The notes beneath the pieces are model-generated. The model saw only the letters and a list, made by a program, of their open reading frames with translations. It was not told the DNA's origin and did not search any database. From Chlamydiota bacterium (lineage in GTDB: Bacteria > Auribacterota > JACPWU01), in the NCBI GenBank assembly GCA_016196885.1, contig JACPWU010000021.1, forward strand, positions 1 to 32,000: 32,000 nt of DNA. The letters are read 5' to 3'. The position numbers and the translations under genes were made by a program. Numbering within the stretch: the stretch's first letter is position 1; each line of letters opens with the position of its first letter. Positions 1-32,000 of the stretch are shown one piece after another.

Positions 1-76
1 GCTCCCTGTGCGGTCGCGGCTCGCCTGATCATGGTCGGGCCTCCCTTCGAGTCCCAGTCGCCTCTAGGAAATAACA

Positions 77-386
77 TGGGGCGCCTGGGACTCGAACCCA
101 GCACCCACAGCTTAAACATGGTGTTAGCTGCATGTCGCCATGCAGATCAGACTATCCCATCATCCCGCTGAAGCGGGATGTCCCGATTATAGTCGTTGAA
201 CCTTTCCGCCAACGATCTGTGGCGGACTTGGCTGCGGATTGTCTGCACCCTCGGCTTGTTACCCGGTCTATTGGGTACCTCGGGATACACCAGATTTCCC
301 CGCAAGTTACGGGATTTTCAGCTATCAGTCGCCTGATAGTGGCCCTTCGATTAAGGCTGTTGCTCTACCTGATGAGCTAGCGGCTC
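77..386 (-). tRNA. tRNA-Lys(UUU)-like gene split by a group I intron in the anticodon loop (exon 1 = 386..354, exon 2 = 116..77)
   Basis: Minus strand reads GAGCCGC-UA-GCUC-AUCAGGUA-GAGC-A-ACAGC-CU | 237-nt insert | UUUAA-GCUGU-GGGUG-CUGGG-UUCGAGU-CCCAG-GCGCCCC-A. The D arm (GG in loop), T arm (UUCGAGU loop) and 5-bp anticodon stem ACAGC/GCUGU are canonical. The ligated loop CUUUUAA gives anticodon UUU. No CCA is encoded. Caveat: the acceptor stem pairs at only 5 of 7 positions. Confidence 0.7.
117..353 (-). ncRNA. Group I self-splicing intron (237 nt, no ORF)
   Basis: All read on the minus strand. P1: exon GCCU pairs with internal guide GGGC, giving a U.G wobble at the splice site. P2: CUAUCAG-GCGA-CUGAUAG with a GNRA loop. 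P4/Q-type element: UUGCGGGGAAA ... CCGCAGCCAAGUCC. P6: CCGCC...GGCGG. P7/P3 R-type element: GGUUCAACGACUAUAAUCGGGA. P8: CAUCCCGC-UUCA-GCGGGAUG. S-type element: GGGAUAGUC. P9: CUGCAUG-GCGA-CAUGCAG. The terminal residue is G (omega-G, plus-strand position 117). The R/S/Q elements resemble the Tetrahymena and Azoarcus cores as I remember them. Confidence 0.85.
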
Positions 387-400
387 TTTAAAACAAGGCT

Positions 401-490
401 CAAAAGTTCAAAGGTTCAAAGGTTCAAAGGAAAAAAAATCCGAACTGCATCAACCTTTGAACTTTTGAACCTTTAAACCTTTGAACCTTT
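401..490. repeat. Periodic-arm hairpin A (8-nt unit) between frr and the intron-containing tRNA
   Basis: Left arm 401-430 reads caaaagttc/aaaggttc/aaaggttc/aaagg. Right arm 453-490 reads cctttgaa/cttttgaa/cctttaaa/cctttgaa/ccttt and is its complement. The loop is A-rich and contains AAAATCC (435-441). Confidence 0.85.
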
Positions 491-492
491 TT

Positions 493-1053
493 CTAAACTT
501 GTGCAAGTTCTTTTTCTTTATGTACTAAAATCTCATCTATTTTCTTAATAAAATCATCCGTCTTGACCTGAACCTCTTTTTCAATGCGAAAGAGATCGTC
601 TTCGGTAATTTTGCCCTCTTTCTGACCCTTCTTCACGAGTTCGTTCATTTCACGCCGGGTGTTTCTTAAATTGACACGGGCTTCCTCCGCCATGTTTTTC
701 ACCACCTTTTTAAGCTCGTTGCGGCGCTGCTCGCTCAACTCAGGCACTTGAATGCGAATGATTTTGCCTTCCAATCTAGGCACAAGACCTGATTCGTTTT
801 TGTTCAAGGCCTTCATCATTTCTTCAATGGCCGTCACATCCCAAGGCTGAATCACAAGGGTCCGATGCTCCGGAACGGTGATCCCAGCCAGTTCTTTCAA
901 TTTGGTGGGCGTTCCATAATAAGAAACCAGAATATTTTCAACCAAGGCAGGTGTCGCCCGTCCTGTACGCACCCCCGCCAACTCGACTTGAAAAAATTCA
1001 ATGGTTTTACCCATTTTATCTTTGATCTCTTTCAATACTTTTTCTTCTACCAT
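493..1053 (-). CDS. frr: Ribosome recycling factor
   Basis: 186 aa, typical RRF length and sequence (ELAGVRTGRATPALVENI, LSEQRRNELKK). ATG is preceded by GGGAGGG. It sits in the conserved rpsB-tsf-pyrH-frr order. Confidence 0.95.
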   Translation of the reverse strand: MVEEKVLKEIKDKMGKTIEFFQVELAGVRTGRATPALVENILVSYYGTPTKLKELAGITVPEHRTLVIQPWDVTAIEEMMKALNKNESGLVPRLEGKIIRIQVPELSEQRRNELKKVVKNMAEEARVNLRNTRREMNELVKKGQKEGKITEDDLFRIEKEVQVKTDDFIKKIDEILVHKEKELAQV

Positions 1054-1057
1054 AAAG

Positions 1058-1783
1058 TTATCCCTCCCGCACCAGGGTTCCTATTTGTTCTCCTAAAATG
1101 ACCTGCCTAAAATTAGTCGGACTCCACATATTGAACACAATAATAGGAATGTTGTTTTCCATGCACAAAGAAATGGCCGTCGCATCCATCACCTTCAGCC
1201 GCTTGTTCAACACCTCAATGTATTTTAATTCTTCATATTTAACCGCCTTGGGGTCTAAACGAGGATCCGCAGAATAGACGCCGTCCACCTTGGTGGCTTT
1301 TAAAATCACCTGGGCATTCATTTCACTGGCCCGAAGAGCGGCTGTGGTGTCTGTTGAGAAATAAGGATTGCCAGTCCCTCCGGCAAAAATGACCACCCTT
1401 CCTTTTTCCAAATGGCGCATGGCCCGTCTTCGAATGTAAGGCTCGGCAATTTTTGCCATTTCAACGGACGTTTGCAAGCGAGTTGTGACACCGCTTTTTT
1501 CAAGGGCATCTTGAAGAGCCATGCCATTGATCACGGTGGCAAGCATCCCCATGTAATCCGCCGTGGTTCGATCAATCCCGCTCGCACTTTCGCTCATTCC
1601 GCGAAAAATATTACCCCCTCCAATCACAATCGCAAGCTGAACACCCAGTTCTTTCACCTCTTTAACTTGCTGGGCAATGGTCAGAACGGCTTTGGGATCC
1701 ACACCATAGGACTTATCTCCCATAAGGGTTTCACCGCTGAGTTTTAAGATGACGCGATGGTATTTGGGAGTTGGCTTAGACAT
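1058..1783 (-). CDS. pyrH: UMP kinase
   Basis: 241 aa with amino-acid-kinase fold motifs ([36 protein letters not shown]). Located between tsf and frr. Confidence 0.95.
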
Positions 1784-1871
1784 ACGACGAAACCGAGTGA
1801 CAAACGACCTGGCTGCGCCTCAACCCAATGTCGAGACAGCGAACAACGAAAAACTGTTCAAAGACTGTTTT

Positions 1872-2471
1872 CTAAAGACTTTCACCAAGTTGATATCGAA
1901 TGAATCGGCGAAGGACCATGTTCTCACCCACTTCAGCAATTTTTGATTGAATCAATTGCTTGATGCAAATCGATGGGTCCTTAATAAAGGGCTGATCCAA
2001 GAGGCAAACCTCTTGATAGTGTTTTCCTAATTTTCCCTCCAAGATTTTCTCCAGAGCCTCAGGACTTTTACCCGAAAACTCCGCGCGAGCTTCTTTCTTC
2101 CAACCTTCTACCTTCTCGAGAGGGATCTCGTCCCTGGAAACATATAAAGGCGCCGGATGAGCGCCTGCAATTTGCAAAGCAACGTCTTTCGCCAATTCTT
2201 GAAAACCTTTGTTTCTCGCCACGAAATCCGTTTCGCAATTGAGTTCCAGGAGGACACCGATTTTTCCTCCCATGTGAATGTAAGAAAAAATGACGCCTTC
2301 CGTGGTGGCCCTTTGAGCCTTTTTCTGAGCGATGGCCGCTCCTTGACTTTTCAAAATCTCAATGGCGCCTGACAAATCACCTTTTGACTGGGCGAGGGCC
2401 TTTTTACAATCCATCACCCCTGCATTGGTTTTCTCGCGAAGCTCTTTGACCAAATCACTTGTGATCTGCAT
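1872..2471 (-). CDS. tsf: Elongation factor Ts (short form)
   Basis: 199 aa. The N-terminal UBA-like signature LVKELREKTNAGVMDCKKAL is present. AGGAG lies upstream of the ATG, and the gene directly follows rpsB. Confidence 0.93.
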   Translation of the reverse strand: MQITSDLVKELREKTNAGVMDCKKALAQSKGDLSGAIEILKSQGAAIAQKKAQRATTEGVIFSYIHMGGKIGVLLELNCETDFVARNKGFQELAKDVALQIAGAHPAPLYVSRDEIPLEKVEGWKKEARAEFSGKSPEALEKILEGKLGKHYQEVCLLDQPFIKDPSICIKQLIQSKIAEVGENMVLRRFIRYQLGESL

Positions 2472-2476
2472 GAAAC

Positions 2477-3235
2477 CTACTCCTGTGCTGTCAATTCTTC
2501 TTGCTCTTCTGGGACGACGCTCTGAGGCTCTCCCCCGGAACGATCTTTCGAAAGGCCCTTGGCCTCCAGAATGGCTTCTTCGACTTTTCCCACAATCAAG
2601 GAAATGGTTCGAATCGCATCATCATTGCAGGCGATGGGGTAGCTCACGGGATCCGGATCACAATTGGTGTCAATCAAAGCAATAATCGGAATCCCCAAAC
2701 GGCGAGCCTCTTCAACCGCAATCTTCTCACGACTGGGATCAATCACAAAAAGCACCCCGGGCTTGCGATCCATCTTTTGAATGCCGCCCAAATTCTTCTT
2801 CAAACGGGCCAGTTCACGTGTGAGGCTGGCCGCTTCTTTCTTCGACAAGCGGTCCATGACGCCATCCGTTTTAAGTTTTTCAATCTCTTCCAAACGGCTT
2901 ACACTTTTGCGGATGGTTTCCAGATTCGTCAAGGTTCCGCCCAACCAGCGCTCCGTGACCCAGAAAACTCCACAATTTTGGGCCATGGTTTTGACAATCT
3001 CTTTGGCCTGTTTCTTGGTCCCCACCACCAAAATGGATTCCTTCTGGAGAACACAATTTGCTAGAAAATCGCAGGCCACCTTGAGTTGATTCACTGTCTT
3101 TTGTAGATCAATGATGTGAATCCCATTGCGCTTCTCAAAAATAAAACGCTTCATCTTGGGATTCCAGCGACTGGACTGATGCCCAAAATGGGCCCCTGCT
3201 TCTAAAAGCTCTTTGACACTGACTTGAACAGACAA
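2477..3235 (-). CDS. rpsB: 30S ribosomal protein S2
   Basis: Carries the S2 signature LLEAGAHFGHQSSRWNPKM. I place the start at TTG 3235 because AAGGAGG lies 5 nt upstream. The ORF-track start at 3265 is also TTG but has no Shine-Dalgarno sequence. Confidence 0.93.
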   Translation of the reverse strand: MSVQVSVKELLEAGAHFGHQSSRWNPKMKRFIFEKRNGIHIIDLQKTVNQLKVACDFLANCVLQKESILVVGTKKQAKEIVKTMAQNCGVFWVTERWLGGTLTNLETIRKSVSRLEEIEKLKTDGVMDRLSKKEAASLTRELARLKKNLGGIQKMDRKPGVLFVIDPSREKIAVEEARRLGIPIIALIDTNCDPDPVSYPIACNDDAIRTISLIVGKVEEAILEAKGLSKDRSGGEPQSVVPEEQEELTAQE

Positions 3236-3264
3236 ACGATCCTCCTTTTGTTTCAAACAACTCA

Positions 3265-3345
3265 AAAATCCGAAACTTTCTGATTCTTTGAATATTTGAA
3301 TTTAGAATTTGTTTCGTGCTTCGGATTTCGTGCTTATTTTTAATT
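3265..3345. repeat. Periodic-arm hairpin B in the rpsB leader
   Basis: AAAATCCGAAAC (3265-3276) can pair with gtttcg..cggattt (3311-3328). The region has a 7-nt stutter (tctgatt/ctttgaa/tatttga/atttaga and tttcgtg/cttcgga/tttcgtg/cttattt). It is AT-rich, so the stem is weaker than in the other hairpins. Confidence 0.55.
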
Positions 3346-3369
3346 TTGTTCTTTCCCAAAAGCCTGACT

Positions 3370-3397
3370 ACTATACCACAGCGCATTTCAAATGCAA
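3370..3397 (-). promoter_or_regulatory. Candidate sigma-70 promoter of the rpsB-tsf-pyrH-frr operon
   Basis: Minus strand reads TTGCAT (3397-3392), a 16-nt spacer ending in TGg (extended -10), then TATAGT (3375-3370). This predicts a leader of about 125 nt that contains hairpin B. Confidence 0.5.
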
Positions 3398-3419
3398 GGC
3401 GAAAAGAGCACTTTCCAAT

Positions 3420-4091
3420 TTAATGCATCGCAGCCTTTTCATTGACCTTTTCTAAAGCAGCCTGAAGCTCTATCCTCTTCATCTCTAAATAGTTAGAATC
3501 TTTCAGATGTTCCACTTGAACAGCCTCTCCCATCACCAAACGCGCCCGATTGTAGGGACGAGGGATTTTGAAACGGTCCCAGGTTTCCAAAACTTTTACA
3601 TGTTCACAATCATAGGCGACTGGGAGAATGGGACAATGGCTTGCCGAGGCCAAGGCCACCACGCCCATTTGGACGTAACCTTTCGGGCCGCGCGGGCCAT
3701 CCGGCGTCACGGCCAAATCAAAACCCTGATCTATGTAACGCTTCAAACGTAACAGCGCTGGATATCCTCCCCTGGAAGAGGAACCCCGTACCACTTCAAA
3801 CCCAATTTCCTCAACAAAATCACTGACGATTTGACCATCCCGACTCAGGCTAGCCAAGACGCATATTTTTTTGTGCCGGGCCAAAGATAAGTAGCAAAAA
3901 GGCATGAGCATGAGTTGACAATGCCAAAATGCAAAGAGAATGGGACGCCCTCGTGATCGAGCTAAAAAATAATTTTCATCTCCCTCTATTTCCCAAGGGG
4001 TGGTGTGGCCGACCCAACCCATGTAGCCCAGACCCATGCGAATCAGAAGGGTCCGTAGAGGAGGTGATTTAAGAAGCAAATTGAACTTCAT
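3420..4091 (-). CDS. DUF374-family protein (lysophospholipid-acyltransferase-like, LPS-cluster associated)
   Basis: 223 aa with motifs FAFWHCQLMLMP, SRDGQIVS, VRGSSSRGG and AVTPDGPRGP, which are typical of DUF374. It overlaps the msbA 3' end by 23 nt. Confidence 0.75.
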   Translation of the reverse strand: MKFNLLLKSPPLRTLLIRMGLGYMGWVGHTTPWEIEGDENYFLARSRGRPILFAFWHCQLMLMPFCYLSLARHKKICVLASLSRDGQIVSDFVEEIGFEVVRGSSSRGGYPALLRLKRYIDQGFDLAVTPDGPRGPKGYVQMGVVALASASHCPILPVAYDCEHVKVLETWDRFKIPRPYNRARLVMGEAVQVEHLKDSNYLEMKRIELQAALEKVNEKAAMH

Positions 4092-5772
4092 ACAATTTCC
4101 GATACAAGCCTTCTTTTTGAATCAGCTCATCATGCGTCCCCGTTTGAATCATCCGGCCCTGATTCAAAACCAATATTTGATGCGCGTTTCGAACCGTGGA
4201 CAAACGATGCGCAATCACGAGCACCGTGCGGCCCTCCATAAGCCTTGTTAAGGCCTCCTGAACGGACCTTTCCGACTGAGAATCTAAAGATGAAGTAGCC
4301 TCGTCCAAAATAAGAAGCCTGGGATTTTTCAAAATGGCCCGGGCAATTGCAAGCCGTTGTCTTTCTCCCCCCGAAAGCTTCACACCTCTTTCCCCCACCA
4401 AGGTGTCATACCTTTCAGGAAGCGCCATGATAAAATCGTGGGCATTGGCCGCTTGAGCTGCTTCTATGAGTTCACTAGAATTCATTTCGACACGACCATA
4501 AGCGATGTTGGCACGAACGGTGTCATTGAATAAAATGACCTCTTGAGTGACCAGGCCCATTAAACCTCTTAAAGATTTAAGCGCGATCGAACGAATGTCT
4601 TTTCCATCTATTTTAATTTCTCCCTGCTGGGGATCGTAGAAACGGGCAATCAAATTGGCCATGGTGGATTTTCCAGAACCACTGGGCCCGACCAGCGCCG
4701 TGATTTCTCCCGCCTTCATCTCAAAATGAATGTCTCTGAGAACCCAATCTTCTTCATATCGAAAAGCCAAATTTGAAAAGCGAATCCCTTCACGAATATC
4801 ACTCAGTTCAAAAGCACCCTTCTTGTCTCTAACCGCAGGGACTTCATCCAGAATTTCAAAAACTCTGACGCCCGCTGCATTGGCTTGTTGAACAAGGCTA
4901 TTGACCTTTCCTATTTTTTTGAAAGGTTCATAAATCAAATAAAGCGCTGTCATGAAAGAAAGAAATGTATCTAGACTCAAATGCCTGGCTCCATACCAAA
5001 AGCAAAAAGCTGCTCCGCAAGAAGCCACCACTTCAATGACGGGTCGGGTAAGCTCTGCCGCACGCACGGCATCCATCATGGATTTAAAGAAACGACGATT
5101 CTCTTGAGAAAACCGATTGATTTCATACTCTTCCATTGAAAAAGCCTTCACCACACGAATCCCACTGATCGTCTCATGTAAAATAGATGTTAAATCTCCG
5201 ACCTGCGTTTGGGCTTGGCGAGTTGCCTTTCGAACCCTTTTCCCGAATTTAACAATTGGATAAACGGCCAGGGGAAAAATAAACAAAGACATGCTCGCCA
5301 AAAAAGGGTCGAAATAAAAAAGGGTCCCCAAGAGTCCTAAAAGGCTTAAGGGTTCTTTCACCATATCTGTAATAGCGTTTGAAATCCCATACTGAATCAC
5401 AGACACATCATTGGTAACACGAGAAATGAGATGACCTGTTTTTCGATGCGAAAAAAAATCAAGCGACAAATCATGAAGATGACGGTACAAACGATCTCGA
5501 ATATCCGAAACAGCCTTTAGCCCCACCCAATTCATGTAATAGGCCTGCCCAAAATCTGAAAGTCCTCTCATCAAGAAAACAAGCAAGATCAAGCCTGGAA
5601 CCATAAAAAACATCGAGGGGCTCTTGCTTACAAAAGCCACTCTCAAAACAAATTTCAAAACCCACACAACCGCTGTATTAAAAATAGAAAAAAGGATCAT
5701 GCACAAAAAGGCCGTCGCTAAGCGAGGCCAATAGGGTTTTACAAATTGCAAAAGTCGTCTATACGTTGTCAC
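4069..5772 (-). CDS. msbA: ABC transporter permease/ATPase, MsbA-like lipid A exporter
   Basis: 567 aa. It has an N-terminal six-TM domain, Walker A GPSGSGKST, signature LSGGERQRLAIARA and Walker B LLILDEATSSLD. The GTG start overlaps the lpxB stop (GTGA). Confidence 0.82.
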   Translation of the reverse strand: MTTYRRLLQFVKPYWPRLATAFLCMILFSIFNTAVVWVLKFVLRVAFVSKSPSMFFMVPGLILLVFLMRGLSDFGQAYYMNWVGLKAVSDIRDRLYRHLHDLSLDFFSHRKTGHLISRVTNDVSVIQYGISNAITDMVKEPLSLLGLLGTLFYFDPFLASMSLFIFPLAVYPIVKFGKRVRKATRQAQTQVGDLTSILHETISGIRVVKAFSMEEYEINRFSQENRRFFKSMMDAVRAAELTRPVIEVVASCGAAFCFWYGARHLSLDTFLSFMTALYLIYEPFKKIGKVNSLVQQANAAGVRVFEILDEVPAVRDKKGAFELSDIREGIRFSNLAFRYEEDWVLRDIHFEMKAGEITALVGPSGSGKSTMANLIARFYDPQQGEIKIDGKDIRSIALKSLRGLMGLVTQEVILFNDTVRANIAYGRVEMNSSELIEAAQAANAHDFIMALPERYDTLVGERGVKLSGGERQRLAIARAILKNPRLLILDEATSSLDSQSERSVQEALTRLMEGRTVLVIAHRLSTVRNAHQILVLNQGRMIQTGTHDELIQKEGLYRKLYEVQFAS

Positions 5773-6899
5773 TCATTCACCCTTTTTAAAATAATCTCTG
5801 CAGCCCTCGCACTTGCCCCAGGCTCACCCAATTTCTGAAGAACTTCTCGCAAGGCTTGCCGAGTTTCATTCAAAACCTTTTCATTCGAAAGAAAATCCTT
5901 TGTCATTTGAGCCAAATGTTCGGATTTAAAATCCTCCTGCAAAAGCTCTGGAACAATTTTTTGGGCGGCCACCAGATTCACGAGTCCCACAAAAGGGACT
6001 TGAATCAAACGACGAATTAAAAAAGCCGTTATCCGCGAAACCCGGTAAAACACAATCATGGGAACACCGCAGTAGGCCGTTTCCAAGGTTGCAGTCCCAG
6101 AACAGACCCACGCAAATTGAGAAGCGAGAAGACATTCTCTCATACGGCCTCGATAAAGATGCATAAAATCCTCACCCTTCGTGCTTCGACGAATTTCCTC
6201 ATAAAGGTAATCCGTCGCACAAGGAACAAGAAAACATATTTTGGGAAACTCGCGCCTCATTTGGCGGGCCGCCTCTAGGAGCACGTCCCAATGACGATGA
6301 ACTTCGTTCACGCGGCTGCCGGGCAAAATAGAAATTCTAGGATAAAATTTTTCTAGCTCCTTTGACATCCCTGAGGATGTTTGTTTTTCCCCTTCATCCA
6401 CCAGCGGATGACCGACAAAATCAACCGCCATGTTGTTTCGCTCATAAAAATCTTTTTCAAAAGGTAAAATCACCAACATGCGGTCTATGATTTTCTTCAT
6501 GAGCCCTAAACGCCTCTTTCCCCAAGCCCAAACTTGAGGACTCACATAATAAATGACTCGCACCTTTTTCCGGTGTGCCCTTTTCGCAAATCTCAAATTA
6601 AATCCTGGAAAATCAATCAACACAACTGCATTGGGTTTCCACTCATCGAGCGTCCTTGAAAGTTCTCTAAAAACACGTCTGAACTCGCGATAATGTTTCA
6701 CCACCTCCAAAAGTCCGATCACGGCCCACCGGGTCATGTCCTCCAAAATCTGAACCCCATTCTGACGCATCAAGGACCCACCCACACCCAAGAGTTCGAC
6801 GGAAGGATCTTTTTGAATGAGCGCCTGGGCAAGCTGTGCACCCATTTTATCTCCCGAGGGCTCTCCTGCTAAAATCATGATTCTAGGATTTGAGTTCAT
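5769..6899 (-). CDS. lpxB: Lipid-A-disaccharide synthase
   Basis: 376 aa with the N-terminal ILAGEPSGDKMGAQL motif and a GT-B fold length typical of LpxB. It lies within an lpx cluster. Confidence 0.9.
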   Translation of the reverse strand: MNSNPRIMILAGEPSGDKMGAQLAQALIQKDPSVELLGVGGSLMRQNGVQILEDMTRWAVIGLLEVVKHYREFRRVFRELSRTLDEWKPNAVVLIDFPGFNLRFAKRAHRKKVRVIYYVSPQVWAWGKRRLGLMKKIIDRMLVILPFEKDFYERNNMAVDFVGHPLVDEGEKQTSSGMSKELEKFYPRISILPGSRVNEVHRHWDVLLEAARQMRREFPKICFLVPCATDYLYEEIRRSTKGEDFMHLYRGRMRECLLASQFAWVCSGTATLETAYCGVPMIVFYRVSRITAFLIRRLIQVPFVGLVNLVAAQKIVPELLQEDFKSEHLAQMTKDFLSNEKVLNETRQALREVLQKLGEPGASARAAEIILKRVNE

Positions 6900-6913
6900 G
6901 ATAAAACCAGTGC

Positions 6914-7005
6914 AAAATGAAAAGTGTAAAATTAAAAATAAAGAAAAAAAGGTTTACTGAAATCGTTCTCAATTTTTCATTCTTAATTTTTCATTCTTAA
7001 TTTCT
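6914..7005. repeat. Periodic-arm hairpin C (AT-rich); right arm overlaps the oxidoreductase 3' end
   Basis: Left arm reads aaaatga/aaagtgt/aaaatta/aaaataa. The right arm is a 14-nt duplication, ttcattcttaattt x2 (6969-7005). The arms are only partly complementary. Confidence 0.5.
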
Positions 7006-7904
7006 TTCAACACTTCCATCGCCACCTCTAAAGCCATTTTTCCATGCTCCCCCGACACCAGAGGGTTTTTCGCATGACGCACGCAATCCATAAAAGAAGC
7101 GATCTCCAACTTTAAGGGTTCGGCCTTTTCAAATTTAATATTTTTCCAAGAAATTTTCCCATTTTCCTTGTGATAAATCTTCCCCTCCTGCCTTAAATAA
7201 TCCAAAGAAATGTAGGCGTCCTCTTGAAAAACCCGCACCTTTCTCATGCGCTCCACAGAAACCCGGCTCGTGGTCAAATTGGCAATACAGCCATTTTCAA
7301 ATTCCAATCGGGCATTGGCAATGTCTTCAAAGGCGCTGAGGACGGGAACTCCCACGGCACGAATTTCTCTTAAAGGGGAAGGGGTCAACTGCAAAATCAC
7401 ATCAATGTCATGAATCATCAAATCCAAAACAACCCCCACATCCGTTCCCCGCTCAGGAAAAGGGCTCAGGCGGTGACACTCGATAAAGCGCGGCGAGGTC
7501 AGAATTTTCTGGAGCGCCTGAAAGGCGGGATTGTAACGCTCAATATGCCCTACTTGGAGAATCAGTCCCTTTTGCTGAGCCTTTTGGATCAGTGCCGCTG
7601 CCTGTTCTACCCTTTGGGCAATCGGTTTTTCCACAAGGACATGAATCCCCCGGTCCAAAAGAAATTCTGCCACTTTGAAATGATCCACCGTCGGAACTGC
7701 CACACTCGCCAAATCAATTCCCGAAGGCAACCCTTCCAAACTTTGTAAAGGCTGCGCATGATAGCGATGGCCCCACTTAGAAACCTTCTCCCAATCAAGG
7801 TCCACAAGCGCGACCAATTCAACATCTGAAAGCTCAGAATAAATTCGGGCATGTTCTTTACCCAAATAACCAACCCCTACGACCACCGCTTTAAGTTTTT
7901 GCAT
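6969..7904 (-). CDS. Gfo/Idh/MocA-family NAD(P)-dependent oxidoreductase
   Basis: 311 aa with an N-terminal Rossmann motif VVGVGYLGKEH and the EKP motif (VLVEKPIA) of the family. It is embedded between lpxI and lpxB. Confidence 0.85.
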   Translation of the reverse strand: MQKLKAVVVGVGYLGKEHARIYSELSDVELVALVDLDWEKVSKWGHRYHAQPLQSLEGLPSGIDLASVAVPTVDHFKVAEFLLDRGIHVLVEKPIAQRVEQAAALIQKAQQKGLILQVGHIERYNPAFQALQKILTSPRFIECHRLSPFPERGTDVGVVLDLMIHDIDVILQLTPSPLREIRAVGVPVLSAFEDIANARLEFENGCIANLTTSRVSVERMRKVRVFQEDAYISLDYLRQEGKIYHKENGKISWKNIKFEKAEPLKLEIASFMDCVRHAKNPLVSGEHGKMALEVAMEVLKEIKNEKLRMKN

Positions 7905-8730
7905 TTTCTCGCCCCAATCCCACCATGCTCAATCCCCACCGATTCGCTTTTTCAAAAAAAAATTTTCGATCTAAAATTAATGTTTTTCCTGCCTCTACCC
8001 CTAAAAGAGATGCCTTGGCTTTTCGAAGCACCCGCAATGTCTTGAGCCCAATCACCGGAACATCATAGCGCATGTCTTGATGGGACCGTGCCATTTTCAC
8101 CACCACCGCCCCTTTTCCTGCCAATTTTCCGCCTCTTAAAATGGTAGCATCAGTCCCTTCCATACCTTCCAAAGCAACCAGAACTCCCTTTTTCACCACC
8201 ACCGTCTGCCCCACCTCTAAATCCGCTAGGACCTTTGCCACTCTCAAACCATATTTCAAATCTTGCCAGTCTTCATCTGATGGCGCATGATTTGTTAAAA
8301 CACCCTCCTCGGCCAATTCACTTTTTAAAAACAACGTGGACTCAAGAAAATGGACTCCCTCTTTCTCCCATTTTTGAATCAATCCCCCCAAAAGACTTTT
8401 GGCATCTTTCTGGGGAGAACCCTTAAAAAATTTCAACCCCTCCACATCAAATTTCAAAGCCCTCAAAGCGAACTTATGTGGAATTTGACCCGCCATCACC
8501 CAGTCATGGACCTGACTCTCTTTTAAAATTTTCAACAACTTTCCAATTTCTCCGATGCCGATCCAGAACATCTGATCCACAAATTTTCCAAATGAGCGAT
8601 CGGTAATCCCCAGAAATCCAATTCCGATTATTTTCTTCACCCCTTGCTGACGGGCCGACTCAGCCACTGAAAGAGGGAAATCTCGATTTCCAGCAATAAT
8701 ACCTAGGGAGTCTATGTTATGCATTTTCAT
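7891..8730 (-). CDS. lpxI: UDP-2,3-diacylglucosamine diphosphatase LpxI (DUF1009)
   Basis: Has the N-terminal LGIIAGNRDFPL motif and a C-terminal ALEGMEGTDATILRG ... DMRYDVPVIGLKT ... LGVEAGKTLILD pattern typical of LpxI. The start is trimmed to ATG 8730, because the ORF-track TTG at 8802 lies inside hairpin D. Confidence 0.8.
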   Translation of the reverse strand: MKMHNIDSLGIIAGNRDFPLSVAESARQQGVKKIIGIGFLGITDRSFGKFVDQMFWIGIGEIGKLLKILKESQVHDWVMAGQIPHKFALRALKFDVEGLKFFKGSPQKDAKSLLGGLIQKWEKEGVHFLESTLFLKSELAEEGVLTNHAPSDEDWQDLKYGLRVAKVLADLEVGQTVVVKKGVLVALEGMEGTDATILRGGKLAGKGAVVVKMARSHQDMRYDVPVIGLKTLRVLRKAKASLLGVEAGKTLILDRKFFFEKANRWGLSMVGLGRENAKT

Positions 8731-8780
8731 CTTAATTTTTTGTGACAATCCTTGAGGAGGTTTCGGTAAGCCGTATGAAT

Positions 8781-8855
8781 AGGGGCAAGGGTCAAGAGTC
8801 AAGAAAAAACACTAAATTGATTATTCTTGACCCATGACCCATGACCCTTGCCCCT
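8781..8855. repeat. Periodic-arm hairpin D (7-nt unit)
   Basis: Left arm reads aggggcaagg + gtcaaga x2. Right arm reads tcttgac/ccatgac/ccatgac/ccttgcccct. The outer 14 bp are perfectly complementary, and the loop is A-rich. Confidence 0.9.
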
Positions 8856-8892
8856 CGCAAGAGAAATACAAACAACACTTCACCCTACAACA

Positions 8893-9663
8893 TCATCTTC
8901 CAATCCCTCTTTCCGAAGCTCGAACAAATTCAAGAAGATGCTCCATTTCAGGGGAAGTTGGAATTTCTGCTTCGACTTTCGAAACGGCATGGGCCACGGT
9001 GAGTTTGGACCGAAAAAGAATCTTAAAAGCCTTTTTAATGTTTTTTTGCAATTCTTGATTCATGCCGCTGCGTGTGAGTCCCACACCATTGATGGTACGC
9101 ACCACCGCGGGATGACCATCCACCATCGCATAGGGAGGAACATCCTGAACGACTTTCGAACATCCACCCACAATGGCCAGGGTTCCAATCTTACAAAACT
9201 GATGAACAGCAGAGAGTCCCCCAATGACGGCCCCATCTTCAATATCCACATGTCCAGCCAATGTCCCCACATTGGCAATAATCACGCGACTTCCCACCCG
9301 GCAATTGTGTGCCACGTGGGCATACGCCATGATCCAGCAATCTTCTCCCACAAGGGTTGCTGTGTCTTCACCCGTCCCCCGATTGATGGTCACAAATTCA
9401 CGAATGACGGTCCGGGCACCTATCCGAGCGTAAACCTTTTCACCTTTAAATTTTTTATCCTGCGAGTCGCTTCCCACAGAGGCCCAAGGGTAAATACGCA
9501 CATCCGTCCCGATGAAGGTATCGCGCCCAATCACCACATGGGAATCAATGAAAGACCCCTTCCCAATCTCTGAGCCTTCCCCTACAATCGAATAAGGACC
9601 TATCTGGACATCAGAATCAATGCGTGCAGTGGGATGAATAATCGCGGTTGGATGAACGGACAT
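8893..9663 (-). CDS. lpxA: Acyl-ACP--UDP-N-acetylglucosamine O-acyltransferase
   Basis: 256 aa. It has the N-terminal IHPTA motif, hexapeptide (LbH) repeats and a helical C-terminal domain. It is adjacent to fabZ. Confidence 0.92.
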   Translation of the reverse strand: MSVHPTAIIHPTARIDSDVQIGPYSIVGEGSEIGKGSFIDSHVVIGRDTFIGTDVRIYPWASVGSDSQDKKFKGEKVYARIGARTVIREFVTINRGTGEDTATLVGEDCWIMAYAHVAHNCRVGSRVIIANVGTLAGHVDIEDGAVIGGLSAVHQFCKIGTLAIVGGCSKVVQDVPPYAMVDGHPAVVRTINGVGLTRSGMNQELQKNIKKAFKILFRSKLTVAHAVSKVEAEIPTSPEMEHLLEFVRASERGIGR

Positions 9664-9687
9664 GATTTAAACCCTTTAAGAAAAGCC

Positions 9688-9760
9688 CACAGTCCACGGT
9701 CCATAGTCGATAGAAAAATAAAAAATCCCTTCGAACTATTGACCATGGACTATGGACTGT
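9688..9760. repeat. Periodic-arm hairpin E (7-nt unit); right arm supplies the last fabZ codons
   Basis: Left arm reads cacagtc/cacggtc/catagtc/gatag. Right arm reads ctattga/ccatgga/ctatgga/ctgt. The loop contains AAAATCC (9722-9728). Confidence 0.88.
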
Positions 9761-10205
9761 TATGTTCCAGCTCCACCAAACCAAACATCAAATCTGCCTC
9801 GGCCACCAATTGATCTTGGACAAAGGCACTTCCTTTAACCATCCCTGTCTTACTGCGAGCCCGAAGCAGTTCAACTTCAAAACGCAATTGATCGCCTGGG
9901 ATCACCGTCTTTCGAAATCTTGCATTGTCAATCGCCGTAAAATAAGCAAGTTTGCCTTTCGCCTCAGCCCTGCTTAAAAGCATGACCCCCGCCACTTGGG
10001 CCATGGCTTCCAAAATCAATACACCCGGCATCACGGGATGCCCAGGGAAGTGACCTACAAAGAAACTTTCAGTGATCGTCACATTTTTCAAACCCACGGC
10101 CTTTGTGTCTGTCATTTCAAGCATCCGATCTACCAAGAGAAAAGGATAGCGATGAGGCAAAACTTTCTGAATGGCCACCGTATCTAAAATACCATCCGCC
10201 ATCAT
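9750..10205 (-). CDS. fabZ: 3-hydroxyacyl-ACP dehydratase FabZ
   Basis: 151 aa with motifs [12 protein letters not shown] and [27 protein letters not shown] lies upstream of the ATG. Confidence 0.95.
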
Positions 10206-10214
10206 AAATCCTCC

Positions 10215-11081
10215 TTAAGACCTCGCAAATTCGTGAATGGAACCTTCTTCAACCAACGCACTTGCCAATCGCTTGGCAAATTCAAAATTCATCGCATGAC
10301 CTGATTTGATGGCCATCACATGGGCCTTGAAAGGTTTTCCCAAAAGATAAAGATCCCCCATCAAATCCAAAACCTTATGCCGGACGCATTCATCCGGAAA
10401 CCTCAAACTTTCCTTGCTGAAAATGGCATCCTTTCCCACCACCACGGCATTGTCCAAACTCCCGCCCTTGATCAAACCTTGCTTCATCAAATATTCCACT
10501 TCATGATAAAAACAAAAGGTCCGACAAGGAGCGATTTGAGAAATAAAATTTTCTTCGTTCACTTCCACCGTATAAAATTGGTCCTTGATCTTGCTGTCCT
10601 TGTAAGACAGGGTAAATGAAATGCGGCAGCTCTCGGAGGGAATGGCCACCAAAGACGCATCACCCTCCTCGTAATAAACGGGTCTGGACAATCTCAAACA
10701 CGTTTTGAGAGACGCCTGCTCTTCGATCCCACTGGAGCGAATCATTTCGACAAAAGCCAGAGAACTTCCATCTCCCACGGGAGGTTCATTCGCCTCCATT
10801 TCAATCAGCAAATTGTCAATCCCACACCCCATCAAGGCCGCCAAAACATGTTCCACCGTATGAACCTTCACACCCTTTTCCTCAATGGTGGTCCCGCGTG
10901 TAACTCCTGTCACATTCGAGAGCCTCGCCTTCACCACCGGGCGCTCAGGAAGATCCATGCGAACAAATTCGATGCCCGTATTGGGAGGGGCAGGCAAAAA
11001 AGTAATGCGTGTTTTATTGCCCGTATGAAGGGCAATGCCTGAATAACTCACTTTTTTAGAAATCGTTTTTTGAAATGGCAT
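10215..11081 (-). CDS. lpxC: UDP-3-O-acyl-N-acetylglucosamine deacetylase
   Basis: 288 aa with motifs GIALHTGNK, TVEHVLAAL, FCFYHEVEYL and HKVLDLMGDL. Confidence 0.93.
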   Translation of the reverse strand: MPFQKTISKKVSYSGIALHTGNKTRITFLPAPPNTGIEFVRMDLPERPVVKARLSNVTGVTRGTTIEEKGVKVHTVEHVLAALMGCGIDNLLIEMEANEPPVGDGSSLAFVEMIRSSGIEEQASLKTCLRLSRPVYYEEGDASLVAIPSESCRISFTLSYKDSKIKDQFYTVEVNEENFISQIAPCRTFCFYHEVEYLMKQGLIKGGSLDNAVVVGKDAIFSKESLRFPDECVRHKVLDLMGDLYLLGKPFKAHVMAIKSGHAMNFEFAKRLASALVEEGSIHEFARS

Positions 11082-11088
11082 CTGAAAC

Positions 11089-12120
11089 CTACTGAGAATC
11101 TTTCAATTTCTCCACTTTTTTTTCCAACTCTTTCACCCGGTCGAAAAATGGACCCAGGCGGCGAACATTTGCAATATTTCTTTTTTCTTCTTGAATGGGA
11201 AGGGCGGGAGAGCCCCACAAAACCATACCTTTTGGCACATCCTTTGAAATTCCAGATTTTGCGGCAATAATAACCTCATCCCCCACTTCAATATGTCCGA
11301 CCAAACCCGCCTGTCCTCCAATAATCACATGATGACCAATCTGGGTCGTCCCGGAAATCCCCACTTGGGCTACAATCAGGCAATGTTCACCGATTTCAAC
11401 GTTATGGGCCACCTGAACCAAATTATCAATCTTGGTCCCTTTTTTAATCACCGTCTTCCCAAAGCGAGCGCGGTCCACCGTGACATTGGCCCCCATTTCT
11501 ACATCATCTCCTATCACCACATGTCCAACCTGGGGAATTTTATGATGAACCCCATCCACCGTCTCAAAACCAAAGCCGTCGCTACCAATCACTGTCCCAC
11601 TGTGAATGATGACACGATCCCCCATCACCGTCTCTTCTCGAATCGTGACATGGGGATAAATCAAAGTGTCTCGACCGACTTGACTGTGATGACCGATAAA
11701 CGAACCCGCCCCGATCGAGCTTCCTTTCCCAATCTGAACGCCCTCTTCAACCACGGCATAAGGGCCAATGTTTACCGATGGCCCTAAGGAAACGTCCTTC
11801 CCTAGAACGGCTGTAGGATGAATTCCCTTTGGAAATCCATTGGATGAAGGTTTAAACTGTTCAACAACCTTGTTAAAAGCCAGAGAAGGATTCTTACAGC
11901 GAATGACGGTTTTACCAGGAGGAGGAGAAATTTCCTCTCCTACCAAAACCGCACTGGCTCTCGTCTCATCCAAAAAAGGAAGATATTTAGGATTCGAAAG
12001 AAAAGTAATATCCCCTTCCCGGGCCTCCTTCATTCCGGCCACACCTCCAATCTTGATCTCTGGGCGACCCAAGAGTGTTCCTCCTACCAGTGTTGCAATG
12101 TCTTTTAAAGAAAGTTCCAT
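11089..12120 (-). CDS. lpxD: UDP-3-O-acylglucosamine N-acyltransferase
   Basis: 343 aa with the N-terminal LKDIATLVGG ... GDITFLSNPKY motif and a long LbH hexapeptide domain. It lies within the lpx cluster. Confidence 0.92.
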   Translation of the reverse strand: MELSLKDIATLVGGTLLGRPEIKIGGVAGMKEAREGDITFLSNPKYLPFLDETRASAVLVGEEISPPPGKTVIRCKNPSLAFNKVVEQFKPSSNGFPKGIHPTAVLGKDVSLGPSVNIGPYAVVEEGVQIGKGSSIGAGSFIGHHSQVGRDTLIYPHVTIREETVMGDRVIIHSGTVIGSDGFGFETVDGVHHKIPQVGHVVIGDDVEMGANVTVDRARFGKTVIKKGTKIDNLVQVAHNVEIGEHCLIVAQVGISGTTQIGHHVIIGGQAGLVGHIEVGDEVIIAAKSGISKDVPKGMVLWGSPALPIQEEKRNIANVRRLGPFFDRVKELEKKVEKLKDSQ

Positions 12121-12122
12121 GA

Positions 12123-12202
12123 AATACCGTTTCTCGTTTATCGTTGATCGTTTATCGTTAATGGAAATTCTATATTAACGTTTAACGTTCAACGTCTAAC
12201 AG
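12123..12202. repeat. Periodic-arm hairpin F (7-nt unit)
   Basis: Left arm 12123-12161 reads aataccgtt + tctcgtt/tatcgtt/gatcgtt/tatcgtt + aa. Right arm 12176-12202 reads ttaacgt/ttaacgt/tcaacgt/ctaacag. Confidence 0.9.
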
Positions 12203-12205
12203 CTT

Positions 12206-12748
12206 TTACTTTGCCTCCGCCGGCTTATCCTTCGCCCCTTGGGCTTTCGCCTTCGCCTTTTCATTCATTCTCTTGGTCACCTGTGCTGAAATATCATAGG
12301 TAGGGGTTTTATAAAGAAGGGCACGATCGTTGAAAATCAGATTGTACTTTCCTTCTTTTCCAATCTCCTCAATGGTGGCCTTGATATCATCAAAAATCCC
12401 CTTCAAGAGAAAATCCCTTTTGTTTCGAAGCTCGCTTTTTGTCTTTTCATCAAAATCCTTCAGTGCATTGATCTTCTCATTAATGACAGATTCCTTCTCT
12501 TTGCGAGCCTCTTCATTTAAAAGTTCTGATTCTTCCTTCAACTTCTTAATTTCATCCACCATCTTGGCCCTCTCAGCCGTTTTCCCCTTACCCTCTTCCT
12601 TCAACTTCGCATCATTCTGCTTCGTGAGGTCATATTCGTTAAAAACCTTTTCGACATCCACATAACCTATTTTTAAATCCTCTGCCCAAGCCTTGTTGAA
12701 CAAACTCAAAAAAAACAAACCCGCTACCACCATCGCCAACTTTTTCAT
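12206..12748 (-). CDS. skp: OmpH/Skp-family periplasmic chaperone
   Basis: 180 aa with signal peptide MKKLAMVVAGLFFLSLFNKAWA and a Lys/Glu-rich coiled-coil body. It occupies the canonical position between bamA and lpxD. Confidence 0.82.
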   Translation of the reverse strand: MKKLAMVVAGLFFLSLFNKAWAEDLKIGYVDVEKVFNEYDLTKQNDAKLKEEGKGKTAERAKMVDEIKKLKEESELLNEEARKEKESVINEKINALKDFDEKTKSELRNKRDFLLKGIFDDIKATIEEIGKEGKYNLIFNDRALLYKTPTYDISAQVTKRMNEKAKAKAQGAKDKPAEAK

Positions 12749-12773
12749 CTCAATCTCCCCTGTTTAATTTTTA

Positions 12774-15062
12774 TTAAAATGAATAACCGATATTAAAATC
12801 AAATCTCCCCTTGCTGTCCTGAAACCTGTCCCGATCAATGGGCCAACCATAATCCAAACGGATCGGGCCAATGGGCAACTCCAATCGAAGGCCAATTCCC
12901 GCGCCTGCCCTCAAATCCCCCAAATCAAATTCTCCATAATCCTCATACACATTCCCCGTGTCATAAAAAACAGCTCCGCGAACCTTTTCAATAATGGGAA
13001 ACGTCAGCTCAGTACTTCCCATAATCATGGAACTTCCTCCGATGGGTTCACCGTTTTCGTCCTTCGGGCCCACATCTCTAAACTTAAAACCGCGAATGGT
13101 ATTGGCCCCCCCTAAGAAAAATCTTTCGAAAAGGGGAACTCGATCCGTATCTCCGAAACTGTCCACCAAGCCCGCTTGACCACTCAAACGTAAAACGAGG
13201 GACAAGGGCAGGGGAAAATAAATGCTGTGCTTGGTCACATATTTCGTAAAATCGCGGTCAAGGCCCAGCGGTCCCCCTGCCAGCTCTCCACTGATCGCAT
13301 TTCGCATGCCCCGAGTGGGAGAAAGGGCGCTGTCGCGGGTATCCCGCGTCAGGGCCAATTCGATGCTGCTCACATCGGCTGTCCCTTCCTCTTGCTTAAT
13401 GGCATCCGAGGCCTTATCCGAAACATTTCGAATTTCATCCTCCTCCAAGGTGTAGGTCAAATCCGCTCTCACAAACTCCATCAATCTCTTCCCCAATCGA
13501 AGATCTCCTCCGGTTCTTCTTTCATCATAAACATCGCTCAAGAAACGGCTGTCCCTTCGGTAAAGATCCATACCGAAAGAGATCGGACGGTCAAAAAGCC
13601 ACGGCTCTGTCCAGCTCAACGTATAATCCTGGCGCTTGGTTCCCACCTGGGCTCGAATCCGAAGCTTCTGGCCATCGCCCGTAAAGGTGGGGAAACTCTT
13701 CCAATCAAAATTCTTTTGAGTGAGTTCCACAAAACCAATCAAATTATCAATCGAGCTGAAACCCGCCCCAAATCCGATCTCTCCCGTCTTCGTTTCCTCC
13801 ACATCAACTAAAAGATCCTTGTGATCCTCTTTATCCGTGGACTCAATGTCCATGTAGACGGTTTTGAAATATCCCAAATTCATCAAGCGCTCTTGGCTGC
13901 GGCGCACCTTGACCCCATTAAAAACCTCGCCCGGCTTCACGGCCAATTCCCGCCGAATTACAATGTCTTTGGTCTTCGTATTGCCCCGAATCTTAATCTC
14001 GTTTAAATAAGACATCTGGTTTTCCGTAATGGAATACGTGACATCAATACACTTGGTTTTGTCATTGTAAACAGTCTGGGGGCCAATCACCGCATCCACG
14101 TAGCCCTTGGCCAAATAATAATCCCGGATCTGATTCACATCATTCCTCAATTTATCCGGCGTAAAAATCTGCCCAGGGGTCATTTTAAAAGGCTGGGTGA
14201 TCTCTTGAGTCGGGAATGTCTCATTGCCCTCCATGACCACCTGTCCTACATAATAGAAGGAGCCCTCCTCTACCGTGATGAGAAGGGTCATCCTTCGACC
14301 CGTCTTGTCATAAGAAAATTTCACATCTTTAATTTCGGCATCAATGTAACCTTGAGAGCGATAAAACTCCAGTAAGCGTTCTTTATCCTCTTCAAAAACA
14401 TCCTCGTTGAAATTGCCCCCGAAAAAGATGAAAGGCCTTCGGGTTTTCATTACCTTGCGAAGACGCTTGGTGGGGATGGCTTTATTTCCTGAAAAATCCA
14501 CCCGCCGAATCTTGATATGAGCTCCCTCATGCACGTGGATGATGATGGCCGCATGTCCGATCTCCTTATCAATGGAGAGAGAATAATCCACTTGAGTATT
14601 GGGATAACCCTTGTCCCGGTAGAAATCCTTAATCGCCTGAACATCCTCTTTGAGCTGAGTTTCATTGAGGCGGTCCCCAATGGCCAATTTCATTTTTTTC
14701 TTCAAGGCCTTCTCATTAAATTTTTTATTTCCCTCAAAAACGATTTCCTTCACAATGGGTTTTTCAACCACGATAAAAGTCACCACCCACCCATCAAAAT
14801 CCTCGTATACATCCACCTGGACATCAGAGAAATAGCCCATCGCGTAGAGGCGCTTCAAATCATCGTCCACATCGGACTGCTGGAAGGAAGAGCCCTCATG
14901 TGTCTTTGCCCGGGACAGAATAAGATCCCGATTGATCGAGCGATTGCCCTGGACCTCCACCTTCTTCACAAGCTTCTCACCGGACGCTGCCCAAAGGAAT
15001 GTTCCCTGGCTCGTAAAGGCAATCCAAAAAACAAACAGACTTAAAATCATCTTCCGTATCAT
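12774..15062 (-). CDS. bamA: Outer membrane protein assembly factor BamA
   Basis: POTRA repeats are followed by an Omp85 beta-barrel that ends ...FDFNIGYSF (terminal aromatic residue). The start is trimmed to ATG 15062, which has GAGGGGG upstream and yields the signal peptide MIRKMILSLFVFWIAF. The ORF-track start at 15224 lies inside an inverted repeat. Confidence 0.9.
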   Translation of the reverse strand: MIRKMILSLFVFWIAFTSQGTFLWAASGEKLVKKVEVQGNRSINRDLILSRAKTHEGSSFQQSDVDDDLKRLYAMGYFSDVQVDVYEDFDGWVVTFIVVEKPIVKEIVFEGNKKFNEKALKKKMKLAIGDRLNETQLKEDVQAIKDFYRDKGYPNTQVDYSLSIDKEIGHAAIIIHVHEGAHIKIRRVDFSGNKAIPTKRLRKVMKTRRPFIFFGGNFNEDVFEEDKERLLEFYRSQGYIDAEIKDVKFSYDKTGRRMTLLITVEEGSFYYVGQVVMEGNETFPTQEITQPFKMTPGQIFTPDKLRNDVNQIRDYYLAKGYVDAVIGPQTVYNDKTKCIDVTYSITENQMSYLNEIKIRGNTKTKDIVIRRELAVKPGEVFNGVKVRRSQERLMNLGYFKTVYMDIESTDKEDHKDLLVDVEETKTGEIGFGAGFSSIDNLIGFVELTQKNFDWKSFPTFTGDGQKLRIRAQVGTKRQDYTLSWTEPWLFDRPISFGMDLYRRDSRFLSDVYDERRTGGDLRLGKRLMEFVRADLTYTLEEDEIRNVSDKASDAIKQEEGTADVSSIELALTRDTRDSALSPTRGMRNAISGELAGGPLGLDRDFTKYVTKHSIYFPLPLSLVLRLSGQAGLVDSFGDTDRVPLFERFFLGGANTIRGFKFRDVGPKDENGEPIGGSSMIMGSTELTFPIIEKVRGAVFYDTGNVYEDYGEFDLGDLRAGAGIGLRLELPIGPIRLDYGWPIDRDRFQDSKGRFDFNIGYSF

Positions 15063-15084
15063 GACTCCGCCCCCTCTTTTGAAT

Positions 15085-15244
15085 CCAAGGACAGAGATAG
15101 AAAATGAGAATCGAGACGCGACAGGTTGGCCCAGATGGACTTGAAGAAAACGTAGGCATACCTGCAAGGTACGTCGAGGCTTTCTGAAAGTCCAGATGGG
15201 CCAAGATGTCGCGTCGAATTCCATTTTCTATCTCTCTCCTTGGG
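15085..15244. repeat. Long imperfect inverted repeat (arms about 58 nt) between dnaB and bamA
   Basis: Left arm 15085-15143 reads ccaaggacagagatagaaaatgagaatcgagacgcgacaggttggcccagatggactt. The reverse complement of right arm 15187-15244 reads ccaaggagagagatagaaaatggaattcgacgcgacatcttggcccatctggactt. The outer part has a 7-nt stutter (agataga/aaatgag/aatcgag/acgcgac). Confidence 0.85.
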
Positions 15245-16583
15245 TTGAACTATGATTTTCAAAACGTGTGTACTCACTGATGAAGGTTAATTTTAAATCT
15301 CCCGTCGGCCCATTCCTCTGTTTGGCAATCATGATGTCGGCCTCGCCGGGAGAATCTTCTGGATTATAATACTCTCTTCTTAAAAGAAGCACCACTGTAT
15401 CAGCATCCTGTTCAATGGCCCCCGATTCTCGCAAATCCGAAAGCCGAGGTTTATTCTCAGGACGATTCTCAGCCGCCCGATTCAACTGAGAGAGAACGAG
15501 CACTGGAACATTCAACTCTCGGGCCAGGGCCTTTAAAGAACGGCTGATCTCTGAAATTTCCTGCTGCCGATTTTCAGATTTATTGCTGGAAGTCTGCATC
15601 AATTGAAGATAATCAATCACCAAAAGACGAATGTCATAGGCCGCCTTAAACCGCCGGGCCTTGGCCCTCAGCTCCGTTACGGAAAGACCCGGCGTATCAT
15701 CAATGTAAAGCGGGGCCTCGGAAAGCATGCTGGCCGAAGTCACCAATTGCGACCAATCTTTATTCGCAAGAAATCCCCTTCGAACATGATGAAGATTCAC
15801 CCGGGCATGAGAACATAAAAACCGCTGCACCAATTGCTCCTTGGACATTTCAAGGCTGAAAATCCCAACCGGCATTTTCTCCACCACGGCCACATGCTCC
15901 GCAATGTTCAGCGCAAAAGCCGTTTTCCCCATCGAGGGCCTGGCCGCAATGACAATCATGTCCGAAGCCTGAAGCCCCGAGGTCCGCTCGTCAAAATCTG
16001 CAAAACCGGTTGAAAGCCCGAGAAGCGCCCCCTTTTTCTGAAAGGCCCGGTCAATCGCCTCCATGCTCTGACGCACCAAATCCTTGAAGGGGAGATTGGA
16101 AGTGATTTGAGATCGCTTCTCGACAATGTCAAAAATCTTTTGCTCGGCCACATCCAAAAGCTTATCTACGGATTCTGGACCCTCATAACATTTGGAAATA
16201 ATCTCGCTCGCGGTATGAATTAAATTTCTCAAAACCGCTTTTTCGCGAACAATGCTCACATATTCTTCAACATGCGACGAGGAAGGCACCGCTTGTGGCA
16301 AGAGGGCAAGCGTACTTGCACCTCCCACCATCTCAATTTCATTCGCCTTTGAGAGAAATTCCGTCAAGGTAATCAGATCCAAAGGCCGATTGTGATCGTA
16401 AAGTTGAATCAGGGCATTAAAAACTTTCCGATGAGATTCCAGATAAAAACTATCAGGTTTCAACTGAGAAATCACCGTCGGAATGACCTCTTGATCAATC
16501 AAAATCGAGCCGAGAACGCCCATTTCGGCTTCGAGATTTTGAGGAGGTAATTTCTCGATGGGAACACCTGCAACTGACTTCAT
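15228..16583 (-). CDS. dnaB: Replicative DNA helicase DnaB
   Basis: Has the N-terminal PPQNLEAEMGVLGSIL motif, Walker A ARPSMGKTAFALN and the RecA-like C-terminal domain motifs. The start is placed at ATG 16583; the ORF-track TTG at 16610 overlaps rplI. Confidence 0.94.
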   Translation of the reverse strand: MKSVAGVPIEKLPPQNLEAEMGVLGSILIDQEVIPTVISQLKPDSFYLESHRKVFNALIQLYDHNRPLDLITLTEFLSKANEIEMVGGASTLALLPQAVPSSSHVEEYVSIVREKAVLRNLIHTASEIISKCYEGPESVDKLLDVAEQKIFDIVEKRSQITSNLPFKDLVRQSMEAIDRAFQKKGALLGLSTGFADFDERTSGLQASDMIVIAARPSMGKTAFALNIAEHVAVVEKMPVGIFSLEMSKEQLVQRFLCSHARVNLHHVRRGFLANKDWSQLVTSASMLSEAPLYIDDTPGLSVTELRAKARRFKAAYDIRLLVIDYLQLMQTSSNKSENRQQEISEISRSLKALARELNVPVLVLSQLNRAAENRPENKPRLSDLRESGAIEQDADTVVLLLRREYYNPEDSPGEADIMIAKQRNGPTGDLKLTFISEYTRFENHSSTQGER

Positions 16584-16596
16584 TCTGATAAAACCT

Positions 16597-17037
16597 CTAG
16601 GCCTTGACAACCACCACTTTTAATGAAGCTTCTACTTGGCTGTGTAATTTCACCGTGGCCTTAAAATCTCCAAGCGACTTAATCGCTTCTAAATGAATCT
16701 TCCTGCGATCTAACAAAATATCCTGTTTTTTTAAAGCTTGGGCCACATCTAAATGGGTCACAGAACCATACAATTTATTTTCTTTTCCCACACGTACGGG
16801 GATTTGACACTCCAAAGATTCCAGACGCGACTTTAAGGCTTGAGACTCTTCCAAAATCTTCTTCTCGGACGCCTCACGATTCTTAGCCACATCCTTCGCC
16901 ATGCGAATCACACCCTGATTCGCCAAGAGAGCCAAATGACGAGGAATCAAAAAATTACGGGCATACCCATCCGCCACTTTGACCACGGCACCTGCGTCAC
17001 CCAATTTTTCTATTTTCTCTAATAATAAAACTTCCAT
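16597..17037 (-). CDS. rplI: 50S ribosomal protein L9
   Basis: 146 aa beginning MEVLLLEKIEKLGDAGAVVKVADGYARNFLIP. AAGGAG lies upstream. It sits in the rpsF-ssb-rpsR-rplI order. Confidence 0.93.
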   Translation of the reverse strand: MEVLLLEKIEKLGDAGAVVKVADGYARNFLIPRHLALLANQGVIRMAKDVAKNREASEKKILEESQALKSRLESLECQIPVRVGKENKLYGSVTHLDVAQALKKQDILLDRRKIHLEAIKSLGDFKATVKLHSQVEASLKVVVVKA

Positions 17038-17056
17038 AATTGCTTATCTCCTTAAA

Positions 17057-17123
17057 ACAGCGGTCAGCATTCAGTGTTCAGCAAAAAAATAAACTCCCTA
17101 TAAAACTGAACGCTAAACGCTGT
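17057..17123. repeat. Periodic-arm hairpin G (7-nt unit)
   Basis: Left arm reads acagcgg/tcagcat/tcagtgt/tcagc. Right arm reads ctgaacg/ctaaacg/ctgt. The loop is A-rich. Confidence 0.85.
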
Positions 17124-17126
17124 CTT

Positions 17127-17429
17127 TTATTGATCAATCACATGCGGGATCAGAGCAATATACCTCGCCCTTTTCACGGCCTCTGCCAATTGCCGTTCAT
17201 GAGAAGAGCAATTCCCTGTGATTCTTCGAGGAATGATTTTCCCACGCTCCGTCAAATTTTTTCTCAAGCGATTCGTGTCTTTGTAATCAATGGCCTCGAC
17301 ATTATCCAAGCAAAACTTACACTTCTTCTTGCGAATCACCTTCTCTTCGCGTTCGGCTTTACGATCCTCACGCTTCTTATCATCTCTTCTGCGATCATCT
17401 CTGTCTCTAAAAAACATGTTTCTTTCCAT
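17127..17429 (-). CDS. rpsR: 30S ribosomal protein S18 (with Arg/Asp/Lys-rich N-terminal extension)
   Basis: The S18 core CKFC...IDYKD...[14 protein letters not shown]...[19 protein letters not shown] is present. About 35 highly charged residues precede it. AAGGGGA lies upstream of the ATG. Confidence 0.92.
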
Positions 17430-17446
17430 AACTTCCCCTTTATTAT

Positions 17447-17530
17447 GTACCGATGTGCCGATGTGTCAATGCGCCGATGTGCCGATGAAATCAATCATTT
17501 TTTGACATCGGTACATTGGCACATCGGCAC
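17447..17530. repeat. Periodic-arm hairpin H (8-nt unit)
   Basis: Left arm reads ccgatgtg/ccgatgtg/tcaatgcg/ccgatgtg/ccgatg. Right arm reads gacatcgg/tacattgg/cacatcgg/cac. Confidence 0.9.
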
Positions 17531-17537
17531 AATTTAC

Positions 17538-17963
17538 TCAAAAAGGAATATCATCCTCGGACGGATGCTCTTCTTCAGCTTCCACCCCTGCCTCTCTGGC
17601 AGGAACCGTTGCCTCTTGTGGAGAGGATCCCTTGGGACGACCTAAAAATTGAATCCGATTGGCACTGACCTTCAAACGGCTCCTCTTCTCCCCTTCTTTC
17701 GTCTCCCAAGAATCCAGCTGGAGGCGCCCCTCGACTAAAATCGGAGAACCCTTTGTCAAATACTGACCCGCCGTTTCCGCCTGACGGCCCCAGACCACAA
17801 TATCCACAAAACAAACTTCTTCTTTCTTTTCTCCTGTCTTTGAAAGGTAAACACGGCTCGTGGCCAAACCCAGATCTGCGACCGCTTGTCCCCCAGACGT
17901 GTATCTCACTTCAGGATCCCTTGTGAGCCGACCCACCAAAAAAACACGATTTAGATCTGCCAT
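17538..17963 (-). CDS. ssb: Single-stranded DNA-binding protein
   Basis: The OB-fold N-terminus LNRVFLVGRLTRDPEVRYT and the acidic C-terminal tip DDIPF are present. The start is set to ATG 17963, which has AAGGAGG 5 nt upstream. Confidence 0.93.
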   Translation of the reverse strand: MADLNRVFLVGRLTRDPEVRYTSGGQAVADLGLATSRVYLSKTGEKKEEVCFVDIVVWGRQAETAGQYLTKGSPILVEGRLQLDSWETKEGEKRSRLKVSANRIQFLGRPKGSSPQEATVPAREAGVEAEEEHPSEDDIPF

Positions 17964-18027
17964 ACACACCTCCTTTTCCGAGCCGGCGGCTTTTAATATT
18001 TAACAGTTATACGCCCTCGATGGCCCT

Positions 18028-18136
18028 GGTAGTCGCCCGATTCATCGGGCAATCCCTTGTAGTCACCCGATTCATCGGGCAAGATCCATGCAAGGGGCAA
18101 GGGACACGGCCCCATCCATGGGGCGACTGCAAATTC
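18028..18136. repeat. REP/MITE-like palindromic element, copy 1 (first module tandemly duplicated)
   Basis: Reads ggTAGTCGCCCGATTCATCGGGCAA, then a duplicated module gTAGTCaCCCGATTCATCGGGCAA, then TCCATGCAAGGGGCA..GGCCCCATCCATGGGGCGACTgCAAATTC. Sub-hairpins are gcccgat-tca-tcgggc and gccccat..atggggc. Termini tagtcgcc / ggcgact are inverted. A homolog in opposite orientation lies at 25270-25343. Confidence 0.85.
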
Positions 18137-18151
18137 TTCAAAAGCGCTTGA

Positions 18152-18433
18152 TTAATTCTTAATCAGGAGATATCTCAACACCTGAGCAGAAGTCCTAAGT
18201 TTGCTCTCCATCTTGCGCACGCCTTCAGAGGAAGATTGAAAGACCAAAAGGACATAAGTCCCTTCCCGAAATCCTTTCACTTTATAAGAAAGCATTTTCT
18301 TTCCTTGAATCTCACGAGTTTGAACACTTCCCCCCGCACTTGCCAATTCAGTCTCGAATCCTTTAACCCATTTCTCTGCCTCAGCATCCTGCAAAGCTGG
18401 ATCTAAAATCATCATGGTTTCGTAGTTCTTCAA
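18152..18433 (-). CDS. rpsF: 30S ribosomal protein S6
   Basis: 93 aa with the typical S6 N-terminus (M)KNYETMMILDP. The start codon is TTG, preceded by AAGGAGG. Confidence 0.9.
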   Translation of the reverse strand: MKNYETMMILDPALQDAEAEKWVKGFETELASAGGSVQTREIQGKKMLSYKVKGFREGTYVLLVFQSSSEGVRKMESKLRTSAQVLRYLLIKN

Positions 18434-18451
18434 AACAAACCTCCTTTAAAT

Positions 18452-18536
18452 GAGCGTACAGCGTTGAGCGGACAGCGTACAGAAAAACAAATCCGCTCCC
18501 TGTAAACTAAACGCTAAACGCTGTCCGCTGAACGCT
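18452..18536. repeat. Periodic-arm hairpin J (7-nt unit); right arm overlaps the pth 3' end
   Basis: Left arm reads gagcgta/cagcgtt/gagcgga/cagcgta/cag. Right arm reads ctgtaaa/ctaaacg/ctaaacg/ctgtccg/ctgaacg/ct. The loop contains AAATCC (18489-18494). Confidence 0.9.
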
Positions 18537-19122
18537 TATTTTTCTCTTTCGACTGAGCGTCACTCAAACATTTCTCAGCGGTATCAAGACCTTCCCCCAC
18601 AAAGGCCATGACAAATTTGCAGGCCTTCTGAACCATTTTCTCAGTGCTGTCTAATTCGGACAAAGAAAAGGGACTCAACACATGCTTGGCATAATCTTCC
18701 TCTTTGTCCTCGGGAAGACCTACCCCCATGCGAAGCCTTGGAATTTCAAGGGTTGCACATGATTCCAAAATCGAAAGAAGACCCTTATGCCCGCCGGAAC
18801 TCCCTCGGGGCCGAAAACGCAAATGGCCCAGCTTCAAAAAAACATCGTCTAGTATAACCAAACTCTCTTGGCCAGACAATTTAAAATATTCCAGAATCTT
18901 TCGAAACGCCCGGCCGCTGTGGTTCATGTAAGTGGCGGGTTTGACCAAAAGAAAATCCTGACCCGCTCTCTTTCCCTCAGCAACCAGGCTTTCCCATCTA
19001 GATTCACGACGGAAACGGATGTCACATGCCCTTGCCAATTCATCCATCACCCAAAATCCGACATTGTGCCGTGTCGCGTGATATTTTTCGTCAGGATTGC
19101 CCAGGCCCACCAACATCCTCAT
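18514..19122 (-). CDS. pth: Peptidyl-tRNA hydrolase
   Basis: Has the motif MLVGLGNPDEKYHATRHNVGF. The start is trimmed to ATG 19122, which has GGGAG upstream. The ORF-track TTG at 19185 lies inside hairpin K. Confidence 0.92.
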   Translation of the reverse strand: MRMLVGLGNPDEKYHATRHNVGFWVMDELARACDIRFRRESRWESLVAEGKRAGQDFLLVKPATYMNHSGRAFRKILEYFKLSGQESLVILDDVFLKLGHLRFRPRGSSGGHKGLLSILESCATLEIPRLRMGVGLPEDKEEDYAKHVLSPFSLSELDSTEKMVQKACKFVMAFVGEGLDTAEKCLSDAQSKEKNKRSADSV

Positions 19123-19123
19123 A

Positions 19124-19244
19124 ATGACCAATCTCCCATTTCCAATGACAAATAAATGACCAACACCCCATTTCCAACGATTCAAGATGTGGGAAATGAG
19201 TCATTGGAGAATTGGAAATTAATTTGACATTTGTTATTGGTCAT
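19124..19244. repeat. Periodic/scrambled-word hairpin K
   Basis: Left arm reads atgaccaat..catttccaatgac..atgaccaac..catttccaac. Right arm reads gtgggaaatgagtcattggagaattggaaat...ttattggtcat. The arm ends are complementary and the interior reuses the same words in a different order. Confidence 0.7.
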
Positions 19245-19252
19245 TGATCGAT

Positions 19253-19993
19253 TTATTTCTTCTTCTCAGCTTCTTTTCCTTCCCCTTCCTTCTTCTGGGC
19301 CGCGGGTTCTTTCTTCTCACCCTTTTCAAGAGGAGCCGCCGCACCTTCAGCTCCCTCAGCAGGCTCCTTCGCCTTACCGATGACCTCAGGCTCCGTAATC
19401 TCGGCTTCCTTCGGTGTCTCTTCTTCCATCTTCGGCAATGCCACGGAGAAAACGCTGATCTCCTTGGCGGTCAAAATGTCCACACCCTCGGGAGGAACAA
19501 TATCCCGAACGGAAATCGAGGCGCCTAAATTTAAATTTGAAACATCCACCACCAGGACTTGTGGAATGTTCATGGGCAAACACTCAATTTCTACTTCGCG
19601 CAAGGTACATTCCAAAACACCGCCCTCTTGTGTCACCCCCATGGGATCGCCTTTGCCCTCGACACGAACCTTCGTTCGCAATTTCTTTTCCATGGAAACT
19701 TCCTGAAAATCCACATGAATCACACAATCCTTCAAGGGATCCATCTGGACATCGCGAATCAAGGCCATTCTTCCCTTTTTCGTTTCTTGATTTTCCAAAT
19801 CCAGCCGTACAATCAAATTTTCAAAGGCATGCCCCTTCACCACTTTTCCAAAATCCTTGGCGTCCATTTTAATCGCCGTTGCGGGCTTCCCATCCCCATA
19901 AATGACCGCGGGAATAAACCCCGCGCGGCGCAGCCGCTCAACAGATTTTCCTTTTTCCTGCCTCTCTTCAGCCTTCAACAAAAGATCCGCCAT
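19253..19993 (-). CDS. rplY: 50S ribosomal protein L25 / general stress protein Ctc
   Basis: 246 aa. The N-terminal L25 domain (RRAGFIPAVIYG) and the Ctc-type second domain are present, followed by an Ala/Glu/Lys/Pro-rich tail. AAGGAGGGG lies upstream. Confidence 0.88.
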   Translation of the reverse strand: MADLLLKAEERQEKGKSVERLRRAGFIPAVIYGDGKPATAIKMDAKDFGKVVKGHAFENLIVRLDLENQETKKGRMALIRDVQMDPLKDCVIHVDFQEVSMEKKLRTKVRVEGKGDPMGVTQEGGVLECTLREVEIECLPMNIPQVLVVDVSNLNLGASISVRDIVPPEGVDILTAKEISVFSVALPKMEEETPKEAEITEPEVIGKAKEPAEGAEGAAAPLEKGEKKEPAAQKKEGEGKEAEKKK

Positions 19994-20002
19994 AACCCCT
20001 CC

Positions 20003-20938
20003 TTATAAAAACAGCGAACTCACAGATTCATTCTCATGAATGCGTCGAATCGCCTCTCCTAAAAGTTCAGAAACGGTTAACACCTTAATTTTTCCATCCA
20101 ACTTTTTATCCTTCAAAGGGATGCTATCTGTCACCAGCAATTCCTTGATATGGGCCTTTTGAATTCTCTCTACTGCAGGGCCTGAAAGAATCGCATGGGC
20201 TGCTGTAGCGTAAATTTCGCTCGCCCCATTTTCATGCACAATTTTAGCGGCCTCGGCCAAGGATCCCGCCGTCGCAATCATGTCATCCACAATAATCGCG
20301 GCCTTTCCCCTGACATCCCCAATCAAATGAAGCACCTCCGCATCCGTTGCATTTACACGCCTCTTATCTACAATCGCCAAATCAGCTCCCAGCCTTGTTG
20401 CAAAGGCCCGGGCCCGCTTAATCCCTCCCACATCGGGAGTCACAATGACCCTGTTCTTTAAATTCAAGTCCTTTAAATAACGAATAAAAACCGGTGCCGA
20501 AAAAAGATGATCCAAGGGAATATCGAAAAATCCCTGAATCTGATCCGCATGTAAATCCATCGTCAAAACACGATCCGCACCGGCCGCCGTAATTAAATTG
20601 GCCACGAGCTTCGCCGTGATGGGAACCCGGGGCCTGTCCTTGCGATCCTGCCGTGCATACCCATAAAAAGGAAGCACCACGGTAAGCCTCGCCCCTGAGG
20701 CCCGGACAATGGCATCCATGATAATCAAAAGCTCCATCATGTTTTCATTGGCCGGGGGACACGTGGACTGCACCACGAAAACATCCCGCCCCCGAATGTC
20801 TTGATTGATGCGAACAAAAATCTCCCCCTCGCTGAACCTGGAAATCTCAATTTCGCCCAAGGGGATTTTTAAATAATCCGCGATTCTTTTCGCCAACTCA
20901 GGATTCGACGTACCTGAGAAAATGACCATTTCTTTCAT
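20003..20938 (-). CDS. prs: Ribose-phosphate pyrophosphokinase
   Basis: 311 aa with the PRPP-binding loop IIVDDMIATAGS and motifs YARQDRK and HADQIQGFF. Confidence 0.95.
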   Translation of the reverse strand: MKEMVIFSGTSNPELAKRIADYLKIPLGEIEISRFSEGEIFVRINQDIRGRDVFVVQSTCPPANENMMELLIIMDAIVRASGARLTVVLPFYGYARQDRKDRPRVPITAKLVANLITAAGADRVLTMDLHADQIQGFFDIPLDHLFSAPVFIRYLKDLNLKNRVIVTPDVGGIKRARAFATRLGADLAIVDKRRVNATDAEVLHLIGDVRGKAAIIVDDMIATAGSLAEAAKIVHENGASEIYATAAHAILSGPAVERIQKAHIKELLVTDSIPLKDKKLDGKIKVLTVSELLGEAIRRIHENESVSSLFL

Positions 20939-20955
20939 ATCACACCTTTTAAAAT

Positions 20956-21046
20956 AGAAGTCAGAATTCAGAAGTCAGAATAATAAGGAGGTTATTTTAT
21001 TCTGAATTCTGTCTTCTTACTTCTGTTTTCTGACTTCTGAATTCTG
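20956..21046. repeat. Periodic-arm hairpin L (7-nt unit); right arm overlaps the glmU 3' end
   Basis: Left arm reads agaagtc/agaattc/agaagtc/agaataa. Right arm reads ttattct/gaattct/gtcttct/tacttct/gttttct/gacttct/gaattct. Confidence 0.9.
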
Positions 21047-22297
21047 TTGTAATATCTTCGCCGGCACTCCCACCACCACAGCTCCATCTGGAATATTTTT
21101 CCCGCGTGTCACCACAGCACCCGCTCCCGTCACCGCCCTTTTCCCCATCTGCACAGGTGCCACAAAAATGGTCCCGCTTCCGACAAAAGCCCCTTCATCA
21201 ATCTGAGTTGTGTGTTTGGCCTCCCCATCATAATTGGCCGTGATCGTTCCTGCGCCTACATTCACATGAGGACCCACTTGGGCATTCCCCAAATAGGTCA
21301 AATGCTTTGCCTTCGTCCCCTCTCCTATTTGAGAAGCCTTTACCTCCACAAAATTTCCAATCTCCACGCGGTCGGATAAATTTGTCCCCCCGCGAATATG
21401 GGTAAAGGGTCCAATCTCGCATGAGCGACCGATCTTCACCTCTCCTTCAATGACCGTAAAAGGATGAATCACCGAATCTTGTCCAATCTCTACCGTTTCA
21501 TCAATGAAGGTAGAGGCAGGATCTATCAGCGTCACTCCCTGATACATCAAGTTTTCCAGCACTCTTTGACGCAAGACTTTTTCGGCTTGCGCCAACTGAG
21601 CCCTGGAATTGATGCCCATGATCTCATGGGCATCATCCACACAATACGCGGATATGGGCTTATTTTGAAGAGCTAAAATCTGAATCGCATCGGTCAAATA
21701 AAGCTCATTTTTCTCCGGATGAATTTGAATTTCATTCAGCGCATCCTGAAGGGCCGGCCAATCAAAACAATAGGTTCCGGAGTTAATTTCCTCAATGGCC
21801 TTTTCGTAAACCGTTGCGTGAGCCTCTTCTACAACACTAATCACTTCATCGTTACCACCGCGGACAATACGGCCATAACCGGTTGGATTAGGAAGCCTCC
21901 CTGTCAAAATCGCTCCATAGTATTGATCTTGCTCATGTTTTTCAACAAATTTTTTCAAAGTTTCTAAACGAAGGAGTGGGGCATCCGCACATAAAATTAA
22001 AACATCCCCCTGCCATTTTTTTAAAAAGGACCGAGCTGCCAGCACGGCATGCGCTGTCCCGAGGGGTTTTTCTTGAACTGCAAATTCAAAACCGGCGGGT
22101 AACTCTTTCTCAAGGGCCTCCCCTTGAGGACTCACAACCACAATTTTTTTCTCCAGAGGTAAACCCCCACACAGCTCTGCACTACGGCGAATCAAAGACT
22201 TTCCACATACTTGATGAAGCACCTTGGGAATAGAAGATTTCATCCTCTTGCCCTCTCCCGCCGCTAAAATAATGGCGATCATGCCTTTTTTCTCCAT
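21017..22297 (-). CDS. glmU: Bifunctional GlcNAc-1-P uridyltransferase / GlcN-1-P acetyltransferase
   Basis: 426 aa with the N-terminal LAAGEGKRMKSSIPKVLH nucleotidyltransferase motif and a C-terminal LbH acetyltransferase domain. It sits in a glmU-prs-ctc-pth order. Confidence 0.9.
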   Translation of the reverse strand: MEKKGMIAIILAAGEGKRMKSSIPKVLHQVCGKSLIRRSAELCGGLPLEKKIVVVSPQGEALEKELPAGFEFAVQEKPLGTAHAVLAARSFLKKWQGDVLILCADAPLLRLETLKKFVEKHEQDQYYGAILTGRLPNPTGYGRIVRGGNDEVISVVEEAHATVYEKAIEEINSGTYCFDWPALQDALNEIQIHPEKNELYLTDAIQILALQNKPISAYCVDDAHEIMGINSRAQLAQAEKVLRQRVLENLMYQGVTLIDPASTFIDETVEIGQDSVIHPFTVIEGEVKIGRSCEIGPFTHIRGGTNLSDRVEIGNFVEVKASQIGEGTKAKHLTYLGNAQVGPHVNVGAGTITANYDGEAKHTTQIDEGAFVGSGTIFVAPVQMGKRAVTGAGAVVTRGKNIPDGAVVVGVPAKILQQNSEVRKQK

Positions 22298-22427
22298 GAA
22301 TCACTCCGAAAGTTGGCTAAAATTAGGATTTCGAATTTCGTGTTTATTCCTAAATGGCATACCTCAAATATTTTTCACACTTTATGCTTCTCTCAACCCC
22401 TACTTCTCCTTTATACTCTCTTTCCAC

Positions 22428-22498
22428 TGCCCGGTGGTGTAATGGTAACACAGCAGTTTTTGGAGCTGCTTTTCTAGGTTCGAATCCTAGCCGGGCAG
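22428..22498 (+). tRNA. tRNA-Gln(UUG)
   Basis: Reads TGCCCGG-TG-GTGT-AATGGTA-ACAC-A-GCAGT-TTTTGGA-GCTGC-TTTT-CTAGG-TTCGAAT-CCTAG-CCGGGCA-G. The acceptor stem is a perfect 7 bp and the anticodon is TTG. No CCA is encoded. Confidence 0.9.
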
Positions 22499-22502
22499 CT
22501 TA

Positions 22503-22541
22503 AATACCGTTGATCGTGCAACGTTGTTCGTTCTTCGTTAA
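22503..22541. repeat. Solitary 39-nt heptad array (homolog of the left arm of hairpin F)
   Basis: Reads aataccgtt + gatcgtg/caacgtt/gttcgtt/cttcgtt + aa. It has the same length, ends and register as 12123-12161. I found no complementary arm nearby. Confidence 0.7.
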
Positions 22542-22650
22542 AAGCATGACCCTTCCTCGAAATACAAAATTAGGCCTTAGAATATATCTTAAAATAGAAA
22601 GATCGTCGAATTGAAAAAATCAGAGAAAAGCTCTTTGGGAGGGAAATTTT

Positions 22651-23037
22651 TTAACCCTTCTTTCTTTCCGCTTCGTAGGCCTCTAACACCTTTGTTTGAA
22701 TGTAATCTCTGGCTTCGACGGTGATGGGATGTGCAATGTCTCTATGATCTTCCTTGCGATCCTCGTCTTCTGAATGACCTTTCTCTGAAAGAGAGTGCTC
22801 GGGCAATTTCGCCCCGCACTGCGAACAAAACTTGCTCCGAACGGGCACTTTTTTATGACATTTCAGGCAGGGTTCCTTCATTTTCACACTGGGCATCGCA
22901 ACAAATAAACCCTTTTTTCCCTCAATGATTTTTAAATCCCTGACCACAAACATGTCATCAAAGGTGAGGGTGACAAAAGCTTTCAATTTATTGTCTTCGG
23001 ACTGCGTGAGATGAACTTTGACCTGTGTGATTTGCAT
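22651..23037 (-). CDS. spoVG: SpoVG-family protein with an inserted zinc-ribbon loop
   Basis: The SpoVG core is MQITQVKVHL...LKAFVTLTFDDMFVVRDLKIIEGKKGLFVAMPS ... RDIAHPIT. It is interrupted by about 47 aa containing CLKC-x10-CSQCGAKL. The start is ATG 23037 with GAGGTGAGG upstream. The ORF-track extension to 23169 overlaps ispE. Confidence 0.85.
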   Translation of the reverse strand: MQITQVKVHLTQSEDNKLKAFVTLTFDDMFVVRDLKIIEGKKGLFVAMPSVKMKEPCLKCHKKVPVRSKFCSQCGAKLPEHSLSEKGHSEDEDRKEDHRDIAHPITVEARDYIQTKVLEAYEAERKKG

Positions 23038-23047
23038 CGTCCTCACC

Positions 23048-23917
23048 TCATCTTCCAACTCGCGTCTCGCACACACATGTCCAACACTCAGGAAACTCGC
23101 TCTGAATGATCTTTCGAATCTCGCAAGCGCTAGTTTGAGAAGGGGCCAGGCCAAAAAGGGTGGGACCACTACCTGAAAGAAGCGACCCCACAGCCCCTGC
23201 TCTTCTCAACATCTCTTTCATCGAAACGAGTGGAGGAAATTTCTTTAAAACCACATCCTCTAAACGATTCAAAAGGTTGCTTGCAAGGTCCCCAAGACGC
23301 CCTTCCTTGAGCGCTCCAAGTACTATTTTAAGATCACCGGCGCCTTGAGTCAAGGTCAAATTCAATTTCCCATAAACCTCAGGCGTGGGAACTTTAAATC
23401 GGGGATTGACCAACACCAGAGAAAAAGGTTTTACCCCTTTTACTTCTTCCAAAATATCCCCGATGCCTCTTCCCAAGGCGGTACCCCCCGTGAGAAAAAA
23501 AGGGACATCGGCACCCAAGGATTGTGCGATTTGAAAACTTTTCTCGGGCGGTAAGCGCATTTGAAAAAGCCGCTCAAGACCCTGGAGCGTCCAAGCCGCA
23601 TTGCTCGAGCCCCCGCCCAGTCCTGCGGCCACGGGAATATTTTTTTGGATTCGGATGCGTACCCCCTTTTTGATTTTGGACGCTTCAAAAAAGGCCTGGG
23701 CCGCTGAAAAGGCCAAATTGCTAGGGCCCCTCGGAATGTCTGGATTCTCAGAAACAATCTCAATACCGGAAGAGATTTTTTCTAAAAAAATTTCATCCGC
23801 AAGCGTGATTTCTTGAAACACCGTTTCAATATCGTGATAGCCATCTTCCCTTTTGCGAAGCACCTCTAAATAGAGATTCACCTTGGCGGGAGAAAGAATA
23901 GCAATGGAATCACTCAT
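23048..23917 (-). CDS. ispE: 4-diphosphocytidyl-2-C-methyl-D-erythritol kinase
   Basis: 289 aa with motifs PAKVNLYLEVLRKREDGYHDI and the GHMP kinase loop PVAAGLGGGSSNAA. Confidence 0.9.
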   Translation of the reverse strand: MSDSIAILSPAKVNLYLEVLRKREDGYHDIETVFQEITLADEIFLEKISSGIEIVSENPDIPRGPSNLAFSAAQAFFEASKIKKGVRIRIQKNIPVAAGLGGGSSNAAWTLQGLERLFQMRLPPEKSFQIAQSLGADVPFFLTGGTALGRGIGDILEEVKGVKPFSLVLVNPRFKVPTPEVYGKLNLTLTQGAGDLKIVLGALKEGRLGDLASNLLNRLEDVVLKKFPPLVSMKEMLRRAGAVGSLLSGSGPTLFGLAPSQTSACEIRKIIQSEFPECWTCVCETRVGR

Positions 23918-24035
23918 GATGCGTCGCCCTTCATTTTATTTTTTCAATCTCTTTGACCTTGTTTCTCAATTTTTCATTCGCCTTACAATTGTTTCCGGGC
24001 TGCTCACCCCCTGGAGGAGGTGAACAGCCTGTCCG

Positions 24036-24072
24036 AAAAAAAGCCCCTGCTCATTTTAAGATAAGCAGGGGC
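24036..24072 (-). terminator. Rho-independent terminator after the small basic-protein gene
   Basis: Minus strand reads GCCCCUGCU-uaucuuaaaaug-AGCAGGGGC followed by UUUUUUU. The stem is a perfect 9 bp. This is the only classical stem-plus-U-tract terminator I see in the minus-strand array. Confidence 0.8.
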
Positions 24073-24095
24073 TCAAAAAAACGAAGAAAGACCCA

Positions 24096-24182
24096 TTACT
24101 TCTTATGACGATCCCTTCGACTTCTTTTCTTTCTTTTGTGCTTATTCATCTTTGCTTTTCTTTTCTTGCGACCGCAAGGCAT
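24096..24182 (-). CDS. 28-aa highly basic protein, bS22-like (AURKAIP1/COX24-type small ribosomal protein)
   Basis: This ORF is not in the ORF track because it is under 60 aa. Manual translation gives MPCGRKKRKAKMNKHKRKKRSRRDRHKK*. AAGGAG lies 6 nt upstream of the ATG and a terminator follows. The pattern K-M-x-x-HKRKKR-x-R-x-x-RHKK matches my recollection of bacterial bS22 sequences. Confidence 0.55.
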   Translation of the reverse strand: MPCGRKKRKAKMNKHKRKKRSRRDRHKK

Positions 24183-24200
24183 GATTTTCTCCTTTTTAAG

Positions 24201-24278
24201 CTTTTGAACTTTGTATTGAATAAGATCCTTCGCTCTCACTCAGGATGACACCCCGTGTCCCCCTTGAACCTTCCTTTG
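24201..24278. repeat. Direct repeat copy a (about 78 nt), immediately 3' of hisG
   Basis: Reads cttttgaactttgtattgaataagatccttcgctctcactcaggatgacaccccgtgtcccccttgaaccttcctttgg. It aligns end to end with 25162-25239, with roughly a dozen differences. Confidence 0.85.
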
Positions 24279-24279
24279 G

Positions 24280-25149
24280 TTAATATATCACCTTGTTCAG
24301 CGGATATTCAATAATTCCTTCAGCCCCTTGAGACTTTAACTTTGGAATCAGTTCGCGAACGATCTTTTCATCCACAATGGTTTCAACGGCTACCCATCCC
24401 TCTTGATTCAATTTGGAAATCGTCGGTTGACGAAGAGCGGGTAAAAGCGCCACCACCGCCTGCAGTTGATGATCGGGAACATTCATTTTCACACCGACTT
24501 TTTCCTCCGCCATCAAAGCCCCTTTTAAAAGAAGGGCCAGATTTTCAATTTTCTTCTTTTTCCAAGAATCTTCCCAAGCCTTTTTATTGGCGATCACGCG
24601 AGTCGTGGATTCCAAAACCGTTTCAATGATGCGCAGATGATTGGCCCTGAGGCTCGATCCTGTTTCTGTGATTTCACAAATGGCATCCACCAATTCTGGG
24701 ACCTTAATTTCTGTGGCCCCCCATGAAAATTCCACCTCTGCCTTGACACCCCGTTTCTTGAGAAAGGCCTTTGTAAGATTGACACCTTCTGTGGCTATTC
24801 TTTTCCCCTCCAAATCTTCCACCTTCTGAAATTTAGAATCATTGTGAACCGCGATCACCCACCTGACAGGGCGCAAACCTTGTTTGGCATAAATCAAATC
24901 GCAAACCTCATGCACATCCGAACCATTCTCGACAATCCAGTCCTTGCCCGTGAGTCCCAAATCTAAAACGCCGGACTCTACGTAGCGAGACATCTCCTGA
25001 GCCCGAATTAAAATGGCCTCTATTTCATTGTCATTCACGGAAGGCTTGTAAGACCGCTCCCCCACACGAATGTCGTAGCCCGCCTTTTTAAAAAGGGTGA
25101 ACGTGGATTCTTGGAGGCTTCCCTTGGGTAAACCTAACCTCAGCTTCAT
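24280..25149 (-). CDS. hisG: ATP phosphoribosyltransferase (long form)
   Basis: 289 aa beginning [14 protein letters not shown]. The C-terminal regulatory domain is present, indicating the long form. GAGGGAG lies upstream. Confidence 0.9.
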
Positions 25150-25161
25150 TCCCGTCTCCCT

Positions 25162-25239
25162 CTTTTGAACCTTTATTGAATGAGATCCTTCGCTTCACCC
25201 AGGATGACACCTCGTGTCACCTTTAAACTTTCTTTTAGG
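25162..25239. repeat. Direct repeat copy b (about 78 nt), immediately 5' of hisG
   Basis: Reads cttttgaacctttattgaatgagatccttcgcttcacccaggatgacacctcgtgtcacctttaaactttcttttagg, in the same orientation as copy a. Confidence 0.85.
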
Positions 25240-25367
25240 CATATGCACTTGATTCCCCTCAGATAGAAAGAATTTGTAGTCGCCCCATTTATGGGGCAGC
25301 CTTGTGCCCCTTGCATGGATTGCCCGATGAATCGGGCGACTACTAGGGGAATCAAGTGCATATGCCT
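25237..25367. repeat. Perfect 23-bp palindrome enclosing REP/MITE-like element copy 2 (25270-25343)
   Basis: Outer arms aggcatatgcacttgattcccct (25237-25259) and aggggaatcaagtgcatatgcct (25345-25367) are exact reverse complements. Between them lies the inverted homolog of the 18028-18136 element. Confidence 0.88.
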
Positions 25368-26062
25368 ACTTTCTTTTTATAAAAATCACAACAGGCGCGA
25401 ATCACACACCTGGGGCATCTGGGGTTTTTAACCTTGCAGGTGACTCGGCCATGTTTCATCAATTGAGAATGCAAACTCAATACCAAATATCGTGGCGCAA
25501 CACAATGAATAACTTCTTGAACCGCTTCCAAAGGGGCATGATTCCACACCCATCCCAACCTTTTTGAAACCCGCTCTACATGAGTATCTATGGGCATGAC
25601 AGGCCGATTCAGGGAATACAAAAGAACATGGCTGGCCGTTTTCACCCCAATCCCTTTTAGAGAAAGAAGATATTTTAAAGCCTGGGCTTCCTCCATTTCT
25701 CTCAAGAAATCCAGTGACAACTCTTTTCGGTCCCGATAAATACGTCCTAAAATTCTTCTGATTCTTAAAGCCTTGGTGTGATTCAAACCGCCTTTTTGAA
25801 TGGCCGAAGAAATTTCTCCCACGGGAGCTGCCATCAAACCTTCCCAATTCCTGAATTTCTTTTTCAGCCTTTCAAAAGCCTCTTGGGAGTGAAGAGGTGT
25901 GGTGTTCTGCGCAAGAATGGTGAACACCAGTTCGTCAAGAGGACCTTTTTTTCCGTCCCGAACCAGACGTCCATGCTTTTCTTGCAGCAAATCATGGACT
26001 TTCATCACATTCATTCGAATGCGCTTTTGATCCTCTGGGGTCAGTTCTAAATTCATAAGCAC
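25352..26062 (-). CDS. Endonuclease III-like HhH-GPD base-excision repair protein with a 4Fe-4S cluster
   Basis: Has the HhH-GPD fold motifs LDELVFTILAQNT and LKGIGVKTASHVLL. The C-terminal C-x6-C-x2-C-x5-C (CKVKNPRCPRCVIRACC) indicates an Fe-S cluster. The start may be GTG 26062 or ATG 26056. Confidence 0.8.
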   Translation of the reverse strand: MLMNLELTPEDQKRIRMNVMKVHDLLQEKHGRLVRDGKKGPLDELVFTILAQNTTPLHSQEAFERLKKKFRNWEGLMAAPVGEISSAIQKGGLNHTKALRIRRILGRIYRDRKELSLDFLREMEEAQALKYLLSLKGIGVKTASHVLLYSLNRPVMPIDTHVERVSKRLGWVWNHAPLEAVQEVIHCVAPRYLVLSLHSQLMKHGRVTCKVKNPRCPRCVIRACCDFYKKKVGICT

Positions 26063-26070
26063 CTGAAAAT

Positions 26071-26107
26071 ACAGTCGACAGTCGATAGACCGTGGACTAT
26101 GGACTGT
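26071..26107. repeat. Compact periodic hairpin E2, same word family as hairpin E; supplies the last purN codons
   Basis: Reads acagtcg/acagtcg/atagacc/gtggact/atggact/gt. The 18-mer ccgtggactatggactgt matches 9743-9760 (ccatggactatggactgt) at 17 of 18 positions. Confidence 0.85.
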
Positions 26108-26711
26108 TTTTTATAACCACCCTTCTCCCCTTAACCAAAATCCTTCCCTCTGCAATCAATTTCAGGGCCTCTGGATATAGACGATGTTCCGCCTTTTGAA
26201 GGCGCGCATGCAACGTCTCTGGCGTGTCTTCATCCAACACCTTCACGGCCTCCTGAAGGACAATAGGCCCCGTGTCCAATCCCTCATCCACAAAATGAAC
26301 CGTGCAGCCTGTGATCTTCGCTCCTGCCTCCAAGGCCTGCCGCCAAGCGTCAAGGCCCCGAAAAGCTGGGAGGAGCGATGGATGAATGTTGAGAATTTTA
26401 CCTTTATAGGCCCTGAAGAAATCACCTTTTAAAACCCGCATGTAACCTGCCAGCACCACCCATTCGACCCCATGATTTTGAAGGGCGTGAATGTAATCAG
26501 CCTCTATAGAAGGCTCTAAATAAGTTTTAAATTTTCCGGGAGGAAGATAAAGATAAGGAATTTTATGAATTCTCGCCTTCTCTAAAATGGGGGCTTTTTC
26601 AACATCGGAAATGACAAGTACGATTTGGGCCTGGAGTTCTCCCTTTTGAATGGCCTCAAAAAGAGCCTCGAAATTCGTCCCTCGTCCCGAACCTAAAATG
26701 CCAATCTTCAA
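26097..26711 (-). CDS. purN: Phosphoribosylglycinamide formyltransferase
   Basis: 204 aa with motifs IGILGSGRGTNFEAL and NIHPSLLPAFRG. The start codon is TTG, with AAGGTGGG upstream. Confidence 0.92.
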   Translation of the reverse strand: MKIGILGSGRGTNFEALFEAIQKGELQAQIVLVISDVEKAPILEKARIHKIPYLYLPPGKFKTYLEPSIEADYIHALQNHGVEWVVLAGYMRVLKGDFFRAYKGKILNIHPSLLPAFRGLDAWRQALEAGAKITGCTVHFVDEGLDTGPIVLQEAVKVLDEDTPETLHARLQKAEHRLYPEALKLIAEGRILVKGRRVVIKNSP

Positions 26712-26798
26712 GAAGACCCACCTTTTCTGCTTGTTTTCTCATCAAAACACCTGTAAGAATTTAAAGAAATGCCCGTTTGAAGTCAAGGGAGGAGAAAT

Positions 26799-26896
26799 CT
26801 CAAATCCAAATATCAAAAATCAAAGATCAAAATTAAGGAAGAATTCAATTTAATGGACTCCTTAATTTTGGATTTTGAATTTTGGACTTTGATTTT
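26799..26896. repeat. Periodic-arm hairpin N in the divergent purN / response-regulator spacer
   Basis: Left arm reads ctcaaatc/caaatatc/aaaaatc/aaagatc/aaaatta/agga. Right arm reads tccttaa/ttttgga/ttttgaa/ttttgga/ctttgat/ttt. Confidence 0.85.
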
Positions 26897-26905
26897 AAGG
26901 TAACC

Positions 26906-28336
26906 ATGGCCTATAAAATTTTAATCGTAGATGATGACGAAGCCATTCGCTATTCGGTTTCCCGCATGCTTTCAGAAGAAGGCTATGAAATCCTTTCTGC
27001 CTCCTCCACAAAAGAAGCGATGGATGTCACCTCTAGGGAATCACCCGACACCGTTCTCATGGACATTCGCATGGGAACGAGCTCGGGCCTTGAAACCCTT
27101 CGCGAACTTAAAAAAATAGATGAGAAACTGCCTGTGATTCTGATGACCGCCTTTGGAACCACACAAACAGCCATCGAGGCCATGAAGCGCGGGGCCTTTG
27201 ATTATGTTCTTAAACCTTTCGAACCTTCGGAATTAAAAGAACTCATTCAAAAAGCCGTCCATGCCCGTATTTCCATGCATCAAAAAGTGAATTTTGAACC
27301 CGGGACAGCCATCAACCTCGAGCAGGACCTCATTGTAGGATCCTCTAAAAAGATGCAAGAGGTTTATAAAATGATCGGGCAAGTAGCCCCCAAAGATGTT
27401 TCTCTCTTGATTCGGGGTGAAAGTGGGACGGGTAAAGAATTAGTAGCCCGAGCCGTTTACCATCATAGCGCACGACGAGATAAACCCTTTTTACCTGTAA
27501 ACTGCGCCGCTATTCCGGAAGCCCTTTTGGAAAGCGAACTTTTCGGACATGAGAAAGGGGCCTTCACGGGAGCTTCTTCCCAACGCATTGGGAAATTCGA
27601 ACAATGTCATGAGGGAACGATTTTCTTGGATGAAATTGGGGACATGGCTCCGTCTACACAAGCAAAATTTTTACGTGTTCTTCAAGAAAAAGAATTTCAA
27701 AGAATCGGAGGAACCCAAACGCTGCGTGTGAACGTTCGTGTCATCGCTGCAACCAATAAAAATCTTGAAGAGGAAATGAAAAAAGGTCATTTTAGAGAAG
27801 ACCTGTTTTACCGCCTGAACACGATCACGATTTGGCTTCCCCCCTTGCGCGAGAAAAAAGAAGACATCCCAGAATTATGTCTCTACTTTCTAAAAAGATT
27901 TTCCCTGGAATTCAACAAGAATATTCTCGGATTTCATCCCGCGGGTCTTAAGGCCCTGACCCATTATTCCTGGCCGGGGAATATTCGAGAATTGGAGAAC
28001 ACGATCAAAAGGATGGTGATCACCACCAAGGGCAATTTAATATTGCCAGAAGACATTCAAATGCCTGAAGGGGAAAAAGAAAAGGGTCCAGGGTCCAGGA
28101 TCCAAGGGAACATTCCCCAGATTGCTCAAACCATCTTTGATCTGATTCTAGAAGCCCAGGGACGCAATGAACAAGGTGAGATCATGGACCATGTCGAAAA
28201 AGAGCTGATCAAATTAGCTTTGGAAGAAACGCAAGGCAACCAACTTAAGGCTGCTCAAATCTTGGGGATGAATCGCTCAACTTTGCGAAAAAAAATTGAA
28301 ACCTACAAAATCGTCAAAGGAGTGGTGGTGGAATAA
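26906..28336 (+). CDS. Sigma-54-dependent response regulator (NtrC family)
   Basis: Has a receiver domain (ILIVDDDEAIRY ... MDIRM). The AAA+ domain carries Walker A GESGTGKE and the sigma-54 contact loop EKGAFTGA. A C-terminal Fis-type HTH (AAQILGMNRSTLRKKI) is present. The start is trimmed to ATG 26906, because the ORF-track TTG at 26882 lies in hairpin N. Confidence 0.88.
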   Translation: MAYKILIVDDDEAIRYSVSRMLSEEGYEILSASSTKEAMDVTSRESPDTVLMDIRMGTSSGLETLRELKKIDEKLPVILMTAFGTTQTAIEAMKRGAFDYVLKPFEPSELKELIQKAVHARISMHQKVNFEPGTAINLEQDLIVGSSKKMQEVYKMIGQVAPKDVSLLIRGESGTGKELVARAVYHHSARRDKPFLPVNCAAIPEALLESELFGHEKGAFTGASSQRIGKFEQCHEGTIFLDEIGDMAPSTQAKFLRVLQEKEFQRIGGTQTLRVNVRVIAATNKNLEEEMKKGHFREDLFYRLNTITIWLPPLREKKEDIPELCLYFLKRFSLEFNKNILGFHPAGLKALTHYSWPGNIRELENTIKRMVITTKGNLILPEDIQMPEGEKEKGPGSRIQGNIPQIAQTIFDLILEAQGRNEQGEIMDHVEKELIKLALEETQGNQLKAAQILGMNRSTLRKKIETYKIVKGVVVE

Positions 28337-28354
28337 AATCGACAGAATTTTATT

Positions 28355-31036
28355 ATGAAAATCAATCTCGAAAAAATCCTGAGTCATGCCCAAGCTGAAC
28401 TCCGCGTCCTTCCTCAGGGAGGAGATCAAGATTGGACTCGCCTCTTCAAAAAATTTCTTCACGTTGAGAACCATCGCCTTCTCATGGCCCATCGGTATGG
28501 AGCAGAAGGCCTCACCCTCATTCAAAACCGAAGCCATCTCATGGATATTTTGGTGAGGCATATTTTTGAATTGGCGCAAAGAGAGTACGCGATTCAACAC
28601 GAGAGACCCCCCGTCAAAATGGCCCTGATTGCCCTGGGAGGCTACGGACGCCAAACCCTCAATCCCTGCTCGGACATTGACATTCTTTTTTTGGCGAAAC
28701 AATCCTTGCAAACGCCCGAGGATCAAATTCTAAAACGCATTCTTTATCTTCTCTGGGACATTGGGCTCAAAGTGGGACAAGCGGTGAGAACCATTCCTCA
28801 AACAATCGAAGAGGGAAATCGCGATTTTAAATCTCGGACCGCGATGATGGAGGCCCGTTTCATCACGGGAGATGAATCCCTTTTTGAAGAATTTCAAAAG
28901 CTCTTTTCCAAAAAATGTTCATCCCTTCGCATCGCAGATTATGTAGCCTTTAAACTTGAAGAGATCAAGACGCGCCATCAGAAATATCAGGGAACCGTTT
29001 ATTTGCAAGAACCCCACGTGAAAGAAGGCGTGGGGGGCTTAAGAGACATCGCCTCGATTCTTTGGCTTTATCAAGCCCTGAAGGGGTACCGAAGCTTTGA
29101 AGAACTTTTGGAACATCGCCTTATTTCAGAAAAAGAATTCAAGATCATCCAGAAATCCCTCAACTTTCTTCACCGCGTTCGAAATGAACTTCATTTTCTT
29201 TCTGGAAAATGTTTCGACATTCTTTCCGTTCCCCTGCAGCCTAAGGTCGCGAGAAATCTAGGCTACCGTGACACACCGATTCTCAAAATGTCTGAATCCT
29301 TCATGAAGGATTATTACCTTCATGTTCGAAACATCCATCAAATCACGCAAATGTTCCTTTCCCGAGACGAGATTCAAACCCAGCTCAAAATCCCTTTCCC
29401 CCAAAAATTCGTTCAGCGCCATGGGTTCTCATTCACCGCGGAAGAAATTTTTCCGGGAGAAAATCCAAATCTTTTCAGAGAAAATCCAGCCAAACTCTTC
29501 GAAGTCTTTCTCTACTGTGCCCAAGGCAATGACTCCCTCAGTCAAAGCTTAATTCAGCAAATTCGAGAGCATCTCTTTTTGGTGAATAAAAAAATACAAA
29601 GCTCTTCAGAAATATTGAATCACTTTGTTTCCCTCATGAGCTATGAAAGCCCCATTTCCAAAGCCCTTCGGGCCATGCATGATACAGGATTGCTTGGAAA
29701 GTATATTCCAGAATTCGGGAAGGCCACTTGTTTTGTTCAGCATGATTTCTATCATAAATACACCCTCGACGAACACACCTTGAAAGTGATCGAGTTTCTG
29801 GACGAACTTAAAACCACACAAGATCCCCGACAGCAAGGATTCTCGAAATTATTTAAGGAAATTCAAGAGCGGGACGTGCTTTTCCTCTCGGCCCTTTTTC
29901 ATGACATTGCCAAAACCCAAGGTCATAACCATGCTGTGAATGGGGCTAAAATGGTGCAAGTGATTTTCGAGAGAATGCCTTACGACCCTATGAAGGCCGA
30001 GCGCGTGCGGCTCCTGGTCGAGCAACATCTGGTCATGTCTCATCTGTCGCAAAGAAGAGATCTCTCGGAAGAAAAAGTGATCATTGATTTTTCACAAAAG
30101 GTGGTGGATGTAGAAAATCTAAAAATGCTTCAGCTCTTGACTTTTGCGGACTGGCGGGCGACCAGCGAAGACGTTTGGACTGAATGGCGAGAGGCCCTTT
30201 TATGGGAGCTTTTTTATAAAACCAAGCGCTACCTGGAAGAAAAGGTGATTTTGCTCCCCTCAGAGATAGATGCCATGAAGGAATCGCACCTCGAGATTCT
30301 CACCCAAAAGGGCTTCTCTCGAGAGACCCTTATAAACCATCTGGAAACGCTGCCCGTCCATTATCTTCAGGCGTATCGTTCTGAAACCATCGCCGAACAT
30401 ATCAAGATGATTGAAGCACTTCAAAATCAAGACCCCCAAATCCATTGGGACTATCATGAAAAAACCAATGTCACGGACCTGACCATCTGCACGCGAGATC
30501 ATCTGGGACTTTTTTCGGAAATGGCGGGGGTGATTGCAAGCCAAGAAGTGAACATTTTGAGCGCTCATATCTTCACGCGAAAAGATGGTTTCATTCTGGA
30601 TAAATTCTCCCTGGAAAACCGTTACGAAAAGGGCATGCTCGACGAGCGGACACGTCAGAAAGTGGAAGAAGGAATGAGGAAGGTTTTGAAACGCACGGTG
30701 ACGGTGGAAAGCTTTTTAAGGGCCCACACATCTCAAAAAATGACTGCCAAGAAGGCACAAGCCTTGATTAAATTTGACAACGAAACCAGCCTTGCCACCA
30801 CTGTCGTGGAAATTCAAACGGATGATGAAGTGGGATTTCTCTATAAGGTCACGCGAACGTTTTCAAAGCTGGGACTCAACATTCACCTGGCCAAAATTGC
30901 GACGGAAAAAGCTCAAATATTGGATGTCTTTTACATCACCGATTTTGACGGAAAGAAAATTGACCACCCCAAGGTTCAAAAAGCGATTCAAGAAGAGCTT
31001 CAAAAAGCCATCCAAAGCCCGTTGGAAGAGATTTAA
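28355..31036 (+). CDS. glnD: [Protein-PII] uridylyltransferase / uridylyl-removing enzyme
   Basis: 893 aa with the nucleotidyltransferase motif GGYGRQTLNPCSDIDILFL and an HD domain (LFHDIAK). Two C-terminal ACT-like domains are present. Length and architecture match GlnD. Confidence 0.88.
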   Translation: MKINLEKILSHAQAELRVLPQGGDQDWTRLFKKFLHVENHRLLMAHRYGAEGLTLIQNRSHLMDILVRHIFELAQREYAIQHERPPVKMALIALGGYGRQTLNPCSDIDILFLAKQSLQTPEDQILKRILYLLWDIGLKVGQAVRTIPQTIEEGNRDFKSRTAMMEARFITGDESLFEEFQKLFSKKCSSLRIADYVAFKLEEIKTRHQKYQGTVYLQEPHVKEGVGGLRDIASILWLYQALKGYRSFEELLEHRLISEKEFKIIQKSLNFLHRVRNELHFLSGKCFDILSVPLQPKVARNLGYRDTPILKMSESFMKDYYLHVRNIHQITQMFLSRDEIQTQLKIPFPQKFVQRHGFSFTAEEIFPGENPNLFRENPAKLFEVFLYCAQGNDSLSQSLIQQIREHLFLVNKKIQSSSEILNHFVSLMSYESPISKALRAMHDTGLLGKYIPEFGKATCFVQHDFYHKYTLDEHTLKVIEFLDELKTTQDPRQQGFSKLFKEIQERDVLFLSALFHDIAKTQGHNHAVNGAKMVQVIFERMPYDPMKAERVRLLVEQHLVMSHLSQRRDLSEEKVIIDFSQKVVDVENLKMLQLLTFADWRATSEDVWTEWREALLWELFYKTKRYLEEKVILLPSEIDAMKESHLEILTQKGFSRETLINHLETLPVHYLQAYRSETIAEHIKMIEALQNQDPQIHWDYHEKTNVTDLTICTRDHLGLFSEMAGVIASQEVNILSAHIFTRKDGFILDKFSLENRYEKGMLDERTRQKVEEGMRKVLKRTVTVESFLRAHTSQKMTAKKAQALIKFDNETSLATTVVEIQTDDEVGFLYKVTRTFSKLGLNIHLAKIATEKAQILDVFYITDFDGKKIDHPKVQKAIQEELQKAIQSPLEEI

Positions 31037-31192
31037 CCCAGATTTTGCAATAGACGCGAGAACCGCTTATTTTTCATTCCCCTCGTTCACAACATTTTCC
31101 TAAAAAACCATGGCCCAAATAGAGATCAATTGTTATCATTTTCCAAAGCCTAAAGTCTTTTTAGGGATTCTTGAAAAAATTCATGAGACAAC

Positions 31193-31966
31193 ATGAATCA
31201 GAAAAAACCTACTCAAACCCATTGGGATGCCGTCTCCAAATGGTACGACCAGAAAGTCGGGAAAGAGGGCTCTGAGTATCACATGGAGGTTTTGATCCCC
31301 GGTCTTCTTCAAATGCTTCAGCCCCGAAAAGGGGAAAAAATCCTGGATCTGGGTTGCGGACAGGGAGTTCTTTGTCGGACCTTGGCCAAAGAAGGTGTGC
31401 ACATGACCGGCATTGACGCCAGTCCCCTCCTCATTGAAAGTGCCAAACGCTATCCTGAAGGAAAAAATTTGATTCATTATCAAGCGCACGAAGCCCAAAG
31501 TTTGAAAGGGATTCCAGACACCTGTTTTGATGCCGTGGTTTCTCTCTTGGCCATTCAGAATATGAATCCGTTAGAATCCGTCATGAAAGAAGTCACACGT
31601 GTGGTTAAAAAAAGGGGGCATTTGCTCTGGGTTCTCAACCATCCTTGTTTTCGCATCCCGAAGGCATCTCACTGGGGTTTCGATGAAGAGGAAAAAATTC
31701 AGTATCGAAGAGTCGACCGCTATTTAAGCCTGATGAAAGTTCCCATTCAAATGCATCCAGGGGAAAAACCGGATGTCGTGACCTGGTCTTTTCATCGCCC
31801 GCTTTCTTTTTATTTTGAATTGTTTGCCTCATTTGGCTGGGCGGTGACAGGACTTGAAGAATGGACTTCTCATAAGAAGAGTGAGCCGGGACCCCGCGCT
31901 AAAGCTGAAGATCGTGCCCGGTTAGAAATTCCGCTTTTTCTGGCAATCGGGGCAGAGAAAAGTTAA
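31193..31966 (+). CDS. Class I SAM-dependent methyltransferase
   Basis: 257 aa with motif I ILDLGCGQGVL followed by an acidic residue after beta-2 (TGIDAS). The substrate is unknown. Confidence 0.75.
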   Translation: MNQKKPTQTHWDAVSKWYDQKVGKEGSEYHMEVLIPGLLQMLQPRKGEKILDLGCGQGVLCRTLAKEGVHMTGIDASPLLIESAKRYPEGKNLIHYQAHEAQSLKGIPDTCFDAVVSLLAIQNMNPLESVMKEVTRVVKKRGHLLWVLNHPCFRIPKASHWGFDEEEKIQYRRVDRYLSLMKVPIQMHPGEKPDVVTWSFHRPLSFYFELFASFGWAVTGLEEWTSHKKSEPGPRAKAEDRARLEIPLFLAIGAEKS

Positions 31967-32000
31967 GAGAACCCGTGTATTTTTGAACAACCCCCCAAAC

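Follow-up and report, generated by a model that had tools for sequence, protein, structure and literature searches.

A lysine tRNA gene at positions 77–386 of a contig filed under Chlamydiota is split within its anticodon loop. The locus raises the question of whether the interrupting sequence is a genuine group I intron, whether its host tRNA and insertion site are new among bacteria, and whether the gene as assembled belongs to the genome that surrounds it. The analysis covered the first 32,000 nt of the contig, and this whole stretch of DNA is referred to here as the window.

A group I intron in the anticodon loop of tRNA-Lys(UUU)

An initial annotation, made from the letters of the sequence and without naming the strand, had proposed a group I intron between U33 and U34 of a tRNA-Lys(UUU). 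The intron-split gene lies on the minus strand, and both Rfam and ARAGORN bear the proposal out. Rfam family RF00028 matches positions 363..128 (minus strand) over the full model (1–253) with 73.4 bits and an E-value of 4.9e-17, compared with a gathering score of 50 bits for this family, and Intron_gpI is the sole non-tRNA family at or above threshold in the Rfam scan of the window. In intron mode, ARAGORN defines a 73-nt tRNA-Lys(ttt) at 386..77 (minus strand) with a 237-nt intron at 353..117, and prints the insertion position as 33–34 (‘agcct-Intron-tttaa’). Run without intron mode, it reports only a tRNA-Gln at 22428 in the window. The exons spliced in silico are again read by ARAGORN as tRNA-Lys(ttt), with the anticodon UUU and the discriminator A73. 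The gene is made up of the following parts.

354..386, minus strand: 5′ exon, tRNA-Lys(UUU) positions 1–33 (ARAGORN), comprising the GAGCCGC strand, D arm, anticodon stem, C32 and U33
117..353, minus strand: group I intron of 237 nt with no ORF (RF00028; helices placed by hand, with covariation in 28 sequences)
348–346, minus strand: P10 guide, GAA
345–342, minus strand: P1 guide, GGGC, pairing as G30-C, C31-G, C32-G and U33.G
339–322, minus strand: P2, with a GCGA cap
314–310 with 185–181, minus strand: P3
304–201, minus strand: P4–P6
194–190 with 154–150, minus strand: P7
180–161, minus strand: P8, 8 bp
145–128, minus strand: P9, with a GCGA cap
117, minus strand: terminal G of the intron
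77..116, minus strand: 3′ exon, tRNA positions 34–73, comprising the UUU anticodon, the T arm CTGGG/CCCAG, the GCGCCCC strand and A73

The intron features proposed earlier are all present on this strand at the coordinates given: P1, the GCGA-capped P2 and P9, the 8-bp P8, the terminal G, the GAA that faces UUU of exon 2, and the core strings CCGCAGCCAAGUCC, GGUUCAACGACUAUAAUCGGGA and GGGAUAGUC. The description of the tRNA as a complete cloverleaf has to be withdrawn. The ARAGORN drawing and comparison with the family place two mismatches, A2.C71 and C4.C69, in the acceptor stem of the window gene, which arise because its two exons derive from different tRNA-Lys genes, as set out below.

The minimum free energy structure of the intron is more stable than those of all 200 shuffled sequences (z = -4.1). 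The tRNA-fMet intron of Synechocystis carries a homing endonuclease ORF; within the 237-nt intron of the window there is no endonuclease ORF, and the ORFs that overlap it are all short. The longest of these, antisense at 132–380, spans 82 aa, and neither it nor the ORF running off the window at position 1 has a record as a called gene. The segment 353..117 (minus strand) is a genuine group I intron, compact and without an ORF.

In the pre-tRNA, the guide GGGC would pair with exon nucleotides G30–U33 as P1, in which the U33.G wobble would mark the 5′ splice site. Free guanosine bound in P7 would then attack after U33. The terminal G (117) would subsequently replace this guanosine, while GAA beside the guide would hold U34–U36 in P10, and ligation of the exons would yield the loop CUUUUAA. 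The structure underlying this scheme is shown by covariation among relatives, and we infer catalysis from standard group I chemistry.

The intron family and its catalogued precedents

Relatives were sought in a genome collection with the pattern GATAGTC, gap, G + YTTAA, T arm. The scan returned 17 stretches, 13 of which hold an intron-split tRNA-Lys: five from Omnitrophota MAGs, five from Planctomycetales MAGs and one each from an Elusimicrobia bin, an unclassified bacterium and a delta-proteobacterium. The anticodon is CUU in 2 of the 13, those of the delta-proteobacterium (L012) and the unclassified bacterium (L005); L005 and the Elusimicrobia locus (L014) are both cut at the contig start. 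Several of the MAGs with relatives stem from the ‘NC_groundwater’ project. A family-specific pattern detected the intron family on 25 metagenome contigs, and the combined scans place the same family at the same site of tRNA-Lys(UUU) in about 40 public loci. Complete members have an intron of 209–371 nt, with no ORF, after U33 of tRNA-Lys(UUU). The family resides in tRNA-Lys(UUU) between U33 and U34, chiefly in Planctomycetota and Omnitrophota.

The nearest relative found for the window intron is only 86% identical to it. An exact 24-mer from P6 of the window intron is absent from the JGI metagenomes, and viral contigs contain no instance of the family core pattern. Searches of plasmids gave no match, and phage matches were confined to T4-like phages, over 39 nt of generic group I core.

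For the analysis of covariation, 28 distinct precursors, drawn from Omnitrophota and Planctomycetales MAGs and from metagenomes, were aligned, the helices were defined from the window sequence, and pairs were counted. Standard pairs occupy 97.1% of 1,719 cells, as opposed to 32–48% when the 3′ partners are slid by 1–3 columns. Changes on both sides occur in 22 pairs, and the observed covariation score was reached by none of 500 shuffles. Covariation is seen in P2, P3 (U-A to C-G), P5b, P6a, P8 and P9; P4, P5, P6 and P7 are invariant and fully paired in the family alignment. All 28 sequences have the splice-site U.G pair, and the terminal G is invariant. P10 comprises 2 bp, with U34-A and U35-A/G each found in all 28. 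Judged from this alignment, the family has a real, selected ribozyme fold.

Two family loci show incomplete introns. At L041 (2623–2848), the 209-nt intron is without the 3′ strand of P6, the 5′ strand of P7 and the P3′ segment (GGTTCAACGACTATAATCGGG); this intron has probably decayed and lost the ability to splice, within an otherwise intact tRNA-Lys gene. At L014 (1–190), the contig begins inside a family intron, so that the 5′ exon is missing, and the 3′ exon ends in GCGGCTC. This is the acceptor type of the Chlamydiae host described below, unlike that of other family members.

The tRNA-Lys host and the 33/34 site had both been put forward as new, on the understanding that all described bacterial tRNA introns lie within or 3′ of the anticodon. 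A published catalogue shows otherwise. A screen of 80,413 bacterial genomes identified 5,292 intron-split tRNA genes and expanded the 4 earlier host/site classes to 21 (Williams 2020, bioRxiv 10.1101/2020.01.27.920355). Its nomenclature counts loop positions, with Leu.3Ug standing for CUU/AAAA, which puts position 2 between U33 and nucleotide 34. Leu.3Ug, Arg.5Ug, fMet.2Ug and Ile2.5Ug make up the four classical classes, and the seed alignment includes Dba165.Lys.2Ug, Mle24.Lys.3Ug and Mpe6.Lys.4Ug (bioRxiv 10.1101/2020.01.27.920355). A Lys.2Ug class is thus on record in addition to the roughly 40 loci found here, and its 33/34 site is shared with the classical fMet.2Ug. The fMet intron, whose site was taken from the nomenclature and seed alignment of the same source, interrupts CU/CAUAA at 33/34, 5′ of the anticodon. 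By the definition given there, the window gene is of the Lys.2Ug class: a tRNA-Lys with the intron after U33, U at -1 and a terminal G. Neither the host tRNA nor the insertion site is new, and the window intron joins a catalogued type. A 2017 report of ‘group I introns’ of 22–49 nt in cyanobacterial tRNA-Lys, tRNA-Arg and tRNA-Gly was rejected as a further precedent, these sequences being too short for group I ribozymes.

In the seed alignment, Dba165.Lys.2Ug shares with the window intron the Lys isotype, insertion after U33, U at -1, a terminal G and the lack of an ORF, but it belongs to another intron lineage, with an additional hairpin pair after P7 and the exon context GACU/C. It resembles the L012 intron, found in the tRNA-Lys(CUU) of the delta-proteobacterium and sharing 62% identity with the window intron. 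The host of the window family, unlike that of the Dba165 lineage, is the tRNA-Lys(UUU) of PVC-group bacteria. The introns at L012 (6808–7130, minus strand) and L005 (1–112) represent this second, unrelated group I lineage at the 33/34 site of tRNA-Lys(CUU), which implies at least two colonisations of the site. The L012 intron scores 98.9 bits on RF00028, has the additional hairpin pair after P7 and matches Dba165.Lys.2Ug by eye.

In the same source, fMet.2Ug is likewise a self-splicing anticodon-loop intron inserted at 33/34, but has a CAU initiator host and the core AAUCCCGAGCC/GGUGUAGAGACUA, compared with AAUCCGCAGCC/GGUUCAACGACUA in the window family. Compact, ORF-less group I ribozymes of ~200–300 nt also interrupt the anticodon loops of tRNA-Leu(UAA) (Leu.3Ug), Azoarcus tRNA-Ile(CAU) (Ile2.5Ug) and tRNA-Arg(CCU) (Arg.5Ug); their P1 involves the anticodon stem, and GNRA loops cap P2 and P9. 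They differ in being inserted after position 34 or 36, in their hosts and in their core variants; their splicing has been shown, whereas that of the window family is predicted. The family core reads AAUCCGCAGCCAAG ... GGUUCAACGACUAUAAU, as against a classical bacterial tRNA-intron consensus of AAUCCCGAGCCAAG ... GGUGUAGAGACUAGAC in Williams’ alignment.

The native loci have a recurrent gene neighbourhood. Downstream and on the same strand, Pfam-confirmed genes encode a GIY-YIG protein of ~83–86 aa (12 of 19 loci), archease (15 of 19) and RtcB (14 of 19). These lie 0–2.5 kb downstream at L007–L011, L013, L014, L018, L019, L024, L027, L029, L032, L035 and L038, and the cluster is absent beside the host’s intron-less tRNA-Lys and beside the CUU-type loci L005 and L012. 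No description of a tRNA-Lys / GIY-YIG / archease / RtcB cluster was found in the searchable literature. For the rtcB genes of L027/L028, L032 and L038, tblastn matches fall into two blocks ~1.5 kb apart (at L027, +1497–1805 and +3324–4496), which suggests an intein or other insertion inside rtcB.

Two sources in one tRNA gene

The genome surrounding the gene was reached through its frr protein, which led to the MAG GCA_016178005.1, whose proteins are labelled ‘Chlamydiae bacterium’ (contig JACOUD010000001.1, 121,133 nt). Window positions 353..11053 are 100.000% identical to this reference over 10,701 nt, with 0 mismatches, and the identity (loci L001/L020) ends at the 5′ splice site, window 353. 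The tRNA-Lys(UUU) of the reference is uninterrupted, with a perfect GAGCCGC/GCGGCTC acceptor stem and a GTGGG/CCCAC T stem; after it come an AT-rich flank and tRNA-Glu, in that order. The window flank at 1..76 has no match to the flank in L001. The GC content falls from 63% in 1–116 and 54% in the intron to 42% in the adjacent host DNA, against an overall value of 46%. By source, the segments are as follows.

395..490, no strand assigned: host intergenic hairpin between frr and the tRNA, made of inverted arrays of the 8-mer GGTTCAAA (TRF)
354..386, minus strand: 5′ exon as in the host (Chlamydiae MAG), matching the intron-less tRNA-Lys of GCA_016178005.1 at 100.000% identity
353..382, minus strand: join zone of the two sources, 30 nt, tRNA positions 5–33 and the next T
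77..116, minus strand: 3′ exon in the foreign version, identical to the 3′ exon of Omnitrophota locus L019
1..76, minus strand: foreign 3′ flank, 63% GC, with the motif CTGGGACTCGAAGGGAG at 57–41

The 3′ exon of the window carries CTGGG/CCCAG and GCGCCCC, as opposed to GTGGG/CCCAC and GCGGCTC in the host’s own gene. Acceptor stems are paired at 7 of 7 positions in all 32 complete relatives (GGGCCGC/GCGGCCC, n = 25; GGGGCGC/GCGCCCC, n = 6; GGGTCAT/ATGACCC, n = 1, L012), as well as in the intron-less gene of the host. The window gene combines GAGCCGC with GCGCCCC, which pair at 5 of 7 positions, and this combination is unique to it. The 5′ exon of L019 differs from that of the host only at positions 2 and 4, and the two gene types therefore share 30 identical bases; this join zone is identical in the host tRNA-Lys and in the intron-bearing genes of the GGGGCGC type (comparing the 5′ exons of the window, L001 and L019).

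The flank motif CTGGGACTCGAAGGGAG is found at the same offset in L010/L045, L035 and L043, and the stretch that precedes it co-varies with the GCGCC acceptor type. The intron, exon 2 and flank thus constitute one native piece from another locus. No alternative GGGGCGC 5′ exon, of the kind a split or trans-spliced gene would use, occurs elsewhere in the window. A native gene would have both exons and flanks continuous with the host; here, the host sequence gives way to a 3′ exon, a flank and a GC content that are foreign to it. The segment from frr through tRNA position 33 is that of a 46%-GC Chlamydiae MAG with an intron-less tRNA-Lys, and the intron, 3′ exon and 76-nt flank are those of a GC-rich locus whose 5′ acceptor strand is expected to be GGGGCGC. 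As it stands, the window gene is probably not a real gene of any single organism.

The flank also contains a tRNA-linked element. Its first part, ~19 nt beyond the tRNA, is the complement of the tRNA’s T-loop/acceptor 3′ strand (..CTGGGACTCGAAGGGAG..), and the element closes with an exact copy of the tRNA’s last 18 nt. It is found at window 1–57 (minus strand), where it is cut by the window start, and at L010 3111–3248, L035, L043, L032 and L001 4090–4240. The L043 copy consists of a 14-bp hairpin alone; those of L010, L032 and L035 hold 100–130 nt with compensatory changes. Behind the tRNA-Glu of the host MAG is a homologous element (GGGATTCGAATAGGAGGCCCGAC ... GGAGGCGCCGAATCCC...), in which 27 nt of the tRNA-Glu 3′ end are repeated. 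Searched against Rfam at a permissive threshold, the elements of the window and four loci matched no YrlA, tmRNA or other family, and gave only chance miRNA-type hairpin matches. An att-type footprint, a MITE and a structured RNA are all conceivable identities for the element. Also after tRNA-Glu, in L001/L048 (L020 11375–19700), an apparent defence island flanked by tRNA-Glu 3′-end repeats encodes a 263-aa AbiEi-like antitoxin homologue, type I restriction-modification subunits, a DUF1016/YhcG protein and RecQ.

On the host side of the junction, the hairpin at 395..490 is present identically in L001; it is probably the frr terminator, outside the intron. It is one of several host intergenic hairpins with arms of tandem 7- or 8-mers (395–490, 17445–17531, 20956–21048 and 26802–26896). 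In the first of these, four to five copies of GGTTCAAA face five copies of TTTGAACC, and a second such hairpin pair follows tRNA-Lys in L001. These tandem arrays yield spurious miRNA-precursor matches in Rfam.

Assembly join or recombinant

The best explanation is that a real intron of the family is present here in a copy that is a hybrid of two sources, and that their join is an artefact of metagenome assembly, a reading given a probability of about 0.6. A join made by the assembler through the 30 shared bases at a contig end is the most likely cause of the hybrid, and probably the correct one, a real recombinant being less likely. The position of the junction is central to this argument. The proteins frr, S2, LpxB, LpxI and BamA have two NCBI accessions each, from two Chlamydiae MAGs, the second of which holds them on a contig of 83,037 nt. 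This second MAG has locus tags HYZ67_, and its BamA is MBI3266181.1. Window 353 corresponds to position 38,706 of the 121-kb contig, and this reference contig ends at window coordinate 82,780; an 83-kb contig spanning this stretch would therefore have to begin no more than a few hundred bases from window position 1. The reference has the order frr, tRNA-Lys, tRNA-Glu and the 263-aa protein. In the second MAG, the 263-aa protein is on a separate contig of 31,185 nt (MBI3266950.1, compared with MBI3266167.1 for frr). Length arithmetic and protein accession numbers suggest a contig-end position for the hybrid. Two runs assembled independently by Logan are also interrupted to either side of the tRNA region and match the reference at 100% identity elsewhere, and intron-bearing relatives occur in the same groundwater project. 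The runs SRR12113387 and SRR12113417 are among those that contain this genome at 100% identity.

Several observations are less easily reconciled with an assembly join. An overlap of 30 nt is short for assemblers that finish at large k, and the search for the supposed donor yielded no intron relative closer than 86% identity. The host genome has a related motif, GGAGGCCCGAC, in the flank behind its tRNA-Glu, and such tRNA-linked elements therefore exist in the host lineage. In L014, moreover, an intron-bearing tRNA-Lys is found with the host-like GCGGCTC acceptor strand.

This last locus also favours a biological hybrid, a distinctly less probable account in which the Chlamydiota genome gained the intron, 3′ exon and flank from a tRNA-Lys locus of the Planctomycetota/Omnitrophota type. 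The transfer could have proceeded by gene conversion or homing with one-sided co-conversion, or by integration of a tRNA-targeting element. The switch between sources falls at the intron insertion site, within a 30-nt identity able to support recombination. The small GIY-YIG gene is just downstream in 12 of 19 native loci, and a nuclease cutting intron-less alleles would give such a one-sided pattern. Further support comes from att-like direct repeats of tRNA 3′ ends, which flank small elements beside tRNA-Lys in L010/L032/L035 and occur also beside the host tRNA-Glu. Opposed to this account are the mismatches A2.C71 and C4.C69, found in 0 of 32 relatives, and the apparent contig-end position. 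The sequence does not return to that of the host on the 3′ side, where there is no homology to resolve a conversion; the same population has an intron-less gene in another MAG, with 100% identity around it; and the phage and plasmid searches revealed no phage or plasmid carrying the segment. A real junction, in which an ORF-less intron with its 3′ exon and flank moved into a Chlamydiota tRNA-Lys and left a mismatched hybrid tRNA, is rated unlikely. If true, it would be an inter-phylum intron transfer caught shortly after the event, and one that may be driven by a free-standing GIY-YIG nuclease (‘collaborative homing’ in a bacterial chromosome).

A native, vertically inherited and functional intron-bearing tRNA-Lys(UUU), implicit in the initial annotation, is very improbable. 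ARAGORN accepts the spliced product as tRNA-Lys and the intron core is intact, but the 5′ and 3′ acceptor strands are mismatched, the GC content jumps at the junction, and the 100%-identical genome has an intron-less gene with another 3′ exon and flank. Least credible of all is a chance resemblance or a decayed, non-splicing remnant: decay is known in the family from L041, which is without the P6-P7-P3′ core, but the window copy has a full-length Rfam match (E 5e-17), every family-invariant column intact and all helices paired.

With an assembly join as the preferred reading, it is unsafe to assign the window copy to the surrounding Chlamydiae genome. The case shows conserved tRNA segments bridging different organisms in metagenome assemblies, and a mismatched acceptor stem is what exposes such a join. 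The outcome is a well-supported tRNA-Lys(UUU) intron family of 28 distinct sequences, with strong covariation, in Planctomycetota and Omnitrophota. In its native setting the family heads a conserved tRNA-Lys / GIY-YIG / archease / RtcB gene cluster, where a possible link between intron mobility or tRNA-Lys repair and RtcB could be examined.

Follow-up and report, generated by a model that had tools for sequence, protein, structure and literature searches.

Palindromic elements with 7- or 8-base tandem-repeat arms fill intergenic gaps in an uncultured PVC-group bacterium

What fills the gaps between genes in this 32-kb stretch of DNA (the window), and how did it come to lie there? We detected palindromic elements with tandem-repeat arms of 7 or 8 bases that fill intergenic gaps of this uncultured PVC-group bacterium. 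The predicted periodicity was confirmed in 2,372 nt of spacer sequence: lag 7 stands out in the autocorrelation (z=10.1), with smaller peaks at lags 8 and 14 (z=3.5 and 4.0, respectively), and the same analysis of coding DNA gave no peaks at these lags. TRF identified paired arrays of period 7, 8 or 14 at 395-490, 8781-8855, 9687-9758, 12128-12200, 17445-17531, 18451-18536, 20956-21048, 26071-26085 and 26795-26896. Under strict criteria for pairs of inverted tandem arrays, 5 were detected in the window vs 3 in 1.16 Mb of control DNA (dnaB neighbourhoods of 80 other bacteria). Stem stability was significant against dinucleotide shuffles for hairpins A, D, E, F, G, H, I, J, L, M and N. An independent Logan assembly (L082) is 100% identical across 11.8 kb including several hairpins, which are therefore not an assembly artefact.

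The features described here lie on the minus strand unless stated otherwise. Two hairpins have octamer arms with TRF period 8: hairpin A (392-492, directly 3' of the frr stop; MFE -50 kcal/mol, z -10), with arms (AAAGGTTC)n and (GAACCTTT)n and the loop GATGCAGTTCGGATTTTTTTT, and hairpin H (17440-17537, ssb/rpsR spacer; z -7.3), with arms (CCGATGTG)n and (CACATCGG)n. Heptad arms are found in hairpin D (8775-8860, lpxA/lpxI spacer; (GGGTCAT)n and (CTTGACC)n; z -6.7), hairpin E (9685-9760; (AGTCCAT)n and (ATGGACY)n, loop core AGTTCGAAGGGATTTTTTATTTTTCT; z -4.6) and the TRF-detected hairpin F (12121-12205, ompH/lpxD spacer; (AACGTTR)n and (AACGATN)n; z -2.2 to -2.35). Hairpin I (17050-17126, rpsR/rplI spacer; z -6.3) has AGCGTTY heptads in its arms and the loop core AGTTTTATAGGGAGTTTATTTTTTT, a core shared by hairpin J (18434-18540, AGCGKWY heptad arms; z -5.35). 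TRF also detected hairpin L (20945-21050; z -4.1) and hairpin N (26790-26900, no strand assigned; z -3.8), which lies in the divergent spacer between purN and a sigma-54 activator gene and has arms (AAAATCN)n and (NGATTTT)n. Hairpin M (26057-26110; z -2.8 to -4.1) is of the GTC type; its loop measures 4 nt and lacks a core.

Other structures of the window are built differently. Hairpin G (15063-15227), between dnaB and bamA, is an almost perfect palindrome of 165 nt whose sequence is unique and which has no tandem arms (MFE -96 kcal/mol; z -11.2 for 15070-15245); the true bamA start is at 15062, as fixed by the 762-aa protein P0001. The structured rpsF/ssb spacer (17990-18140; z -3.3) contains two 30-nt tandem units (TRF period 30), which represent a REP-like dispersed repeat, GTAGTCRCCCGATTCATCGGGCAAT, with 3 copies in the window and further copies on the contig. 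A 138-nt hairpin in the ogg/hisG spacer (25215-25352; MFE -45.8 kcal/mol, z -2.9), absent from the original list, is built on the REP-like unit GTAGTCGCCCGATTCATCGGGCAAT, with a repeat copy at 25319-25343. On the plus strand, TRF found a single-arm (AGGGTCC)3 array at 28083-28104; it lies in frame within the gene of the sigma-54 activator and falls in the linker that precedes the HTH domain.

Among the 14 loci originally listed as tandem-armed hairpins, 10 combine significant structure (z -2.3 to -10) with tandem arms, and the other 4 do not. A very strong hairpin is present at 15085-15244 (z -11), but its arms are unique sequence; structure is not significant at 3265-3345 (z -1.2) and 19124-19244 (z -0.8). 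At 6914-7005 tandem 14-mers were found but no hairpin: two 14-nt arrays (6909-7003, TRF; z -0.2) run across the end of the GFO gene, encoding its C-terminal tail plus the stop codon. The proposal that essentially every longer spacer is filled by one inverted repeat fails at 1784-1871, 22298-22650 and 23918-24279. The unequal numbers of units in the two arms were borne out.

The 5' boundary of the hairpins falls at the stop codon of the preceding gene or within it, and their other end does not reach the following ribosome-binding site; the element itself often supplies the stop codon. The first heptad contains the stop codon TAG of fabZ in hairpin E and of purN in hairpin M, the array of hairpin J contains the pth stop TAG, and the 5' arm (AGAAGTC)n of hairpin L forms the 3' end of glmU together with its stop codon. 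Copies lying in frame within conserved genes were found in related and other phyla, in genes encoding AcrB, ValRS, LeuC-type aconitase, HemB, TsaD, Mur ligase and GT4 glycosyltransferase, and the insertion hot spots of Omnitrophota ValRS orthologues occur both filled and empty. The best reading is that the elements sit where they do the least harm and are tolerated at gene ends.

The original prediction regarded the repeat words as locus-specific and the architecture as arguing against a transposing element. The word does differ at almost every locus at face value, but the same words and elements turn up again, together with their loops, at junctions that are not orthologous and in either orientation, both here and in a relative whose BamA is 79% identical. 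GTC-type heptads are common to 9685-9760, 26057-26110, 8781-8855 and 20956-21046, with 92% identity over 24 nt between hairpins M and E, and AGCGTTY heptads are common to hairpins I and J. The CGTTNAT word of hairpin F is found again within the spacer at 22298-22650 (80% over a 40-nt stretch), and the AACCTTTG word has another copy ~38 kb away on the same contig and a further one after tRNA-Lys in the public contig, where hairpin A has its second copy. In the syntenic genome L083, the hairpin A word with a similar loop occurs at 2315-2420 and 2585-2694, and the hairpin N word family at 7417, 12874 and 18314.

Spacer BLAST showed that near-identical whole elements, loops included, are present at non-orthologous junctions, which does not support the argument against transposition. 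The L083 elements at 578, 8448 and 16356 match at 79-88% over ~97 nt; the pair at 12874 and 18314, inverted relative to each other, gives 89% over 84 nt, and a comparison of the L083 rpsF/ssb spacer with the rplI/dnaB spacer of L086 gives 84% over 115 nt. Window element 9664-9765 matches L083 16356 in the opposite orientation, and hairpin E aligns with three L083 elements, also oppositely oriented. The non-tandem hairpin families are likewise dispersed. Examination of ~51 kb of the contig revealed no transposase and no other mobilising gene; with a nearest relative whose BamA is only 79% identical, neither a target-site duplication nor a clean empty site could be demonstrated at the DNA level.

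Gene tables of four syntenic genomes (the window, L083, L085 and L086) showed that element presence at a given gene junction varies between close relatives. The spacers of the window, L083, L085 and L086 measure 13, 192, 17 and 177 nt at rplI/dnaB, 165, 2, 28 and 1 nt at dnaB/bamA, and 86, 3, 5 and 5 nt at fabZ/lpxA. The window and L083 have an element in common at only ~3 of 16 junctions; at lpxA/lpxI, L083 also has a GTC-type element, as does the window with hairpin D. L085 and L086 are almost without period-7 arrays. The structural half of the original refuting condition, relatives lacking any structure at the same junctions, was observed: L085 and L086, with identical gene order, have spacers of only 18-47 nt at rpsF/ssb, ssb/rpsR and rpsR/rplI and of 5 nt at fabZ/lpxA, and so carry no hairpin there.

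Turnover of the arrays is very quick and affects copy number, word and even period, and the arms stay largely complementary. Seven elements, including hairpin I, share an invariant AGTT...TTTCT loop core and have different arm words that are still complementary, and in their alignment 10 of 24 stem pairs have changed on both sides with pairing kept. The orthologous pth/rpsF junction has the same loop core in the window and in L083, with different, still complementary arm words, the L083 orthologue of hairpin J (6422-6512) carrying ACTTACT arms. Between Omnitrophota strains L129 and L212, with flanking DNA 97-98.6% identical, word and period both differ at one site ((CCCCAGTG)3-4 in L129 vs (CCACAGT)4 in L212), and at a second the inserts are 124 nt vs 83 nt. 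Watson-Crick pairing at variable heptad positions is 0.73 for own arms vs 0.55 for arms swapped between loci, so the arms are related beyond the shared word. The proposed local slippage-type turnover is real, as seen in the unequal units and the words changed in situ, but the elements are not confined to their own locus.

The GTC-type family, 5'-(RGTCNAY)n-loop-(RTNGACY)n-3', was detected in at least 120 metagenome contigs with host GC of 31-75%, against a chance expectation, by our own arithmetic, far below one. These hairpins are often in frame inside conserved genes, and their loops are completely different between the contigs listed. Among the matches listed, the hosts include Omnitrophota, Sediminibacterium, Paludibacter, a Bacteroidales MAG and Gemmatimonadales, heptad positions G2, T3, C4 and A6 are 94-99% conserved, including units beyond the searched part, and 137 hairpins have 5'-RGTCNAY vs 0 reversed, ~17 of the 137 not having been selected by the search pattern. 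Slippage alone does not explain this strict polarity, nor the conservation of GTC..A across such hosts.

We consider that these are probably small non-coding dispersed palindromic repeat elements with slippage-prone tandem arms, mostly of 7 nt and sometimes of 8. Replication slippage would expand, contract and homogenise the arrays, with 7 nt as the favoured unit, as published work suggests. Hairpin-templated repair, selection, or both may maintain arm complementarity, and some copying or transposition mechanism would spread the elements to new sites. Inside long operons, the elements would be transcribed into stem-loops of 20-40 bp. By analogy with REP, ERIC and Correia elements, the transcribed stem-loops would plausibly serve as barriers to exonucleases or as sites for RNase III; this RNA effect would be a consequence or co-option, not the reason for the elements' existence.

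An origin purely in situ by slippage and inversion, with no movement, was one of the views offered in the original prediction; words differing at most window loci, loops differing between metagenome contigs and fast array turnover agree with it. We regard it as very improbable, and for several families it is already contradicted, since whole elements with asymmetric loops of 20-30 nt are 79-89% identical across junctions and genomes and non-tandem families are dispersed too. Selected RNA punctuation, in which very long operons need long stem-loops between cistrons (for RNase III processing, segmental mRNA stability or translational uncoupling) and the sequence drifts with the stem kept, would account for the compensatory arm changes and for the position of all hairpins inside co-directional essential operons. 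Sense folds are better than antisense for A (-50/-39), I (-32.7/-18.6) and E (-25/-17 kcal/mol), and G:U pairs (43 sense vs 24 antisense) show a weak sense bias in some hairpins only, so an RNA-level constraint may act; a role in transcript stability or translational coupling was suggested for STRR hairpins (PMC2670836). Against this, hairpins F, H and L fold better in antisense, L085 and L086 have no hairpin at the same junctions, few junctions share an element with L083, and one family occurs in either orientation and within coding sequences, where punctuation is inapplicable. We judge this reading unlikely.

Dedicated machinery, that is a heptad-reading DNA binder, a transposase or a heptad-adding enzyme that creates or targets polar arrays, the other words being diverged products of the same process, would fit the exact GTC pattern, its conservation and polarity, and its range of hosts. 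The arms, 73% complementary at variable positions, resemble two arrays from one 'grammar' and not exact inverted copies. This reading is nevertheless quite unlikely in our view: no candidate gene was identified, half of the window arrays lack GTC (TRF), and in the 80 control loci the heptad words are diverse with no GTC enrichment; the viral collection, with 1 match vs 0 and 0 for two controls, has too little power. Unusual intrinsic terminators or attenuators are hardly credible. The hairpins do lie 3' of stop codons, with U-runs in some loops, but 0 have a U-tract after the stem and they sit within operons of essential genes. As originally stated, none scores as a classical rho-independent terminator; the sole convincing one in the window (24074-24041, after a 28-aa ORF) has a 14-bp stem then a T-run.

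The original prediction knew of no described repeat class with these properties, but intergenic heptamer-repeat hairpins are already published (PMC2670836, PMC4692102, PMC4679880). They include intergenic hairpins formed by 7-bp STRR repeats in filamentous cyanobacteria (PMC2670836), GGGAATC heptamers as inverted pairs in Xanthomonas (PMC4692102), and TAACTGA heptamer arrays in Beggiatoaceae, Cyanobacteria and Bacteroidetes (PMC4679880). Among long simple repeats, the heptanucleotides are given as the commonest class (Mrazek 2007, as cited in PMC4679880). Unlike a classical MITE, the GTC-type hairpins have loops that differ completely between contigs. The elements belong to the poorly understood heptamer-repeat (STRR-like) class, and those of the window are the PVC-group counterpart of the STRR hairpins of cyanobacteria and of the pairs of heptameric simple repeats known from other bacteria.

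The period-7 and period-8 arrays of the original prediction were recovered in the spacers of the window. TRF gave paired period-7, -8 or -14 arrays at nine of its listed loci, and autocorrelation of the spacer DNA (2,372 nt) peaked at lag 7 (z = 10.1), lag 8 (z = 3.5) and lag 14 (z = 4.0), with no peaks at these lags in coding DNA; the 7-nt unit is the majority form and 8-nt arrays are a minority. Inverted repeats were located by a Smith-Waterman scan, an RNALfold-type scan being too noisy and a BLAST self-hit scan too insensitive. Folding against dinucleotide shuffles supported the spacer hairpins A, D, E, F, G, H, I, J, L, M and N (z from -2.3 to -11), and ten loci carry inverted array pairs able to form a stem-loop (z from -2.3 to -10), but the structures also expected at 3265-3345 (z = -1.2), 6914-7005 (z = -0.2) and 19124-19244 (z = -0.8) were not significant. 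The hairpin at 15085-15244 is the strongest (z = -11), although its arms, predicted to be tandem, are not. A further hairpin, absent from the first list, was detected at 25215-25352.

Tandem-array elements occupy about 12 loci of the 32-kb window, all at gene boundaries, and further ones lie elsewhere on the contig. A strict array-pair detector found 5 pairs in the window, compared with 3 across 1.16 Mb from other bacteria. An independent Logan assembly (L082) is identical to the window across several hairpins and so offered no strain variation. The hairpins had been predicted not to be rho-independent terminators, and the terminator scan agrees, flagging 24074-24041 alone in the region and none of the listed hairpins; classical terminator identity was rejected, the scan giving them no GC-rich stem with a directly adjoining U-tract. 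Multi-copy heptad arrays of diverse words were also seen near dnaB elsewhere (L027, L028, L029, L041 and L071), in lineages including Methylomirabilis, a Bacillota MAG, Desulfobacterales and other Deltaproteobacteria MAGs, and BMS3Abin03.

From position 353 to its end at 32000, the window is the same sequence as the NCBI MAG contig JACOUD010000001.1 (GCA_016178005.1). Nearly all genes of 493-26711 lie on the minus strand, in the transcriptional order purN, ogg, hisG, ispE, spoVG, glmU, prs, rplY, pth, rpsF, ssb, rpsR, rplI, dnaB, bamA, followed by ompH, lpxD, lpxC, fabZ, lpxA, lpxI, GFO, lpxB, msbA, DUF374, rpsB, tsf, pyrH and frr. The closest DnaB relatives are Candidatus Omnitrophota (55-58% identity). 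By BamA, the relatives comprise MAGs carrying the label Chlamydiae, as well as Ca. Theseobacter (Auribacterota, PVC group), and the search returned no relative with identity between 100% and 79%. A cyanobacterial host, prompted by the group I intron in a tRNA, was excluded by gene content and nearest relatives, since the window encodes a sigma-54 activator and its closest relatives are Omnitrophota and Auribacterota; cyanobacteria are not known to have the sigma-54 activator system. At the Rfam gathering threshold the window yielded the group I intron and tRNA-Gln only, leaving the hairpins without a family. Window positions 1-352 differ from the public contig, which at the region compared (L089 10690-10760) has an intact tRNA-Lys(UUU), then a second A-type hairpin, then tRNA-Glu. 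The window has here the group I intron (Rfam hit on the minus strand, 128-363) together with a 3' tRNA half, and the acceptor strand of that half, GCGCCCC, is unpaired with the 5' half GAGCCGC. The arrangement resembles a chimeric join, or else an alternative assembly, where a tRNA half is conserved.

The hairpins start at or within the stop codon of the upstream gene. The stop of purN, fabZ and pth is the TAG of a heptad, and 0-5 nt separate the stop from the stem start at dnaB, rpsR, glmU and ompH; C-terminal tails are encoded by the 5' arm of hairpin L (20945-21050) and by 14-mers at 6966-7003. The 3' ends lie 10-25 nt ahead of the next start codon and do not cover the Shine-Dalgarno sequence. 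Hairpin G (15063-15227) is intergenic because the true bamA start, fixed with a 762-aa BamA protein (P0001), is at 15062. A near-consensus sigma-70-like promoter (TTGACA-16-CATAAT, 11 of 12 positions; 17469-17442, minus strand) sits within the 3' arm of hairpin H (17440-17537) and is directed at rpsR. The sigma-54 activator gene carries an in-frame (AGGGTCC)3 heptad array at 28083-28104, in the linker ahead of the HTH domain.

Comparison with the syntenic relatives L083 (79% BamA identity), L085 and L086 (both 77%) demonstrated that window-type hairpins are present in L083 and almost missing from the other two. Spacer length at individual junctions flips from genome to genome (window, L083, L085 and L086, respectively): rplI/dnaB 13, 192, 17 and 177 nt; dnaB/bamA 165, 2, 28 and 1 nt; fabZ/lpxA 86, 3, 5 and 5 nt; rpsR/rplI 89, 83, 18 and 18 nt. 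The repeat words had been regarded as locus-specific, which did not hold: spacer-versus-spacer BLAST detected whole elements common to non-orthologous sites. In L083, three elements of the GTC-type family, 5'-(RGTCNAY)n-loop-(RTNGACY)n-3', are 79-88% identical over about 97 nt and GTC-type copies have the common ends ATGAAAA...TTTTCAT. The L083 elements at 12874 and 18314 are inverted and 89% identical. The L083 rpsF/ssb hairpin is 84% identical to the L086 rplI/dnaB hairpin over 115 nt, and window element E (9685-9760) matches L083 16356, the two being oppositely oriented with respect to transcription. Two A-type hairpins in inverted orientation lie either side of tRNA-Gln in L083 (2315-2420 and 2585-2694); the window tRNA-Gln (22428-22499) has no flanking A-type hairpins.

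Seven elements, four of them in L083 and the others window E, I and J, have a loop core in common, AGTTT..ArGrA..T-rich..TTTCT, and their arm words differ (GTCNAYR, AGCGTTY or ACTTACT). In the alignment-based fold of the seven, 10 of 24 stem pairs keep pairing despite changes on both sides. Window and L083 share one core at the orthologous pth/rpsF junction, flanked in each by its own pair of complementary arms. In hairpin M the arms are GTC-type and the core is absent. In the loop cores at 17083-17107 and 18481-18508 (minus strand), an SD-like AGGGAG precedes possible TTG-initiated mini-ORFs, which extend through the 3' arm to just short of the Shine-Dalgarno sequence of the next gene. This arrangement could be a translational-coupling device; we set that reading aside, as the core is oppositely oriented in three L083 copies.

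The GTC-type pattern, searched in metagenomes as AGTCNAYRGTCNAYRGTC-N15-45-GACYRTNGACYRTNGAC, matched at least 120 contigs, with a chance expectation far below 1 by our own arithmetic. Among the matches listed, host GC ranges from 31 to 75% and the loops are unrelated from contig to contig; hosts identified are Omnitrophota (L129), Sediminibacterium, Paludibacter, a Bacteroidales MAG and Gemmatimonadales (L092). The heptad profile among these matches reads R(A 0.72)-G-T-C-N-A-Y. An arm has about 4.5 units, the median loop is 15 nt, and variable positions pair between own arms at 0.73 versus 0.55 for arms swapped between loci. Polarity is strict among the matches listed: 137 hairpins have RGTCNAY as the 5' arm versus 0 of the reversed form, about 17 of the 137 having fallen outside the selection imposed by the search pattern. 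A word-specificity scan of a viral collection gave too few matches for statistical power, with 1 for the GTC-type pattern and 0 for each of two control words.

Long open frames contain 34 of 84 hairpins at 80 loci examined among the matches listed. In-frame insertions, encoding peptides like KQSTVHSPPSTVKNKSVDHGPSTVDH, were confirmed by Pfam in AcrB, ValRS, LeuC-type aconitase, HemB, TsaD, a Mur ligase, a GT4 glycosyltransferase and a glyoxalase-MBL protein. Alignment of Omnitrophota ValRS (P0121-P0188 and L129) detected five or six hypervariable insertion hot spots, with repeat-derived peptides filling them in some orthologues and the sites empty in others; these insertions account for the length range of 861-1008 aa, and many other Omnitrophota proteins may have such hot-spot insertions. 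Between the Omnitrophota strains L129 and L212, DNA flanking the in-frame valS sites is 97-98.6% identical (L129 1170-1560 versus L212 4310-4660), whereas one site has (CCCCAGTG)3-4 octamers in L129 versus (CCACAGT)4 heptamers in L212, another has inserts of 124 versus 83 nt, and L212 additionally carries (GCTACGA)3. Strains whose flanking DNA is 98% identical thus differ in the word and period of whole arrays. Frequent in-frame copies in essential genes matter for protein annotation in Omnitrophota and other uncultured groups, where part of the protein length variation is due to them.

Taken together, the window shows a lineage-specific bloom of palindromic tandem-repeat elements like the STRR of cyanobacteria. 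The elements are dispersed, gained and lost between relatives and quickly remodelled, and they survive at the least harmful sites. An effect on polycistronic transcripts at the RNA level is plausible by analogy, but it is not essential, since sister genomes do without the structures. If the elements are selfish, slippage-prone repeats only, their value lies in annotation, strain typing and the understanding of assembly breaks. It is rather improbable that the GTC-type hairpins are the footprint of one undescribed, sequence-specific cross-phylum process, with the other window words and the STRRs as products of the same machinery. Such a process would write palindromic heptad arrays into intergenic DNA and, in frame, into essential genes of Omnitrophota/PVC, Bacteroidota, Gemmatimonadota and others. 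Candidates would be a hairpin-targeting mobile DNA or an enzyme that extends both 3' ends of a break with heptad repeats; if ends so extended were joined, the GTC-type polarity, variable loops and unequal arms would follow automatically. The enzyme-driven reading is kept alive by two features that slippage alone does not explain, the strict polarity of the GTC heptad and its conservation across phyla. A dedicated enzyme, if one lies behind the elements, would represent a new class of mobile or DNA-writing system. Three observations now make the question testable: a single heptad word of strict polarity in bacteria of 31-75% GC, the frequent in-frame copies in essential genes, and the switch of word and period between near-identical strains.

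Other spacer elements were detected beside the bloom. A REP-like, dispersed, non-tandem palindrome family, GTAGTCGCCCGATTCATCGGGC...GCGACTAC (unit GTAGTCGCCCGATTCATCGGGCAAT), begins with GTAG, ends with CTAC and is distinct from the hairpins with tandem arms. Of its 5 or more copies, three are in the window, at 18029-18083 (plus strand) and 25319-25343 (minus strand), and others on the contig; L087 10928 and L089 10947 are among the sites. No RAYT gene was found in about 51 kb of contig DNA. A motif of about 60 nt, GACACGrGGTGTCATCCTGrGTGArrGCGAAGGATCTyATTCAATA, occurs twice on the minus strand, ahead of a small ORF (24259-24190) and of hisG (25218-25150), with no matching Rfam family; the former copy lies within a 112-nt stretch 81% identical to the L083 hisG/ispE spacer. 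The small ORF (24182-24096, minus strand; MPCGRKKRKAKMNKHKRKKRSRRDRHKK) encodes 28 lysine/arginine-rich residues, has a Shine-Dalgarno sequence and is followed by the sole classical terminator of the region; it had no NCBIfam match and resembles small basic ribosomal proteins.

The original prediction knew of no described repeat class with these properties. The heptamer-repeat hairpin architecture is already in the literature (PMC2670836, PMC4692102, PMC4679880) and thus is a described, if unexplained, class. Searching the repeat words as text strings found no relevant literature. REP/BIME elements and REPINs are mobilised by RAYT transposases (PMC3116915). Like the window elements, they are short, dispersed extragenic palindromes at gene 3' ends within operons, forming mRNA hairpins and expanding by lineage, and the GTAG/CTAC ends of GTAGTCGCCCGATTCATCGGGC...GCGACTAC are as in RAYT-mobilised REPs; however, REP arms are non-tandem and REP sequence is conserved genome-wide, which places the tandem-arm elements outside the definition. 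Correia/NEMIS, ERIC and MITE-like elements are likewise small, non-autonomous inverted repeats co-transcribed with neighbouring genes, and their hairpins are RNase III substrates or stability determinants. Unlike the window elements, their arms lack tandem arrays. Their terminal inverted repeats are fixed and accompanied by target-site duplications; for the window elements, set against a nearest relative at 79% BamA identity, neither feature emerged, nor did an empty site at the DNA level. The Rickettsia palindromic elements of Ogata et al. 2000 are reportedly in-frame insertions at tolerated surface positions of conserved protein genes, and are said to be 100-150 bp long, conserved in sequence, restricted to Rickettsia and not heptad-built. 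The in-frame palindromic insertions in ValRS, TsaD, HemB, AcrB and others resemble them.

Heptameric repeats over-represented in intergenic DNA include GGGAATC of Xanthomonas and GGGGAYT of Nostoc; the Xanthomonas arrays are often inverted plus/minus-strand pairs, capable of stem-loops and variable between close relatives (PMC4692102). TAACTGA arrays occur in Beggiatoaceae, Cyanobacteria and Bacteroidetes, and Mrazek 2007, as cited there, found heptanucleotides to be the most abundant long simple repeats and proposed polymerase slippage as the cause (PMC4679880). Heptamers are thus reportedly the commonest long simple repeat in bacteria, yet of unknown origin and function. The window elements share with these heptameric LSSRs (PMC4692102, PMC4679880) the intergenic heptamers, extensive variation between close relatives and patchy cross-phylum spread with no known transfer mechanism; their words differ, no G-quadruplex potential was seen in the window elements, and most TAACTGA arrays are direct repeats that shortly precede start codons, whereas the window elements are inverted pairs that closely follow stop codons.

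The STRR of filamentous and heterocystous cyanobacteria are usually 7-bp repeats forming hairpins between genes, e.g. hupS-hupL; the arrays are intergenic and within operons, with speculative roles in transcript stability and translational coupling and no known function (PMC2670836). Both STRR and window elements have a 7-bp unit, intra-operon intergenic dispersal and inverted arrays as hairpins. STRR words are CCCCAGT, CAACAGT and TTGGTCA, and their CAGT/GTC core is common with the elements of this analysis; CCCCAGT(G) and CCACAGT arrays occur at the Omnitrophota loci (L129/L212). The window elements combine the 7-nt unit, intergenic dispersal, inverted pairs and variation among close relatives (in length and sequence, from window versus L083 and L129 versus L212), as heptameric STRR/LSSR-type repeats do. 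They fall outside STRR proper: the host, an Auribacterota/Omnitrophota-like MAG of the PVC group, is not a cyanobacterium, and the words are only similar to STRR1-3. They differ further in some octamer arrays, a conserved loop core in several elements and the stop codons supplied, and GTC-family elements lie in frame within protein genes in Omnitrophota and on other metagenome contigs, the window having a single-arm array only. The window locus is a dense, clean non-cyanobacterial example of this class, in which elements supply stop codons, keep a common loop core under changing arm words and are gained and lost between syntenic relatives.

Follow-up and report, generated by a model that had tools for sequence, protein, structure and literature searches.

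A Cys4 zinc ribbon in the LFVAMPS-RDIAHP loop of SpoVG, present in several bacterial phyla and possibly enlarging the nucleic-acid-binding face

The spoVG gene of a 32,000-nucleotide stretch of contig JACPWU010000021.1 (assembly GCA_016196885.1), referred to here as the window, was confirmed to encode a genuine SpoVG with one PF13240-type Cys4 zinc ribbon, followed by an acidic linker, in the loop between LFVAMPS and RDIAHP. The ribbon-bearing form is the normal SpoVG in several phyla (Planctomycetota, Omnitrophota and allied phyla) and not a one-off, the window gene being a typical representative of a large subfamily that has been noted in part before. The protein is an ordinary SpoVG orthologue encoded in the conserved ispE-spoVG-tRNA-Gln-glmU-prs-rplY-pth cluster, and its ribbon most likely enlarges the nucleic-acid-binding face, a reading held with moderate confidence. 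SpoVG is a widespread, mechanistically unclear DNA- and RNA-binding regulator that has been studied in Firmicutes and Borrelia only, and its solved structures are all of the short-loop form. Whole phyla use a SpoVG in which a conserved, basic zinc ribbon sits precisely where the nucleic-acid-binding doublet has been mapped; this form is a natural experiment on ligand recognition by SpoVG, and its carriers include the Planctomycetota, a phylum with some genetically tractable members.

The spoVG coding sequence occupies 22651-23037 on the minus strand (128 codons plus stop), with a frame that runs unbroken from the ATG at 23037 to the stop at 22651 and a product of 128 aa. A longer ORF of 172 aa from a GTG at 23169, found in the mechanical ORF list, is spurious and runs into ispE; this start was ruled out by the homologues, which all begin with M-[EQ]-I-T, and by a Shine-Dalgarno-like sequence before the ATG at 23037. 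The latter, read from the sequence as GAGGTGAGGA (23040-23049, minus strand), lies directly 5' of the spoVG ATG and overlaps the ispE stop codon (TGA, 23048-23050). The gap between ispE (a GHMP kinase gene, 23048-23917, minus strand, directly upstream) and spoVG is 10 nt, and we infer that spoVG is translationally coupled to ispE. The identical gene call is present in GCA_016178005.1, a MAG labelled 'Chlamydiae bacterium', from which the identical protein was deposited (contig JACOUD010000001.1); the protein was also assembled independently from run SRR12113387. The possibility that a frameshift, a chimeric assembly or a mis-called ORF makes the apparent insert, for which the spurious GTG 23169 ORF might be cited, has a negligible probability against the unbroken reading frame, the same protein assembled independently in a second dataset and the identical architecture in hundreds of homologues. 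An artefact of frameshift or assembly is excluded, and the error within 22744-22887 that the earlier note had named as a possible refutation was not present in the continuous frame or in the independent assembly.

The insert, 22744-22887, corresponds exactly to codons 51-98 of spoVG (VKMKEPCLKCHKKVPVRSKFCSQCGAKLPEHSLSEKGHSEDEDRKEDH, 48 residues). In a phmmer comparison with PDB sequences, residues 1-52 and 97-122 were aligned to the SpoVG proteins of S. epidermidis and B. subtilis, the first stretch matching residues 4-54 of 2i9x, 2i9z and 2ia9 and the second residues 59-85 of the PDB SpoVG proteins; the solved SpoVGs have only 4 residues between the two aligned stretches. Where canonical SpoVG has the 8-residue KRTPDGEF turn, the window protein has 48 residues of Cys4 ribbon and acidic linker, a net gain of 40, and the gap of about 47 residues against about 8 put forward in the earlier note thus agrees with the count. 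The N-terminal beta-sheet core comprises residues 1-50 and ends in GLFVAMPS (22888-23037, minus strand), and is followed by V51-K52 (22882-22887, minus strand), which corresponds to the basic doublet formed by K50 and R51 in the S. aureus protein. The Cys4 ribbon, CLKCHKKVPVRSKFCSQCGAKL, occupies residues 57-78 (22804-22869, minus strand), and the acidic variable linker, PEHSLSEKGHSEDEDRKEDH, with a net charge of -5, residues 79-98 (22744-22803, minus strand), ending in the nearly invariant H98. The C-terminal part (22651-22743, minus strand), assigned like the core from the PDB alignment and the AlphaFold2 model, consists of the RDIAHP strand and the C-terminal helix (residues 99-128) and the stop codon. 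An acidic linker after the ribbon had been described before and is borne out here; its length ranges from 9 to 27 residues across the family.

Both Pfam models proposed earlier scored above their cutoffs in the window protein. The SpoVG model PF04026 gave 99.6 bits (cutoff 29.6; 1.1e-28) over positions 1-81 of the 82 in the model, the insert forming an unaligned loop, and the Zn_Ribbon_1 model PF13240, which we take to be the zinc_ribbon_2 of older Pfam releases, gave 27.1 bits (cutoff 25) at residues 57-78 and 29.6 bits with the insert alone, so that the assignment of the CxxC-x10-CxxC insert to this type stands. The presumed ligands C57, C60, C71 and C74 are the sole cysteines of the protein. 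The double zinc ribbon model DZR (PF12773) was rejected for the window protein, with 24.2 bits against a cutoff of 27.3 and a match to one ribbon only (model positions 26-45 of 45); among 72 family members, DZR was matched by 69 and PF13240 by 57 (E <= 1e-3). The NCBIfam equivalog NF009749, 'septation regulator SpoVG', is split into two matches by the insert and scored 90.3 bits, below its cutoff of 108, in keeping with the designation '...SpoVG family protein' used by NCBI; among the NCBIfam models, none is dedicated to ribbon-bearing SpoVG. H98 was considered as a fifth metal ligand, which is unlikely, as 133 of 149 insert-bearing aligned rows have H at position 98 and the other 16 have Y, and the residue before RDIAHP is F in canonical SpoVG; the position looks instead like one of aromatic packing.

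The AlphaFold2 model of the window SpoVG, built on a 72-sequence alignment, has the SpoVG fold of an N-terminal beta-sheet and a C-terminal helix, with a mean pLDDT of 79 (85-93 in the SpoVG core, about 77-80 in the ribbon and below 50 at residues 82-95 of the linker, which is flexible and disordered). The predicted strands of the core span residues 3-10, 18-26, 30-39 and 44-47 (pLDDT 85-91), short strands are predicted in the ribbon at 54-56 and 63-65, and the C-terminal helix spans 107-127 (pLDDT about 90). The comparison with crystal structures, suggested in the earlier note, returned SpoVG throughout: each of the ten best Foldseek matches in the PDB was a crystal structure of SpoVG (probability 1.00, target-normalised TM 0.66-0.81).

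The ribbon is conserved well beyond the window. Among the best 120 homologues (57-75% identity), CxxC-x10-CxxC was found in the same loop in 120/120, with invariant cysteines. A HMMER search of 1.84 billion representatives of 50%-identity clusters returned 4284 proteins at E <= 1e-3, and the ribbon was present in 148 of the 150 best of these, the two exceptions being canonical-loop proteins. The latter (P0122, 388 aa, and P0196, 149 aa) have canonical short loops and 8 and 4 SpoVG-matching stretches, respectively, and are tandem-repeat SpoVG proteins. In an unconstrained MAFFT alignment, cysteine occupied all four columns in 149/149 insert-bearing rows, and the spacing AMPS-x6-CxxC-x10-CxxC is fixed across the family. 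Such invariance far exceeds what chance would give. A lack of cysteine conservation among close homologues, which had been named as grounds for abandoning the idea of a zinc ribbon, was thus not observed. Additionally, scanning a single genome for each GTDB species gave at least 80 loci, a lower bound on the range, and the ribbon type was found in 80/80 of the spoVG loci listed. The record titles of these loci name Omnitrophota, Auribacterota, Desantisbacteria, Candidatus Theseobacter, a 'PVC group' bacterium and many Planctomycetota; the last cover Phycisphaerae, Pirellulales, Gemmatales and Isosphaerales and include complete genomes of cultured Singulisphaera and Tundrisphaera. Ribbon-bearing SpoVG was also found in MAGs labelled Chlamydiae or Chlamydiota. 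Two of the ribbon-type spoVG genes lie on contigs of 2.9 and 4.6 kb from MAGs titled Alcaligenaceae and Anaerolineales (L048 and L049, respectively), which are probably binning errors. The survey of homologues therefore supports the insertion with its cysteines and makes it much less unusual than the earlier note implied, since several phyla have it in their normal SpoVG.

Conservation is not confined to the cysteines. Besides the four cysteines, G75 and six or more other positions are kept across several phyla in sequences only 44-60% identical overall. The conserved basic positions of the ribbon are 59 (78%), 63 (92%), 67 (90%) and 69 (90%), and the other conserved positions are N64 (93%), F/Y70 (96%) and G75 (98%). 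After AMPS, the doublet RK is found in 82% of the ribbon-bearing relatives and position 52 is basic in 99%; the net charge of the 29-residue segment of doublet plus ribbon averages +5.6 over some 347 unique sequences. The window clade departs from this consensus, with V at 51 in place of R/K and V or I at 64 in place of N; its doublet is VK, and in the window protein (V51-K52) the second residue alone is basic.

An insert at this place has been published. Gupta, Bhandari and Naushad (2012, PMC3444138) described, in the accessible portion of their paper, a 'Planctomycetes-specific' signature indel of 32-36 aa in a conserved SpoVG region; in that portion the insert is treated as a taxonomic marker and stated to be absent outside Planctomycetes, and neither zinc nor the cysteines of the insert are mentioned. 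The loop is 44 residues long in the planctomycete sequences retrieved, 36 more than the canonical 8; it occupies the site of the ribbon and likewise contains CxxC-x10-CxxC. Because of this agreement in gain, site and the four cysteines, the published indel, as described in the part of that paper available, is very probably the same insert as the zinc ribbon. Contrary to the published claim, it is also present in Omnitrophota, Auribacterota, Desantisbacteria, Theseobacter and MAGs labelled Chlamydiae or Chlamydiota; it is not Planctomycetes-specific, and is a weaker taxonomic marker for not being restricted to one phylum. What was already known, then, is the insert itself, to judge from the accessible text of 2012, and its Pfam domains, which are precomputed in public protein tables. 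A search of the full-text literature on SpoVG together with zinc (ribbon), Planctomycetes or Chlamydia found no functional or structural account of the ribbon form, and the zinc-ribbon nature of the insert and its breadth beyond Planctomycetes are likewise absent from that searchable literature.

The gene neighbourhood is that of a housekeeping spoVG. Downstream of spoVG in the window lie tRNA-Gln(UUG) (22428-22499, plus strand), a conserved neighbour between spoVG and glmU, then glmU (21017-22297, minus strand), prs (20003-20938), rplY, encoding L25 (19253-19993), and pth (18514-19185). The gene ispE stands immediately before spoVG wherever a related locus extends far enough upstream, and most non-planctomycete loci that reach far enough downstream have tRNA-Gln, glmU, prs, rplY (L25) and pth in the order of the window, often with hisG upstream. 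The full cluster was found in Omnitrophota, Auribacterota, Desantisbacteria, Theseobacter and the PVC-group bacterium, and also in a few loci titled Planctomycetia or Planctomycetales (L016, L044, L046 and L063); most Planctomycetota loci have the ispE-spoVG pair alone. The neighbourhood of canonical spoVG (glmU, prs, rplY, pth) is the same as that of the window. This conserved context indicates that the ribbon-bearing protein is the housekeeping SpoVG in its usual place, and not a paralogue or a fusion confined to one genome. The ispE-spoVG-glmU order reported in the earlier note was right and continues into prs, rplY and pth, but its description as a Firmicute-type context was too narrow, the cluster being widely conserved.

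The relationship of the ribbon to other small zinc-binding modules was also considered. With generic ribbons (PF13240 and DZR PF12773, as in DZANK1, eL40 and bL33) it shares CxxC-x10-CxxC and the FCxxCG second knuckle. It differs from them in being nested in the loop of another domain instead of forming a terminal or free-standing one, and in its family-conserved K63, N64, R67 and K/R69, which are not demanded by the general models. When a ribbon profile was compared with the PDB, 60 matches were listed, including DZANK1 (1.5e-12), eL40 (0.004) and bL33 (0.003); the closest solved relatives among the matches listed were the DZANK1 ribbons, the regulatory protein 9sfa and the rRNA-contacting eL40, bL33 and eL37. 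Some RanBP2-type zinc fingers bind single-stranded RNA, and the pattern of this finger (PF00641) is, as we take it, W-x-C-x2-4-C-x3-N-x6-C-x2-C. The family consensus C-x2-C-x3-N-x6-C-x2-C has the RanBP2 spacing including the Asn, PF00641 was weakly matched by 6 of 72 members at E <= 1e-3, and Foldseek returned weak local matches of the window model to the fingers of NUP153 and NUP358. Assignment to the RanBP2 type was nevertheless rejected: the Trp that should stand before the first Cys is absent (D/E is at its position), the window protein has V64 in place of the Asn and no PF00641 match, and no RanBP2-type finger was among the 60 PDB profile matches listed. The likeness is a resemblance and not membership.

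The relatives also differ in their C-termini. A low-complexity C-terminal tail is present in 234 of 267 relatives, and the 33 tail-less proteins include the window SpoVG. The tails are disordered and rich in P, S and A (P0014-P0120, P0121-P0269); Omnitrophota-like sequences have the tip ..[DE][DE]DIEL-COOH, and planctomycete-like sequences, which reach 520 aa, a ..FGAGIL-like one. Counted by pattern, the tips are ..D[IL]E[LF] in 88 and F[GSD]xG[ILV] in 106, the last eight residues having a mean charge of -2.3, and the conserved tips look, by their sequences, like short linear interaction motifs. The mean linker charge was -3.5 in the tail-less proteins (n=33) against -0.7 in the tailed ones (n=234), a difference with a Mann-Whitney p of 2e-9 and a Spearman rho of 0.60 in a comparison that ignores kinship. 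Speculatively, an acidic element that rivals nucleic acid in binding to the basic ribbon would fit this pattern.

The residues through which SpoVG contacts DNA have been mapped. K50 and R51 of S. aureus SpoVG and R53 and R54 of the B. burgdorferi protein are each essential for DNA binding, the six residues that open the C-terminal helix (S. aureus S66-E71) set the sequence preference, and the doublet was modelled in a pocket beside that helix (Jutras et al. 2013, PMC3688583). The window protein shares fold and family with the canonical proteins of B. subtilis, S. aureus/S. epidermidis, L. monocytogenes and B. burgdorferi (2i9x, 2i9z, 2ia9), including the LFVAMPS and RDIAHP strands and the C-terminal helix; its K52 aligns with the second residue of the canonical doublet, and its first six helix residues correspond to the S66-E71 stretch. 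By analogy with the canonical proteins, its basic activity is presumably that of a DNA- and RNA-binding regulator (PMC3688583, PMC4959528). The four cysteines would hold one zinc ion and fold residues from about 53 to 79 into a small two-hairpin knuckle. The insert begins directly after the basic doublet, which contacts the DNA backbone in the SpoVG proteins studied, with the ribbon four residues on, and the chain returns at H98-RDIAHP just before the specificity helix. So placed, the ribbon would most likely act as a zinc-stabilised extension of the nucleic-acid-binding face, adding backbone contacts that would strengthen binding or change which of RNA, ssDNA and dsDNA is preferred. It may further be speculated that the acidic linker of the window protein, or in the tailed relatives the acidic tip of the C-terminus, folds back on the basic ribbon and damps binding.

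The position of the ribbon next to the DNA-binding doublet and helix, together with its conserved basic and aromatic side chains and the rRNA-contacting ribbons eL40 and bL33 among the closest solved relatives listed, argues that a larger nucleic-acid-binding face is its most likely contribution. The earlier suggestion that the insert could alter binding specificity or add to it is strengthened by the point at which the insert starts, immediately behind the doublet that is essential in S. aureus and B. burgdorferi SpoVG (PMC3688583). Some observations weigh against this reading, namely the V in place of R/K at the first doublet position and the V or I in place of N64 in the window clade, and the possibility that the ligand of such a conserved basic surface is instead an acidic protein. 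Small zinc ribbons make protein-protein contacts as often as nucleic-acid contacts, and Cys4 sites can serve as redox sensors. The ribbon might be a module for protein-protein contact or oligomerisation, recruiting SpoVG to a partner such as the ribosome, RNA polymerase or an RNase, or a zinc- or redox-sensitive switch that would give up its zinc when the thiols are oxidised and so alter SpoVG activity, in either case without touching nucleic acid. The PDB ribbons of the same type do include the protein-protein staples Rpb12, Rpb9 and Nop10, and the short C-terminal motifs conserved in the relatives (..DIEL and FGxGIL-like) suggest that partner binding matters. Such a role is plausible but less likely, at about one chance in four, given that the conserved non-Cys positions are overwhelmingly basic, that the ribbon adjoins the mapped DNA-binding doublet (PMC3688583) and that, across the loci surveyed, no partner gene tracks the ribbon, the neighbours there being the housekeeping genes that flank canonical spoVG.

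A bolder extension of the nucleic-acid-binding reading, somewhat less probable still, would make the ribbon-bearing proteins of Planctomycetota, Omnitrophota and allied phyla a functionally distinct, zinc-dependent class of global nucleic-acid-binding regulators, in which the basic ribbon forms a second surface gated by an acidic element (the internal linker in tail-less proteins such as that of the window, the C-terminal tip of the disordered tail in the others) in the manner of the acidic SSB and Hfq tips, possibly responsive to zinc or thiol redox state. At the other extreme, the insert could be a functionally neutral lineage marker, an elaborated tolerant loop that leaves the action of SpoVG unchanged. 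Its description, in the accessible text of PMC3444138, solely as a conserved signature indel would fit with this, as would the surface exposure of the loop and the highly variable length and sequence of its linker half. Neutrality is, however, unlikely, because conservation extends beyond the cysteines to G75 and the further positions kept across phyla; moreover, no Cys-less (degenerate) insert was found among the 149 insert-bearing rows.

Some minor features of the locus can be added. The tRNA-Gln(UUG) gene is on the strand opposite to spoVG in the window and in the two closest genomes (L084, 5813-5883; L085, 5481-5554) and co-directional with spoVG in 20 other loci, as if this one tRNA gene had been inverted in the clade while the cluster around it stayed collinear. 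Between hisG and ispE, at 24096-24182 on the minus strand, lies a hyperbasic ORF of 28 aa, MPCGRKKRKAKMNKHKRKKRSRRDRHKK, which was recovered by tblastn with 64-100% identity at the same position in at least 15 loci (Omnitrophota, Theseobacter, the PVC-group bacterium and the window clade). It had no match in Pfam or NCBIfam, and the deposited assembly has no gene call at this place; it probably encodes a small, conserved basic protein that has escaped annotation, presumably resembling the bS22/AURKAIP1-like ribosomal peptides. The remainder of the window at 4069-16610 and 26882-31036 holds ordinary diderm housekeeping genes, among them a lipid-A cluster (lpxD, lpxC, fabZ, lpxA, lpxI, lpxB and an MsbA-like ABC exporter), ompH, bamA, dnaB, rplI, ssb, a sigma-54 response regulator and a GlnD-like uridylyltransferase.
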